A stretch of DNA of 62,541 bases, the filler included, from Diploschistes diacapsis (Eukaryota), in assembly GCA_023645945.1 (NCBI GenBank). It is 23 parts of 23 records of this genome, joined end to end, with 100 filler letters (N's around TTAATTAATTAA, not from the genome) between each part and the next. Parts side by side here need not be neighbours in the genome. Positions count along the whole stretch, not along the records: positions 10,836 to 33,812 come from JALAIB010000271.1; 22 more parts are not named here. The stretch is one strand, 5' to 3'. The position numbers were made by a program, and so were the translations under genes. The notes below the pieces were generated by a model. That model was not told where the DNA came from and ran no database searches. It worked only from the letters and a program-made list of their open reading frames with translations. Positions 1 to 62,541 of the stretch are shown here, in pieces (positions within the stretch are counted from its first letter, which is position 1; the number at the start of each line of letters is the position of its first letter).

Positions 1-461
1 CGAGTATTTTTTTGAATAAATCAGAAAAAGGGATGAAAATCGAGGTGAAGATTGATTAAAAAAAACATCGCGTTTATAAGAAACACAAGCATCTAGAAAG
101 GGGGGTAATAAGATAACCCAATTTAGGAACTTGTTAAGCCACGGTAGGGTTAATATCTAGATGCTTGCTAAGTTACGGCAGGATTAATGCCTAGGTGCTT
201 ACCAAGCCACGGCAGGGTTAATGCCCAGGTGCTTGCCAAGACACGGCAGGGTCAGGGGGTGGTTGTATAGATGGGTAGTCCCCGAACCCCGGTAGGCTGG
301 CACCTACACTACTTAACGATACCTTCCTCCCATTTAGATAGTTTCTTCTTCAATTTTTCGAATCGAGACCTTTTACCTGCAGATGCCCAAGCTATACCTA
401 ATCCTTCCGGATCAGGTCCAGCCCCCGGTAGAGTAGCATCCTTTCCTGCGCTGGCGTTTCA
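1..461 (+). mobile_element. 3' end of a RIP-mutated Gypsy-like LTR retrotransposon (family A): internal tail, polypurine tract and 3' LTR (109-461)
   Basis: A purine tract (gaaaggggggtaa) precedes an LTR ending ...gcgtttCA. Homologous copies at 920-1252, 2420-2740, 49238-49556 and 54274-54560. The LTR contains 34-bp tandem repeats. Confidence 0.8.
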
Positions 462-701
462 CGGATATTATGATTAAAAATTTTAAAACACGGATATTTT
501 TACGGATATTATATTATAATAAAAACACGAACACGGATATTACGATTAAAAATTTTAAAATACGGATATTTTCACGAATACTATATTACAATAAAAGCAC
601 GAACACGGATATTACGACTAAAAATTTTAAAACACGGATACTGCCACGGCCGTGTTCGTGGCACGGACACGGCCGTGTCAGTGTCCGTGACGGCCAGCCT
701 A
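462..701. mobile_element. Partial hAT-type MITE (family B), truncated by the LTR element
   Basis: ACACGGA(C/T)A sub-repeats; ends in the TIR ...acggccagccta shared with the copies at 38054 and 44983. Confidence 0.75.
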
Positions 702-1252
702 ATATCGATTATTACGACGATTATATTTTTTATAAAATCTAAAAGCGTATTTAATCAAAAACGACGTTAAAAGAAATTTAAAAAAACAAAAATATTTATT
801 ACGAAAGAACAACGGGTATCCTTTTAAATAAATTAAAAAAAAAATAAAGAACGAGGTAAAAATTGACTAAAAAGAACATCGCGTTTATAAAAGACACAAA
901 CATTTGGAGAAAGGGGTAGTAAGACAGCCCAACCCAGGGACCTGCCAAGCGGGGTCTGCCAAGCCACGGCAGGGTCAATACCCAGGTGCTTGCTAAGCCA
1001 CGGCAGGGTCAATGCCCAGATGCTAGTCAAGACACGGCAGAGTCAGGGGGTGGCTGTATAGAGGGGTAGTCCTCGAACCCCGATAAGTTAAACACCTACA
1101 TTACTTAACGGTACCCTCCTCCCATCTAGATAGTTTCTTCTTCAGCTTTTCGAATCGAGACCTTTTACCTATAGATGCCCAGCTACACGTAATCCTTCCG
1201 GATCAGGCCCAGCCCCCGGTAGTGTAGTATCCCATTCCTGCGCTGGCGTTTC
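702..1252 (+). mobile_element. Second family A Gypsy 3' end with LTR (920-1252)
   Basis: Near-duplicate of 1-461; polypurine tract, then LTR taagacagccc...gcgtttca. Confidence 0.8.
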
Positions 1253-1707
1253 ACTTTCGTTCCTTTGGTTTTATAGTAAAACGTGAGCATTGCATTCCGC
1301 TTTTGATCCCAGTAATTAGGGCCTATTTTTTATAATCTGCCGAAACGGCAGCTAGAATGGAATAATAATATCGATATTGATTATTAACGTAATAGACGGT
1401 TATTCCGGTTTTTGTAAGTGTTTTAATAGTTAAAAGAGGATTAGATAGCAAGCTTACAGTTTAAAAATTATAACTTATAATCAAATATAGTACGTATTGC
1501 CGTATAATATATAAAAGATTTCAAAGTATTACCATTTATTTTATAAACAATGGGTATAAGATTCAAAAACACACGTCCCGGTAGCGTTTCGTTTTTCTTA
1601 ATCGTTCTATTAAGATTGTTAATTATTAAATATATAGGTTATACAGCTCGGTCGTCTCGATGTTGTGTTAATATACTTTTGTCGATTATAACGATAAGAG
1701 GTATAAA

Positions 1708-1807
1708 NNNNNNNNNNNNNNNNNNNNNNNNNNNNNNNNNNNNNNNNNNNNTTAATTAATTAANNNNNNNNNNNNNNNNNNNNNNNNNNNNNNNNNNNNN
1801 NNNNNNN
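1708..1807. other. Artificial contig spacer N44-TTAATTAATTAA-N44 (22 such spacers in the window)
   Basis: The identical 100-nt linker, with stops in all six frames, recurs at every contig boundary. Confidence 0.98.
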
Positions 1808-2419
1808 ATATAGCTCATTCTAAAAAGCCTTCATAACCTATAATCCTTTATTCGACATGATCGTTATTAACAGGCCGTAATATCTTTAAATATATATATA
1901 ATATAATAATGCGGTATCTTTAATAGTAAGGGATTTATAATAAAATAAGGAAGACGTTCATTTAAATAATCGATAAATAATAACGAATAGATTATCGTAA
2001 CCTTTCTTATCCGGCGGGAAGTCCTTGAAATCTATTTATATATTTTATTAAAATCGGTTCGGGATAAATAGAATCTTTAATAATTTAGAAATCTTATCCT
2101 TCAGTTTGTAATTTCTTTAATAGATATAATAGTTTTATACCTAGCGAATTATATCTTTAATTATTTTAATTAATAATATCTTTTATTTAATAAGCCGAAA
2201 ATCTTTTTTAAGATATACCGTTGTTACCGAGTCGTGTACTTTTTTAATAATTAGAATCCGTAAATCTTTTTCTTTAAATACAATTCATCTTCCGCGGTAA
2301 ACTAATAAATCTATTTATAACGTATATTTTCAATTCGTATTAAAGATCGCTGTCGTAACTAATCTTCGATAAAATTTTAAAAATATCGCCTTTCGTCGAT
2401 TCAATATTAAGATTCAATC
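1808..2419 (-). mobile_element. RIP-degraded Gypsy integrase fragment
   Basis: Minus-strand translation PPDKKGYDNLFVIIYRLFK...RYYGLLITIMSNKG resembles an rve integrase core, with many TAA stops. Confidence 0.6.
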
Positions 2420-3513
2420 TGAAACGCCAGCGCAGGAATAGGATACTATACTACCGGGGGCTGGGCCTGATCCGGAAGGATTACGTGTAGCTAGGCATCT
2501 GTAGGTAAAAGGTCTCGATTCGAAAAGTTAGAGAAGAAAGTATCTAAATAGGAAGATGGCATAAATAAATAGTGTGGGTGCCAGTCCTATAGGGTTCGGG
2601 TATTACCCGCCTACACAGCCACCCTTTAACATTTTTGGTACGGCTGGCAGCGGCTATACGCGGTAAGACCCGTTATGTGACCCTGCCGTTATGTGACTCT
2701 GCCGTGGCTTAGCAGGTCTTTGGGTTGATCTATCTTATTACTCCTCTTTCTAGATGCATGTGTCTTTTATAAGTGTTATAATCTTTTTAGATAATTTATA
2801 TCTCGATCTTTTTTTTATTAATATATTTATTTAAAAGAATACTCGTTATTTTTTCGTAATTAACATTTCTTTTTTTTTAAACCTCTTTTAGCGTCGTTTT
2901 TAATTAAACACGTTTTTAGATTCAATAAAAGAACGCGGTCGTCGTAATAATCGATACTATTTTATCTTAAGGTTTCGTTCTCGTCTATAGTCCTTATTAA
3001 CGTCGATTTCTTATGTTTAAATAATATTAGCTACGGGGTTTTCACCTTTTCGGGATTTAATTAATAAAATTTTCGTAAGATATCGAAGATATTTTCGAAG
3101 TTAATGGTGGGATATTAGCTATCGTCGGGTAATTATCTTACTTAACGTACTTTATATTAGACGTTTAGTCCTCGCTCGGGGCCGCGTCTGGCGTACAAGA
3201 TTTTTTAAGCTTTTATTCTTTTTCGGCCTCCATTTATACCGGAAACGATCTAAAATGCGTCTGTTTTTTTAAAAAATCTTGCGGGTCTTTTAAATATAAA
3301 GACGAATGGAGGGTTTTAAATTATTTTATCGATATTAATAAGTTTAGTTCGTAATTAATATCGCCTATCTTTCGTAAGACGTTATAGAGGTTATTCCATT
3401 TATTATTTAGTTTTTTGTAAGCCCGAATGACTCTGATATTACGTATATTTAATTAAACTAAGTCGTCGGGATTAATCTCTGTAACAGGGCGTTAATATTA
3501 GTTCGTATATCGC
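2420..3513 (-). mobile_element. Family A Gypsy 3' LTR plus internal tail (reverse orientation)
   Basis: Starts tgaaacgccagcgcagg, the reverse complement of the LTR end; collinear with 54274-55387. Confidence 0.8.
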
Positions 3514-3671
3514 NNNNNNNNNNNNNNNNNNNNNNNNNNNNNNNNNNNNNNNNNNNNTTAATTAATTAANNNNNNNNNNNNNNNNNNNNNNNNNNNNNNN
3601 NNNNNNNNNNNNNGATGATTATAATAAACATTATTCATAACTTAAGAAAGATAGATCAAGAAGGAAATAAA

Positions 3672-3913
3672 TATTATAAACACAAGGCGCGCTGTCTAGG
3701 GGAGACTTCCCTTGCTGTAGTAGGTAGATAGTCGTAGGTGGTGTAGTAGGGGAATGTAGTGTGATCTCGTAGTCAACAGCATACCTAGGTAGGACATTTG
3801 TGAGGTGTAGGATGCATGAATTGTCTAGATCTACCAGACAGTCCTCCTTAAATGGAGCTGCCCTGAGTGGACCACCCCCACCAAGTCTACAGCCTACTTT
3901 TATGTTTACAATA
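3672..3913 (+). mobile_element. LTR (family E)
   Basis: RIP-altered inverted termini tattataaaca...tgtttacaata after a purine tract; partial reverse copy at 35716-35873. Confidence 0.6.
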
Positions 3914-4163
3914 TGATCTTATTTATACCTATAAAAGACTATCTAAAGATGTTATTAGCAAGCCTAAATATATATATAAACCCTTTAATAAAACATAAAT
4001 ACACCGAGTTCCATTATTTAAATAATCGAATATCCTTTTTTATAACTTTTCGAACTCGTTCCGGCTCCTTTCCGAACCCTTTTTCTTCCGTTTCTATTTA
4101 TTTTTTATCTAATACCAGCCTGCGCAGCAACCGTCGAACTAAATCTTCCCAATTTTATGAATT

Positions 4164-4352
4164 TGTAACAGATAGCTGTGACAGTTCTCCGGGCGAGCGG
4201 AGGAACTCAGTCCTAGCGCCGCGCCAAGGCCGCTCCAAGGCCGCAGGTCATAAGAGGAGTTTTTATAGAGGGATCTCCTCTTTTCTTCTCTAGAGATTAG
4301 TTCATGAATACTATGACCATTACTATCACACTACTGCATTTCATCCTTTACA
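4164..4352. mobile_element. Possible solo LTR
   Basis: tgtaa...ttaca termini, GC-richer than the RIP-mutated flanks; no TSD seen. Confidence 0.35.
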
Positions 4353-4881
4353 TCTTGGACGACTCCAAAATCAATTCTTTCGTTAAATAACGCGTTTATA
4401 TGTCGGCACGATCTTCCGCCAATTTAAAAACCTTTCGATTACGACGAATGCGACGTTTATGTTAAAAACGACGATCTTTAATCTCACGGAATTACTTTTT
4501 TAGCTTCTTCTCTTACTTATTACCCTCGTTACTAAGCTTCTTATCCTTTTCGATCTCGTCTCTTTTTGAAAGGATAGTTCGTTCAACTATTTCTTAAATA
4601 ACAAAAATGCAATCCTTTTTATTAAACTCAACATAACGAGCGTATTTAAGGGAAACAAATAGCATTTTAATATAATCGTAAAAGAACAAATAATAATTAC
4701 AAAATAATATGTTTTAAAAACCCCGAAAACGAATGATAAAATTAAGACGTTTCTTTTATTTCGAAAATAAAAAAAACATCGCTATTTCACGATTTGGGAT
4801 TCTCTTTTATTTAATACTTATATTTACTTTTCGGAATTTATCGAGCCGACAAGGCTGAAGGAAGGGGATAATATTACGATC

Positions 4882-5128
4882 TGTTGAGCGGACAGGCAGA
4901 AGGCATGGCAGGCTCGACCCAATTCCGGAAGGTTCAGGTCAGGTGAACCAGGAAGTTCAGTTCAGCTGAACTTCCCCCCTGAACCTGCTGGGATTCTGGC
5001 TAGACCGGTTCGGGAGTAGCGAGGGCAGTAGGGCTTAGCGCCCACCGTGGAGGATAAAAGTCTGCACAGTAGGATACTTCCTAGGATAAGACCTCTAGAC
5101 TTCAATATATCCATTACGTTGCCAAACA
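4882..5128 (+). mobile_element. Solo LTR (family C, Copia-type) with 5-bp TSD CGATC
   Basis: TGTTG...CAAACA termini; CGATC at 4877-4881 and 5129-5133. Confidence 0.9.
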
Positions 5129-5419
5129 CGATCCAAGTAACTAAATAATAATTTATTTTGTACTTTATAGCTAATCGGGTACTTCCTAATCATTTTTTAT
5201 ATATAATCTAATCATGATAATACCGGTTACGTAATAAATAAAAAAACCTGAAAGGCTATTTTACCCTCTTATAGGTAAAACGGAAAACCGGTAATTTTAT
5301 TTATTTATTTACTTACTTTNNNNNNNNNNNNNNNNNNNNNNNNNNNNNNNNNNNNNNNNNNNNTTAATTAATTAANNNNNNNNNNNNNNNNNNNNNNNNN
5401 NNNNNNNNNNNNNNNNNNN

Positions 5420-7000
5420 GATAAGATCTTTAGACTTTAATATATCTATTACGTTATTAAATAGGTTATAAACCCGAGTTAACTTACTCGAATTACTTCT
5501 CATAATCATATATTAGAAATAAGTTTTCCCGATAGCTGAAACGATTACGAATACGGGACCGAATACGTTAATTTAAAGTAAATTTAAATCGAAAAAAACC
5601 GAAGATTTAAGATCTAAATTATAAAACCTTTGTAAGGCCTGCGGGGTTACACATCGGCCACCTACTGCCACAGCCACGCACCTACATATAGTGTAATAGG
5701 GAAACAGTGCTTCGGGGTTCCTGAAAGCATTGTGTTAGTCTTTTGGCTCAGTGGGAGAGCGCTACCCTATTAGGCACTACCCCCGCTGTTACAACCTTAG
5801 GATAAATAGATTTAAAAATAAAAGATATATTATTATAAAAGATCGCGGGATTTTATGACGTTAGTTAAAAGTAAGCCTAAATAAGAAATATTTAGTTCCC
5901 GGATTCATCATTTATCAGATTAATGAAAAACGATCTCTTTTCTTTCTTCCCGATAACGATCGAAGTTCAATTAAACTTAATATTAAACCCCATCGATCTT
6001 TTTCGTTAACCTTCGACAACTAGCAACACTGCTACCTTCGCTGCTGAATCTAATCAAAACCCTCGACAATTATCGAGAGTTTAATTGAACCTTTACTAAA
6101 CCTTTTCGACCTTTCGACAATTATCGACATCCAGCTTTATCGCCGCTGGATCATCTCGATACCTAATAATCGTCGATATTCAGTTTTACTGCTACTAAAC
6201 CTCTTCGACATCCTTCGATAATCATCGAAGTTCGACTAAACTAAACTGAACTTATTCGATCAAAAAGGCAATAAAATGGAAGATAATCTTATAAAACAAG
6301 CGGGTCACGTTTTTAACAATCACTTACAGCATTGTTACCCGACGAACAAAAGAATTAGCAACATATTTAATTAATTAACATAATACAGAAGATTCAGATA
6401 AAGAAAAACTAAACCTAAATTTATCTATCTAGACATTTGACTCCTATTCGAAGACGACGAATCAAAATCAAGAAAAGAATTATCTATTTAGATCACGCTA
6501 GAAGGATCAGGTTCTAGTCCTCTATATTTAGAATATATTGTTATTTCCTAGATTGTCGGGATAAAAGGTTATACAGGGCAGGATTTGCGATATAATCGTT
6601 GACGGGATTACGACGCTTAGGACAGCGCTACTACACTACAAAATATAACGTCTTCATCAAAAACAATCGGTCCTAGTCGAAAAGATATTCAAATAAACTA
6701 ACATACTAAGTAATTCCGCTTGTAAGGAAGTGTTGAACGGACAAACAAAAGGCATGGCAGGCTCGACCCAATTCCGGAAGGTTCAGTCCTGGAAGTTCAA
6801 TTCTGGTGAACTTGCCGAGGTTCAGTTCAGTTCAGTTTAATTAAACCTCATGAAATCCGGTAGAATCCTAACTAGATCGATCAGATATAATATAAATAAT
6901 AAAACTTAGCGAGTCCCGTGGGGTATAAAAGTCTATATAATAAGATTACTTTCTAGGACAAGACCTCTAGACTTCAATATATCCATTAGGTTGCCAAACA
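5420..7000 (+). mobile_element. Internally deleted Copia-like element (family C): end of 5' LTR, PBS-like ggttataaaccc, RIP-mutated internal DNA, 3' LTR at 6731-7000
   Basis: The LTR end is followed by a GGTTATGAGCCC-like sequence typical of fungal Copia. The internal part matches 39982-40430. Confidence 0.65.
5631..5793 (-). mobile_element. Solo LTR (family D, 163 bp) with 5-bp TSD ACCTT
   Basis: TGTAA...TTACA termini; ACCTT on both sides; the empty site is visible near 40131-40150. Confidence 0.9.
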
Positions 7001-7225
7001 AAATGCGTATTTTATAAAATAAAATTAATTTTTTACGACACGTTATGAAAGGAAACGGTGTTAAAATCGATATAAAGAAAGTATAATCGATCTTTAAATA
7101 ACTAATCTCGAAGAACGTTAAAGATNNNNNNNNNNNNNNNNNNNNNNNNNNNNNNNNNNNNNNNNNNNNTTAATTAATTAANNNNNNNNNNNNNNNNNNN
7201 NNNNNNNNNNNNNNNNNNNNNNNNN

Positions 7226-8000
7226 CCGCAATTCGCTGGTTCTTTTAAAATTGTAAAACGAGTAAGCAAACTCGTTTATAAACTGAAACTCCCTCAATAT
7301 TATAAGATATACGATATCATCAGTATAGCATATTTAAACCCTATTTTAGACCCCGTCGGCGATCTCTACCACCGCCGATCCTTACCTTTACCGCCTGTGA
7401 TCGTCGATTTAAAGGAAGGTTATTATAAAGTAAATAAGCTATTAGCTAAAAAGAGATTCAAAAAAAACAGAAATTAGAAGATAGAATATTTAATAGGTTA
7501 GATAAGATATAACGCTAACGAGGACATATAAATATTTAATAAAAAACTATTACGATATATTAAAAACTTAATCGCCGATTATAAAAGAAAACATAAAGAT
7601 ATTATAAAGATTAAATAAGATTAAAAATAAGATTAAAATAGGGCCAACGAGGATTAAACGGGTGTCGAAAGAACAAAAAGGACTTTGCCTTATAAGAATT
7701 TTTTAGAGGCTTTATCGGAAGGTTTTATCTTTAAGACAAAAAGTTAAAAAGAAGATGCTTCGGATAGCTATTAATATAAGAATATAAGCTAGCTATATAT
7801 TTATATAAATATAAACTTTTTAATAGACGGGAAGATTATGATAATCGTTAGATAACTTAGGGATTGCTGGTAGATTACTTGGGGCAGGTCGTGCCGACAT
7901 CGCTGCCAGCAGGCGACATCTATGACGATGCTGCTTGACATCTTATATACATAAGTAGATTTTCGCTCCGACTTAGCTAACAATCTACACACTTCTCACA
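7226..8000 (+). mobile_element. Gypsy (chromovirus) integrase C-terminus and chromodomain, with probable 3' LTR (about 7837-8000)
   Basis: PQFAGSFKIVKRVSKLVYKLKLP...IEYLIG*DKYNANEDI* with RIP stops; the LTR ends ctcaca. Confidence 0.7.
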
Positions 8001-8029
8001 CTTGATTTAACAGATGATTTGCATGGCAG

Positions 8030-8487
8030 AATAGGTTTCTATTATTTAAATTATTTACGTGGACGATTATACGTTAAATGGTAATTCTTAAAATCGAGAT
8101 TAAGATATTTCGTACGACGAATAAGATATTTAATAAACGAAAAAAGGTTAAAAAAACGCGCGTACGAGCTGAAGAATCATTTAATGTATTAAAAGTAATC
8201 GCATTATAGTCTTTAAAGATCGAAATTCGTATAAAAGAAGCTGATATGTCTAAAAATAAGAATCGTACGAAAGAGGTTAAATTGCGCGTACGACGCTGTA
8301 ATAAGTATAATTAGTTCGGGTATAATGCGCGAACATACGAAATAGAATCTATAGCTTCTAAGAAAGATACTAATAATTAATATAATGAATTATCGTAAGA
8401 ATTGATTACGTAAATATAGTTGCAACTCGTACGAATCGAGAAGGGTGTCCGCTCGCTATGAGTGTCCGCTCGCTATGCATATACGTT
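8030..8487 (+). mobile_element. Fot1/pogo-like DNA transposon 3' end with TIR
   Basis: Terminus gtgtccgctcgctatgcatatacgt followed by TA; RIP-mutated zinc-knuckle-like tail; second copy at 62090-62535. Confidence 0.7.
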
Positions 8488-8489
8488 AC

Positions 8490-8930
8490 TTATAATATTA
8501 TTACGGGTATCTTTTATGCTATTAATAAAACAGGAAATCCGCTTCTATTGAGCTCCCTAGGACTAACAAAGGGATCTATCTTAGTTAACTGCGAAGAACA
8601 GATCTAGAAATATCGAGTTAATTTTAAAAAACATAAAGTTTTTAATCCTGAAGAATTTTTAGAATTACTCCAAAAAGGAATTAACTTATTTATATTAATA
8701 ATAAGGGAGATCGAAAATCTACACATCGAAAAAAGACGGGAAGTTAAATTAGACAGCGTTGGAAAAAACACGCTTCCATTATATTTATAAAATTTCAAAA
8801 ACGTGTTCGATAATAAAAAAAACTATTACGCTATTATTCTATCGATATATCGATCATGTTATTAAAATAAAAGATAAACCACCGTATAGACCCTTATATA
8901 ATTTATCGACAAAAGAATTGTAAAAACTAC
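8490..8930 (+). mobile_element. Gypsy pol fragment (protease-to-RT linker)
   Basis: FKNVFDNKK...YIDHVIKIKDKPPYRPLYNLSTKEL matches the Gypsy pre-RT region after allowing for RIP. Confidence 0.7.
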
Positions 8931-10835
8931 NNNNNNNNNNNNNNNNNNNNNNNNNNNNNNNNNNNNNNNNNNNNTTAATTAATTAANNNNNNNNNNNNNN
9001 NNNNNNNNNNNNNNNNNNNNNNNNNNNNNNGGAGGGGGTTCTACACCTTCTTAAGGGATTCGTCCCATCCCCAGGAACGCTGACCCGGTGGTAATAACAA
9101 TCGTCGACTTTTCTGCTCAACGCCCCGGCTTTTCGACAAATTACCCTCGTCCAGCCGGGCCACGAATGTCCCCCAAGGAGATTCGCCCGGGGAGGGGGGG
9201 ACCTTCATCCCTGCTTGACGAAAGAGAGAGGGGAATGCTCAGATGGAACTTCGATCGGATGGGGTTCGTCATGGCCTGACTTGCCTGGCTTGTCGCGTCT
9301 TGTCGTTACCACCACTCCTACTGCTACTAACCTACTTCTGGTATTCCGTGGAATGGGATCGGCAATGGAGTATACTGTAAACCGACCAAGTCAACAGGAA
9401 CGGGGGGTTCGAACCTGTCGTTCGCGACAAGTGCCCACACGCTACGCTAGCCTTGAGGCCTTTGCTCGTGATCCCCCCCCCCCCAAACTACCGCCACGTC
9501 GCTGCCGCTTTGACCATCGGACGGGGATGTTTTACGCTTGTGTGGAGATGCCCAGAGGGGGGACAACAGAGGGCTCGTGCTTTGTCTTCGACACCTCCAG
9601 GAGGCCCGGAGACAGCATGTGGATCCGAGAAGGGGATTGCCGCAAAATAACGAAATTTCGAAGATTGATGTCACTTTTCGAGGACTGCAAAACGGTCCAT
9701 CGGACTGTCGAGCATGAGTTGCTGCTTCCTCAAGGCTCAACGCCCAGTACGGGCCATCCCGTTTTGTCAACAAAATGCAGATGCAGATGCATGAGGTGGC
9801 AGGATAAAGGGCGACGGACTGTGAGTGCATTCGCAAGGAGCTAGGGAGTACTGCTAACGAGCGCAGATCATTTTGTATCGCGCATAGCCAGTCGATCACA
9901 CGGAGTGGGCAGCACGGTGGGTTGCAGCATGGGCATGTAAGTTCTCAGTGGTTGGATGCTGCAGGAGAAACTGGTAGATTGAGAGAGAGTATGAACTTCT
10001 CCATTCCTTTGTCATTCGACCACTATCGACCATCCTCTTATGGACTATTGGTGTCAATCAATCGATTTTTTCCCAAGCATCTGAAGGGCTTCTGTATACG
10101 CCTGTATTGAGACTCCCAAGGTCTTCGGAGCTCCTCCTTCTCCGTCTGAACCCGTATCCTTGCATCCTGATCTGGCCAACGATCTTCAAAGCAAGCTCAC
10201 TTCCACACAGGATTCAGCGCTGTTTCTCAGGGATACGCCTTCGAAACTTCATAGTTGAGATCATAAGAGGCGGGCTTGTCTCTTGCAGCGAGGAGACGGT
10301 GTTCAAGGAAGAAGCTACCGAGATCTTGATCGGCAATATGGCCGCAGAAGAAGTTCATACAGGGCAGAACTTGGTCGATAGCATGGTAGAATGATTGCAG
10401 GAAGCTCTCCATGAACTCAAGTTTATCCCAATCTTGGGAGATCCAACCGGTCACTGCGAAGGGTTGGTTCATTGTTTGTAGAACAGTGTGTAATAGCTTG
10501 TTTGATATCTTCTCGAAGAGCTCCCACGGGATAGCCGTATACCAAGGGTTCCATCAGTATCACCGACCCTTCGAAATTTGAGCTTATTCGAGAGCCGTTT
10601 GATAATCGAAGACCTAAAGAAAAGTGGACAGCTCTTCCAGAGAGACGTGCGGGAGAACAGGACGTGTTCGACTCACCTATGAAGAGCATTTTCCTGAACC
10701 ATCTCCAGAACTAAGAACAAAAGAGAGAAGAAGGGNNNNNNNNNNNNNNNNNNNNNNNNNNNNNNNNNNNNNNNNNNNNTTAATTAATTAANNNNNNNNN
10801 NNNNNNNNNNNNNNNNNNNNNNNNNNNNNNNNNNN

Positions 10836-11842
10836 ATTTATAAAATTTTATAAATTATAATATTACGTTTATCGAAAACGGTATTAATTATTTCATAATT
10901 AACTTATATCTTTAGAACGCGTCGCGTAACTTATTATTTAAAAGAATATTATAAATCTAATAGTTTTTTATATTACTTAAAGGCATTTTAAAGCTTAATT
11001 ATTTTTAAGACTCGTTAATAAACCTCGCGGAAATTAAACGTATATGTCTGTTGAATAACTTGATCCTATAGTTCTTGACCCTCTTCGGTGCGGCCTTGCA
11101 TTAAATAATAAGTACTTAAAGTTTCCATCGTGCTCAGCGTTGCAGGATGCACGCTTCCATAGTATTGAGACTTCAGATGCCACATATCTGTGAGCATTCT
11201 TTCAGCCTCCGTCAGATGATCTGCTTCCAAGTGGACACAAGCCAGCCCTTCCATGGCCCAAATCAATTTTTCTGTGGGCAAGCCTTCGGTACGTCGAGCT
11301 ACCGAGATTGCTTGCTTATAGAATCGAGCTGCATCGGCATAGCGATAGTGTAGGTGATACTTTCGTGCAAAGCAAAAGGCTTGTTCAGGAGAAAGCGCAA
11401 CCCGTAGGCTCTGATCATAGTTACCGAAAGAACCCTGCAAGCAAGCATTCAAATGGCTTAAAGTTTGCTTCCGAAATGCAAGCGGGTACTGCATCTTATT
11501 GGTCTCCGACAGATAGTGAGCTAGGATCGTGCAAGCCTTTTTGAACAATCCAGGGTCGGAGAGTAGCGCAACAGAAATCGCATCTCGGGCCCCGGCAAGA
11601 ATGGTGAAGTACAGTGCATCATCGAGAGTAGAAAGGGATAGCAGGGACTGTTCTGAAAGATTTTGCAGAATTTTTTCAAACCTGTGTTTGCTCCCGCATC
11701 TTTCGTCCTGAAAGATTTGAATCCAAGCCTCTGCCCTCGTACTAGCGCTGTACAAGATGAAATAATGCTCCGGGATTGGCTCCTCTCCGAAGAGTGTTGC
11801 AAGGGCCAGGAAACGAGACACGAAGGAAGTAAATTGCTGCAT
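10836..11842 (-). pseudogene. NLR-type TPR-repeat protein (kinesin-light-chain-like repeats), RIP stops toward the 3' end
   Basis: RYADAARFYKQA..., AMEGLACVHLEADHLTEAERML...GSVHPATLSTMETLSTYYLMQGRTEEG; premature TAG at 11066 and more stops toward the contig end. Confidence 0.7.
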
Positions 11843-12210
11843 CGGACTGTCTGATTACTGTTAATTGTCGAGAAAAAGTCTGATATAATTGACCGAATAA
11901 TCCAGCATTAATCGGATTAAAGGGCATCTTATATAACTAAGATAAGCAAAAGATGGAACCCCTTTTCTACGGCGCGAAAAGAAATTGAAACGCAAAAAAC
12001 TTCCAACGCGCAGTTTCTGAAACACCCAAAAGTTAAGCGCATAGACTTTGCGTGAATGAACACACCACTTGAAGATGATAAGCGAATTAATAGAATCTGG
12101 AAATATATGTAGAAATAAGATATAGCGCAAGTCGCAAAATTCATACCACCGGACTTCAATTATGGAAAGATCCAAATTCTTGAAATTAAAATCCAATGAA
12201 ACTTCAGAAC

Positions 12211-13992
12211 CTAGACGACCCCCTTTGCAAACGAATTTCCATAACTACGCAGCCAAAAAGGGACTCGCTCCTTTGGTTAAAAAGATGAGAAGACAAGCTT
12301 CGTTTGCTTATTAGCCATTCGTGCGACAATCGCGTGCACTTCGTCACGAAACTCAGCATTAGCAGTAACTAAAGAAGTCAGAAGATAATCCTAAAAAGAT
12401 TCAAGTTACAGATACCTGAAAAGAGAATCTTGCCATTAATCTGGCGAAGTTCTTTATCTAACAGTAAGAACAAATCCACCTTAGAATAGAACTTCTTAAT
12501 GCGACTGTGATCACCGTACTCTTTTGAACTTCCGACGCTTGCCTAAGAATTTTTGAAGTCATTAATAACGTAAAGACGTATCCTTAGAATCTAAGACGCT
12601 TTTAATAGAATAGTCTTCCGATCTTGCATCAAGGGTCTTACATAGGAGCCTTCGTCTAGGTCCAGCAGCGCCTACATCCAATCTTGAACCCAGTTCTCGT
12701 TAGCTGTCGTCGCATCAGTTCTCCGAACTTGTAAATAGGATTGTAGTGTGTAAACAACCCACCTTCTCGATCGAGTTGCTAAACGACATACAGTCTCTGA
12801 GTCCGAACTTCTAGCCTTTTGTATCCTTCAACAATGTGCCTGGCTTGCGGGACTTGAGCAGCGATGCCCACTCCCGAAGCGAATAAAAAGACACTTCCAA
12901 AATCGCCAAACGCATCTCCCAAGCCGTAAGGGCCAATAATCCACGTGGATAATCCATCGGTCGCGCCGGCGTAATTGGCGAGATACCTGGAAAAGCCTCC
13001 CCGGATTTGAATAAGAAGCTCGATCTGCTCGGCCTCTCCACGATCGTTGTTCTTCCACCACGTGATGATCACGTAGGGGTGAGTTTGCAAGAAAGACCAG
13101 AAACTGATCCGCGGCACCCACAAATAAATGAACTAACCTACGCTGACCTTGAATGGTCTTGTAGGTCGAATGGTGAGTCGGAGAGCTTCGTCCGAGCGTT
13201 TAATCCCCATAACGGCTCCCATTCTGAACCCGTAGACATTTCTCCACAATGTCCTTATAATCTGAAAAGAAATCGTCACGGCGAAACATAAAAGACCAGA
13301 CGTTAAATAGAGAAGCGATGACCTCGAGCTCAAACTTAGATGCCTAACGAGCGCAGAGGCCGCGGCAGGAGCCAATAAGAGATGGGATTTTGAGACAAAC
13401 TCAAAATAGTGGTTGCGAAAAAATGAAAGAACGAAGATACATGCAATTGGAGCATTTCCCTGTAGGTCAGGTTAGATCCAGTATCCTAAAAGATAGCGTG
13501 ACATACGAGCAATCCAGACAACTGCGTTGTATCCGATGTGGAGAATGGAAAGAGCTGGAGCTGTACGGCAACGTGGACCACGGCTTGTAACAGAGCCATA
13601 ATTCCGAGCGAGCCGTGAACTACGTGAGCACTTCGAGGAGCAAACCCTAAAAGACTAGCCGCTGTAGTCAAACTCCAGAACATAATCGTTAACGCAAAGT
13701 TGATTACAGCGAGAATTCCCGCCCTTTGCCCTGCGGTGGCGAGACTGCTGATGTGAAAGAAGTTATAAACAAGCGTACCTGCCCAATATAGCAGGTTTAG
13801 AAGAACAAACAGTCGAGTGACGGGAGGGAACAGACGGGTACGCTTCAACAAAATGGGATAAACTACATGCTTTGCCAGGGAAAAGCATACACGATAACGC
13901 ATCGATGAAGAAATCCACCTCAGGAGCCTCCAGAGCAATCGAGCTGCGATGCCCATCATAATGCAAGATGAGTAAACGAGGTCCACAAACAT
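12211..13992 (-). pseudogene. Ferric reductase / NADPH-oxidase-like (FRE) protein, multi-exon
   Basis: Transmembrane part with His pair (HVVHG...VVHV), FAD motif QTHPY, NAD motifs GPYG and FASGVGIAA; W-to-TAG stop at 12779-12781 and a TAA near 12277. Confidence 0.8.
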
Positions 13993-14222
13993 GTTGAGAT
14001 GATCGAAGGAAGCTTATCGCATAACCAGAGACTCGATGAAAAGATATATATAAAAGAGGATCCATTTTGCGGACCACTCATGTTCAGAAGCGCGCGACTA
14101 CGTTTGTTAGTCACCATTCTTCTCCATTCGCGTATTATAAGAAGCCAGTCAGTGCTAAAAAGTTTTAAGCTTTTCGTTGCTTGGAGCAGTCTCTTATACA
14201 GTTTTATTAATCGCCACTGACC

Positions 14223-14731
14223 ATGGGTCGAAAAAGAATCGAGTGTCCGCCGCGCCATGATAGAGAGAGAGTTCGAAAAAGTAAAAGTCATCTCTTCCGC
14301 GCGGCCAAACGAATCACTACCTTGGGCGATGTGGATGTGCAGGTTTTGGTTCGTTATTGCGGCACCTTGTATTCATACATTCTAGAGCGCAGAGCGGATT
14401 GGCCTCCAACCGAAACAGATCGCGTAAGTGGAAGGCTTCCCAGCCAAGCGAAGAGATCTGATTCTTTGATCAGGCCAATGCCACTCCCGTCGATATTCAC
14501 GAAAACAGGAGCCAACCCAAAGCCAAAGTCATGCCCGTCTATCCCGAATTACGATCTCCGCCTATCTTGGAACCATCGCCCATTGAAAAAAGCAATGACG
14601 GTTCTCTATCGAGGGAGAAGATGGAAGCTACATGTGGCACCAATGTAATGAGTTTGGAGCAAAGAATATCCGCAACCCAAAGTCGATTTGGATGCAACAA
14701 ACTTATGGCTGAGGAGGTTCTGAGCAGCTAA
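14223..14731 (+). CDS. MADS-box-like protein (2 exons, intron about 14424-14473)
   Basis: MGRKRI...RVRKSKSHLFRAAKRITTLGDVDVQVLVRY.G..YSY...WPP follows the MADS pattern; a gtaagt...cag intron joins it to ORF 14531-14731. Confidence 0.6.
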
Positions 14732-15131
14732 ACCTCAAGTATGTTCAGGCTAGTTCGGAATTCATACATTATATATAGGTTTAACGTCATGACTTTTCAT
14801 TCTTGCAGAGTTCAATTAGCTGCGAAAAGGTCTAACAGAGCCTTGTGAATGCATTTGATGCTATGTGTCTGATCACGTAGCGATGGCACCTTCTAATTTA
14901 AAATGCGCGTGCTTGATTCCGCAGCAATTCCCAACCCAAAAATCAGCAATAAACGGCTATTATGCGCTCGCTCCCTATTTCTGAACCTATCATTTCTTCA
15001 CTAGCGAGAATGTAGCATTGGAGCTGGCTATGGAATCCATTCGCAGGTACCTAATCGTATAATAACATCAATGCACTAAAAAAGACACAGACTCCATAAG
15101 GAGAAACCCCAGCGCTCAAGCCGACCATCCG

Positions 15132-15938
15132 TCAATAATCCGAATCTTGTTCCTCCGCTATGGTGTTAGCCGCCAGGAGCGGCGCCTCTTCTGCATCCTC
15201 TAGACTTTCAGAGCTAGTCTCTTCAGATTCATGGTGCGTGTCGCGTCGCTGGCGCCTTTCCTGTCTATTTTCGAGGGCCTGGAAAAGTTCCAGCTGCGAC
15301 GCCTGATAGAGCATCCTCATCTCCTCGATCTGTTGATAATCTTGCGTAAGGTTTGACTTTAATTCTTCGATTGTCCTTTGAGAGGCGCGAGTATCCCTCT
15401 TATGGACGTCGATACTCCTGTGCAAGGCCTGGTTCTCCATCATCAACGCATCCTTATCCTTGACGAGCGTCGAGATCGTAGCTGAAGCCACGACTTCGCG
15501 ATGGTTGCTTTGCGAAGAGAGTCGCGAGATTTGATCTCTTAGCCCTTCAATTTCCGCGTCAGCATCTTGGAGCCGCTCCTGCAGGTACATCGTTTCTGTA
15601 TAGTCGTCGTCACTTTCATGCGTGAGGTCGATGGCGTTTTCGGTGTTGTTCATCGAATCTCGGTGCATTGGATTCGAGCAGGGCGGTGAGACGGTCCGGT
15701 TACGGCGGTATCCTTCAAGCTGCTGCGATAAGTTTCTAACCGTTTGCCAAAGATCGTCGCTCGATGCCTGCAGTCTTTCCGCTCTGTCGAACGATTGAGT
15801 GACCCGACGCCAAGTCTCGTTGAGCAGCTCTACGTCAGACCATGAGTTAAAGGATCTGGGCTGCTTTGAGTCGTCAATGCAGGTTGGCTCATATTTTTGC
15901 GCAGGACTCGCGCTGGGTTGTAGTATGGGTCGATTCAT
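15132..15938 (-). CDS. Coiled-coil hypothetical protein
   Basis: Intact ORF of about 268 aa, heptad-rich (LQERLQDADAEIEGLRDQISRL), with an acidic tail. Confidence 0.65.
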   Translation of the reverse strand: MNRPILQPSASPAQKYEPTCIDDSKQPRSFNSWSDVELLNETWRRVTQSFDRAERLQASSDDLWQTVRNLSQQLEGYRRNRTVSPPCSNPMHRDSMNNTENAIDLTHESDDDYTETMYLQERLQDADAEIEGLRDQISRLSSQSNHREVVASATISTLVKDKDALMMENQALHRSIDVHKRDTRASQRTIEELKSNLTQDYQQIEEMRMLYQASQLELFQALENRQERRQRRDTHHESEETSSESLEDAEEAPLLAANTIAEEQDSDY

Positions 15939-16086
15939 CGTGGAACTCAAGACGAGACTCAAGGTGCGTGTAACCGAAGTAAGGGCCGAAAAAGTCGATT
16001 AGCGATCACATATTGACCGAAAGATCAAGAATCATATGAGTTTTTATATTCCTCTTGCTGCTATTATTGGATTCAAAATGCAGCGC

Positions 16087-16705
16087 CTACTGAGATAACG
16101 GGCTGTTGTTATGCCCATGACCGGCGGCGGCCACGGTGGCCATATGCCGCACTTCAGCCAGACTCGCATCATGCCCAGATAACCGCCGAAAATACTCGCC
16201 CGCGCTGAAACCATTCAAGCCGAATGTTATCAGATCACACCTGTCCTTCAGCTGCACGTCCCACTCACCACTCTGACGTAGTGCATGCCAAATCGTTGAA
16301 GGAAGCAGTACCGTTGATTCCTCTTGCCACGTATCACAGTCATTGGCCGACGCTGCATCAGGCACGGTGCAGCTGCCAGTCTGATGTTCAACAGGGTCCT
16401 GGTTCTGCATCCCGCCGGACGTGGCTCGCTATAATGGTTCAGCGTAGCTCGCAAGCTTTCGGACGTATACTTACAATCTTACGAACCTCGTCCTGCACCA
16501 AAGCAGGCTGGTGCGTATGGAGGTATGCCCATTGTTCCTTCACTGACCAGAGCGATCGCGACCGTCCAACCTTTGCTGCGTTGAATCGAGCGTTGACCTC
16601 GGTCCAGGTCTCACCGGGATTGCTGAGCCGAGTCCGCACAAGTAAGCGCCTTTCGGTCTCGGTCCAGAGGACCAAAGGTCGTTTAGCCCTTTTCGGGGAT
16701 GCCAT
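16087..16705 (-). CDS. Myb/SANT-like DNA-binding protein (2 exons, intron 16429-16486)
   Basis: Three regularly spaced Trp: WTETERRLL...WTEVNARFN...RSLWSVKEQW; a gttcgt...tag intron joins in frame to ORF 16087-16410. Confidence 0.7.
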
Positions 16706-17356
16706 TGACGCACGTAGCAATTGAAGGTAAGTCTTTTTTTACATTACAATAAGATGATTGCGTGTATCCTGCACCGCATCTTATACACATCATGCGACGG
16801 TGGTGGGTAGTAGCGAACGAACCCGTTTGTAGCGGAGCTGAGTCGTGTTGAGAGCGTAAATGTTGGTACGCAATGAATGCAGCCCAGACGATCCACTTAT
16901 GATCACATCGCTAAGTGGAGCTACTGCGCAATATTGGCCGGCCGTCTTGCCTGCCTGGGTTACGCTGATCATGATTTTCGCGCCTGATCACACCACTGAG
17001 GGCGGAATACATCCCGCTTGCAGCGCCTTCACCTCGCAAATGCAACTTCAACCCACTCATGAAAGGTATAAGTTTTCTTGACAAGCTCCTGAGACACGTT
17101 CGATGATGGGTGAACCCGCTTGATGCACCTCAGATCTCGATGCGATGGGGGTTCTACAAAAGTCTTCCCCTCTTTGGCGAGTCGCTCTTGAGGCTGGGCT
17201 AAGTGCCGCAGGATCATGATTCCCCCCCTTGGTGGCCAGCAAGCTATAATAGACCCGAGGATCCAGCCTGTGCAGATCTCGCTCTCTCGACCGAACAAGG
17301 CAACTCAGAACCCTCTGAACGCAACCGAAGACTCATTTAACTTTTTCACTTACCTC

Positions 17357-17912
17357 ATGGATCCATTCATGTTGAGTGACCAACCTTCTGATTGGCAGGA
17401 TGACAGCGATTTCTGGGCCGAGATGTTGAAAGGTGACTTCGCAGACCAGATGCTCTCTTCCGACTTTCCTCCTAGTATGCAGCATGGTTTCCTTGATCCC
17501 CTTGATTCAACGAGTCAAATAGACTTGGCCGAAGCATCGTCCAGCAGTCACAGCTTCGAGAGAGCCGTATGCTGCTGCATGCAAGGTCACGCCGCTCGGT
17601 CAGCGCAACGATCTGGAACCGAGAATGAGATGCAACTTGGAGAGAGGGCGGACGTTAACTCCTTGAACAACTTTGAGCTAGACGATAGTCAGCCCCGTCG
17701 GTTATTGGCTCTGGAAAATGAAGTGAAGGCGCTAAAGGCCACCCTGGAGTCTACCCAGACGTTCGTATCGTGATTGCGCTTTGACAAAATCATGGCCGCT
17801 AAGAAATTACAGAACAATCAGGCGCCTGCAAAATTATATTAAGGAAGTTCAACCGTGGATCGTAGAGGTCGCAGAGGTCGTGCGAGGTAGAAAACCGACT
17901 GCTGGCGTATAA
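17357..17912 (+). CDS. Acidic N-terminus plus coiled-coil hypothetical protein (intron 17761-17812; may start at 17216)
   Basis: Spliced C-terminus RLLALENEVKALKATLESTQTTIRRLQNYIKEVQPW; D/F/W-rich N-terminus. Confidence 0.55.
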
Positions 17913-17948
17913 AGAAGGGGGAAGGGGAGTTGGCTGCTGAGGCTTCCT

Positions 17949-18323
17949 ATGTGCATCTTATTACTTTTTTGTCTGTCATCTATGATGGCGCCTCGATGGA
18001 CTGACGATGAAATTGCGGTTATTGTTTACTTTAGATCGAGAGGTTTCAGCATCCCAGAATGTACAGAACTACTTGAGAAAAGGGGTAAATCCAGAACCGT
18101 GACGGCAGTGGCGCAGAAGCTGGTGGAGCTTTCGCAGGCTCACTCCTTGAGTAACGAGGATAGGGAATGGTCCATCGAAAACTGCGACCGTTATATAGGC
18201 ACACTGCGTGTTTATGATAAGTCTGAGCTTCTGTCGCTTAGCGAAGACGAGCGGCTTCTTCTCGAGGTACCTAATAATGCGTTATATTATTCTCGTCTTA
18301 ACGTCTCTTAGCGCCAAGCTTAA
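17949..18323 (+). CDS. Small Myb/SANT-like HTH protein
   Basis: PRWTDDEIAVIVYFRSRG...KSRTVTAVAQKL; probable short terminal intron gtacct...tag. Confidence 0.6.
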
Positions 18324-18476
18324 ATATCAGACATTTAAGGATTGCGTGTGATTATTTTGCGCGAGGATTTGAAGTGCGCGCATTCAGTTTGAAGTTTGTT
18401 ATATTGCCTTTGTCCTTTGTCCAGAGTATGAGACTCTCAGCTTTTTCTGCTCCACAGACCTTCCTTGCATTTAGAC

Positions 18477-19607
18477 ATGCAAACACAATCGCCTCTGGTC
18501 ATTCTGCTTTGCTGTTTGGCGCAGCTCGGGGGATCGATAACTGAAGGCAGTCTCACAGGATGGGGAGCCCTGCAAGTTAATTGTCCACAACAAAGCTCTC
18601 AGCTCTAACATAGACGCAGTGATCAATCGTCAATCGAGTTCCAATTGACCTATGAGGTCGAAGGAGCGAGTTCGGCTCCCTCTTGGCCGATGCCAACGCA
18701 GATGTCGCCTCCGTCAGTGCCGGTCACTGAGCCCGTGGGCATTCCAGCAACATCGTACCTGGCAACTCCGACTGTGCTGCTATCAAGCACAACAAATGGA
18801 TTGTTTCAAAGTGCCGCGAGCTCGACGTCGTACGGCGGGATCCAGCCCGCTGCTACTTCCGCTGCGTCAAGCGGAGCATCCATCCCCGTCGCAGTGGGAG
18901 CCTTCATGGATCCTCTTTCCAACAAGACCAAATTCGAGTTTCGACCGAACAATGTCACGGCTCGCGTTGGCGACTTTATTGTCTTCAACATGCTTGGGCA
19001 ATCTCATTCTGTCACGCAGTCCTCTTTCGACAGTCCATGTCAGAGCCTAGGTATTTTCGACACCGGTCTTTCTCCAAACCCACTTAACGCAAGCAATGCG
19101 GTCTTGAAGTCCTTCCGGGTATACACGAACGAACCGCTGTGGTTCTACTGCAAGCAGAAGGGGCATTGCCAAAAGGGAATGGTCTTTTCGATCAACCCCG
19201 AGTCCAATGCCCAAATGGAATCTTTCGTCAACAAGTCCAAGCTGGATCAAGACAGTGGCAGCGCCAACATGTCTACGGCGCTTACGTCGACTACGTCGGC
19301 TACGTCTGCAGTCGTCACAGTCTTCTCTACCGCAATCGGTTCGGGAACATGCACCGCGTCAGCTCCGTCATCCAACGCTTGCTTGTCCGCGGTTCCCGGG
19401 CTGGGCTGGAACGCGAGCACACCGGCCTCTGGAAAAACGCCCCCTGCTCCAACAAGTCCAATCGCAGGTCCCAGCATGAATGTTTCTACTAACATTGCAT
19501 CGAGCATTTTCTCGGTGCCTACGGGCCACGTTTCAGGAGCAAGAAGGCTGGCTGCACCCACGCTCTACTTCCTAGGAGGGTGCATTATCTTGTGCATCAA
19601 CACTTAA
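18477..19607 (+). CDS. Secreted, GPI-anchored Ser/Thr-rich cupredoxin-like protein
   Basis: Type-1 copper ligands HSVTQSSF...WFYCKQKGHCQKGMVF; hydrophobic N-terminus joined through a predicted GC-AG intron starting at 18572; GPI-like C-terminus SGARRLAAPTLYFLGGCIIL. Confidence 0.8.
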
Positions 19608-20313
19608 TGTTTTGCATCGATTGACGTCATTGCTTGCCTTTCTTCTACTGTTAAGGGACTGTGAGTGAGTCGGGTTAAGTAATCAGGCGTTATAACTTAC
19701 TTCTTGATCTTTTTGAATAGAGTAGTAACGACCTTCAGCAAGTTTGGGCCATGTGGCTGCGGTTTGTTATTATGCATTTATTAACATTGTTTTGAATTTG
19801 CGACTGGGCTGGCACTCCTTGTACTGATAGTCTGAATTCTTTGTAGGTTCATACGAAGGTAGAAAGCGGCTAAAGGGACAATGAAATTCTTTCTTGGAGT
19901 AACTGTTGTTGTGTACGCGGAACCCCGCTAACACCGCTTACCCCACTGCCAGAACAAATGCCTTGCACCCTACCTTTCTTTAGCCTTGCCGGCGGCTGGC
20001 TTCAATTTCGCGTTTTGAAGCACCTTAACAGCAGCAGCAGGGACCTCTGATCATGCGTTATTTTAAAGTAATCGTATATTGAAGATACTTTAATACAATT
20101 ATCAAAATTTTACACTTAAAGGTGCTTCAAGTGTTATTCTACATGTGTAAAGTGGTAATTACTGAACAATTTTTTAATTTCACATATACTTCCTGTAACT
20201 TTGCGCATCTAACATGCCTGGCCATCATCGATTTTGGAAAAAATGAAACCCTTTAAAATTCTGGTTCCCCATAATTTCGCTTTATCTTTAACGCATGATC
20301 AGGAACCAAGGAT

Positions 20314-21453
20314 TTAAAGGCTTGAAATATCACAAACTTGGTGGTTCCGATACCAGCAGCGCTCGACGATCAGAATACGAGGGATCAAGCAACGGGGAGT
20401 TTGGGATATCTTGAGGAATGGATGCTTCCGCCACGTATTAGCTTCTATTTGCCCATTCGGCGCGGAATTACCTGAAGAAGGACGTCTGGCCTCGAAAGCT
20501 CTTTCAATTGCTGATAGAAGGATTTTAAGTCGTCATCCCAAGCTTTACCCTGGAGGTTAAAAGGACTATCAGCATCCTCGTGCCCAGGATCCATCATGCT
20601 TTCCAGCATCTCCCTCAGGCTGGATACGTCTGTCTCCGTGTTGAGCTGATGCTCAATCATGCTGGTACCGATATTTGCTGAACCCACTGTTAGCTAAGCA
20701 TGTTTGGTTTATTCCTGGACCCACCTAGCTTAACGTTTGCTTCGACATCCAACATTACGTTCCCGGCGCTCAGCGCTCCATGCGAGATTTTGAGGACAGT
20801 ATGTACGTATCGAAGACCTCGCAGAACCTGCTCCGGGTCAGCCTAGCAAGTATACGCCGTGACATTGCTACCTCCTTGCAGATCGCGGCGATCTCAAAGG
20901 GCCGCAAGTGCGGGCCCGGCATGACCTGAATCGCTGCCAGAGGAACCGACGTCGGCTCATAAACGAAATAAAAAGCGCCTTCAGAGTGAAAAGCCTCTTT
21001 GAGGGCGACGACGTTGGGATGTTGACAGGAAATTATTCGGTCTGGGCGACATTCGCCAAGCAAGCGTCGAATTGCCACCACAGAACGTGTCGAACTGCGT
21101 CCGTGGGCCACTGTGACCTGTCCAGCTTGGTCTTCGGTCAGCACCGGCTTATACTGATTCCAGGGATCTTCGAGCCGAACAATATCAGAGCGGTGTTCTC
21201 TGTGCGTGGCTTGGACGTCATAACGATGGAGTTCGGCCTGCTGCGGAAGTGATCGTCCAACGGCGCGCTTCTTCGGTGACGACTCCGATGCAGCTGGCAA
21301 GGCCAAGGGTTCAATGGGGCTCTTGGCTGGCGAAACAAAGAGGTCTGGAGAGGGATCTCGCTCTTTACGCTTTGCCGGAAGCTGGAGGTCCTGGAGTCGA
21401 TTACCTGGAAAACAAGTTCGTCGGCGTTCCATTGCATTCACACGCACGAGCAT
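20314..21453 (-). CDS. Protein kinase-like pseudokinase (about 4 exons)
   Basis: VVAIR, QHPNVVALKEAF, FYFVYE, EIAAICKE/VLRGLRYVH...HGALSAGNVML, ANIG, HPFL. Confidence 0.75.
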
Positions 21454-21536
21454 ATATATACGAACAAATATGTAAATCGAAAAGACACAAGGTTTTATAT
21501 AAGAACTCTAACCCCTCTCCGGCGCTTAAATAATGT

Positions 21537-21896
21537 CTAAATTAAAACGACGTCGTCGGCGCTTCCAAGACCCCACTGGTTCAGTACGTCACACTCCGCA
21601 AGCGCGAGCCTCGTAGACAGGTCTTGCAGCGCAGTCTTCTGCTGCTCAAAGATCTTTGTCATTTGCTCCCAAAACACCACCATCGCTTGCACGGTCGACT
21701 TGAGGTGTGCGATTTCCTGTCGAAGTAGACCGTTTTCTCGAACCAGTTCGATCAATCTAGTTTTTTCGTCTTTCGATTGCTGGTCTTCGAACTTTTGAGC
21801 TTGAACGAAGTCCTTGAAATAAGCAGCTCGAGGAAAAGGTATTCCCGCTCGTTCCATGATTGATTCCACTCGCGTGATTTCAGGTGGAGAGTTCAT
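21537..21896 (-). CDS. Small coiled-coil hypothetical protein
   Basis: Intact 119-aa ORF (LVRENGLLRQEIAHLK), 83 bp upstream of and co-oriented with the pseudokinase. Confidence 0.65.
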   Translation of the reverse strand: MNSPPEITRVESIMERAGIPFPRAAYFKDFVQAQKFEDQQSKDEKTRLIELVRENGLLRQEIAHLKSTVQAMVVFWEQMTKIFEQQKTALQDLSTRLALAECDVLNQWGLGSADDVVLI

Positions 21897-22262
21897 CGTT
21901 GGGACTGTCAGCCTAAGAATTGGTAGAGGGAGGATGAAAGCAACCTTGTCTCAATACTCTTCTTTCGTGTTCTTTCAGACGCTTCTCAATGGAATTGGAT
22001 GCTTATGCATACTTTCACTTATTTTTTCTTCTCCTCTTATCTCTTTACTTTTTGCGCCGCATTTTATTTTGCGACCTTATTTTTTGCGCGGTGGAAAATT
22101 TGGAGTGCTGCCCGTACTCAATTTCCTCCCCTAATTTCTGGCGCAGTATGATAGAAAATGATTAAAGGGCATGCATTCCTTAATTCTTATCGCATGATTT
22201 CGTTAATACCCGTCAATGATATTTAATACATTACACTTTTAATAGCATCGACTTACATCATT

Positions 22263-23765
22263 ATGCCACCTAAAGTGCCTGACGGTGTCATCACATCCAA
22301 ATGGCGGAGTGGTGATGGTGATAAGGGCAGAGATGGAACGAGCGACATTGAGGAAGATGAAGAAGGAAGTAATATGGAAATCGATCAAAATGAACAGCAG
22401 CAGCGTGAAGCTTTCCTCGCCCAAGGTCATACGTCAAAACGAAAGATGGATCCACCAAGGGGACCCATGAAACAGGCTTTGGAGATGGCAAAGAGCAACT
22501 TCGGGTCGTTTTGGGAGGATGGAGGTGCGAAGCTGCCTCAGAAACTCCGGAAAAAGCTTCGCGAGAAACTCAAACATTCACCCTACACGCCGCCATTTGC
22601 AGAAATGGAGCAGCTCAAGCGCGATGCGGTCAAGCTCGTCAAAGAAGGGCCCAACGACCTGAAAAATTGGCACGAAGCCTACCAGAAAGCCAGCCACTTC
22701 ACCCAAAAGATCATTCAATCGGGCCTCGAAGGATTCAACATATCCCCACCCGATGGCTGGCTCGAGAAAGCCACAGGACAGAAACCTCCTAAGTCCGATG
22801 CGGAGGCTGTCCCATTGTCTGGAGATACCGACGAAGACAGCAATGGATCCAGCGATTCCGAAAGCTCGGCGGATTCTGACGAGGTTGGGAAAAGCGATGA
22901 CGAATTCGATGCAGATGCGAGCGACACCATCGAAGCCTTGGCCGAGGCGAGCGGAGCGCAGCTGCCCTTATCTTCCGAAGGGGATAAGATCCTGGCCTAT
23001 TCTGCTCGGGGCAACGTTTGGGAGGTTTTGGTGAAGCAAGGCGGGGACGACAATGTCAGATACAGGATGATGCCCGCCAACGGGGCGAAAGGTTTCAGCA
23101 AGCGGAACCCTGTACAGCAAAACCTTGCAGAGGGCCAGAGAGGTCTAGAATTGAATCCGGACCGCAGCATGGTTTGGAAGTCAACCGACGTAAAGGCAAT
23201 CAAGGGGGTGGCTTGGAAGGAAAGCGGCGATTCCGAAAATCCGCTCGACGACATGTTTCCTGGAAGAGAACAAGAGGATCGCTTTCCCGTGACCCGAGTC
23301 TACATTGAATGGACTAACAACAAGAAAACCTGGGAGACGCGGACGACCGTTCGAAAATTGTATAGCAAAAACATTACCGATAAACTGATCTACCAGCGTG
23401 CTGGAATCGCAGAACAACGATGGCGCCGTGACAAAGGTCTCGACCCGATTCGGGTGCAAAAGATGCAGGTCGGCGACGAAGCACCTACTACGTCAACGGT
23501 GGGTGGCTCCGTCCGATGGGCGCCACTGAGTACTGGGGAAAGAAGCTATCGATCAAGAAGTACGCGGGCTGCAAGCACTCGGACGTCAGTCACCCGGGCC
23601 TCACGCCCGTCCAACGATACCCTCCGTGAACTCGAAATCAATGCCCGATTTGAAACAATCGAGCAACAATTTATACAATTTTCGAAAGATACTGCCAGCA
23701 TTATACGCAAAGAATTACAAGCAACATTACGATCCGAACGCAAGAAATCGGCGAAGAAGGGCTAA
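22263..23765 (+). CDS. 500-aa hypothetical protein with an acidic tract and a chromo/chromo-shadow-like motif
   Basis: Longest intact ORF in the window; IKGVAW...TRVYIEWTNNKKTWETRTTVRKL; basic C-terminus (ERKKSAKKG). Confidence 0.75.
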   Translation: MPPKVPDGVITSKWRSGDGDKGRDGTSDIEEDEEGSNMEIDQNEQQQREAFLAQGHTSKRKMDPPRGPMKQALEMAKSNFGSFWEDGGAKLPQKLRKKLREKLKHSPYTPPFAEMEQLKRDAVKLVKEGPNDLKNWHEAYQKASHFTQKIIQSGLEGFNISPPDGWLEKATGQKPPKSDAEAVPLSGDTDEDSNGSSDSESSADSDEVGKSDDEFDADASDTIEALAEASGAQLPLSSEGDKILAYSARGNVWEVLVKQGGDDNVRYRMMPANGAKGFSKRNPVQQNLAEGQRGLELNPDRSMVWKSTDVKAIKGVAWKESGDSENPLDDMFPGREQEDRFPVTRVYIEWTNNKKTWETRTTVRKLYSKNITDKLIYQRAGIAEQRWRRDKGLDPIRVQKMQVGDEAPTTSTVGGSVRWAPLSTGERSYRSRSTRAASTRTSVTRASRPSNDTLRELEINARFETIEQQFIQFSKDTASIIRKELQATLRSERKKSAKKG

Positions 23766-24249
23766 AACCCTTAAAGAGGAAGCACCATAGGCCGCCATAA
23801 ACCACGATTTCATTTATCGTTTTGTTCCTTTTTCTCCATTCCAGTAGAGTTTAATCGTTCGTTCTGTTTCCTTAGAATCATATGACACCTTTCTCGTGCT
23901 TTAACATTCGCTTTCGAGTTTAACATAGATTAATCTATAGTCTTAACAATTAATTTTGCCTATCTCATCCTTACACTCATATATTTGTGTTCTGAAACGC
24001 TATTTACAACAATTACCGTATAACCTTTAACTTTTTAGTAGGACCCGTCGCCGTGAAGGATGTCTAATAATAGCCGTAGATTTGCTCAAGCTTGAGCCCA
24101 GAAACTTCATGAAAGCTACTGCCATGATCGAGGTTTTCGAACTAAGTTATTATGTCGGCGCTGTCAAGAAGAACTCAGCCGATTCGTGGCATATAAGATG
24201 CGCACCAGCATAATTTCGAAGGGAAAGAGTTAATAGTTTTCCAATGTGA

Positions 24250-24386
24250 TCATGAGTGGGAAAGCGGATCGCAAGCACGGAATAGTCTCCGTTGATATAA
24301 GCGGTAGATGATCTCGGCGCCGTTCATGAGTGTAAGCACGGTGTACTAAATTACTGAAACTCTGGATCATGAGTGAATCATGGGTG
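24250..24386 (+). promoter_or_regulatory. Cluster of TCATGAGTG motifs upstream of the 24562 gene
   Basis: Exact copies at 24250, 24324 and 24367; near-copy TCATGGGTG at 24378. Confidence 0.35.
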
Positions 24387-24561
24387 CTTATAATGCGACT
24401 AAAAATTCTAAGTCTGAACAGAAACGCTATGCTGCAGGGGTTGGATTTTGATTAGTACGGTCTCTCTTCCTTTGAAAACAGAGTTGCTTGTGCGAATATT
24501 CCTTTCCTTTCCTCCAAATCGTTTTGTTTTTCTCAAATACTGCAAAGATCTACGGTTAACC

Positions 24562-25391
24562 ATGAATCCAAGGAAGGACCTGACGACTGCGAATGTTAGT
24601 CGTCTATATCAATGCCATGGGCTTGCTGATCACAATAGAAGTCCTCATTCAATCCGCCATGGTCCGATACCGAAGTGATCAATGAAGCATGGAGACGTAG
24701 CGCTGCTGCCGTAGAGAAATGCCCTCGTTTGGAAATACAAGTCGCAAACCTAAGTGTCGGCGTACGGAACCTAGGCAGCCAATTACAGTCCTGTAACCGG
24801 GCTTTGAATTCTCTTCGAGTGAGGCTCCAGGAGGCCGAAGCGGCCTTAGACCTTGCAGAGAGTGTCCAAAACCGCTGTGAGAACGATCTACGCGCCGCCA
24901 ACGAAGACAAGAAGGTTTTGTTACGTGATATTGCCGGAAAGGATCGAGAGCTGGAGAAAACCAGGAACGACCTCCTCGAATCTGAGCGCAAGCTGGAGCA
25001 GATGCTGGGGGTTGAAAAAGAGGAGGATGCCATGATGGTCGAGCAAGTAGACGTGCTCTCGGAGGAGAGTGAGGAACTCGGAGTGCAGGTGGATCAGCGG
25101 TGGCCGAAGTTGGTCAACCAGATGGCTCACTGGTATCAGGACTTACCGAAGAGCGAGGAGCTGGAGGTGCACCCAAAAACTAGGCAGCATACAACGCTGC
25201 GAGATCATACCTTTGGACCTAATTTGCGGAGCCAATCTCTTGGTCCGGCGATCCACCCATCTCGGAAATGGACGAACTCTCCAGCGAGCCAACCGAAGGC
25301 CGTCAGCATCAAGCAAATGTTGAATGAAAACGATGCCAACGTTCTACTCTCAGCGAACAGTTGCTCCAAAGAGGATAAGCCTTCGGCGTAG
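24562..25391 (+). CDS. Coiled-coil hypothetical protein (intron 24595-24638)
   Basis: An ATG exon spliced through gttagt...tag is in frame with ORF 24675-25391; long heptad region. Confidence 0.65.
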
Positions 25392-25775
25392 ACCAGGATG
25401 TAAAGAGTATCCATGTCAATCAGAACCCGAAATTTTGTACGCATTGATGGTGCTTGGAAAGGGGTCGTTTTTTCATGTTTTTGATGCGAGCCGAAGACGG
25501 CATTTAATTAACTATCAGTGGTTAAATAGTGTTGAAATTGAAATTTCTTTCCACGTGTCCTATTCCAGGTCCCAAATGAATATTCATGAGCTCCATCCTT
25601 GACATACACCAGCAAAAAGACGTCCTTTCGATAACGAGAACTCCATTCGGTCTGTTCTCTCGCGCGTCAGATAGCCATCTGACGCGCAAAAACATGATCT
25701 AGATACACGGCGACTGCGGGAGGAATTTCTCGGCTTTGATCTCCGCGACAGCTGTAGAATGATCGAATGGATCGT

Positions 25776-28700
25776 TCAACTTCGAAGCCTTTTTCCTGGG
25801 CGAAATTGCAAAGACCCCATTCTTTTCCTGTTTGACAAAAGACCCATTCTTTGGTCTTTGATAATGTCGCACTTCACGCAATGAGCTCTTGTCGTATCCC
25901 TGTGATCCGCGGAACCGAAGGCAGCGTCGAGACCTTGCTAAGCGATGTACCACCTGATCGACTGAAGAGATCCGCTGATAGGCCTTTTCGAATCCGCACC
26001 TGCCTACAAATATATTATAAAGACAGCATCAAGATCGCGGACCTGCAAAACAAGCGGTTTCTGAAAACGTTGACAGAAAGAACACACGTCTGACTCTAAA
26101 AAGGGCCCAAATCGGGCTACGTCCGTAATGATCTCGGCGCTAAGAACTTTTTTACGGATATTTGGAATGATGTCCAACGCAGGGAACCTACACCTCACTC
26201 TTCCGTGACAATGAAACATACCATCATGGTATTTTGATACGTCATCTAATTAAAAAAAAAAGGTCGAGCTAAGCAGTGCGACGACGGTCGTATCTAGGTA
26301 ACCACGGTCCTTTTCTTACATACGGACTGTGTCCTTTAGGAATTCCATCTTGGAGGCATCGTCGAGTCGGACACTTTCGCCTGCCGGAAGCGGTACGTTC
26401 AGTCGAATGTAAGAACTCCTATACGCATGATCCAGACGCCCTACGAGCTCACGCCATAGCGCCTCACCGTTAAAGGAATAAAGGAAGGAACGTACAAGGC
26501 GAAAAAGAAAAGAACTATGGAGGAAGCTGTTCACGGGGGAAAGCGCGCGACCGGGTTTAGAATGCTCTTTACCTATACTCAAAAATAAAGTTACGTCGAT
26601 ACTCGCTGTTGGCCAAACCTGCTGGGCCTCGCGTAGGGCAAGGTTGACCGGATTATTGTACCGTAGGCCTCCGTCCTGGAAAAAGCCGATGCTCGCTATT
26701 TGTGCTGGAGGGAACAGACTGGAAGCATTAGACGAAGTTCACATAATTGGGAGATGTCGTACATTGGAGCAGCAGATGTTGCACGAGCACTAAAGATGAT
26801 CAGCCGAAGCGCCATTTACTAAATATAGGGGTAACTCACGCTTCCTAAATCATGGGATCTGGAAGTTAATCCCCTCGGAGTAATGAATAACCTGATGAAC
26901 GTTGGACCTTCAAAAGTACCATTCTGCGAATGAAACCTACCGCATTCATCCGGTCGAGTTTCTGGACCGTTGTAATTAGCCAAGACGCAGGCAGACGCAT
27001 CGGTCATCGTCGTGGCTGTAACGGCAATTTTAACGCCAGAAGACGACGGACCATCAATACCAAAAAGAAGACTATCGCGACCTAAGTTCTGCTATAAGAA
27101 TTGTTGAAAAAGCTGATTATCATAATAACCGTTCATTAAAAGACAAAAGAATGCGTCCTTGAATCTAAAAAACATCCCTCGCGAAACCCTTTTTCGCTTA
27201 AAAAAGAGCTGCTGACCGAGCGTAACAAATTTTGAAGCATAAGTAAAAACGTCCCATCCTTTTAAGAACACCCCCAATACTGTTAGACCTCCTGGTTTCG
27301 TCAGTCATCCGATCCAGCTGCAGCACTCCAATCTCACCCGAGCTTGTCCCAAACACAATGTCGAAGAGATCATACATCTGGATGCGGGGCCCCAGGTCCT
27401 GCTACAGCATCTAAAGAAACTCTAAAGGTATTACGCCGCATACACCTCCGCCGTCGATAATGAGGATACGTATTCCTACTGTTAACGGTTTCAGTCTTAC
27501 TGACAAATTATCCTTCCCCCGACACACGAGACATTCAGATAAATAAAAAAGAAACTCGTTGGATGGTAAACTAGATCCGTATCTTTGTACGCATGTATCG
27601 TAAATATAATATCCACACGATTACCGATGCTCCGCGTATCGAGCGACGCAGTAAAAACAAGTCCAGATATGTTGCTTAAGTTGCCATACGATTGAAATTT
27701 CTTGTAAAACATCCTGACGCATGCTTAATACGGAATAATTTCCAGCAAATATTGCAGTCGAAAGCTTAACAAAACACTGTTACACTTCTGCATCGTAAAT
27801 CTCTGCGATCTCCACATCCTCGTAAAAAGACCGCAGAGCGTTACGGCAAGGCTCGGCAAAAAGCGACTGATAAAACATCCTGAAATCAAATCCTGCGCAA
27901 GTCAGCGGAACATACACGACATGGAAAACGAACTATACATTTCTAACGGATATGCTTCTACAAGTAAAACAGAAGCAATGCAGCGGACCACAGAATCGAA
28001 CGCATAATCTTTAGTCATCCGCAGGAAACAGATAAAGTATTATAATAAGCCTTATAAAATAGGATTAAAAGCGCGGGCGGCGCATATCGGATCGTAGGGG
28101 CCAATAAATATAACGCTCGCCCGGCTAGCCATGTCATCCAGATACCAGCGCAAATGAGACGCCGAGAAAAGAAGATACTTGCGTCGGCGCTCCTCCCTCT
28201 TACTATCAGCTTCGTCGCGAATAAGATCCCTTAAACGCTGATAACGAGCCAAAAAGGAAACCCGATCTCCAACAAGTTTTACAATCTTAATCGAAAACGC
28301 TTGACTGGTCAACGAACGACCATCGTCATCCATAAATTCCTAACGAAAGTTATCCTCTTCTAAAAGCTAGAAAGTGGGACCAGTGTCTCCATCCGTGGTT
28401 ACGACCAGGATATTCGGAAGGATTCGTCCAGTTGAAAAAGGTTCAGCCATGGCCCACAACTTGAGGCACGTGGTAACGCCTCGCAACCCACCGTAATCAT
28501 CTGCCAGAATGCACACAACGTCAGCCATCACCAGTGAGAGACGGGCGTGAAGTGAAGCGACCAGCGCTTCAGGCAGAAGTGCTTCGCCTTGCAGCGGCAT
28601 AGTGTGGTAGACATGGCAAGCAACGTCCCGAGATTGCATGTTAAGAGGGCTACGTAGATCACTATCAACAAACACGAATGGATTTTCTTTGTCTATCGAA

Positions 28701-28942
28701 GCATAATCGAGCCGAATGTTCATAAAGGCTCGATCGGTCGAACGACGAATATTATTGCAGGAAAAAAGTTCTCGAAGAGCAACGTCGATGCTTTTGTTGC
28801 CAAAAAAAGCCACGATGCTTGGAAACTGTTCACGGATATTAGGAAGATCTGAAAACAAACGATCCAACCGTTGTCTGTCCTGCAAAAGAAGTTGATGATC
28901 AGGGCGTAGTCGCAGCCAGGCGACGTGATCGCACTTGCCCAT
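25776..28942 (-). pseudogene. Patatin-like phospholipase (PLP), Starship type, with RIP stops
   Basis: RILIIDGGGVCG, DIVFGTSSG nucleophile elbow, ARATSAAP, FQDGGLRYNNP; several in-frame TAG/TAA stops (for example EFL*ML*QD). Confidence 0.9.
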
Positions 28943-29212
28943 GGCGGCAAAAAGGTGAGCAAAGGTCGATGAATAATGAAATATAATCCAGAATGCCAGA
29001 ATGAAAGCTTGCCAGGTTGTCCAAAAAAGAAAGAAAACAGATGTATGTTTAGGAAAGACAAATGGGAAGGGTATTTGTTTCTTTGGGAGAATGCTGCTAC
29101 GCTGGTTTTGCGCACAGTAGTCAATCGAGGCGCAAAAAGGAAGCTCTTTACACTAATACCTTCGATCTCCCTGATCCAATGGTGACTCTTCAATGCCTAT
29201 CTATCTCCTGCC

Positions 29213-31551
29213 ATGGATGACCGTCTTCTTGGAAAAGCAAGATCCTTTCTAGGTCGGGCCAAAGTGGATATTAGTATCTAGCCTACAGTTCAAGCCTCGC
29301 AATCGGTGTCAGGATAAAGATAAACGGAAGACTGATCGCTTACTCAGCATTTTTAGCCGAGAAAGGTGTTTACGGAACGACCCTGATCACTTTATTCCTA
29401 CAGTTATCGCTCCCGATGCTCTTACTGTCGCACTACAACGGTCAAGATTAAATCCCTCCGACCTGAATCTGAAAGATACACCTCCCTTTCTCAATCTAGG
29501 CGATTTAAAAATCTCTTGCCTTCATGGACAGCACAGGATTAAGACCGCTAAAGCGTTTCTTTCACCTTTCGATAAATGGTGGATCGTGGACCTATACGAT
29601 GAAAATGGGTACCCCTCTTTAAATCGTGCAGCACCGCTAATAAGACATAGCATTAACGCCTAACCTTACCGCATACATCAAAAACGCCTATACAAATTCC
29701 TTAAACTACTGCCATAGAGACATTTATCTGAATCTCCGGCAATATCAATTGCAGAGGCGAGCTGAACAAATCAACAGGTAGCTTACACGGCTTCATCCCT
29801 CTATACAGAATGATCTCCTGCGATTCCAGAAACGAAAAGACTTCGATCTCTTGCGTTCTCTCCTTGACAGTTTGCTTCCATTTCTCGATCTTTGGCCGGC
29901 CTTGCAGCTTAGATGTCTGCGTCGTATTTTTAATATTCATCAGCCGGAGATAAAGCGCTCCATTCTTTCTGAGTTTACCCGTGCTAATACTCGAAAGGAA
30001 CTAACGTGCTACGTTCGGGAAATATACGACACATAGAGCGCCATCCTTCAGAATCAGGCGACGCTTTTTCACTCTTTGGATTTTCGAACAGTTGAGGCAC
30101 TGCAGCTCCGTAACCCATGCCAATGTCCGAAAGATCGTAAATACATCGTAAGAACAATACAACAGCGCCGTATATTTCGATTAATAACAAATCCGGTCCT
30201 TCGTCAATCCATACTTAATCGAATAATGAAAATCGACCATGAAATTCCTAGCCTCCATACCTTTCTTGAAGATACGAAATGGCTTGAGCCATGTACAATC
30301 GTTGTACGAAAACATCTTTTCCCCTTAGGCAAAGGCTCATGCTATTCATACTTGTATCAGCATTTCGACTTTACTCAGGAGAGCATGATCGAAAAGTCAG
30401 ATCTGGAACTAGAACCTGCAGTCGTTCAAGACCGGAAGGAAAAATTTACACTCGCGTACCGGCAACTTTACATGTACGCATGGCGCCATTTTCCAGAACT
30501 TTCCAATTTTGTTCCCCGGACTGCATCTACAAAACTTAACACGAAGTCGATTCACTCTTACAAGCCAAAACGTAATAGGTACAATCCTATCGCTGGACAT
30601 AGACTTCAACAACTGGCTCGAGATCTTGGATTTAAGACCGAAATTCCATGCGTCGATGCGGAAATCAATATGATTCTGAATTTTCTTGAAGAGATACGAC
30701 CTCATGAATCATACCCGCTTCACTCTAATACGCGAATAGGGCTTACACGGAAACTGCGATAGGAAATTAATCGCTACAAAAGTAGGATTTCCGACCATCG
30801 TAATTCAACAGATAACCCAGAGATACCCATTCAGTATCGTTGCGGCCGCCCTTCAAATACATCTTATCGAACGACAAAACCAGATTTTTTCTACAAGAAT
30901 ATCTACGAGCACTCCGATTTTCAAACGGCTAATTGTTTTCAAAACAATACGAACATCTTTAAGCGGTTTTTCGGCAAAATCTCCGGCGCATTCGAACAAT
31001 CACCGATCCCAAGCAATGAATTACAGATCTCGTCGCCCACCTTGGAGTTAGAAGATCCTAGTGATACTCAAGAAACATTACAAGAACAAACAAATACCGG
31101 TTTCCATGACGTGAAAAACCGAAGTAAAATATCATCCGCGATTGAGACACGAATTACAGGTCGCAAAATAATACAGATACCTCCTCAAGCCAACTCAAGG
31201 ATAAACACTCTCACTTCAGGTTTAAAGGGGTATAGGACGCAGACCCATCAAATAAATAAAATCACTACAATCATCATCGACAATAAACCGGATACAATTA
31301 ACCGCTAGAACCTCGATCAGGAGCTCAGACGCTTCAATCAAAGTGAACACACCTTTTAGATCTTCTCTAATAACAGAAGTCTCTCCTTTTCTAACAAAGA
31401 GACGGCCATAGCGAGCTTAACGGGCGTTGCAACTAAAAATGTGCTGCACATATATCCAAGAAACCAAGATCCGTTTGCTAATAGGACTGATCACTGTTTT
31501 GACGAAAGGGACGGCTGTCGTTGCACGCGTGCGAAAAAAAAAAAAAGATGA
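29213..31551 (+). pseudogene. DUF3723 domain protein (end approximate)
   Basis: RLLSIF..E.CLRNDPDHFIP, CLHGQHRI, KWWIVDLY, IPSLHTFLEDTKWLEPC, AYRQLYMYAWRHFPEL, RCGRP. Frameshift near 29275, TAG stops, and an intron donor mutated GT to AT near 29949. Confidence 0.9.
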
Positions 31552-32099
31552 TAAATTTCATGAAACATCATAAGCTATATTTAGGACGTAGGATATGATT
31601 ATCTCATTCTGCGGCTATTTATTTTTTACGCCCAATTATTTTATGCTCTTACTCTTTTTTTCGCGCGCGACCCATTTCGTGAAGTACGGACCGTCGAGTT
31701 GAACCATAAGTATGCTCAATTCTATCGTATCTTTCTAGAGCCCGCATCTGATTCAATTATAACATCGCCACGCTCAAGCAACATAAAACGGGCTACTAAT
31801 AAACGAAAATATCGTCTCAAGATGTCCGCACATATTCGTAAATCAACGATTTCTTTCTAACAACTCCTAATAAATTGGCCAAGGCTCAATAAGCATCCGT
31901 AAGGACCTTCGGGTTTTCTTATATAACGAATCGAAATACGGAACTACTGTGAACTTCAAGAATCAAAATGAAAACTTTCTGCGGAAGAGAGATAAGAGAT
32001 TTCAAACCTAGATCATCGAGGCACTAAAGTAAGGTTATCGTTACGATCGATAAAATAAATAAACTTTAGTTTTGAATCGAGTTTCCGAATCATCGAGCA

Positions 32100-32920
32100 T
32101 CTCGACCCGAATACTTAATCAATTTGCAAGCATTCGTCGATAAATACTAGATAAAACTCCCGTTTAATACACTTAACACGCAAAACGAGACTCCCAGCCG
32201 ACCAAACACTTTCAATCAACGGCCCTACCATATCACAATCGAATTAATTAAACGTCAGTATCTCCTACGATTCGATCCTCGCTATATAAATAAGAAAGAC
32301 TATCAATTTATCATCCTCTTCGAAATCATTAACTTTACTAACCAGCCTCTTAAACCAGCGTTTAAACCACGTTTAGCTCTAAACCTCTATAATGAGATTT
32401 TTAACTCAGAAGGAAAGCCGTACACGAGTGACAAAAAGAGAACCCCTATCGACCATATGTCAACTTCGGGCCCATTTCCGTCGCTCACACCCTGATAGAC
32501 CTCGGGCGCAGCGTATGTGTTCTACAAAATGTCCTTAAGGGCTGGTCTTCTACGATTTTCGAAAGACCAAATCGGCAATTATGATGGTTGTAGATAAGGT
32601 GCCGAAAGTATTAATACCCTTCTCTTTAACCATAGGATAGTGACCATAGATTCCCACAGAGATATGGTCATGCGAGCTGGGAGAACTAAGATCTTTCGAT
32701 GAATGTCTCTTTCGCGCTTTCCAAGGGAACGAGATACGGCAGCAAGCCAGATGCGAAGATGCAGACAAATCGCCGTCCTATGAAACGTTCTTCCAGCTCT
32801 ACGATTTCAAAGGCGTTCGCATGCAAAATCTCGGAGAGGACGACATCGCCGTTACGCTGAACGAGCTTGTGCGCGAATCGAGTAGACTAACATCTAGGTC
32901 TACGGCACCCCGGCGGCGGG
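32100..32920 (-). pseudogene. Degenerate Ser/Thr kinase carrying an unrelated SHDH..GHYP fragment
   Basis: With frameshifts: IAD(F)GLSKIVEDQPLRTFC.T..CAPEVY...EVDIWSIG, preceded by KRERDIHRKIL..SHDHISVGIYGHYPMV. Confidence 0.65.
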
Positions 32921-32924
32921 TCTT

Positions 32925-33087
32925 TGTAACAGCGGGGGTAGTGCCTAATAGGTAGCGCTATCCCACTGAGCCAAAAGACTAACCACAATGCTTTCAGGAA
33001 CCCCGAAGCATTGTTTCCCTATTACACTATATGTAGGTGCGTGGCTGTGGCAGTAGGCGGCAGATGTGTAACCCCGCAGGCCTTACA
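32925..33087 (+). mobile_element. LTR (family D), no 5-bp TSD
   Basis: Near-identical to 5631-5793; flanks gtctt and cttat do not match. Confidence 0.85.
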
Positions 33088-33508
33088 CTTATAACATTAC
33101 CGCCTGTCTACGGAGTTATTATCGACGCCATTAATACGTAAATCGATAATGTTTCATCCGCCAATATCGATTTCGATAAATAGCTCAATAGACTTACCGA
33201 TAAACAAGATAAGCTAACAGAAAAGATTATAGCATATTCCTTTCGTTAAGGATCCCTTCGAACCTACCAAGGACGATCCGACGAAAAACGACGCCGCCGT
33301 TCTAGCTTAAGAAAAGAATATTTATTTTATAATAATAATTATCGAGCAATATACTATAAACTCCCTAAAAAGTTCAGAAAGATGGTTATCGCAACGAAAG
33401 ATAAGAAACGAGAAAAGAAAAAAGTATCCCGAGATATCCGTAATAAACAAAAAAATAAGAACAAACGCGCCTATAATACAGAAGATTCAGATAATAAAAG
33501 TTCAGAAA
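33088..33508 (+). mobile_element. RIP-mutated retrotransposon gag fragment (probably Copia)
   Basis: Homologous in reverse to about 60000-60377; RIP-altered zinc-knuckle-like segment. Confidence 0.5.
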
Positions 33509-33812
33509 TGTTGAGCAGACAGGCAGAAGGCATGGCTGGGAGTACGACTGAGTTCCAGAGGGAGGTTCAGTTCAGCTGAACTGAACCTCCTGGAATCCCA
33601 ACTAGACCGGTTTAGGAATAGTGCAGGTAGTAGGGCTTAGCGTATCCCACAAGGATAAAAATCTGCAAAGTAAGATAATCTCCTAAATAGATCCTTAGAC
33701 TTCAATATATCCATTACGTTATTAAACAGGTTATAAGCCCGGATTAACATCTACTCTATTACGTTTATCGTTTATTAAAATTACGTCTCCCGGTAATTAT
33801 TACGATTACGAA
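33509..33812 (+). mobile_element. Family C Copia 5' LTR (33509-33728) with PBS-like ggttataagccc
   Basis: tgttgagcagac...aaaca followed by ggttataagccc. Confidence 0.8.
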
Positions 33813-35117
33813 NNNNNNNNNNNNNNNNNNNNNNNNNNNNNNNNNNNNNNNNNNNNTTAATTAATTAANNNNNNNNNNNNNNNNNNNNNNNNNNNNNNNN
33901 NNNNNNNNNNNNATTATAAAAATTATATCGTAATAAAAAATAAATATTAAAATATTAAAAGATATTTAAAATATTTTAAAAATAATTTAAAAACGTACTT
34001 TTAAACTTTTTATAACTTTTTTTATATCGGGTTCTTTTTTTATCTATTATGTTTCTCTACGGACCGCGATAATTATATTATAAATCACGCGGTCGCGCGT
34101 TATTTTTCTTTTTATATCGATATTACGCGTAATAAATATCGTATCGCGATCGCCGTTTCGTTAATAACGGCAACGATATTAAATAATATTTTTAAACGTC
34201 CGATTAAACGTCTAAAAATTACCCACGTAAAATTAAAACGCGTTAAAATCCGTTATAATTATCCAAAAAATGTCCGCGACGATAAAAAAACGCGTCCTTT
34301 ACGCCGGGAAATCCGTAAAATAACGACGATAAAAATATCCGAGCCCGCGTAAACTCGACAAGAGTAAACTCGTCAAAAAATAATAAAACAATAGATATCG
34401 AAACGGGCGAAGGGATAACACCACGATTTAAAAAGACGGAAAAGACGTAAAATATAAAATTTTTAAAATTTAATTCATCGTTATCGACGATCATATCGAA
34501 CGTAACCGTCGCGGCGGTAAAAAAGGCCGTAAAACGCGTAAAACGAATAAATAACGAAACCTCTATAACATTTAAAAAAAATTAAAATAATAAGATCAAA
34601 AACAAGAAAAAAAATATATAATCGATCGTTAAGTAAATAAATATAGCTAAAAAGAACGCTAATTCCATAGATACTTATAGCTACATATAAATTAGTATGA
34701 CTGAGAAAGTATCTTAAGAACCATGATACCTATCATATAATTTATGTGTACAGTAGGCAGAATAAGACTTACCGGAAAAGTGGGGGCTATCTAAAGTTGT
34801 TGAACAGAAGAACGCCTTTCTCTTTTGAAGATGGTAGATCTCGTTTTCAAACCCTCTAACGTCTTTTCATAAGGCAATAGTGAGCGAAATGGGTCTTTAA
34901 AAAGGCTCAAAGGCTCAAAGGCTCCGAGGCAATTGAAACATTGGTATAATGTCCAACTTTGATATCCAAGGCCTGATGACGCCTAATACTCATCCATATC
35001 TAGAAGCAGGAGGATTCGGGAACACCACCTGTTCCCTACCCTGTTCATACAAATCTCGTAAGGCTGATAATTAATTTATGTATACATTAAATTAGGTCCT
35101 ACATAAATCTATATATA

Positions 35118-35250
35118 TGTAACAGCGGGGGTTAGTGCCTAATAGGTAGCAACTATCCCACTGAGCCAAAGGACTGAACATAATGCTTTCAGAAACCCCG
35201 AAGCACTGTTTCCCTATTATACTATATAGGTGCGTGGCTGTGGCAGTAGA
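35118..35250 (+). mobile_element. Partial family D LTR
   Basis: tgtaacagcggggg start, matches 32925. Confidence 0.75.
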
Positions 35251-35425
35251 GGAATTTAAACCCCGGTGCGCACATTACGGGTATTATAGTTATCTCCTTT
35301 CTTTATAATACTGGCCTTTAGTATCTATCACGTTTTATATAGCGCCTCGGGTATATTAGATACTTTAAATCGTTTTTAACATTTACGTTATGGATTTAGA
35401 GACGGGGTTACGGTATATCTTATAT

Positions 35426-35615
35426 TAGACTGGCCGTTTCGTGCCACGGTCACTAATACGGACACTGTAATAAAAAAATTTAAAACACGGACACTAACAC
35501 GAACACGATAATTAAAAATTTAAAACACGAACACTAATACGGATACTACATTATAATAAAAATACGAACACGGATACTATAATTAAAATTTTTAAAATAT
35601 TAATATTAATACGGA
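35426..35615. mobile_element. Partial family B MITE
   Basis: TIR tagactggccgtttcgtgccacgg plus sub-repeats; runs into the contig end. Confidence 0.75.
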
Positions 35616-37015
35616 NNNNNNNNNNNNNNNNNNNNNNNNNNNNNNNNNNNNNNNNNNNNTTAATTAATTAANNNNNNNNNNNNNNNNNNNNNNNNNNNNN
35701 NNNNNNNNNNNNNNNTAGATAATTAATGCATTCTATAACTTACTTCACAAATATCTTATTTAGGTATGCTGTTGATTATGAAATCACATTACATTCCTTT
35801 ATTACATTATCTACGACTATCTACCTATTATAGCAAGGGAAGTCTCCCTAGATAACGCGTTTTATATTTATAATGAGGGTTAACCTGAGGACTTGTCTAA
35901 GGACCCTTCCATATCTTGCGAAAGGTAAGGAGAAGGTTACGATCTGAAAGCTCTAGACATGATAGGAAGATATTGTTTATAAAAATATAGAAAGGGAAAA
36001 GAAGGAAGCATTTAATTGTCCTTAAATGGCCTGCCAGTATTAAAAAGATAAAAGAGCAAGATTTGGTTAAGATATATTTAGAAGGTTAGGTTACGAATAG
36101 ATGGGATGTTAGGAAAAAATTAGAAGTTAAAATTATCGATATTAGAAACGATAGGTATTATTAATTCGAGTTATTCGGTATCGGATGGAAATTGAATAGA
36201 TTAATTAGGATTACGCGAATACGAACACGAGGAAAAAAGGATCGAATAAGAATAAATAAATTAAATAGGATTATACGAATACGAACGTTAAAAAAAAAGT
36301 ATCGAATACGAAATTAAATATTAATTTTAAGGAAGAATAATAAAAAATAAATAAATAAAAGAACCAATATTATCGAAACGAGAAAACCAGGAAATAAAAA
36401 AAAAAAAGAAGGGAAAAACAATAAAAGAATAAGGCGGATATGAAGAACGAAGAAAGAAAGTTTGGTGTATTATTGAAACCAGGGGCTTTGCAGTAAAAAG
36501 AGTAAGAGAAAATATGGTATTATTATTCTAAAGAGGAATTAAAAGAATATAAAAAGAAAATAATAAAACAACGTAAAGAGTTAAGTAAAGAATATCGTTC
36601 TTCTTCTTTTTCGAATTATTTATAAATTAATTTAGAAAACTATTCACGAATTATCGCGTTTCTTTTTCTCTCGTGATTAACTTATAATTCCTTTCACGTA
36701 TTAGCATTATTAGGGATTTTTAGGGGCTACTGCTCGATCACGACCAATATAGAAACGACATATCGTGATTTTAGGCCTGAGATCCCATTAGAAACAGGCA
36801 GTTAACCCGATATTATGCCTTCGGATAAAAGCGAGCAATCAAGAACGTTTATTTAAGAAAAACCGTTACTACCGAATGGACCGTTTACGGATATAAGGTT
36901 AAAATTGCTTCTAGTATATACGGTCTATAATGTTTTAATACCGACGACGAGTATAAGTATTCCTTTTTATTAATATCCCGTTTTTAAGTTAGGTATAACC
37001 GAAATTCCTTTCTTT

Positions 37016-37418
37016 TAGGCTGGCCGTTTCGTGCCACGGTCACTGACACGGACACTACAACAAAAATTTTCAAAACACGGACACTGACACGAACACGATA
37101 GTTAAAATTTTAAAACACGGATACTGACACGGACACTACACTGCAATGAAAGCACGGACACGGATATTATAATTAAAAATTTTAAAACATTAATATTAAT
37201 ACGGACACTACATTTCCGTGAATCTACCGAAACACTGCGGTGAATATACCGAAATACTGTAGTGAAATTTTTTTAAAAAAATAAAAGAGTAAGAAATAGG
37301 CGTGATAATTCCAGAATTATTAAAATTAAAAAAATAATTTAAAATGTTTCGGTAAATATACGGATACGGATATCGTAATAAAAAAATTTTCGATACGGAC
37401 ATTGACACGGATATTATA
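37016..37418. mobile_element. Partial family B MITE
   Basis: TIR taggctggccgtttcgtgccacgg; reverse complement of the 3' part of 44983-45549. Confidence 0.8.
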
Positions 37419-37916
37419 NNNNNNNNNNNNNNNNNNNNNNNNNNNNNNNNNNNNNNNNNNNNTTAATTAATTAANNNNNNNNNNNNNNNNNNNNNNNNNN
37501 NNNNNNNNNNNNNNNNNNAGCTCGACCACTTTTGCCAAGAAATATTTTATATCTTTAATAATTCTTCGAATTTAATCGTTATTTTTGATTTTTTTTCAAA
37601 CTATTACTATTAACTCAATCATCTATTATACCCGAAAAGTGCACATTGATTATATCAGCAGTTACTTTTTAAAAGCGAATTGAAAATAACGGCTCGAAAA
37701 CACCTATTATTTGATCTTTCAAATTCGGTCATAACGCAGCAAAAAATATGTTTTTTGAATATATTATTATAAGCGGTTTCATGCGTAGACTTCAATAAAA
37801 ATAATAAAAAAACGTTTTTTCGACGTTATACAGCGGTTGTGTAACGTTTTTCATCATTTTTCAGTCATTTTAGACTAAACGAAAACTAGCCGTCGCCTAC
37901 CAAAATTCTTTAAATC

Positions 37917-38053
37917 TGTTGAGCAGACAGGCAGAAGGCATGGCTGGGAGTTCAACTGAGTTCCAGTCGGGGGTTCAGTTCAGCTGAACTCCGAGGTTCA
38001 GTTTAGTTGAATCTTTTAGAACTCTGACTAAACCGATCGGGAGTATTGTTAAT
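37917..38053 (+). mobile_element. Truncated family C LTR
   Basis: tgttgagcagacaggcagaaggcatgg start, cut off at the MITE. Confidence 0.75.
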
Positions 38054-38659
38054 TAGGCTGGCCGTCACGGACACTGACACGGCCGTGGCAGTGTCCGTGT
38101 TTTGAAATTTTTAGCCGTAATGTCCGTGTCCGTGCTTTTATAATATCCGTGGAAATATCCGTGTTTTAAAATTTTTAATCGTAATATCCGTGTTCGTGTT
38201 TTTATTATAATATAATGTCCGTGAAAGTGTCCGTGTTTTAAAAATTTTAATCGTAATATTCGTATTAATAGATTTATTATCGTATTCGTGTATTTATCGA
38301 AACATTTTTAAATAATATTTATTTTTTAATATTTTTAGAATTATTACGTTTATTTTTTACGTTTTTATTTTTTTATCGCGGTATTTCGATAAATTTACGG
38401 TAATATTTCGATAAATTTATTATAATATAATGTTCGTGATAGTATCGTATTTTAAAATTTTGGCGGTATATTCGTAAAAGTATTCGTGTTTTAAATTTTT
38501 TAGCCGTAATGTCCGTGTTCGTGCTTTTATTATAATATAGTGTCCGTGGAAGTATCCGTGTTTTAAAATTTTAACGGTAGTGTCCGTGGTAATGTCGTGT
38601 TTTAAAAATTTTCTCGGTAGTGTCCGTGGAAGTGTCCGTGGCACGAAACGGCCAGCCTA
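38054..38659. mobile_element. Full-length family B MITE (second subfamily)
   Basis: TIRs TAGGCTGGCCGT...ACGGCCAGCCTA; no clean TSD. Confidence 0.85.
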
Positions 38660-38736
38660 ATTAAGGGACTCGGTTTAATTTAAAAGATATCTAATTAGAT
38701 TACATAGATATGCCGGGTGATTCCGCCTGTAAAGGA

Positions 38737-38953
38737 ATATTGAGCAGATAGGTAGAAGGCATGATTAGGAGTATAACTGAGTTTTAAAAGAAGGTTTAGT
38801 TCAGCTGAACCTTTTGGAATTCCAACTAGACCGAATAAGGAATAGTGTAGGTAGTAGGGCTTAGTGTATCCCACGAGGATAAAAGTCTGCAAAGTAGGAT
38901 AACCTCCTAGACAAGACCTCTAGACTTCAATATATCCATTACGTTGCCAAACA
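38737..38953 (+). mobile_element. Family C 3' LTR
   Basis: Preceded by the conserved ttccgcctgtaaaggaa tract also seen before 6731 and 52134; ends gccaaaca. Confidence 0.8.
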
Positions 38954-39320
38954 AAGACAATATTCGGTTTATAATAATAATTCAATTTAATTATCCATGT
39001 TCTAATTAACGTAATACCGTAAGTATTATTTAAGAATTTAATTTATTCTTTTTATTTAATCGTTTATTTATAGGTAATAAACGTTTAAATATTTTAATTT
39101 CGTCTCGAACGCATCTATTATAATCTTTTAATATCCTGAAATAAAGAATTTATCTTTATCGCTAATGATTTTTTTAAATATATATAAATTCTTACAACTC
39201 GATTTATCTATATGTAATATNNNNNNNNNNNNNNNNNNNNNNNNNNNNNNNNNNNNNNNNNNNNTTAATTAATTAANNNNNNNNNNNNNNNNNNNNNNNN
39301 NNNNNNNNNNNNNNNNNNNN

Positions 39321-39596
39321 AACTACATAATTTTTAACTAGAAAGTAAATATAGATAAAACACGCGTCTAGAATATTACTAAATAATTATAATTAAAAAC
39401 GTTTAAAGAAGTATAAATCTTTTTAAATTTTACGAATTTCTAATAAGAGATTTATTTATCAATATTTTAAATTAATTAAACCTTTTATTAACCTATTTAA
39501 AGATAACAAAAATAAGAAGAAACAAAGAATTCTTATATAAAACGAACCTAAAGCGCAAGCTTTCCGCATATTAAAAAAGAAATTTACGAAAGTTCC
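39321..39596 (+). mobile_element. Gypsy RT/connection fragment
   Basis: RFIYQYFKLIKPFINLFK...I*NEPKAQAFRILKKKFTKVP. Confidence 0.7.
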
Positions 39597-40430
39597 TGTT
39601 GAGCAGACAGGCAGAAGGCATGGCTGGGAGTATAACTGAGTTCCAGAAGGATGTTCAGTTCAGCTGAACCTTTTGGAATTCCAATTAGACCGAATAAGGA
39701 ATAGTGTAAATAATAAGACTTAACGTATCCCATAAAAATAAAAAATTATAAATTTAAAAAGAAATTTGTTGAGCAGACAGGCAGAAGGCATGGCTGGGAG
39801 TCTAACTAAGTTCCAGAAGGAGGTTCAGTTCAGCTGAACCTCCTGGAATCCCAACTAGACCGGTTTAGGAATAGTATAAATAATAGGGCTTAGCGTATCC
39901 CATAAGAATAAAAATCTGTAAAATAAAATAACTTCTTAGATAGACCTTTAGACTTCAATATATCCATTACGTTACTAAATAAATTATAAACCCGGATTTA
40001 TACTTATTTTATTACGTTTAATCGTTTATTAAAATTACGTTTCCAGATAACTAATACGGACACGAGCGCGGGTACCGATTACGTTATTTAACATAAATTA
40101 AATCGAAAAGATCCGAAAGCCTAGGATCTAAATTATAAAACCTTAGGGTGGGCCGATTCAAAAGTAGAAGATATATTATTATAAAAGATCGCGGGATTTT
40201 ATTACGCTGGCCAAAAATAGGCTTAAATAAAAAATACTTAAATCCAGATCTTTATCTATATAAGTTAAAAAAAATCTTCTTTTCTTTCCTTTCGTCAATA
40301 ATCGAAGTTTAATTAAACTGTTATTAAATCCATTCGATTTATCGATAACTTTCGAGATTCGATTAATCGCTATCGAACCCACTCGACTTATTAATAATTA
40401 TCGAAATTTAATTAAACCTTATCGAATCCT
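39597..40430 (+). mobile_element. Two tandem family C LTRs (from 39597 and 39767) followed by Copia 5' internal sequence
   Basis: The LTR start occurs twice; the internal part matches 5464-6130. Confidence 0.75.
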
Positions 40431-41120
40431 TTTCGATTATCTTTATTTCTATTATAAAGGATTATTTTTATTATTATTTATTAATTACTTATTAATTACG
40501 AATTATTCATTTAATAAATCTTTTTTGTTTTACGAAAATAGTAATAAGATGGACGATATCTTATTTAAGAAACGGGTTGTTCTTATTCTGAAGAAAGAGA
40601 ATTAATAGTAATGGTTCGAGCTTATACGCATATACCTTGAAAGTGAAGAGATAGACTACGTTTTTGATAATCGACCACCAGTATCGCCTATTATAGACAT
40701 TTTAGATAACTTAATATCATTTATTTCTATCGGTTTAGGTTCAGTTTTGAATAAAACATCTAAATAATGAAAGAAAGATTAATTTAAAATAAATTATCAG
40801 ATTATGATTTATACGAAAGAGATTGACTAAGAACGTCTTCGTGGTTTATTTATTACGAAAGCTAGATGGGATTTTTTGAAGGTAAAATACTAGGCGATAC
40901 TGAACCTGAACGTCGGTAACTGAATTTTAAATTCGTTAGTTATAAATTTAAGAAAGGCACGAGTATTTAGAAAATATAGATATATTTAATAAAACTTTCA
41001 AAGAAACTATCGTATAAACGNNNNNNNNNNNNNNNNNNNNNNNNNNNNNNNNNNNNNNNNNNNNTTAATTAATTAANNNNNNNNNNNNNNNNNNNNNNNN
41101 NNNNNNNNNNNNNNNNNNNN

Positions 41121-41627
41121 CGTGGCCGTCGTTGGCGACGAACCGGCTGACGATATTACTCCTGCTGGTCCAGGACGCCGCGGTTCGCGTGCGTGTTGCC
41201 GCTGCAGTCGTTGATCGAATACGGGATGCTGTGCACCAGGTTGCAACCCCTCCACCCGCCACGCCCCGCGCCGCGCGAGGGCCAGCCCGCTGCCGCCCAG
41301 TGCCGCCGGCACGGGGTTCGGGGGGGTCCAGCGAGTTCATGGCGTCGTTCATCATGAGGGCCTGCGCGGCCTGGTTGATCTTCGCGCTCACGTTCTGCAC
41401 GTCCATGTCCATCCCGCCCATGTGCGGGCTCGCGTTGACAAAGACGTCCGCCGGCGGGATCGTCGCGCTGGCTTGTCCGCCGTCGAGGAAATGACGGAGC
41501 CGCGGTCGCCGCGCGAGGAGAGCTGGTAGCTCATGTAGCCGTCGCCGCTGCTGCTGGGTTGGGCGGTGCAGAGGGGGAGGAGGGAGAGGAGGGAGAGGAG
41601 GAGGAGGAGCTTGAGGGAGTGCATTGT
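41121..41627 (-). pseudogene. Secreted hypothetical protein (PDV.LN family), frameshifted and internally deleted
   Basis: Signal peptide MHSLKLLLLLSLLSLLPLCTA; ADVFVNASPHMGGMDMDVQNVSAKIN and YSINDCSGNTHANR lie in different frames. Confidence 0.55.
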
Positions 41628-42099
41628 GGAAAGGAGCGAGTGTTGAAAGAAAGTGTAGGAGTTGGGCACTCGGTGTTATTGGTTGTGTTCACGAAGAGGT
41701 CTGGGAGAAGAAGGCGAGGGAAAGGAAATCAGATGGACCAACCTGACGAATGTCTTGCAGACTCACAGTACTCTACTTGTCCTGATATTAATTTCAGAGG
41801 ATTACGGTAAGAGAGCTGCAAGGTTGAATCCTAGCCGAGAAGAGTGAATGTGCGCCACAACGAGCAGGAATTAATGGAATCATAGCTGCAGCCTTGAATG
41901 CTAGGCTGTCTTCCAGCAATTCATAGATGAATATCATGGGAAGTACAATAGATGCGCTAAGCTTTAGAGATGTCAAATTTCACATCTCGCGCATTTCATT
42001 CTGGCCGAAGGAGTTGTGGATCTTGTAAAGTGCCATGTCCGGGATGGATTGAATGACTGACCGACGACCTTTCGAAAGCTAATGCCATAAGTGTGTTCT

Positions 42100-42735
42100 T
42101 CACTCCTATCCCACTGACTTTTTCCATTTCAGACACTCCTTTAGCAGTGTTGTCCTCGCTCTCTACCCTCGTTTGTTTCCTGCTCGCTTTTGCAGCATCT
42201 CAAGTTGTTCCAGCGGACCATCAACAGCAGCTGGGGCATCCGCGACAGCGCCCACCTCGTAGCCCTCGACTCCTTTCCTAACAGCATGATACTATCGAAT
42301 CGTATAGCGAGCGGTGGAGGCATTCCCACCAGCGTCGACAACTCTACGGTGTCAGATGTGCACCTGAACGCCCCCAGCTCTCGGTCCAAAAGATTGAGCT
42401 CGATGTTGACAACTTGAACACGGACATAAATCTAAACGCAAATGTCGCCGGTCTCGTTGACATCAACGTTGGCGTGCAAGTTGGAATCCAGAAGGTCAAC
42501 ATTGCCATCGCCGATGTGGACGCCCAGCTGGTAACCTGGTGAACGTCATCAACCGCATCTTCTCGAAATCCGCACTTGAACCCACTGCTCATTACGGCCT
42601 TAAACGATGTGACCAGCGTCGTTGATCAGGTAGTGGGCGCAGTGAATGGCCTGCTCGGCTCCATCCCACAGCGCGGATCAACGCTCAACTTCATCGTTGA
42701 CAACCTCGGAAACAGCGTTCAAGAAATAAAGGGCG
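42100..42735 (+). pseudogene. Paralogous secreted hypothetical protein, frameshifted (start approximate)
   Basis: SDVHLNAPQLSVQKIELDVDNLNTDINLNANVAGLVDINVGV...LNPLLITALNDV...FIVDNLGNSVQE, spread across frames. Confidence 0.55.
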
Positions 42736-42969
42736 CAGTTATTCTGACGGAAATTTATTTTTTTTACCCCTTTAAGCCTAATAGGGCAGGTGGCTCCCGC
42801 GCACCCGCGGTACCTCAAANNNNNNNNNNNNNNNNNNNNNNNNNNNNNNNNNNNNNNNNNNNNTTAATTAATTAANNNNNNNNNNNNNNNNNNNNNNNNN
42901 NNNNNNNNNNNNNNNNNNNCCATCTCCCCCCTCAACCCAAAACCAAAGCAGCCAACTGATCCCCTCCAG

Positions 42970-43815
42970 GGCCTGTATCTCCTCATTCCTTCGCCTCTAC
43001 TACTCCCTCATCCTCAACGTCTCAGACGTGACCTTCAGCGTGCTCTCCCTCGCCTGGACCGCCTGCCTCGAGGGAGCCGCCGCCATCCTCGTCTGCTCCT
43101 TTCCCGCCATGCCCCGTCTCTACCAGTTCCTCCGCCGCAAGGGGCGGCGCGGCTCAACAGAGTCCGGCGCCTCCGACTCCTCCTCTAGGGAACCCCTCGC
43201 GGAGTCATCTTACGAGCCGAAATCTCTGGGCACAGATACGGAGACTAGTGAAGAGAGTGGAATAGGAAGTAGTCCAATGGCGCCCGTGTATGATCCGCGC
43301 AAAGGGTTTGCGGCGGCGCAGAGTCAGGCGCACACGAGGGCGCGAGCTGGGTCAACAGAGACGAGGGCCAGAACCGAACATCCTGGGGTTGCTGGGCGGC
43401 GGCGCAGACGCAGGCGAGGACCCAAGCTGGATCGGGAGAGACAGGAAGGAGAATGGGGCCTCTCGGAGAGTCCTCGACAGCGGCTAGGTGCTTGAGGACG
43501 AGGCAACAGAATGAAGGTTTTCCGGCAGCGGCGCAAACGCAGAGGCAAGCAAGAGGTCGAGCTAGGTCGGCAGACACGGGGACTAGAAGTGAGCATCATG
43601 AGAAGCCGCTGCCCGCTACGCCAGCTAGCGGGCCGCGGCCGCGGGGCGTGGCGATCCCATACGCTGATTACCGTAGAGAGCCTGCCGAGGGGGCCGGCTC
43701 AGGGCGAGGGAAGGATGCGGCGGGATGGGTATGGGATTGGGAACGGGGCATGGGGTCCTTCGAAGGCCGTTTGGGGGGTTACGGTAACCACGAATCGATG
43801 ATTATTTGCTGGTAG
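42970..43815 (+). CDS. PTH11-like (fungal rhodopsin-domain) membrane protein, last exon, partial; probable frameshift near 43393
   Basis: ACISSFLRLYY...DVTF...WTACLEGAAAILVCSFPAMPRL is typical of TM6-7; the exon follows a ctgat...cag acceptor. Confidence 0.7.
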
Positions 43816-44051
43816 CTTGTTTCCATCCTCGAGGAGAGTTTCTAGGGTTATGTCCCGAAGGCAAATGAGTGGGCAAATCATATCCATCATTCAGTTCAGT
43901 ATTCTCTAAGATGCTCCATGCCTTTCGTTGAGTGGATTGCAAGTGCGGTAGGAGTACTTCGAATGCTTCCCAACATTGAACTTTGAAAACGTCATGGGCT
44001 ACTTAGTACCTATGTTCTAGGTTAAGAACTTTGGCCTTGGATTCCATCCTA

Positions 44052-44618
44052 CAGTCACGTGCCAAAAGTAATGGTCCCTACCTAAATTATAGTAGACATC
44101 ACCAACTTTGGAAATGCGATGCGCACCCAAATAATGTCCTATAAATGCGCTTTTTAGATCATTTTAATACCCTTTATTCGTAATATTTATTAATACTTTA
44201 TTTACCACCCCTACGCGTCGTATACAGCCTGAATTCGCGTAAACATCGAGTAAATTAATCGAGCAGGTAAATCCCACTTCTTATTTACCGTAATTTAATT
44301 AAATGCCTCGATAATAGCAGCTTTTAAAGCCTATTTCTTATTATTTTTGTTTTTACGTATTATTTTAAGCTTTGAATAAAGCCGAAATACCTTCTTTTTT
44401 AATTTAAATTAAAGATGTTTTATAACGTTTAAATCTAAATTATATAATAGATAATCGAGAATCTAGACGCCGAAACTCTCTAAAAGCGTTTTAGTAATAT
44501 TTATAATATATATAAAAACATTATCTTATAAAAAACCTTGCCCAGATTCGTAGATTTAAAGCAAAATATCCTTTAATAAAATATAATAAGCCTCGGCGGT
44601 AATACTTCGTTTATTTAT
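44052..44618 (-). mobile_element. Tc1-like transposon 3' part (DDE C-terminus plus TIR)
   Basis: TA then CAGTCACGTGCCAAAAGTA TIR; FL*DNV...YNLDLNVIKHL*FKLKKKV...WDLPARL..SM..RIQAV.DA*GW*IKY. Confidence 0.8.
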
Positions 44619-44718
44619 NNNNNNNNNNNNNNNNNNNNNNNNNNNNNNNNNNNNNNNNNNNNTTAATTAATTAANNNNNNNNNNNNNNNNNNNNNNNNNN
44701 NNNNNNNNNNNNNNNNNN

Positions 44719-46417
44719 CTATAGACCTTTCTTAAGGTTATTTAACAACAATCAGTACCTTATAGAAATTATCGATAATTATTCGCGAAGAACCTGGTCT
44801 ATTTCCTGTAAAATTCGGAAGGATGCTGTTCGTATTTTATAATTCTGGAAAGTAAATGCAGAACTTTAAAACGATAAATAATTAAAAACGGTACGTCTCG
44901 ATAATGCACCTGAACTAATTTTTATAATCGAGGATTAAGAAAGAAATTTAGGAATTTAGATAGAACCGATAATACTATACACTAGGCTGGCCGTCACTGA
45001 CACTGACACGGCCGTGTCAGTGTCCGTGTTTTAGATTTTTTAGCTGCGGTGTCCGTGTTCGTGGATTCACGGAAGTGCAGTGTCCGTATTAATATCAATG
45101 TTTTAAAAATTTTAATTATAATATCCGTGTCCGTGCTTTTATTATAATGCAATGTCCGTGTTAATGTCCGTATCGAAATTTTTTTATTACGATGTCCGTG
45201 TCCGTACATTTATCGAAATACTTTAAATTATTTTTTTAATTTTAATAATTCTAGAATTATCACGCCTATTTCTTACGCTTTTATTTTTTTAAAAATTTTT
45301 TATTATAGTGTTTCGGTGGATTTACCGTAGTGTTTCGGTGGATTTACGGAAATGCAATATCCGTATTAATATCAATGTTTTAAAATTTTTAATTATAGTA
45401 TCCGCGTCCGTGCTTTTACTGTAGTATAGTGTCCGTGTCAGTGTCCGTGTTTTAAAATTTTAGCTGTCGTGTCCGTGTCAGTGTCCGTGTTTTGAAAATT
45501 TTTGCTACAGTGTCCGTGTCAGTGACCGTGGCACGAAACGGCCAGCCTACTATACACGTCAAGCTAAAATAACACTACCGAAAGATCCATATAAATTACC
45601 GAGATAAACATCCGTGCCATGTTTAAAGGAACGAAACAAGGATACGCTTTTTAAGACGAAGCAGCATTGGCCTAATATTACATCCGAAACAGGATAGTAA
45701 TAGGATTTAAATTAAACGGTTTAATCGCGACGTCTACCGAGTATTAATTAAGCGAAAAGCCGTTAATAGATAATATCCGTATCTAGAAATTAAGATGTTA
45801 TAATTACGTGAATCTCAAATTATTATCTAGACGATAAAATAAGTTAATAAATAAAATAAAATTAGGTATGATGGTTAGATATATCAATACTAATAAACAG
45901 TATAAGATCTAAATACCCGATATTTAAAAAATTATTAGGACCAATTGAGTTAAGTTTAAAAAGGATAAGACGTTCATTTTTTAAGAATTGAAATTATTTA
46001 AAAGCTATAGAAAAAACGATAACGTAATGTTTATTTGAAAGTTATCGGGACGTCCAGCTAACGATTTAATATTTGGTATTAGAGGTATTAACGACGGGTT
46101 AATTACTTACGTTAACGACGGATTAATTACGCACGCCAAAAACGCATTAACGATAAAAATAAAAGTTTAGCTAAATTATAATAAATCTTTATCATCTATT
46201 CTTATTAAGGATCATAGTACCCTGAAGGTTCCTACTCCTGTTCTTTATAATTAACCCGAGTTAGATAATGATGGCCGATAGTTAATAAAAAGGTTCTTAC
46301 GGGTTGAAGTTTTAAAAAAAAGGACTGAACCTAAATTTATTAAATTAGATGCACCGGAACCTATTACGTCAATAACGGGTATTATACACGTTATTAATAA
46401 TTCAACTATTTATATAG
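44719..46417 (+). mobile_element. RIP-mutated Copia integrase region, interrupted by a MITE
   Basis: EIIDNYSRRTWSI...VRLDNAPEL...*NNTTERSI*...RAMF...F*DEAA...YIRNR. Confidence 0.8.
44983..45549. mobile_element. Full-length hAT-type MITE (family B) with 8-bp TSD CTATACAC
   Basis: 12-bp TIRs; CTATACAC at 44975-44982 and 45550-45557. Confidence 0.92.
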
Positions 46418-46517
46418 NNNNNNNNNNNNNNNNNNNNNNNNNNNNNNNNNNNNNNNNNNNNTTAATTAATTAANNNNNNNNNNNNNNNNNNNNNNNNNNN
46501 NNNNNNNNNNNNNNNNN

Positions 46518-47227
46518 ACGCCGTATTGGGAGGACATGTCGAAGTGGCGGAGGATTTTTTCGTGGAGGGTTAGGCCGGCTTGGTGGACTGGATTTGGGGG
46601 GTTAGCTTGTTTTTCGGCTCGAGGACGCTGGCTTGGGGAGGTGTTCCGGGTGGGCGCAATCGGCAGAGAACGTCCCTGATAGAGAAGAGGACGCCATCGA
46701 TCACGAATTTTCTAAAGATATCCCCTTGACTTAAGGAGGCTGTGGATATGGAAGACCAACTCACCCCTCGGCGCCTTCCTCAGCTCATCCTCCCCCCTCC
46801 AATACCTCTTAATCTGCGCGTCCCCAATTTTTCTGGCCTTCTCGTCCATCGCATCCGCCTTTCTCTTCGGCTCTATCGCCGCAGTCCCGCTGCCGGGCTG
46901 CTGCCTTATCGCCAGCTCCCCCCTTCCCCAGATCTTCTCCTCTATCCCGGCCACCGGCTCTTCTGGCTCCGCAACATCCGGCTCCGTAACAGAGACATCC
47001 GCGCTCGCGGGCGCCGAGGACCGCTCTGAGAGCTCCTCTTCAAGCTTGAGCACCTTGACCTGGGCGTCGGAGGTCTGTTTTGAGGATTTGCCGGGCTGGA
47101 CGGCGGGTTGGGGCTTGGTGATTTTGCTGGTGAAAGAGAGTTTGTTCTGCTGTGCGGTCTTGTGGGAGGCGGAGGAGGTGGAGGGACGGTTGAGGGGGCG
47201 GTTGGTGGAGCCTTTCGGGCGGCCCAT
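46518..47227 (-). CDS. POLD4: DNA polymerase delta subunit 4 (p12/Cdm1-like), 3'-partial, with intron
   Basis: Exon 1 DAQIKRYW...KAPR splices to VHQAGLTLHEKILRHFDMSSQYG. Confidence 0.85.
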
Positions 47228-47736
47228 TGTGAAGGTTTAGGGGTGGGAGAAGGGAGGTGGTGTTTTGGTGGAGTAGAGGCTTAGTGCTTGAAAAGAGAGA
47301 TGCTGAGACAAGGTCAGTGTTGGGTTATGGTCGCTGTGGCTTAAGAAAAGGGTAGAGTGTAAAGTTACTGCGCAACTTGGCATATGGTGACGCCAGGGTT
47401 GCCAGGGTGAATACCTTTTCTTGGCGCGCCCTAATATACGCGAAATCGCGTGGTCCCTTTGCGGACGGATATAGCGAAGATAGAGATCCCTTACTGCACA
47501 TCAAGAGCAGATAACCGCCCCCTTTTGGAACAGCAATCAAAGAGCCAATTCATATCTGAGACTCTAATCAGATTACCAGGAACCTTTCAATCCCAGCTTC
47601 CCCGATTCGGCTCAACAGCCTCTCAATACTCAGATAATGACCACCATAATCTCTCTCCCCCAGCTACCTCGACTCCTTCCCCTCGCTACACTACAGCATC
47701 AAAACACGTAGCAAAAAAAAACAATGACAATCTACA

Positions 47737-48213
47737 CTAAAGTCCTCCCTCCTTCCCCTCCGTACAGTCCGTAACCCTTACCTTCTGCCCCTGCGGCTGC
47801 CCCTTTGCCGGAAAAGCATTCCTCGATCTGCGCTCCCTCTCCCTCTCCGTCTCCGTCTCTCTCTCACTATCCCCCACATCCACATCCATCCTCCATCTCC
47901 TCCCCCCAATAAGATTCCTCGCAATTTTGCACTCCCTTCCCCACCTCGACATCCCAATAGCTCTGCTCTCTCCGCAGCCCAGGGAAACCTCGAAATCATC
48001 GACGACGAGTCGTGCGATATACCGGGCCCGGAGCTTAGAAAATGCCAGGGTGTGGCATGTGCTGAACCCGGAGAGCCTAGGCATGTTAAGGAAGTTGGGG
48101 GGGAAGAAGGGGTGCGTGTGAGGGAGACGAGCAGCGAGTCGAGGTGGCAGAGGAGCGGGAGCTGGGCGGTTGATGGGGAGGGGATGGTGGTACGGGCGAG
48201 GTGCGGCGGAGAG
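47737..48213 (-). CDS. C-terminal fragment of a hypothetical protein
   Basis: Open frame from the contig end to the stop at 47737; GC-rich and not RIP-mutated; family not recognised. Confidence 0.4.
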   Translation of the reverse strand, partial: LSAAPRPYHHPLPINRPAPAPLPPRLAARLPHTHPFFPPNFLNMPRLSGFSTCHTLAFSKLRARYIARLVVDDFEVSLGCGESRAIGMSRWGRECKIARNLIGGRRWRMDVDVGDSERETETERERERRSRNAFPAKGQPQGQKVRVTDCTEGKEGGL

Positions 48214-48313
48214 NNNNNNNNNNNNNNNNNNNNNNNNNNNNNNNNNNNNNNNNNNNNTTAATTAATTAANNNNNNNNNNNNNNNNNNNNNNNNNNNNNNN
48301 NNNNNNNNNNNNN

Positions 48314-49237
48314 TTCTTTTTCTTTTTAGACTTATTTTTCTTATTATAATTTATTAACTTTTAATTCCTTTTAAAGCTTTTAGAATAGAGTTAATCAAAA
48401 TTTAATATTATAATTATTAATTATATAGGCATCCGTAAAGATCTTGCTCGATAAACGATAGTAATTAAATATAATCGTTTTAAACGTCGTACAGTTTAAT
48501 AGTAAATACGGGAATTATAATAAGTATAATAATAATAACCGGGGTATTTATGTTATTAATATTAGTATTTACGGTACGGGTAAAAGATCTATCCGAACAT
48601 ACGCCGCTAAAACAGATAAGAATAAAGAAGATTTAGATAGAATCGAGATATCTTCGGAAGAATTATTAAGAAGTTACGCTTAGAATAATTAAGAAAAGGC
48701 CATTTATTATCAAGAACTCGTTAACGAGGAAGTATTGGAGTAGCAGTTTTTTGATGCTGGCGAACCCGTTATGTCGCTTGACGATAATTAGGATTTCTAT
48801 AACGTGAACGTTGGTTGATTTGATTTAAAGCCAAAGACAGAAGTCACGTGTAAGAGTTATAATAAGATTTGGCCGTTTAAGATTAAGTTACATACGTATC
48901 TTATAGCGGATAAATGCTAGGATTAGAAAATGAAGCCTAAGTATTTAAGGAATGTTAAGAAGAAGAATATTTCGCCGAGTATTATTATTACTAAGGATCC
49001 TGTCGTCCCTAGTTCTGCGCCTTCTATGAATATTGACAGCGCCTCGCCGGCGACTGCCGACCCTTCTACGAGACCTGCATCCATTATTACCTCGCCGACC
49101 CTGATAAAATCATATTATTATATCGATATTATCATTAAGTCGGATATAAAATTTAACTAGAACCCGGATTTCGAATTTAAAAATTATAGATATATGATCG
49201 TATTTACGAAATTAAAAATCAGCAATAAGACATATCG
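48314..49237 (+). mobile_element. RIP-mutated Gypsy gag / pre-protease fragment
   Basis: VTCKSYNKIWPFKIKLHTYL (degraded zinc finger) and NPDFEFKNYRY. Confidence 0.5.
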
Positions 49238-49556
49238 TGAGACAGCCCAGCCCAGGGGCCTGCCAAGCCACGGCAGGGTCAATGCCCAGGTGCTTGCCAA
49301 GCCACGGCAGGGTCAATGCCCAGGTGCTTGCCAAGACACGGCAGGGTCAGGGGGTGGTTGTGTAGATGGGTAGTCCCTGAACCCCGGTAGGCTGGCACCC
49401 ACATTACTTAACGGTGCCTTCTTCTTACTTAGATAGTTTCTTCTTCAGCTTTTCGAATTAAGATCTTTTATTTATAAATGCCTAGTTACACGTAATCTTA
49501 CCGGATCAGGTTTAATTCCCGGTAGTATAATATCTCATTCCTGCGCTAACGTTTCA
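49238..49556 (+). mobile_element. Family A LTR (solo-like)
   Basis: TGAGAC...GTTTCA termini with 34-bp internal repeats; TSD not clean. Confidence 0.85.
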
Positions 49557-50108
49557 TATTCGAAAAGTTCATTTTACTTTCGTATTTGTAACGAGAATTT
49601 AAAACGTTAACCGAATATGAAGTATTCGAATGAGTTCACGATAATCAGAACTCGAAAATATTACTCGCCGATTTATTATAAATAATGGCCTCCGTTGATA
49701 AAAAAGATTAAAAAAGAAGAAAAAAATCGATAATACTTCCGTTTTTTAAAGAATCAATCGAGATATTATCGGTTAAAGAATATAATTTAATAAACGAATC
49801 GTTAGCTAAAAAATAATTTATAAGATATCTCGCGTTATAATAATTATTAACGTTAAAAATCTTCGAAGAATTCAATATTAACGAAAAACCAATACGGGAA
49901 AGATTCTAGAAGGGCCCCCGCGACGAATTTAAACGATAAATATCTTCGTTTAAAGATCCGATGAAAGAATAAATTAATTAAGACAACGTTATCGAGAACG
50001 TAATGGATNNNNNNNNNNNNNNNNNNNNNNNNNNNNNNNNNNNNNNNNNNNNTTAATTAATTAANNNNNNNNNNNNNNNNNNNNNNNNNNNNNNNNNNNN
50101 NNNNNNNN

Positions 50109-51802
50109 ACCTCAACCCCAGCGGCACTGTCTCAAGACTCGCTCCTCTCATCCCCACCACCCCCAGCACAACCTCCCTATCTCTTTCCCTCTCCATCTCC
50201 TTCCCGGGACTATGCGGCCCCGCATTCGCACCGCCCTTGCCGCGCACCCTCACCTTCATCATCTTGTTCTTCGCCGCAGTGTCGTCGTCGGCGCCTGCGC
50301 TCGCATCTGCGCTCAAGCCGAGGCGCATGCGCGAACGCAGATTCTCGAGACTGCCGACCTTGTGGGCTAGAAGGGGAAGGGGAAGGGGATGGTGGGTCTG
50401 GTCCAGATTGGGGCTTGGTGGGTTGATAGACTTCTTTACAGGACTTAGCGTCGCTTCCCGTTCTGTTGGAACTGCTGGTCTGGTGTGCTTTTTGTCGCGG
50501 GTGGGAATACTGGGCTGAGCCTGAGCCTGAGCTTGAACCTGAGTCTGAACGTGAGCCTGAAACTGAGCTTGAGGCTGGACCGGTCCAACAGAAAGTGTGC
50601 CGGAGACGAAGACATCGTCCGCTGTACTCGGCGCGACGAACGACGACGACAACGATGGCGCTACGGAACCCGCCAATGCAACCGATACCTCGCGAATATG
50701 TAACGGCACTTTGGCCGTGGCGTCGCCTTCTGTTCCTGCTTCTGTGCCCACGGGAACCGGAGCAGGGGCTGGAGCTGGACCCATCATTGGCGGAGAAGAA
50801 AGGAAAGAAGAAGGGGACGGGGAAGGAGGACGGGAACGCGAAGGATCTCCAGCCCCACTCCCACTGTCCCTATACGCGCGCCGACGCAGAGAACGCCTTT
50901 CATCTCTATCTCTCTCTCTACCCCTCTCTTTTTCTATCCCTTTCTCTCTTTCCATTTCCTTTTCGCGGGTCGGTGAGCCCAGAAATTCAACCTGTAGACC
51001 AGCAGGACCAACATCACCGCCATTAACGCACGGAACCTGCACCTGAGCCCCGCCTCGCTTGCCGCCCATTTCAACACGGCGCAGACGCGCGGGCGAGAGC
51101 GCGCTGGCATCTTCGGAGGAGTTAGCGTAGCGGCGGAATGAGGGTAGGGGGCTTCTGTAGGATTTTAGGACTGCGCTGGGGGACGCTGAGGGCGAGAGCT
51201 GGCTGGGATCTTGGCTTTCGCTGTGAGCGCTTGGTTTGGTGGGTGAGGGAAGGGTGTGGTTGTCAAGGAGGTGCTGGACTCGGTCTGTGGAGCGGGGGAT
51301 GCGGCTTGCGAGAGGTCTGAGGGAGGTGGTGTGGGGTGGGGCGTCGGGTGAAGGAGTGGGGAGGTGGGAAGTGGAAGTGGAGCTGGGATTGGGATTGGGA
51401 TTCTGGGATCCGGCTGCTATAGGAGGGAGGGAGTGAGATGCTTTGCGTTGGTATGTTAGTAGGGACGCAGATATGGCTTTTGTGTGGGAAAGGAGTTTGA
51501 AGAAGAGCAGAACGTACCCTTCTCCCACCCTAGAACTCCCGCGCCGAACACTGGGCTCGGCGGGACCTGCAGTTCCTGGATCTCAAAGCCCTCTCTGTCT
51601 TCCTTTGGGCCCTTGTCCTTAACTCTACCATCAACCCTGCCACTATCCTCGTCCATATTCCCCTTCTTCAACTCCCCACCACGACCCCCACCCTTGTCAT
51701 CCAAATCATCTACTCCACTCTTAATCGCCTCCTCAACCAGATCATCCCCTTGCCTGCCTCCTCCAGATTCAAATTCAGGCTCACCCCTCCTCTTTTCCTT
51801 CC
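50109..51802 (-). CDS. Internal fragment of a low-complexity Ser/Pro/Arg-rich hypothetical protein (intron about 51443-51516)
   Basis: Long open frame in GC-rich DNA; gtacgt...ctaac...ag intron signals. Confidence 0.55.
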
Positions 51803-51902
51803 NNNNNNNNNNNNNNNNNNNNNNNNNNNNNNNNNNNNNNNNNNNNTTAATTAATTAANNNNNNNNNNNNNNNNNNNNNNNNNNNNNNNNNNNNNNNNNN
51901 NN

Positions 51903-52326
51903 GAATCAACGATAGATTAAAGTATATCGATATTATTTATTATTATATACGGGATTTAGTTAAACGAGGCCGTATTAATATTATTTATATATTTATAAAT
52001 AAAATAATTATCGACGGATTAACGAAACCACTAAATTACGTTAAACACGATATATTTATTAAAGAACTTAAATTAATATAAAAAGCATCTAATTAAACTA
52101 AATAAACATACCGATAGTTCCGCCCGTGAAAGAATGTTAAGCAGGTAAATAGAATACATGGCTGAGAAGTTCAGCTGAACCTACTGGGATTCCTGTTAAT
52201 CCTAATCGGGAGTAGTGCAAATCTATAGGGCTTAGTGGATCCTATTGGTATAAGAGCTTACATGTAGACTATTCCTTCTAGTTAGATCTCTAGATATCTA
52301 GACTTCAATACATGCGTTGCCCAAAA
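51903..52326 (+). mobile_element. Copia RNase H C-terminus plus a diverged family C-like 3' LTR (from about 52134)
   Basis: IIDGLTKPLNYVKHDIFIKEL matches the ADGLTKPL motif. Confidence 0.75.
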
Positions 52327-52501
52327 ATTAATACCGATAATATCAAAATTATAATTTCTAAAATTGATTTTATTTGTCAATTATTTACTTTCCTCTAGAA
52401 TAACTAAAAGATAAGCATATATTTCTTTATTTAGCCTTATTAATAGATCTATAGAAAGACATATTACCTGCGTAAATAAAGTTATATTAATATTTAGGAT
52501 A

Positions 52502-52684
52502 ACGTGTTTGACGGTTATCTCGGCCACCCTCTATCTCGGCCACCTTAAATCACTACCGCTAACATTCTACGGGTTTTAGATACAACCTATTCGTCATAAT
52601 CAGAATTTAATCGATCCGAATCGAATCTATTTCTTTCTTCATTCTCCTCGATTTCAGAAACGCGACGACGTTTTTTACGCGTTA
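52502..52684. mobile_element. Pogo/Fot1-like element terminus
   Basis: TA then ACGTGTTTGACGG with doubled tctcggccacc sub-repeats; related ends at 58790 and 59859. Confidence 0.65.
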
Positions 52685-52932
52685 TGTTACGATCCAAGTA
52701 CCAGACTTGGCACGTCCCAGCTTTGTTGTATATAGACCAGTCACGGGACGGGGGGTCACGTGATATGCTTACTGCTCACGTTCATTCTTATAAACGGCGA
52801 GTAGACTTTCGTCACCGCTCGATAATCGCGTTTACTTTTATAAGCGACGAGTCTCGAAAGCACCGTTCGCTAAACTTGTAATAAACGGCGAGCGAGCTGA
52901 TTATATATAAGCACGATTGTACCTTCGTAAAA
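52685..52932. mobile_element. Probable solo LTR
   Basis: tgttacga...tcgtaaaa termini. Confidence 0.45.
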
Positions 52933-53446
52933 GAAAGCGTATTTATTTTTATAAATATCTTTAATTATTACTCGAGATTAATTTATATTCGTTATTTCTA
53001 TCTTTAAAAAGCCTTTTTTTTAGAAATAGTTTAAGATTTATAATTATTTTATCTTTTTTTTTTGCTATATTTCTTTTCTAATAGAGATTAAACTCACCTT
53101 AATTTTATTTATATATATTTTATATAAATAAAGATTATAATACTTAAATATCTTTAAGAATAAATATTTTAAATAATATAATCGGGCGATCGTTATCGAT
53201 AATTAAATCCGTATTATTTCGAGTATTTAAAACAATAACGCTATTAAATAAAACCGATGTCCCGATAACAGATATTACGGAAGCTAAAGATAACGATCTC
53301 GGAAGTAACGATAAACCCGACGAAAACAAATCGTATAAAGAATTCATTATAAAAATTATAAGATTAATAACGTTTTATAAAGATCGTAAGAAATTAAAGC
53401 ACTAAATATTTTAATTTTCAATATATTTCTACTGAAATCTATATAT

Positions 53447-53595
53447 TAGGCTGGCCGTCACGGACACTGACACGGCCGTGGCAGTGTCCGTGTTTTGAAA
53501 TTTTCAGCCGTAATATCCGTGTTCGTGTTTTTACTACAGTATAATATCCGTGGAAGTATCCGTGTTTTAAAAATTTTAATCGTAATGTCCGTGTC
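53447..53595. mobile_element. Partial family B MITE
   Basis: TIR taggctggccgtcacggacac. Confidence 0.8.
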
Positions 53596-53695
53596 NNNNN
53601 NNNNNNNNNNNNNNNNNNNNNNNNNNNNNNNNNNNNNNNTTAATTAATTAANNNNNNNNNNNNNNNNNNNNNNNNNNNNNNNNNNNNNNNNNNNN

Positions 53696-54273
53696 CGAAA
53701 ACAAAAAACGCTTCTTAATAATTATAAAACCCGTAAATTAAATAAATAAATACATAAGATTGAAAAATCGTTTTATATTTAATATAAACGAAGTAAACCC
53801 TTAACGTAACTTCCTCTTCCTTTAATAATATTATTAATAATAATCTTTTTATTTTACCGTTATTATATAAATAAATTTTATAATTCTTATCGATGTAATC
53901 GTATATAAAGCTATAATTCTGATATTAAATATCGTGTAAAACATATTCGTAATATCGTTTAAACGTTACGTTTATGATTAAGTTATCGTTTAAACGTTAC
54001 GTTTATGATTAAGTTATCGTATAGAACATACTTCCCGTTTTAATATATTAAATATTCGTAGCGGAAATCCTTATATTTAGTTAGATCTTCGTGGTTTAGA
54101 TAATTTCGATTTATTAGTAATAAAAGCTTTCTTTTAAAAGTATTTTTTTAATAATAATACGGTTATTAATGCGAAACTTATATAATACGTTTTCGTTTAA
54201 ATTATTATTTAAAGATTCTCGAGTGTTTGATTTAACGTTAAAGATCGGATAACATATTTATGTTTCCGCGAGT
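53696..54273. mobile_element. RIP-mutated repeat, possibly pogo-like; includes a tandem duplication of about 31 bp near 53954-54020
   Basis: The start matches 59525-59620; atcgtttaaacgttacgtttatgattaagtt occurs twice. Confidence 0.4.
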
Positions 54274-55387
54274 TGAAACGCCAGCGCAAGAAAGGATGCT
54301 ACTCTACCGGGGGCTGGGCCTGATCCGAAAGGATTAGATATAGCTTGAACATCTGTAAATAAAAGGTCTCGATTCGAAAAGCTAAAGAAGAAACTATTTA
54401 AATGGAAGGAGAGCACCGTTAAATAATATAAATGCCAGACCTACCGGGGTTCGGGGACTATCTATCTACACAACCACCCCCTGACCCTGCCGTGACTTAG
54501 TAGACACCTAAACATTAACCCTACCGTAGCTTAACAGGCCCCTAAGCTGAGCTATCTTACTACCCCTCTTTTTAGATATTTATGTCTCTTATAAACGCGA
54601 TGTTCTTTTTTAATTAATCTTTACCTCGATCTTTATTTCTTTTTCTAATTTATTCAAAAGGATACCCGTTATTTTTTCGTAATAAATATTTCCGTCTCTT
54701 TAAACTCCTTTCAGCGTCGTTTCTAATTAAATACGCTCTCAGATTCTATAAGAAAATATAATCGTCGTAATGATCGATACCGCCTTATTTTAAAAATTCG
54801 TCCCCGTTTATAATTCTTACTAACGTAGGCTGCCTATCTCCGGGTATTATTAATCACGAAAATCTTATCTTTTCGAAATTTAATTAATAAAATTCCCGTA
54901 AAATCTCGAAGGCGTTTTTAAAATTAACGGCGAGATATTAGCTATCGTCGATAAATTATTTTACCCAACGTACCCTATATTGGACGTTCATTCCTCGCCC
55001 GGGGCCTCTTCTGGCGTCAAGGATCTTCTCGATCTCCTATTCTTCTCCGTCCTCCGTCTTTACCGAGAATGATTTAAGATACGTCTATCTTTTTAAAAAA
55101 TCTTGCGAGTCTTTCGAAAATAAAAACGAATAAAAGGTTTTAAATTATTTTATCGACTTTAATAGAACCAGCTAGAAATTTATATCGCTTATCTTTCGTA
55201 AAACGTTATAAAGGCCGCTTCATTTATTATCCAACTTCTTATAGATCCGAATAATTTTAATATTACGTATATTTAACTAAACCGAGTCGCCGGGATTAAT
55301 CTTTTTAACGAGGCGTCGATATTCGTCCGCGTATCGCTTTTATCGCTATTACGTTAATATTATATATCTTTTAACGAAGTTCTAGAT
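54274..55387 (-). mobile_element. Family A Gypsy 3' LTR plus internal tail
   Basis: Collinear with 2420-3513. Confidence 0.8.
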
Positions 55388-55488
55388 NNNNNNNNNNNNN
55401 NNNNNNNNNNNNNNNNNNNNNNNNNNNNNNNTTAATTAATTAANNNNNNNNNNNNNNNNNNNNNNNNNNNNNNNNNNNNNNNNNNNNC

Positions 55489-56298
55489 CGCCCGACCGTC
55501 GCCTTTCCCTCGTCCCCCCGCTCCCTCGCCACCTCCACCTTCTCCACCACAGGCCTCGCCTCCTTCAACAACTTCGCCGCCCAAAATGGCGACGGCTCCA
55601 CCGTCTGCCAGCCCTCCGGGCCCGGCAAACCCACCGTCGGCACCTCCACCACCCCCGTCTTCAGCGCCGCCATCAACGACCTCTCGCTCCTCTGGAACAC
55701 CACCGTCGGGCCCGACAACCTCTGCGGCGGCCCCAGCCTCACCAACGACACAGCTCAATGCTCGCCTTCCCCGCCCCCGGCGCCCGGCTGCCCATCCCAG
55801 TTCATCAGCACCTTCTGCGATGCGCCGCAGTGTTTCCAGCTAACGAACCAGGGCGTGTACAAGGGGAAGGCGGGCGTGCCGGACACGGGGGTGCAGGGCC
55901 TTGGTGCGGGGAACAGCGTGGTGGTGCAGATCATCGACGCCTGTCCCGTGCACAACCCGAGCAATTTTTGCGGGGGTGGTGACACGCCGCCGGATTGGAG
56001 GTGCTCGGATAACAACCAGCAGTTCGACGTCGATGTCGGGGCGTATGCGGCGCTGACGGAGGGGCTGGAGGTGGGTTCCTTTTCTTTTCTTTTTTTTTTT
56101 TTGCCCCTTCTGCTTCGGTTTCTTCGGATATGTAGAGGGAGGAAGGGAGGGTGAGTGACTTCACCTGGGATGGAAACGGGGCTAATCTTTTTTTGAGTCT
56201 TTGAATAGGGGCCGCAGGATCTGGCGATTGGTATCGAGCAGGTCGCTTGCCCCGGCGCGGCGCCGGCGCAGCAGGGGGGTGGCGGCGCTTCGTTTTGA
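55489..56298 (+). CDS. GH45 subfamily C / expansin-like double-psi beta-barrel protein, 5'-partial (intron about 56071-56208)
   Basis: SAAINDL, CFQLT, VVVQIIDACPVHNPSNFCG, QFDVD, IEQVAC; Cys-rich. Confidence 0.7.
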
Positions 56299-56808
56299 CT
56301 GCACGGCCTCGGGTATCTGGCGCACGTAATATAGGGCGAGGGCGAGATCGTGAGGGAAACGAGGGATGAAGCATGAGGCACGAAGCATGCAGCGTAAAAG
56401 CGGACTGGGGGCTGTATATATTCCTGTACATGTGTTTTATCTTCCAACTCTTTGGCCGTCTCGACCGTGTATATATATATATATTCTCTTTCTTTCTTCT
56501 TTGGGTCCCATCCGTGTAGGTCTCGCATCCCACATCGCCTCGCATCGCAGTTGACGAGGGCATCGGGCAGCTTTCTTTTTGTAGCAGCGGTGTATTGTTG
56601 ACCGTGAGATTTTCTTTCGCCGGCGCACCCCAACAGACTCGCTAGCACATGTGCATACAGTAGCAGGAAGAGAGGGTTTGAGAGCATCGAGGACCCGGCA
56701 TCCCAATAGCGTGGGCAGATAGCATCTAGGTCTGTGCTCTCTTTGTTTCTTCTCCTGCTCATCCGGTGTGCCCATCCTAGTCTCGCCATTATGCAGACTA
56801 TTCTATAG

Positions 56809-57177
56809 TCACAGCCTCGGTCGAGCATATGGGGTTTCACTTCCCCCGTACTCTGCCCACTGGGTACTGGTTCGGCCGCCCTTGGTACGCGTTCCCGTCC
56901 GTGGTCGGACGGGTCTCGATCCGACGTCTTTGGGTAGCCGATGCGTCCGTTTAGGCGCAACCGGCGCTTCCCGTACCCTACCGACCTGCCTTGTCCAAAT
57001 CGATCCCCTCCTTCTCACGAGTGGCCCTTGCTCGGCCCCCCTTTGGCTAATACTCCCCACACGAACCCTTTTCCTCATCTTCTTTCCCCACGAAACCCTC
57101 CCCCTTCTCCTCTTTTCCTTACTTCCATCCGTCGTCATTTCCTTCCCATCCCCCTCCATCTCTTCTTTACCCTTGTC
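56809..57177 (-). CDS. Possible basic C-terminal fragment of a hypothetical protein
   Basis: Open frame from the contig end; no recognisable domain. Confidence 0.3.
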   Translation of the reverse strand, partial: DKGKEEMEGDGKEMTTDGSKEKRRRGRVSWGKKMRKRVRVGSISQRGAEQGPLVRRRGSIWTRQVGRVREAPVAPKRTHRLPKDVGSRPVRPRTGTRTKGGRTSTQWAEYGGSETPYARPRL

Positions 57178-57277
57178 NNNNNNNNNNNNNNNNNNNNNNN
57201 NNNNNNNNNNNNNNNNNNNNNTTAATTAATTAANNNNNNNNNNNNNNNNNNNNNNNNNNNNNNNNNNNNNNNNNNNN

Positions 57278-57963
57278 GTCGAGATCCACCACTTCTTACC
57301 CTGTCCCTCATCTCCCATCTTGACTCGAACGCGGCTCATCGCCGCCCGGCAAGCAGCCACTTCCTCGACCGACCGAATGGTCTCGAACGCGACGTAATCG
57401 ATCGCATCCCACGCGGGAGCGTCAGAGGCGAATATTGCGAGTCGCGCGGCGTGCCATGCCTCGAGCGCGGCGGAAGACTGCATGGAGACGGGGTAGGCGG
57501 GGACGCCGATGTAGTCGGCGGACGAGGGGAGGGTTGCGCCGTGGGGGCCTAGGGTCAGGGCTAGTTGGGGCTTGGGGCAGAGATGAGGGGGCTGGTGAAA
57601 TCGTGATGATAGGGCGAGGGGAATGGCGCTGCGCATGAGTGTGGCGGCTTCAGAAGGCGAGTAGCCATCTCCAGGCGCATTGGAGTCGGGGGAGCAGGGC
57701 GCTAAGGCGGAGGTGGATGTGGTCTTGGTTCGCGGCGTTCGAGCAAAACTAGAGGTGCTGGCCTGGTATGTTGCCGTCGAGATGATGTCGGCGCCGGTGG
57801 AGGCGAAGGCATGGTGGGTCGAGGCGAGAGTCTGCGGGGAAGAGATCAGGAGGTGGGAGGACCAGAGCGGCGTGGTGTCGTCGTATGTGATGTTGTACGG
57901 AGGAGACGTGAGGGTTGTGCCTAGGCCGCCGTCAAGGAGAAGGATGGGAAAGTTAGTGGGCAT
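57278..57963 (-). CDS. Homocysteine S-methyltransferase (Mht1/Sam4 family), 3'-partial
   Basis: ILLLDGGLGTTL, PLWSSHLL, GADIISTATYQAS, LGPHGA, YVAFETI. Confidence 0.9.
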
Positions 57964-58328
57964 TGTAGTGCTGCGATAGCGAGCCACATCCTAGTATTAA
58001 CGTTACATGAATGCCAGCTAATGACTAGCAAGTGGCACTTCCCACCATGTAGCTTGCCAGTGCCGAGGTGCCCACCCCTCACACTATGACTATTGCGTAA
58101 AAGCTCTTAAGGATAGAACTATAGAATATGAATATGATTGATTAAGACAACTTTGGCGCTGAATTATTTTTGTACCCAAGTATTATGGTTCTTAATACCA
58201 TCCCATTAATCCAAAGCAATACGATTACGAACGCGGGTATCGATTACGTTACTTTAATTAATTAAATCAAAAAGATTCAAAAGCTTAGGATCTAAATCAT
58301 AAAACCCTAAAATAAATTAATTTAAAAG

Positions 58329-58548
58329 TGTCAGATAATTAACCTAAATGGGTTAGTCTATCCGACTAGTTAAACATTAATAGGACCCTGAAGGTTCTTT
58401 AACCCTTCAGGACACGTCATTAACAACTGTTGAACATCCTACTAACCATAGTCAAACATCCTACTAGTAGTTATGGACTATTAGGTGGGATTGTAGATGA
58501 TCTAGATCATCAGATCATTAATCCAACTATTGGATTAATAATCTGATA
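58329..58548. mobile_element. Probable LTR inserted into Copia internal sequence
   Basis: tgtcagataatt...ataatctgata termini; the left flank matches 40070-40165. Confidence 0.5.
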
Positions 58549-59066
58549 ATTCCTAAGCGAAGCTTAGGACTATAGTTGCAGATTAGTGTGTTTATGGGCG
58601 CAGAAAAAACCGTAGATAAGAAAAATTAACTCCGAATATTAATCAAGAGTTTGATTAACCGAAATGAGTTTATAACGAATTTGATTAATCGAACTAAATT
58701 ATAATTAAATTAAACTAAACTAAATTTCCCGTCGTGTTTCCGTTTCTTCTTTTCGCCCGTAATTCTTTTTATTTAATATTTTTAATATAACGTGTTTCAC
58801 GGGGATTCCGGCCACCTCCAGATTCCGGCCACCTCAAATCACTATTTTTATCTTACATTCGATCTTTCTTAACAATAACTATCTCGTATAATAATAATTC
58901 GATTTTAATAAAATTTAATATTAACGATTATTTATAGGCCCTAAAATTATAATAATATATTAATATNNNNNNNNNNNNNNNNNNNNNNNNNNNNNNNNNN
59001 NNNNNNNNNNTTAATTAATTAANNNNNNNNNNNNNNNNNNNNNNNNNNNNNNNNNNNNNNNNNNNN

Positions 59067-59383
59067 ATACGGACACTACATTTCCGTACATTTATCGAAA
59101 TATTACGGTAAATCCACCGAAACACCGTAATAAAAATTTTTTAAAAAATAAGAGCGTAAGAAATAGGCGTAATAATTCTAAAATTATTAAAATTAAAAAA
59201 ATATTTAAAAGTGTTTCGATAAATACGCGGACACGGACACCGTAATAAAAATTTCTCGTCACGGACACTGACACGGACACTGCACTTCCGTGAATCCGCG
59301 GACACGGACACCGCAGCTAAAAATCTAAAATACTGACACTGACACTGTCAGTGTCCGTGTCAGTGTCAGTGACGGCCAGCCTA
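59067..59383. mobile_element. Partial family B MITE
   Basis: Ends gacggccagccta; reverse complement of the 5' part of 44983. Confidence 0.8.
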
Positions 59384-59519
59384 CTACGAAAGACTAATAA
59401 AGAATTTAATTAGACGTTGCGAGCCGTTCTAGAATTAACTAACCCAATTCAACGTTATCCGAGTCGAATAACTCGTATACTTAAATCGACGTATACTAAA
59501 TTCACAACGCTTCGTAAAG

Positions 59520-59859
59520 TAAACCGAAAGTAAAAAACGCTTCTTAATAATCGTAAAAAACGTAAATTAAATAAACGAATCGAATTAGAAAGTCGTTTTA
59601 TGTTTAATATAAACGAAGTTCTTAAAATAGTAACTCGGGTTAAATCGAATCGGACAGTTTTAAAACGATCTATAACGCGTAAAAAACGTCGTCGCGTTTC
59701 TGAAATCGAGGAGAATGAAAAGAAAAAAGATAAATTCGATTTCGATCGATTAGATTCTGATTGCGACGAATAGGTTAGATTTAAAAACCGTAGAATGTTA
59801 GCGGTAGTGATTTGAGGTCACCCAGATGGGGGGGTGGCCTAGATGACCGTGAAACACGT
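59520..59859. mobile_element. Pogo/Fot1-like non-autonomous element end
   Basis: Ends ccgtgaaacacgt then TA; reverse complement of 52502-52684. Confidence 0.65.
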
Positions 59860-60377
59860 TATACTAAAACGTCGGTATCACCGATGCATTTAATAGAAAT
59901 AATTTTATTTTTAATAATAACGTTTTTAGCTGTATTATTAACTTTATTATTATATTTTAGTTCACGTTCAGGTTTAGGTTCAGATTTTCAACTTTTTAAA
60001 CTTTTATCGTCTGAACCTTCTGCATTATAGGCGCGCTTATTCTTACCTTTCTTATCGCGGATCTTTCGGGACTCTTTTCTTTTCTTTCGCTTCTTATCTT
60101 TTATTAAAATGATTATTTGCCTGAACTCCTTGGCGAGCTAATATTATATTACGCGATGGTTATTGTCCTTATAAAATAAATATCTTCTTATTTGGTTAGA
60201 ATGGCGGCGTTGTCTTTCGTCGGGTCGTTCCTGGTAGGTTCGAGACGGTCCATCGTGACGAAGAGAATATGTTATAATCTCGTCTGTCAGCTTCTTTTGC
60301 TTGTCTGTTAGTCTATTGAGTCATTTATCGAAATCGATATCGGCGGATAAAACACTATCGATTTACGTATCAATAAC

Positions 60378-60754
60378 TGTTGAGCAACGTAATGGATATA
60401 TTAAAGTCTAGAGGTCTTATCTATCAAGATATCCTATTACGCAAACTTTTATACCCTACGGAAGCCGCTAAGCCTTACTGTTAACACTACTCTCGATCGG
60501 CTTAATGAGAATCCTAAGAGGTTTAACTAAACTGAACCTCAGAATTCAATTAAACTAAATTTCTTTCTCAAATTTAATCGAATTCTTAATCATACCTTGT
60601 AACAGCGGGGGGAAGTGCTTAATAGGTAGCGCTATCCCACTGAGCCAAAAGACTAACCACAATGCTTTCAGGAACCCCGAAGCACTGTTTCCCTATTACA
60701 TTATATGTAGGTGCGTGGCTGTGGTAGTAGGCGGCAGATGTGTAACCCCGCAGG
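60378..60754. mobile_element. Family C LTR (minus, 60378-60597) interrupted by a family D LTR (60598-60754, partial)
   Basis: Direct similarity to the other copies of both families. Confidence 0.8.
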
Positions 60755-60854
60755 NNNNNNNNNNNNNNNNNNNNNNNNNNNNNNNNNNNNNNNNNNNNTT
60801 AATTAATTAANNNNNNNNNNNNNNNNNNNNNNNNNNNNNNNNNNNNNNNNNNNN

Positions 60855-62032
60855 AAGTAGATCATTTTAAAGCTCTTAAATAATAAATTATATCAATCTT
60901 TAGTTTACCATACTGGCGCGTCGATATAAACCTATATTCGCTTCGGCATAAACTGAACTAATCTAACAAACAAATCCCATTCCTTACTTTTTAAAAACAT
61001 TCTAAAAGCGTCTCGAATTCCTGTTTTTAAAACTTCTATCTTCTTTAACCTACTTTCGGTTATAGTTTTAAGCTCTAAATGAAATTAAAAAACCTTCTTT
61101 TTTAACGTAGGCCATAGATGCTCAATAATGTTCAAATCTAAACTATAAAGGGGATGCTCGAGCATTTAAACACCTAATTTCTTTTGAAACGCTTTGACAT
61201 TATTAATATTATATATAAAAATATTGTCGTGCAAAAAAGTTTATGCAAGTTCGTAAATTTAGGATATAATATCGCGTAAAAATAAATAATATATTCCGGC
61301 GGTAGCTGTTCGTTCATTTATATAATATTCGTCGAAAAAACATTATAAGACGCGTCCGTCTGCCTTCATAAAAGCGACTATTAAAATATTTTCTTTATTC
61401 CTAAATCTGGCGGCGATATGCTCGTACAGCTATTGCTTTTTAGAGTGCCTTTAAACCTATTATCGGATCTCGCCGTTATTAATCTATATTAAGCATTAAT
61501 CTACCCCACCAAACGTTGGCCCAATCCTCTGCACGCCAGCTCCTATTAACTCTCGCATATCTCAAGCGGTTTATAGCGTCTTTAAGGTCCAAATAGGGGC
61601 GCCATCGCTTCGGATATTTCTTAAAAAAAGGATCGATTTCGGCGAATCTTCGACGTATTATATTCTTATTAACAAACGTCGATTCGAGCAATTCGCGCCA
61701 TTATGTATCTAATTGCCTCCTAGCGCTTCAATAGAGCCTATTTTCTTAATTTTCGGTAGTAATTCGGGGTCGTCTTGAACGATCGATATCATACTATTGA
61801 TCATCGCGCTTTAAAATTTTATTTTTCGTATATTAAGCTATAGAATAGGGAATATTTAATTTTTCGCCAGTATTCTTGAAAATATTACCGCTATAGAGAG
61901 CGCCGCGGAGCTCCGAACGCTCGAACGGCTTCAAACGGTGTTGTGGTGTCATAATTAGAAGAATAATAGCAAGAGTTAATTGTTTATTTACTACCGCTTA
62001 TGGTGGACCTGACTACTTTTGGCCTAGTACTG
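60855..62032 (-). mobile_element. Near full-length RIP-mutated Tc1-like transposon
   Basis: TIR CAGTACTAGGCCAAAAGTAG next to TA; ATG near 61952; RLRYAR..RSW..EDWANVWW; degraded PPYSxDLNxIEHLW region. Confidence 0.8.
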
Positions 62033-62089
62033 TAAAGGTCCTAACTACTTTAGATTGCAAAAATATATATCGTACGAAACAACCCGGTA

Positions 62090-62535
62090 ATTGAGAATAA
62101 ATTTCTATTATTTAAGCCATCTACGTGGACGATTATACGTTAAATAATAATTGTTAAAACCGAGATCAAGACACTTCGTACGACGAATAAGGCATTTAAC
62201 AAACGAAAAAAAAATAAAAAAACGCGCGTACGAGTTAAAAGATCATTTAACGCATTAGAAGCAATCGCATTACAGTCTTTAAAAATCGAAATTCGTATAA
62301 AAAAAACTGATATATCTAAAAATAAAGATCGTACGAAAGAAATCGGATTACGCGTACGACGTTATAATAAATATAATCAGTCCGGACATAATACGCGAAC
62401 TTACGAAATAGAATCTATAACTTCTAAGGAAGATACTGATAATTAATATAATAAATTATCGTAAGAATTGATTGCATAAATGTAGTTGCAACTCGTACGA
62501 ATCTAGAAGAGTGTCCGCTCGCTATGCATATACGT
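62090..62535 (+). mobile_element. Fot1/pogo-like transposon 3' end
   Basis: Copy of 8030-8487; ends gcatatacgt then TA. Confidence 0.75.
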
Positions 62536-62541
62536 TAAATC

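Follow-up and report, generated by a model that had tools for sequence, protein, structure and literature searches.

A single contig of 22,977 nt, at positions 10836–33812 of the window (the whole 62,541-nt stretch analyzed, from the Diploschistes diacapsis assembly GCA_023645945.1), comes, in our view and with moderate confidence, from the interior of a Starship or Starship-like region that has decayed in a lichen-forming fungus. Four auxiliary gene families (DUF3723, patatin-like phospholipase or PLP, ferric reductase or FRE, and TPR_10/TPR_12) occur together within about 21–22 kb, and all four genes are pseudogenes, a state that went unmentioned in the original prediction of a Starship body or a derelict one. 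That prediction holds as to these genes, and because all four are inactivated, the derelict is the best-fitting reading. [quoted passage not shown] The central 10 kb still has open reading frames and is probably surviving cargo, comprising a 500-aa lichen-fungus-specific protein, a small HTH protein, a cupredoxin-like protein, coiled-coil paralogues and a kinase-like gene. The fragment itself would be incapable of moving on its own.

In the available portions of Gluck-Thaler et al. 2022 (PMC9156397), a Starship is an element that is excised and re-inserted as a whole by a DUF3435 tyrosine recombinase (the captain) at its 5′ end, with DUF3723, FRE, PLP and NLR as conserved auxiliary genes that travel along and the remainder as cargo. 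The same source uses the term "degraded Starships" for regions with at least three matches to DUF3723, FRE, PLP or NLR from which DUF3435 is absent. Within its 22,977 nt, the present contig contains DUF3723, PLP, the FAD_binding_8 domain of FRE and a TPR_10/TPR_12 tail, with no DUF3435 detected, and from this content we infer descent from a Starship (Table 1).

Table 1. Features of the contig, in window coordinates
Feature	Coordinates	Strand	Basis or remark
AT-rich repeat piece, left contig end	10836..11041	none	Outside the unique segment; loose ends of run X2 flank 11041/11042
NLR-type TPR gene remnant	11069..12244	-	TPR_12/TPR_10 (Pfam)
FRE pseudogene	12758..14013	-	FAD_binding_8; 3′ end truncated
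Coiled-coil protein ORF, open, 288 codons	15135..15998	-	No Pfam family above cut-off
P0054, intact small helix-turn-helix-like family protein, 108 aa	17985..18308	+	Only Myb/SANT-like fold candidate
Cupredoxin-like protein, Ser/Thr-rich	18477..19604	+	Cu_bind_like 21.4 bits (cut-off 20.8), E 2.5e-4
Kinase-like gene, several frames, degenerate catalytic loop	20200..21507	-	Motifs read by eye; weak
Coiled-coil ORF, open, 137 codons	21540..21950	-	No Pfam family above cut-off
P0020, intact protein, 500 aa	22263..23762	+	4 homologues; no Pfam domain
Coiled-coil protein ORF, open, 250 codons	24639..25388	+	Paralogue of 15135..15998, opposite orientation
PLP pseudogene, full-length	25869..28942	-	tblastn and homologues
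DUF3723 pseudogene	29253..31630	+	PF12520 matches; end extrapolated from homologue length
Protein-kinase pseudogene remnant	32300..32923	-	Pkinase match; outer limits approximate; outside the core, near the right end
Dispersed AT-rich (RIP-like) repeat, right contig end	32924..33812	none	blastn to small contigs

The predicted DUF3723 and patatin phospholipase genes are both borne out. PF12520 matches three ORFs of the + strand (29253–29660, E 1.2e-21; 30037–30759, E 4.4e-40; 30763–31305, E 1.7e-5); the profile score is 138.3 bits (cut-off 22), with the reading frame broken, and PF12520 is present in 18/18 homologues. Three stops fall within the tblastn alignment, those at 29779 and 30034 standing where 3/3 homologues have a Trp (TGG to TAG). 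The best database homologue (E 9e-68) is only 35% identical, so no element sampled to date is the one copied in the contig. The PLP reads from 28942 down to 25869, colinear with residues 1–951 of a 986-aa Lecanora helva protein; a tblastn search with P0025 as the query covers this span in four segments (frames -3, -2, -3 and -2), thus with three changes of frame, and with 14 in-frame stops. The strings GGGVCG, GTSSG, RATSAAP and DGGLRYNNP were located in it, which we take to be patatin motifs; patatins are marked by a Gly-rich loop, the serine of GxSxG and the aspartate of DG(G/A). On the pseudogene itself the Patatin profile (PF01734) reaches 26.9 bits over its N-terminal 37 positions, just below the cut-off of 27.7, with the C-terminal end at E 0.015, a shortfall made good by 29/29 homologues (best E 2.8e-49) that contain PF01734. 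Apart from it, the profiles named for DUF3723, PLP and FRE match on this contig, so that their failure, which would have told against the prediction, is not clearly seen.

The PLP and DUF3723 genes adjoin each other head to head, and their context bears on an alternative that we consider quite unlikely, namely that the contig comes from a repeat-rich accessory region outside any Starship, in which non-self-recognition genes (PLP, the NLR-like TPR gene and kinases) and a stray DUF3723 accumulated and were degraded by RIP. Fungal regions of non-self recognition that are not Starships likewise contain clusters of PLP, NLR-like and kinase genes, and the presence of two kinase-like genes or remnants alongside the PLP and TPR genes is in keeping with such a region, as is the finding of neither captain nor boundaries on the contig. 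However, DUF3723 and the PLP type of about 950 aa are reported to be largely Starship-specific, and the adjacency of the two mirrors the Voyager reference, where their locus tags are consecutive (mp102_11356 / mp102_11357; Table 2 in the available text of PMC9156397). The occurrence of 4/4 auxiliary families in 21 kb would also be hard to explain by chance.

The other two auxiliary genes are represented by remnants. The predicted FRE stands in part: its FAD_binding_8 domain (PF08022) scores 31.7 bits on the read-through translation against a cut-off of 22, but the gene is broken by internal stops and truncated at its 3′ end. It comprises a membrane-domain ORF (13489–14013), in which Ferric_reduct (PF01794) has no Pfam match at E<=5, the FAD-binding domain with an internal stop in the 13118–13147 region, and the beginning of an NAD-binding domain, which also contains a stop (12758–12793) and matches NAD_binding_6 (PF08030) weakly at E 0.28. 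Similarly, the gene described as an NLR-type TPR gene retains an open tail (11069–11854) that matches TPR_12 (E 1.7e-10) and TPR_10 (E 2.5e-7), but its NLR nature could not be confirmed: no NACHT or NB-ARC domain is detectable in ORF or read-through Pfam scans of 10900–14900, and no further Pfam family matches the remnant at E<=5. Upstream in the same frame are two stops (11855–11863), followed by a degenerate, AT-rich ORF of 127 codons (11864–12244).

A comparison with the sequencing run X2 bears on the mode of decay. Runs X2 and X3, labeled as two other organisms, contain copies of the region, and no RNA run is listed among the runs that contain it. X2 has coverage in each of the 30 depth bins, with its eight longest pieces in the same order as in the window; the X3 pieces are short, of low depth and mostly 95–99% alike to the region. 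Among 510 places at which the window differs from X2, 364 are transitions with A/T in the window and G/C in X2; transitions in the opposite direction account for 90, and transversions for the other 56. This bias of 364:90 toward A/T in the window copy looks like RIP, but its context is only partly classical: among 40 of 564 X2 differences, T>C is followed by A in 11/16, with A>G preceded by T in only 7/18. The divergence from X2, over its long pieces, ranges across the region from 0.8 to 6%, being lowest in pieces of the core (19/2467, 21/2113 and 36/3037; 0.8–1.2%) and higher at the auxiliary genes (57/2171 at FRE, 117/1916 at PLP, and 64/1832 and 32/834 at PLP/DUF3723; 2.6–6.1%). The greater divergence near the ends could be due to RIP that leaked in from the repeats on either side, and not to a duplicate of the element in the past. 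The core may have been retained by selection. A stronger scenario can be drawn up in which RIP selectively destroyed the transposon machinery of a relic Starship of a lichen mycobiont, and a lineage-specific cargo block, made up of the P0020 family, a family of HTH proteins that are small and Myb-like, a cupredoxin-like protein that is secreted, and the coiled-coil paralogues, was kept intact as a domesticated accessory locus, with the X2 and X3 copies possibly reflecting recent horizontal spread among lichen fungi, not shared ancestry; we regard this as speculative and improbable.

The sequence is a short-read contig in its entirety, and the fungus it comes from is a lichen-forming Lecanoromycete. 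The named homologues of the PLP, DUF3723 and P0020 proteins are from Lecanoromycetes (Lecanora helva, Flavoplaca oasis and Thelotrema lepadinum), and the best-matching sequencing run is labeled as a lichen metagenome. It is one of 23 unplaced contigs joined into a pseudo-molecule by 22 linkers, each of the form N44-TTAATTAATTAA-N44; these linkers being artificial, the contigs beside it in the window are not its genomic neighbors. More generally, a gene that is "missing" near the edge of an interval in such a linker-joined pseudo-molecule is a matter of assembly and not of biology. Both contig ends are AT-rich repeats. The right one has a composite RIP index of +0.47 and matches 6/22 small contigs by blastn at 67–96% identity, starting exactly at 32924; the end originally given for the element, 32924, is where a dispersed AT-rich repeat begins and not a gene end. 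An active Starship has defined edges, with a target-site duplication or direct repeats and often terminal inverted repeats, and has an empty site in another genome. The breakpoints 11041 and 32923 are repeat junctions rather than proven termini: they share no direct or inverted words of at least 7 nt, and neither a target-site duplication nor a terminal inverted repeat was seen between them. Repeats within the contig DNA amount to one 25-nt pair, which is at chance level, and no inverted repeats, and scanning the window for Rfam families and for tRNAs gave 0 matches in either case. It is extremely improbable that the contig is a chimera of the assembly or that it mixes organisms of the metagenome bin. 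The lichen-metagenome source and the GC content of the small contigs, which ranges from 28 to 59%, would be compatible with a mixture, but the 21,939-nt Logan contig of X1, which is independent, contains the region from 11014 onward with 0 differences, and the coverage and order of the X2 pieces speak for one continuous region.

The original prediction reports that no DUF3435 ORF was found. Pfam likewise finds none among ORFs of at least 50 aa on the contig, none in the read-through scans of 10900–14900(-), 19650–22200(-), 25500–29252(-) and 31000–33812 (both strands), and none in 64 ORFs of at least 90 aa on the 22 small contigs, which are a tiny part of the assembly. For 10836–29250(+), 14900–19650(-) and 22200–25500(-), the scan covers ORFs of at least 50 aa, such that a heavily broken captain remnant there could escape it. 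The element cannot, on the other hand, be called captain-less: as the interval is a complete assembly fragment broken in repeats at both ends, the absence of DUF3435 here is uninformative about the element as a whole. Accordingly, we weighed the possibility that the contig belongs to the inner part of a Starship whose captain is still present, on another contig, with only the auxiliary genes decayed, the short-read assembly having broken in RIP-affected repeats nested in the element. The repeats at both contig ends fit this, and nested RIP-affected transposons account for over half the length of Tangerine, a Starship of a lichen fungus, one copy of which, in a fragmented assembly, is split over two contigs (available text of bioRxiv 10.1101/2025.11.25.690456). 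Moreover, X2 has a different, GC-normal sequence to the left of 11041, whose 30-mer has 0 matches in the window, showing that the neighborhood of the segment is variable. Nevertheless, we consider this unlikely, since DUF3435 occurs in 0/64 ORFs of the small contigs, limited as their share of the assembly is, and an old element fits the inactivation of all four auxiliary genes better than an active one.

A decayed Starship fragment of this kind has two close counterparts. The first comprises the "derelict" regions or degraded Starships of Macrophomina phaseolina, with which, going by the available text of PMC9156397, the contig shares DUF3723, FRE, PLP and NLR-like genes in a region with no DUF3435, the threshold of at least three matches, and the persistence of cargo after the decay of the element. 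It differs from them in that its auxiliary genes are themselves pseudogenes, its host is a lichen-forming Lecanoromycete, and it is a 22-kb assembly fragment from which the loss of a captain is not demonstrable. The second is Tangerine, a Starship of Xanthoria parietina, of which X. calcicola has a putative copy in degraded form (bioRxiv 10.1101/2025.11.25.690456). The two have in common a lichen-forming host, the auxiliary DUF3723, PLP and NLR-type genes, nested RIP-affected repeats and a tendency to break up in short-read assemblies. They part in that the contig has an FRE remnant, with neither "ferric" nor FRE appearing in the available Tangerine text, and in that Tangerine has a methyltransferase and an ankyrin gene, neither family being found in the Pfam scans of the contig. 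Starships having already been described in lichen fungi, the contig is an ordinary relic of a known sort. As reports of such elements in lichen-forming fungi are recent, another one in a different, poorly sampled Lecanoromycete would be an added data point, which would show that these elements and their RIP decay shape mycobiont genomes.

The full auxiliary gene set originally proposed is not upheld, as the NLR gene has no detectable nucleotide-binding domain and the two Myb/SANT-like genes find no profile support: the Pfam Myb family matches 0/7 candidate ORFs, even at E<=5. The coiled-coil paralogues were rejected as Myb/SANT genes, their common start "WSD.E..NE.WRR" being Myb-helix-1-like only by eye. 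P0054 has 43 homologues besides itself, and Myb_DNA-bind_4 was found in 1/42 family members (E 0.008). In its structure model (pLDDT 88.7), the N-terminal part consists of three helices and can be laid over Myb/SANT domains with an rmsd of 1.4–2.5 Å, but the VIA-align matches to Reb1, c-Myb, the CoREST SANT and TRF1 (Z 5.0–6.1) lie below the stated noise level of the tool and tie with PadR-type winged-helix rows (Z up to 6.5). Searches of the model with Foldseek gave nothing at E<=0.001, and when PDB sequences were searched with the family profile, no match fell below E 0.15. The modeled fold is thus compatible with, but unproven as, Myb/SANT. In the available text of O'Donnell et al. 2025 (PMC12256816), the MYB/SANT gene of Starships is defined by IPR001005 and lies at the edge of the element, on the side opposite the captain. 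P0054 resembles it in the three-helix N-terminal part and differs from it in being a 108-aa protein encoded in mid-contig, with no Pfam Myb match and with a fold match below noise level.

As for the rest of the core, the predicted interleaving with about eight other compact genes agrees well with the approximately nine further ORFs found between 15.1 and 25.4 kb, two of which, P0020 and P0054, are called proteins with homologues. The coiled-coil paralogues are 42% identical over 52 aa (BLASTP, E 4e-10). The cupredoxin-like protein probably has a signal peptide encoded in an upstream exon, judging from a signal-peptide-like start in the translation. The kinase-like gene of the core likely has introns joining its several frames; Pkinase reaches E 0.26 at best in the ORF scan and is absent at E<=0.05 from the read-through scan, and as its motifs were read by eye, the kinase assignment is weak. 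The kinase remnant near the right end matches Pkinase at E 8e-4 (19.3 bits against a cut-off of 31.7) over the stretches 32414–32521 and 32681–32713. The intact genes of the core are candidates for cargo that has outlived its vehicle. Among these, P0020 has only four homologues among 5.8 billion cluster representatives (35–48% identity, one named as Thelotrema lepadinum); it is therefore not a conserved core gene, and the region does not clearly resemble a set of syntenic single-copy core genes of relatives. Its structure model (pLDDT 62.3) has no Foldseek match at E<=0.001. In the sequences found, the family has so far been seen only in lichen-forming fungi, and a metagenome scan with it recovered one 2,164-nt locus at 37% identity.

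All N runs in the window are one 100-nt unit, N44-TTAATTAATTAA-N44, a linker of the six-frame-stop type used for joining contigs. Twenty-two such linkers (1708–1807, 3514–3613 ... 60755–60854) split the window into 23 contigs: six of 1707–1705 nt, the large contig considered here, and sixteen of 1703–1687 nt. The order is thus one of falling size, with the sole exception of the large contig, which stands between those of 1705 and 1703 nt. The finding is one complete contig, and the sequence to its left and right in the window is unrelated to it. X1, a public sequencing run labelled as a lichen metagenome, has a Logan contig of 21,939 nt that covers it from 11014 on with 0 differences to a projected end at ~32952; we regard an assembly artefact as very improbable. 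The right end recurs in 6 of the 22 small contigs at 67–96% identity and has a composite RIP index of +0.47, as compared to −0.1 to −1.1 elsewhere; the position at which the original prediction closed its element, 32924, is the start of this repeat. On the left, both sides of 11041/11042 are loose ends in a second run, X2: there the AT-rich end runs into other sequence, and what lies to the right of 11041 follows GC-normal sequence. The loose ends and the right-hand repeat together delimit a unique segment, and both assembly breaks of the contig lie within dispersed repeats. Mean word depth in X1 (tabulated for 10836–30835) is 103 for the main contig versus 12.4 for a 1518-nt contig that corresponds to its AT-rich left end, values which by themselves give no copy number for the segment.

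Features of the contig and of the small contigs, in window coordinates
Feature	Position	Strand	Remark
Large contig	10836–33812		22,977 nt
AT-rich left end	10836–11041		
Unique segment	~11042–32923		
FRE membrane ORF	13489–14013		no Pfam match
Coiled-coil ORF	15135–15998	−	
P0054	17985–18308	+	108 aa
Kinase-like gene	20200–21507	−	
P0020	22263–23762	+	500 aa
Coiled-coil ORF	24639–25388	+	
PLP	28942→25869	−	aligned extent
DUF3723 TAG codons	29779, 30034	+	
Kinase pseudogene remnant	~32300–32923	−	Pkinase E 8e-4, under cut-off
Right-end repeat	32924–33812		
AT-rich small contigs (examples)	1–1707, 1808–3513, 33913–35615, 35716–37418, 37519–39220, 44719–46417, 51903–53595, 53696–55387, 59067–60754		28–39% GC
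GC-rich small contigs	41121–42819, 46518–48213, 50109–51802, 55488–57177		55–59% GC
Long ORF	50110–51582	−	491 codons
Long ORF	55758–57014	−	419 codons
Homocysteine S-methyltransferase fragment	57280–57990	−	PF02574, E 2e-23

The predicted DUF3723 gene is real, with three plus-strand ORFs matching PF12520 at profile positions 1–83, 194–422 and 446–508 (E 1.2e-21, 4.4e-40 and 1.7e-5; Pfam). The same family is found in 18 of its 18 database homologues, the top one at 35% identity (E 9e-68) and the sole named one belonging to Flavoplaca oasis, a lichen fungus. The gene is broken: 3 in-frame stops fall within its tblastn alignment to a 626-aa homologue, two of them TAG codons that stand where 3/3 homologues have tryptophan (a TGG-to-TAG transition), and the N-terminal piece lies in a different frame. 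Extended to 32952, the frame holds 24 stops in 1057 codons, much of this tail not being DUF3723. The patatin-like phospholipase (PLP) is likewise real and full length, but dead: residues 1–951 of a 986-aa Lecanora helva protein align to it in four segments (frames −3, −2, −3, −2) with 14 in-frame stops. In read-through translation its N-terminal part reaches 26.9 bits for Pfam Patatin against a cut-off of 27.7, and its C-terminal end E 0.015. PF01734 is present in all 29 PLP homologues found, and the strings GGGVCG, GTSSG, RATSAAP and DGGLRYNNP, which we take to be patatin motifs, are found in it.

For FRE, what stands is a remnant and not an intact gene. Read-through translation gives a FAD_binding_8 match of 31.7 bits (cut-off 22) that is interrupted by a stop, behind it comes the beginning of the NAD-binding domain, which also carries a stop, and NAD_binding_6 reaches E 0.28 at best; as the gene runs out ~500 nt short of the next gene's remnant, it is truncated. 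The supposed NLR retains a TPR tail (TPR_12 E 1.7e-10, TPR_10 E 2.5e-7; Pfam) of the repeat type coupled to NB-ARC in fungal NLRs, but neither NACHT nor NB-ARC was detectable in ORF and read-through Pfam scans; ahead of the tail, in the same frame, come two stops and a degenerate, AT-rich stretch of 127 codons.

Profiles give no support to the two proposed Myb/SANT-like genes, with 0 of 7 candidate ORFs matching a Myb family at E ≤ 5. P0054, a small called protein, has 43 homologues of ~100–180 aa, bar two multi-stretch matches of 346 and 456 aa, and Myb_DNA-bind_4 appears in one of 42 aligned family members at E 0.008. Its confident model (pLDDT 88.7) is mainly helical, with six helices, and had no Foldseek match at E ≤ 0.001. 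VIA-align against Myb/SANT-type domains (Reb1, c-Myb, CoREST SANT, TRF1) gave Z 5.0–6.1, below what the tool labels common, with an rmsd of 1.4 Å over 46 residues for c-Myb; PadR-type winged-helix proteins tie with these at Z up to 6.5, also under that level. An HMM of the family matched no second ORF within the window. The family is unnamed, with 44 representatives at E ≤ 0.001 and no covering Pfam family. Two coiled-coil ORFs that both open with 'WSD.E' are paralogous (E 4e-10), and nothing connects them to Myb. They are 42% identical over 52 aa, lie ~9 kb apart in opposite orientation with no DNA-level inverted repeat between them, and flank the intact core on either side.

According to passages of Gluck-Thaler et al. 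2022 (PMC9156397), what defines a Starship is a DUF3435 captain at the 5′ end plus target-site duplications, while degraded Starships, of which 'Derelict' regions are a kind, have at least 3 DUF3723/FRE/PLP/NLR hits without DUF3435. The contig falls within the latter working definition. Its DUF3723 and PLP genes adjoin each other, and in the Voyager reference of the same passages the corresponding pair carries consecutive locus tags. DUF3435 found no match in the contig's ORFs of at least 50 aa (31 + 107 ORFs, Pfam), in read-through scans of four of its stretches, or in 64 small-contig ORFs of at least 90 aa. Since the contig runs out into repeats and the search was limited to the window, this is no evidence of a captain-less element, and that description was overstated. 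An element that still has its captain but was split in assembly is an unlikely alternative; in passages on Tangerine, a Starship of the lichen fungus Xanthoria with DUF3723, PLP and NLR genes, the element is rich in nested RIP-affected repeats and prone to split in short-read assemblies (bioRxiv 10.1101/2025.11.25.690456). A non-Starship graveyard of recognition genes, to which the NLR-type TPR tail might belong, is improbable. We posit that the contig probably comes from the interior of a decayed Starship-type region of a Lecanoromycete, in which the auxiliary genes are dead and cargo survives. The original observation is largely real in its DUF3723, PLP, FRE remnant and TPR tail, and its reading as a derelict Starship body is reasonable; with no Myb profile support and no NACHT or NB-ARC found, to call the auxiliary set full is an overstatement.

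Frames are open across 15.1–25.4 kb. Here P0020 has just 4 homologues at 35–48% identity, one of them belonging to Thelotrema lepadinum, a lichen fungus, with neither a Pfam domain nor a fold match, and a Ser/Thr-rich cupredoxin-like protein exceeds the Pfam Cu_bind_like cut-off. The kinase-like gene is recognizable by eye only and escapes Pfam; it has HGALSAGN at the catalytic-loop position, where HRD...N is usual, and is possibly a pseudokinase.

The share of sampled words of the window is 1.00 in X1, the best match among public runs and possibly the source, 0.63 in X2 and 0.05 in a third run, X3; these two are labelled as organisms A and B. X2 covers 30/30 depth bins over the 20 kb compared, and its eight longest pieces keep the order of the window, though not every junction is bridged in the rows listed. 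Differences amount to 0.8–1.2% in core pieces (19/2467, 21/2113, 36/3037) and 2.6–6.1% over FRE (57/2171), the 23.2–26.2 kb piece (84/2992), PLP (117/1916) and PLP/DUF3723 (64/1832 and 32/834). At 364 of 510 differing places the window has A or T against G or C in X2 (A>G 273, T>C 91), 90 run the reverse way and the other 56 are transversions. A bias in this direction would be expected from repeat-induced point mutation (RIP) of the window copy, a process that requires a duplicate or leakage from neighboring repeats. The sequence context fits only partly: the classical RIP context is CpA, and among 40 of 564 differences listed, A follows 11 of 16 T>C places, but T precedes just 7 of 18 A>G places. 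X2 also has small indels at 16883, 17222 and 17342, a 17-nt insertion behind 16924, and a 1-nt deletion at 19301 that would change its cupredoxin-like ORF over the C-terminal third.

The majority of the small contigs are AT-rich and are probably RIP-degraded transposon relics; dispersed repeat families at 67–96% identity are common to most of them and the large contig's right end. Four GC-rich ones carry long ORFs on both strands, in which no Pfam family was found, and might derive from a different organism in a metagenome-derived bin. The homocysteine S-methyltransferase gene fragment lies at the edge of a 1.7-kb contig.

Follow-up and report, generated by a model that had tools for sequence, protein, structure and literature searches.

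An open gene block with putative regulators inside a RIP-damaged Starship-like element of Diploschistes diacapsis

Described Starships and the setting of the locus

Among described mobile elements, the closest to the present locus are the Starships. According to the available text of PMC11162782 and of the account of Tangerine in Xanthoria (10.1101/2025.11.25.690456), our locus resembles these elements in that a DUF3723 gene, a ferric reductase gene (FRE), a patatin-like gene and a TPR ORF lie on one 23-kb contig, as well as in its lichen setting, its large amount of unannotated cargo and its RIP-type decay, whereas it differs in that no captain, direct repeat or terminal inverted repeat is found on the contig. 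In the same available text, MADS genes, the pseudokinase and the g9 family presented below are not named as auxiliary genes, and the word MADS does not occur in the main text of either paper. The preliminary description of this DNA had regarded non-metabolic cargo as atypical; it is rather the norm in Starships, for which PMC11162782 gives a median of 49.9% of the cargo as lacking COG annotation.

More specific parallels come from A. fumigatus, where MADS(-) and FRE(+) genes stand head-to-head, 63 bp apart in Logos-h1 and 287 bp apart in Nebuchadnezzar-h1 (PMC12153272, Table S5), and where the MADS, FRE and DUF3723 genes of Logos were reported as up-regulated under one common condition (PMC12153272). 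As in our locus, the spacer is short and a short kinase-domain gene and DUF3723 lie nearby, although the other neighbours and the gene order differ, and the A. fumigatus MADS and kinase genes are matched with our g1 and g7 by their annotation only. Gnosis-h1 from the same species carries MADS without FRE, and no FRE lies beside the MADS gene in seven of the ten MADS-bearing published elements compared. Besides, the available part of a pan-fungal Starship table holds at least 116 SRF-TF rows, 62 of which include eight genera (by genome code). The Vl43LS block of Verticillium longisporum (20 kb, seven genes, two putative transcription factors; PMC8295516), located within a Starship (PMC12289983), is likewise small and made mostly of unannotated genes, but a host phenotype, altered virulence, was demonstrated there, the comparison with our block being one by description. 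Another Starship gene, of the MYB/SANT type, lies at the edge opposite the captain and was proposed to aid transposition (PMC12256816). While a Myb/SANT-like gene within a Starship-like region is also found here, our g3 (190 aa) and g5 (98 aa), compared by description, are small, internal and below the Pfam cut-off, and, rather than standing at an edge, they are flanked by FRE on one side and the patatin-like gene on the other, 5 kb or more away from the contig end. Finally, a mini-element made of terminal sequences, a captain and a marker transposes, and Hephaestus was transferred between species while lacking intact auxiliary genes.

The window, i.e. the whole stretch of DNA analysed (62,541 nucleotides), comes from a lichen-associated ascomycete. 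Only positions 10836..33812 are relevant, the rest consisting of unrelated short contigs with N linkers between them. The genes of this region are the following, the introns in seven of the ten numbered gene models being predicted from splice signals.

10836..33812, unstranded: contig G000:C1902, 23 kb, interior of a RIP-damaged Starship-type element
11066..11842, minus strand: TPR-repeat ORF (Pfam TPR_12, E 2e-10), probable remnant of a putative NLR gene
12300..13992 (lower end approximate), minus strand: FRE, Starship-type ferric reductase, broken, FAD_binding_8 over cut-off
14223..14731, plus strand: g1, 152-aa MADS-like protein with a WPP motif, then an inferred intron (14424-14473)
15132..15938, minus strand: g2, 268-aa coiled-coil protein, paralogue of g10
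16087..16705, minus strand: g3, 190 aa, one Myb/SANT-like repeat, inferred intron 16429-16474
17357..17912, plus strand: g4, 167-aa acidic protein, C-terminal coiled coil, inferred intron 17761-17812
17982..18323, plus strand: g5, 98-aa three-helix protein, HTH/Myb-like by motif only
18477..19607, plus strand: g6, 362-aa cupredoxin with type-1 copper ligands, inferred GC-AG intron
20314..21432, minus strand: g7, 326-aa pseudokinase, three inferred introns, short C-lobe
21537..21896, minus strand: g8, 119-aa coiled-coil protein, head-to-head with g9
22263..23765, plus strand: g9, 500 aa, residues about 225-400 forming a Pfam-less domain
24562..25391, plus strand: g10, 261-aa coiled-coil protein, paralogue of g2, inferred intron 24595-24638
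25500..28942 (lower end approximate), minus strand: patatin-like gene, broken by many stops
29367..30975, plus strand: DUF3723 gene, broken (E 1e-63, three TAG within the match), head-to-head with the patatin-like gene

The auxiliary set thus comprises DUF3723 and FRE, both over cut-off, the TPR ORF and the patatin-like gene, which has no Pfam match and which we take to be patatin-like from a DGG-type motif recognised by eye. There is no DUF3435 captain match on this contig, against 14 on other contigs of the genome, including one gene, on C3847, with no stop inside its matches. Neither a captain, nor terminal direct or inverted repeats, nor an empty site were found on the contig, which does not reach the ends of the element, so that it is assigned to the Starships by association; its own ends consist of RIP-mutated repeat DNA, and a captain linkage is therefore not visible on it. 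Nevertheless, the sequence supports the interior of a Starship-like element as the setting.

Open frames and flanking decay

That ten consecutive genes at 14223-25391 carry no premature stop had been proposed before and is borne out: their 7,359 coding nt contain no internal stop once the inferred introns are removed. Run X2, a run of another study with a near-identical syntenic copy, served as the reference for divergence, while run X3 gave scattered low-depth pieces only and was left out. About 550 differences from X2 were counted, including 355 A>G and 77 T>C, and about 120 are not of the window-RIP type. Divergence amounts to 0.8-1.2% in the three central pieces versus 2.5-6.1% in the five flanking ones. 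FRE holds at least two in-frame stops at just 2.5% divergence, with one TAG in its FAD_binding_8 match, and at 13133 and 12779, where it has stops, X2 reads sense codons. In a neutral simulation of RIP, the probability of obtaining no stop in the cassette was 0.0007, 0.005 and 0.08 at RIP shares of 78%, 50% and 25%, respectively, this share being the part of the X2 differences that are RIP hits in this lineage; 4.7-7.4 stops were expected at 50-78% and none is seen, but the actual share for the cassette could be close to the lowest of these values.

Among the 12 of 30 indels listed relative to X2, those at 17222, 17342 and 22128 (1-2 bases, near g4 and g9) are all intergenic, the frameshifting ones at 17222 and 17342 lying upstream of the g4 start, and those at 16883 and 16924 also fall between genes. 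A search of the assembly for a second DNA copy of the patatin-like or the DUF3723 region, which could have triggered RIP, found none, although such copies may have been collapsed or lost.

Products of the ten genes and their relatives

The assignment of g1 as MADS-like is upheld by the atlas comparison (0.89, 205 of 256 features, the ten best named matches all in one family or clan) and by a score of 27.8 bits against an HMM of three Pfam-positive MADS-like genes of this genome, which none of 2000 shuffles reached. Pfam PF00319 (SRF-TF) does not match g1, its exon 1 has no homologue in large protein searches, and phmmer of g1 and g3 against the PDB gave nothing meaningful. SRF-TF matches occur on five contigs of the genome, two of them among the four other DUF3723 contigs, which represent 0.26% of the genome (binomial P 7e-5), and the accessory MADS subfamily of g1 is thereby present on three of the five DUF3723 contigs. 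The gene g1, the two MADS genes of DUF3723 contigs and a third accessory copy all have a WPP-type motif with a GT donor after it. FRE and g1 stand head-to-head, 230 bp apart. The contig contains no CArG box CC(A/T)6GG, and a relaxed CArG pattern is not enriched (8 versus 4.1). Two intergenic CTA(A/T)4TAG sites exceed expectation; they are AT-rich and may be RIP products.

Of the two proteins formerly described as Myb/SANT-like, g3 stands weakly (Myb_DNA-bind_6, E 0.002, 18.7 bits against a cut-off of 22.9), whereas g5 has no Myb match: its only Pfam match is MerR at E 0.03, and its model of three helices (pLDDT 48) has no Foldseek fold match at E 0.001. The count of four coiled-coil proteins holds, g2, g4, g8 and g10 having the four top heptad scores of the ten in an uncalibrated scan; the paralogy of g2 and g10 (42% over 52 aa, E 1e-6) had been missed. 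Likewise, g7 has weak Pkinase matches (E 0.04-0.13), lacks GxGxxG, HRD and DFG and reads VAIR for VAIK; because all four kinase motifs are absent or altered, it is regarded as a pseudokinase. A large protein search returned no g7 homologue with a query set to "longer" lengths, unsuited to 326 aa. As for g6, the cupredoxin fold is retained (E 2e-5) but the nuclear role is not, since hydrophobic N- and C-termini together with His/Cys/His/Met copper ligands point to a secreted or surface-bound protein; several copies of its family exist in this genome.

The g9 family comprises 192 clusters, from Lecanoromycetes (lichen fungi) to Eurotiales (Aspergillus, Penicillium). Among its members closest to g9 are Thelotrema MMC10_011413, Gomphillus GOMPHAMPRED_001445, Trapelia MMC30_007329, Agyrium MMC25_007324 and Penicillium N7484_007031 and N7516_007346. 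Its domain is modelled as an N-terminal three-strand barrel followed by a chromodomain-like half, with a core pLDDT of 91. The chromo-like label earlier attached to it keeps a weak but consistent structural likeness: chromo-type proteins account for the seven best structural matches and for most of the best 20, although the highest-scoring one (Z 3.6, rmsd 3.2, 58 aligned) is below significance, as is the sole match of the family profile to PDB sequences, the SUV39H1 chromodomain (E 0.13). Foldseek gave no match for the core at E 0.001, and none of the 61 family members scanned matches Pfam Chromo. Like the chromodomain/chromoshadow family (HP1, SUV39H1, Rhino, Chp2), g9 shows three strands plus helices and a W-x(6)-TWE-type motif; unlike it, g9 has insertions, the extra N-terminal barrel and no third cage aromatic. 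At positions that we take to correspond to the methyl-lysine cage of chromodomains, an alignment of 120 rows has an aromatic residue at 305 in 91% and at 350 in 100%, not at 352-353, and W318 is an extra conserved W (97%). Control of chromatin by g9, suggested by the chromo likeness of the model, would be a weak proposal. IMG/VR contains no g9 relative (45 pattern matches, none confirmed), and the A. tanneri and A. melleus relatives were not found in the available part of the pan-fungal table of delimited Starships.

A repeated promoter word and competing readings

Three promoter regions of the block (FRE/g1, g3/g4 and g10) have the word CACTCATG in common, located as follows.

14075..14085, plus strand: word between FRE and g1, one mismatch to CACTCATGATC
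16884..17232, unstranded: divergent g3/g4 promoter, one 1-mismatch copy (16894) and several 2-mismatch copies
24244..24386, minus strand: g10 promoter, three copies of CACTCATG

The g3/g4 and g10 promoters share a 16-nt match (94%). In 5 kb of intergenic DNA, where 0.13 copies would be expected, there are five, and no 8-mer was as extreme in any of 200 simulations, the word having been found post hoc; sites with at most one mismatch to the 11-mer, which was itself derived from the sites counted, are intergenic in five of five cases and absent from 205 kb of other loci. Since three of these five sit in a single promoter, local duplication could account for them. The word is not a CArG box. Two other candidates were discarded: TTTTGCG (9 versus 1.7, but family-wise 0.195), whose related pattern is not enriched over whole-window shuffles, and a 73-bp conserved non-coding element common with contig C3956, which proved to be an LTR-like repeat at 32988, the g9 promoter being single-copy.

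We put about even chances on the block having been assembled in a single lineage from a pool of recurring Starship regulators (MADS, Myb, coiled-coil and others), and probably including a local regulon. On this reading, RIP would be eroding the interior of a Starship-type element, mainly from its flanks, and the pool would supply, in changing order, accessory MADS, Myb/HTH, kinase-like, coiled-coil and chromodomain-like genes, plus one captured gene for a secreted cupredoxin. Either a host factor or one of the element's own DNA-binding proteins (the MADS protein g1, the Myb-like g3, or g5) would bind CACTCATG(ATC) and switch FRE/g1, g3/g4 and g10 together, the coiled-coil proteins and the pseudokinase being possible partners or scaffolds, and the module would tune the expression of element genes rather than excision. 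Expression, binding, partners and function of the cassette products are what we infer, whereas the gene models, the families, the flanking decay, the MADS enrichment and the repeated word are observed.

The ten genes could instead be neutral passengers, functional in the ancestral element, intact because RIP barely reached the centre, and dying with it. X2 divergence of about 5-6% near the LTR-bearing right end against about 1% in the centre, much of which the differences not of window-RIP type could explain, fits this reading, as do the outcome of the simulation at the 25% share, intron models picked so that frames stay open, and three other MADS-like genes on accessory contigs that are frameshifted or broken. 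The stops expected at the higher shares, the in-frame stops of the adjacent FRE and the position of the listed indels between genes speak against it, and we regard it as rather unlikely. We are similarly doubtful that the block is host-level cargo, kept by selection on the fungus after the element genes died, its regulators rewiring host genes (development, symbiosis) or part of it acting as an addiction or toxin-antidote unit, with the cupredoxin at the cell surface. FRE, the patatin-like gene and DUF3723 are indeed broken while the ten genes are open, Vl43LS provides a precedent, and g6 is a secreted member of a family that is multi-copy in this genome; yet no toxin or antidote domain was detected, and the common word marks element promoters, including that of FRE, and is absent from host-type loci (35.6 kb, a small sample).

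The strong version advanced in the preliminary description, a fixed conserved module controlling Starship transcription, chromatin protection or transmission across Pezizomycotina, appears very improbable. The breadth and chromodomain likeness of the g9 family, the MADS-FRE linkage in two fungal classes and the syntenic copy in a run of another study argue for it. However, no homologue of g2-g10 turned up on 143.5 kb of other DUF3723/captain contigs of this genome, published elements vary in gene order, and none of the tested cassette genes lies beside g9 relatives at four of four metagenomic loci (a distant subfamily on 2-16 kb contigs, with g7 and g10 queries from faulty gene models), where HET, RING, NACHT and hydrolase-like genes are the neighbours. 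The X2 copy, the only syntenic one found, is 97% identical and therefore the same element rather than independent conservation. As a requirement, control of transmission is contradicted by the captain-only mini-element and by Hephaestus, while control of element transcription retains the MADS genes on DUF3723 contigs, the MADS-FRE pairing and the common promoter word in its favour, and its chromatin part the weak chromo likeness. That the ten genes form a unit is not established.

Beyond the lineage-specific assembly that we favour, it is conceivable, if speculative, that Starships encode their own small nuclear circuit from resident families not described so far, in which the FRE-paired MADS, Myb/HTH and pseudokinase proteins would co-ordinate the element's genes via an element-specific word and g9, as a chromodomain-like reader found across Pezizomycotina, would shield or target element chromatin. 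If true, such a self-encoded circuit would be a counterpart to the regulators known from bacterial integrative conjugative elements, and it would help to tell when Starships become active. Three leads emerge, of which our literature searches found no earlier description: the accessory MADS subfamily, which goes with DUF3723 elements and in some cases faces FRE head-to-head; the widespread, well-folded and chromodomain-like g9 family, which is Pfam-less; and a candidate element-specific promoter word as a testable lead on Starship self-regulation. If confirmed, the MADS and g9 families would extend the auxiliary-gene set used for finding Starships and allow direct tests of their self-regulation, which matters for how Starships control their own genes and for the roles of their many unannotated residents.

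Gene content of the block and its contig

The window is a series of short contigs separated by N linkers, of which only contig C1902 (10836-33812) is continuous with the cassette of ten gene models (g1-g10, 14223-25391). The genome amounts to 29.1 Mb in 4,361 contigs, and the best-matching run is a lichen metagenome.

Genes flanking the cassette on C1902
Left flank: TPR open reading frame
Left flank: ferric reductase gene (FRE), with a stop within the FAD-binding domain
Right flank: patatin-like gene (presumably so, the label coming from a motif), broken
Right flank: DUF3723 gene, with three stops

These gene types are the four auxiliary families of Starships (PMC11162782). No captain, the DUF3435 gene of a Starship, was found on C1902, and 14 DUF3435 matches lie on other contigs of the genome. 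At C3847:6095-8262 (L041), a DUF3435 captain with stop-free matched segments adjoins a TPR/NB-ARC-like gene; judging from its sequence, it is a candidate for a captain that is active, which could work in trans. An LTR-like repeat at 32927-33812, also present on C3956 and on further short contigs within the window, is a likely source of RIP, the mutation process eroding the element, at the right end of C1902. A separate GC-rich short contig (9031-10735), unlinked to the cassette, holds a 163-aa ORF (9353-9844) without Pfam match.

The preliminary description of ten genes without premature stops holds, all ten models being open once the introns, which are inferred, are removed. Its MADS-like protein, g1, is positive by two tests other than Pfam, which gives no MADS match; its pseudokinase, g7, has none of the four motifs of a catalytically active kinase; and its four coiled-coil proteins (g2, g4, g8, g10) have the top heptad scores. 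An N-terminal region is common to g2 and g10, and a possible in-frame GC-AG intron near the g2 start (15830-15911) falls about where the paralogue g10 has one. The g7 3' end has an imperfect inverted repeat of 29 bases, whose halves are separated by a 19-base spacer (20247-20323). Regarding the two proteins called Myb/SANT-like, g3 retains the label in part, through one sub-threshold Myb repeat, whereas g5 loses it, having no supporting match. The cupredoxin g6, with relatives on five other contigs of the genome, has intact copper ligands as well as signal-like and tail hydrophobic segments, and is not a nuclear protein. The genes do lack metabolic enzymes, but this is unremarkable for a Starship, because COG annotation is missing for about half of the cargo of Starships (PMC11162782) and DNA-binding proteins and kinases are often carried by A. 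oryzae Starships (PMC13562431).

The 500-aa protein g9 has five named close relatives (Thelotrema, Gomphillus, Trapelia, Letrouitia, Agyrium), all from lichen-forming or related fungi. A profile built from five relatives retrieves 192 clusters (E at most 0.001); named family members include Aspergillus and Penicillium (six of the ten looked up). None of 60 members scanned matches Pfam in the shared domain. The 176-residue core has a predicted fold at pLDDT 91, with which Foldseek, the fold check proposed earlier, gave no match. The chromo-like label draws on three weak signals that agree, none significant alone: chromodomains and chromoshadow domains top a wide structural search (Z only 2.5-3.6), the sole match of the profile to PDB sequences is the SUV39H1 chromodomain (E 0.13), and the atlas places chromo clusters at 0.82-0.84. 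Because the third cage aromatic is missing, methyl-lysine binding is a candidate function only. Genes of HET, RING and NACHT type stand next to distant relatives (L016:1-5711; L017:1-6091), of which the one at L017 is degraded and has AT-rich DNA beside it.

Linkage of the genes elsewhere

The proposal of a conserved module next to DUF3723/DUF3435 is not borne out: no cassette-gene homologue was found in 143.5 kb of nine other DUF3723 or captain contigs, searched with corrected models by tblastn to E 0.2 (three short noise matches) and with the g9 profile (none). In the genome, g1, g7 and g9 give only self-matches at protein-search sensitivity. A distant g9 subfamily is present at four short metagenomic loci, where the g7 and g10 queries used faulty models; the neighbours there are HET, RING, NACHT and hydrolase-like. 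Five contigs of the genome have SRF-TF matches, and two of these five belong to the four other contigs with DUF3723 (P 7e-5). DUF3723 contigs host two of three further MADS-like genes. In g1, both DUF3723-contig copies and the copy on short contig C736, a WPP-type motif is followed 7 or 8 residues on by a GT donor.

Further MADS-like genes, each with the WPP-type motif and common intron position, and each frameshifted or broken
C4007:4272-4661 (L038)
C4298:about 3800-4050 (L036)
C736:about 4300-4560 (L052)

Starships and their auxiliary genes (PMC11162782; Tangerine) and their terminal MYB/SANT gene (PMC12256816) were already known, and a Starship MADS-box gene is mentioned in passing (PMC12153272); PMC13562431 has one passage on MADS. 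SRF-TF occurs in at least 116 rows of a published Starship table (PMC11162782), and MADS-box in at least 43 of an A. fumigatus table, the 30 listed all coming from three named families (PMC12153272). No account of the MADS subfamily or g9 family was found in the open literature searched, subscription papers and bioRxiv supplements being outside its scope, and a Pyricularia preprint contains none of the terms sought. Among ten MADS-bearing elements with whole or partial gene lists, MADS and FRE stand head-to-head, as on C1902, in two (Logos-h1, Nebuchadnezzar-h1); unlike C1902, they are tail-to-tail in a Morchella element and non-adjacent in the other seven. Besides, four Aspergillus Starships have a kinase-domain gene of about 0.9-1.2 kb head-to-head with DUF3723 (PMC11162782 Table S7, PMC12153272 Table S5), possibly another unlisted auxiliary pair; these short genes are set beside g7 by annotation alone.

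Decay around the block and shared promoter words

Eight listed pieces of a near-identical copy, from another study's sequencing run (X2), together span the entire stretch, with the order unchanged. At most of the differences from this copy, the window has A for G (355) or T for C (77), about 120 differences being of other types; among 30 placeable changes, the C-context is CpA in 16 and CpT in 10, which fits RIP. The three pieces at the centre diverge by 0.8-1.2%; the figure is 2.5% for FRE plus g1, 2.8% from the g9 end through the patatin tail, and 3.5-6.1% in the patatin-like and DUF3723 genes. At two in-frame stops of FRE, X2 has a sense codon.

In the intergenic DNA, CACTCATG occurs five times in 4,958 bases against 0.13 expected, and none of 200 simulated sets held any 8-mer as extreme; this word is a post hoc find, partly clustered, with sites in the FRE/g1 and g3/g4 intervals and three before g10. 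CATGATC reaches a family-wise value of 0.02. At up to one mismatch, the combined 11-mer matches five sites, every one of them intergenic; 205 kb of other loci hold no such site. Moreover, the g3/g4 and g10 promoters have a 16-base and a 21-base match in common. The word does not fit a CArG box. A second word, TATAAGATGCG, lies in the g3 and g10 promoters (16765-16785, 24192-24212), with ATAAGATG at a family-wise value of 0.26. TTT(T/C)GCG, which we take to resemble SBF/E2F-type sites, is present in 7 of 15 intergenic regions (11979-32710), including the divergent promoters of FRE/g1, g3/g4, g8/g9 and patatin/DUF3723, an enrichment not significant after correction (0.195).

Explanations for the intact block

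In a neutral simulation, the ten genes would receive 9.4, 7.4, 4.7 or 2.4 stops at RIP shares of 100, 78, 50 or 25% of differences, with probabilities of no stop of 0/1500, 0.0007, 0.005 and 0.08; these shares are assumed, the individually listed differences being 40 of about 600, all left of 14118. Since the cassette share is assumed, and since much of the central 1% could stem from the differences of other types, the intactness of the ten genes is at most suggestive of selection. Passive escape of the ten genes from RIP is deemed unlikely, and the same low credence is given to selection at the host level keeping the block, for which PMC8295516 reports a precedent, in a region that PMC12289983 assigns to a Starship.

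Least likely, and very improbable, is a fixed module that governs transmission: a mini-Pegasus built from ends, a captain and a marker is able to transpose (10.1101/2025.02.28.640899), and Hephaestus passed between species while lacking intact auxiliary genes (10.1101/2022.08.04.502770). Because the published gene list of Hephaestus includes two MADS genes, a modulating role is possible.

The most likely reading, given about an even chance, is that regulators resident in Starships were assembled locally into the block, where the shared promoter word would mark a small regulon.
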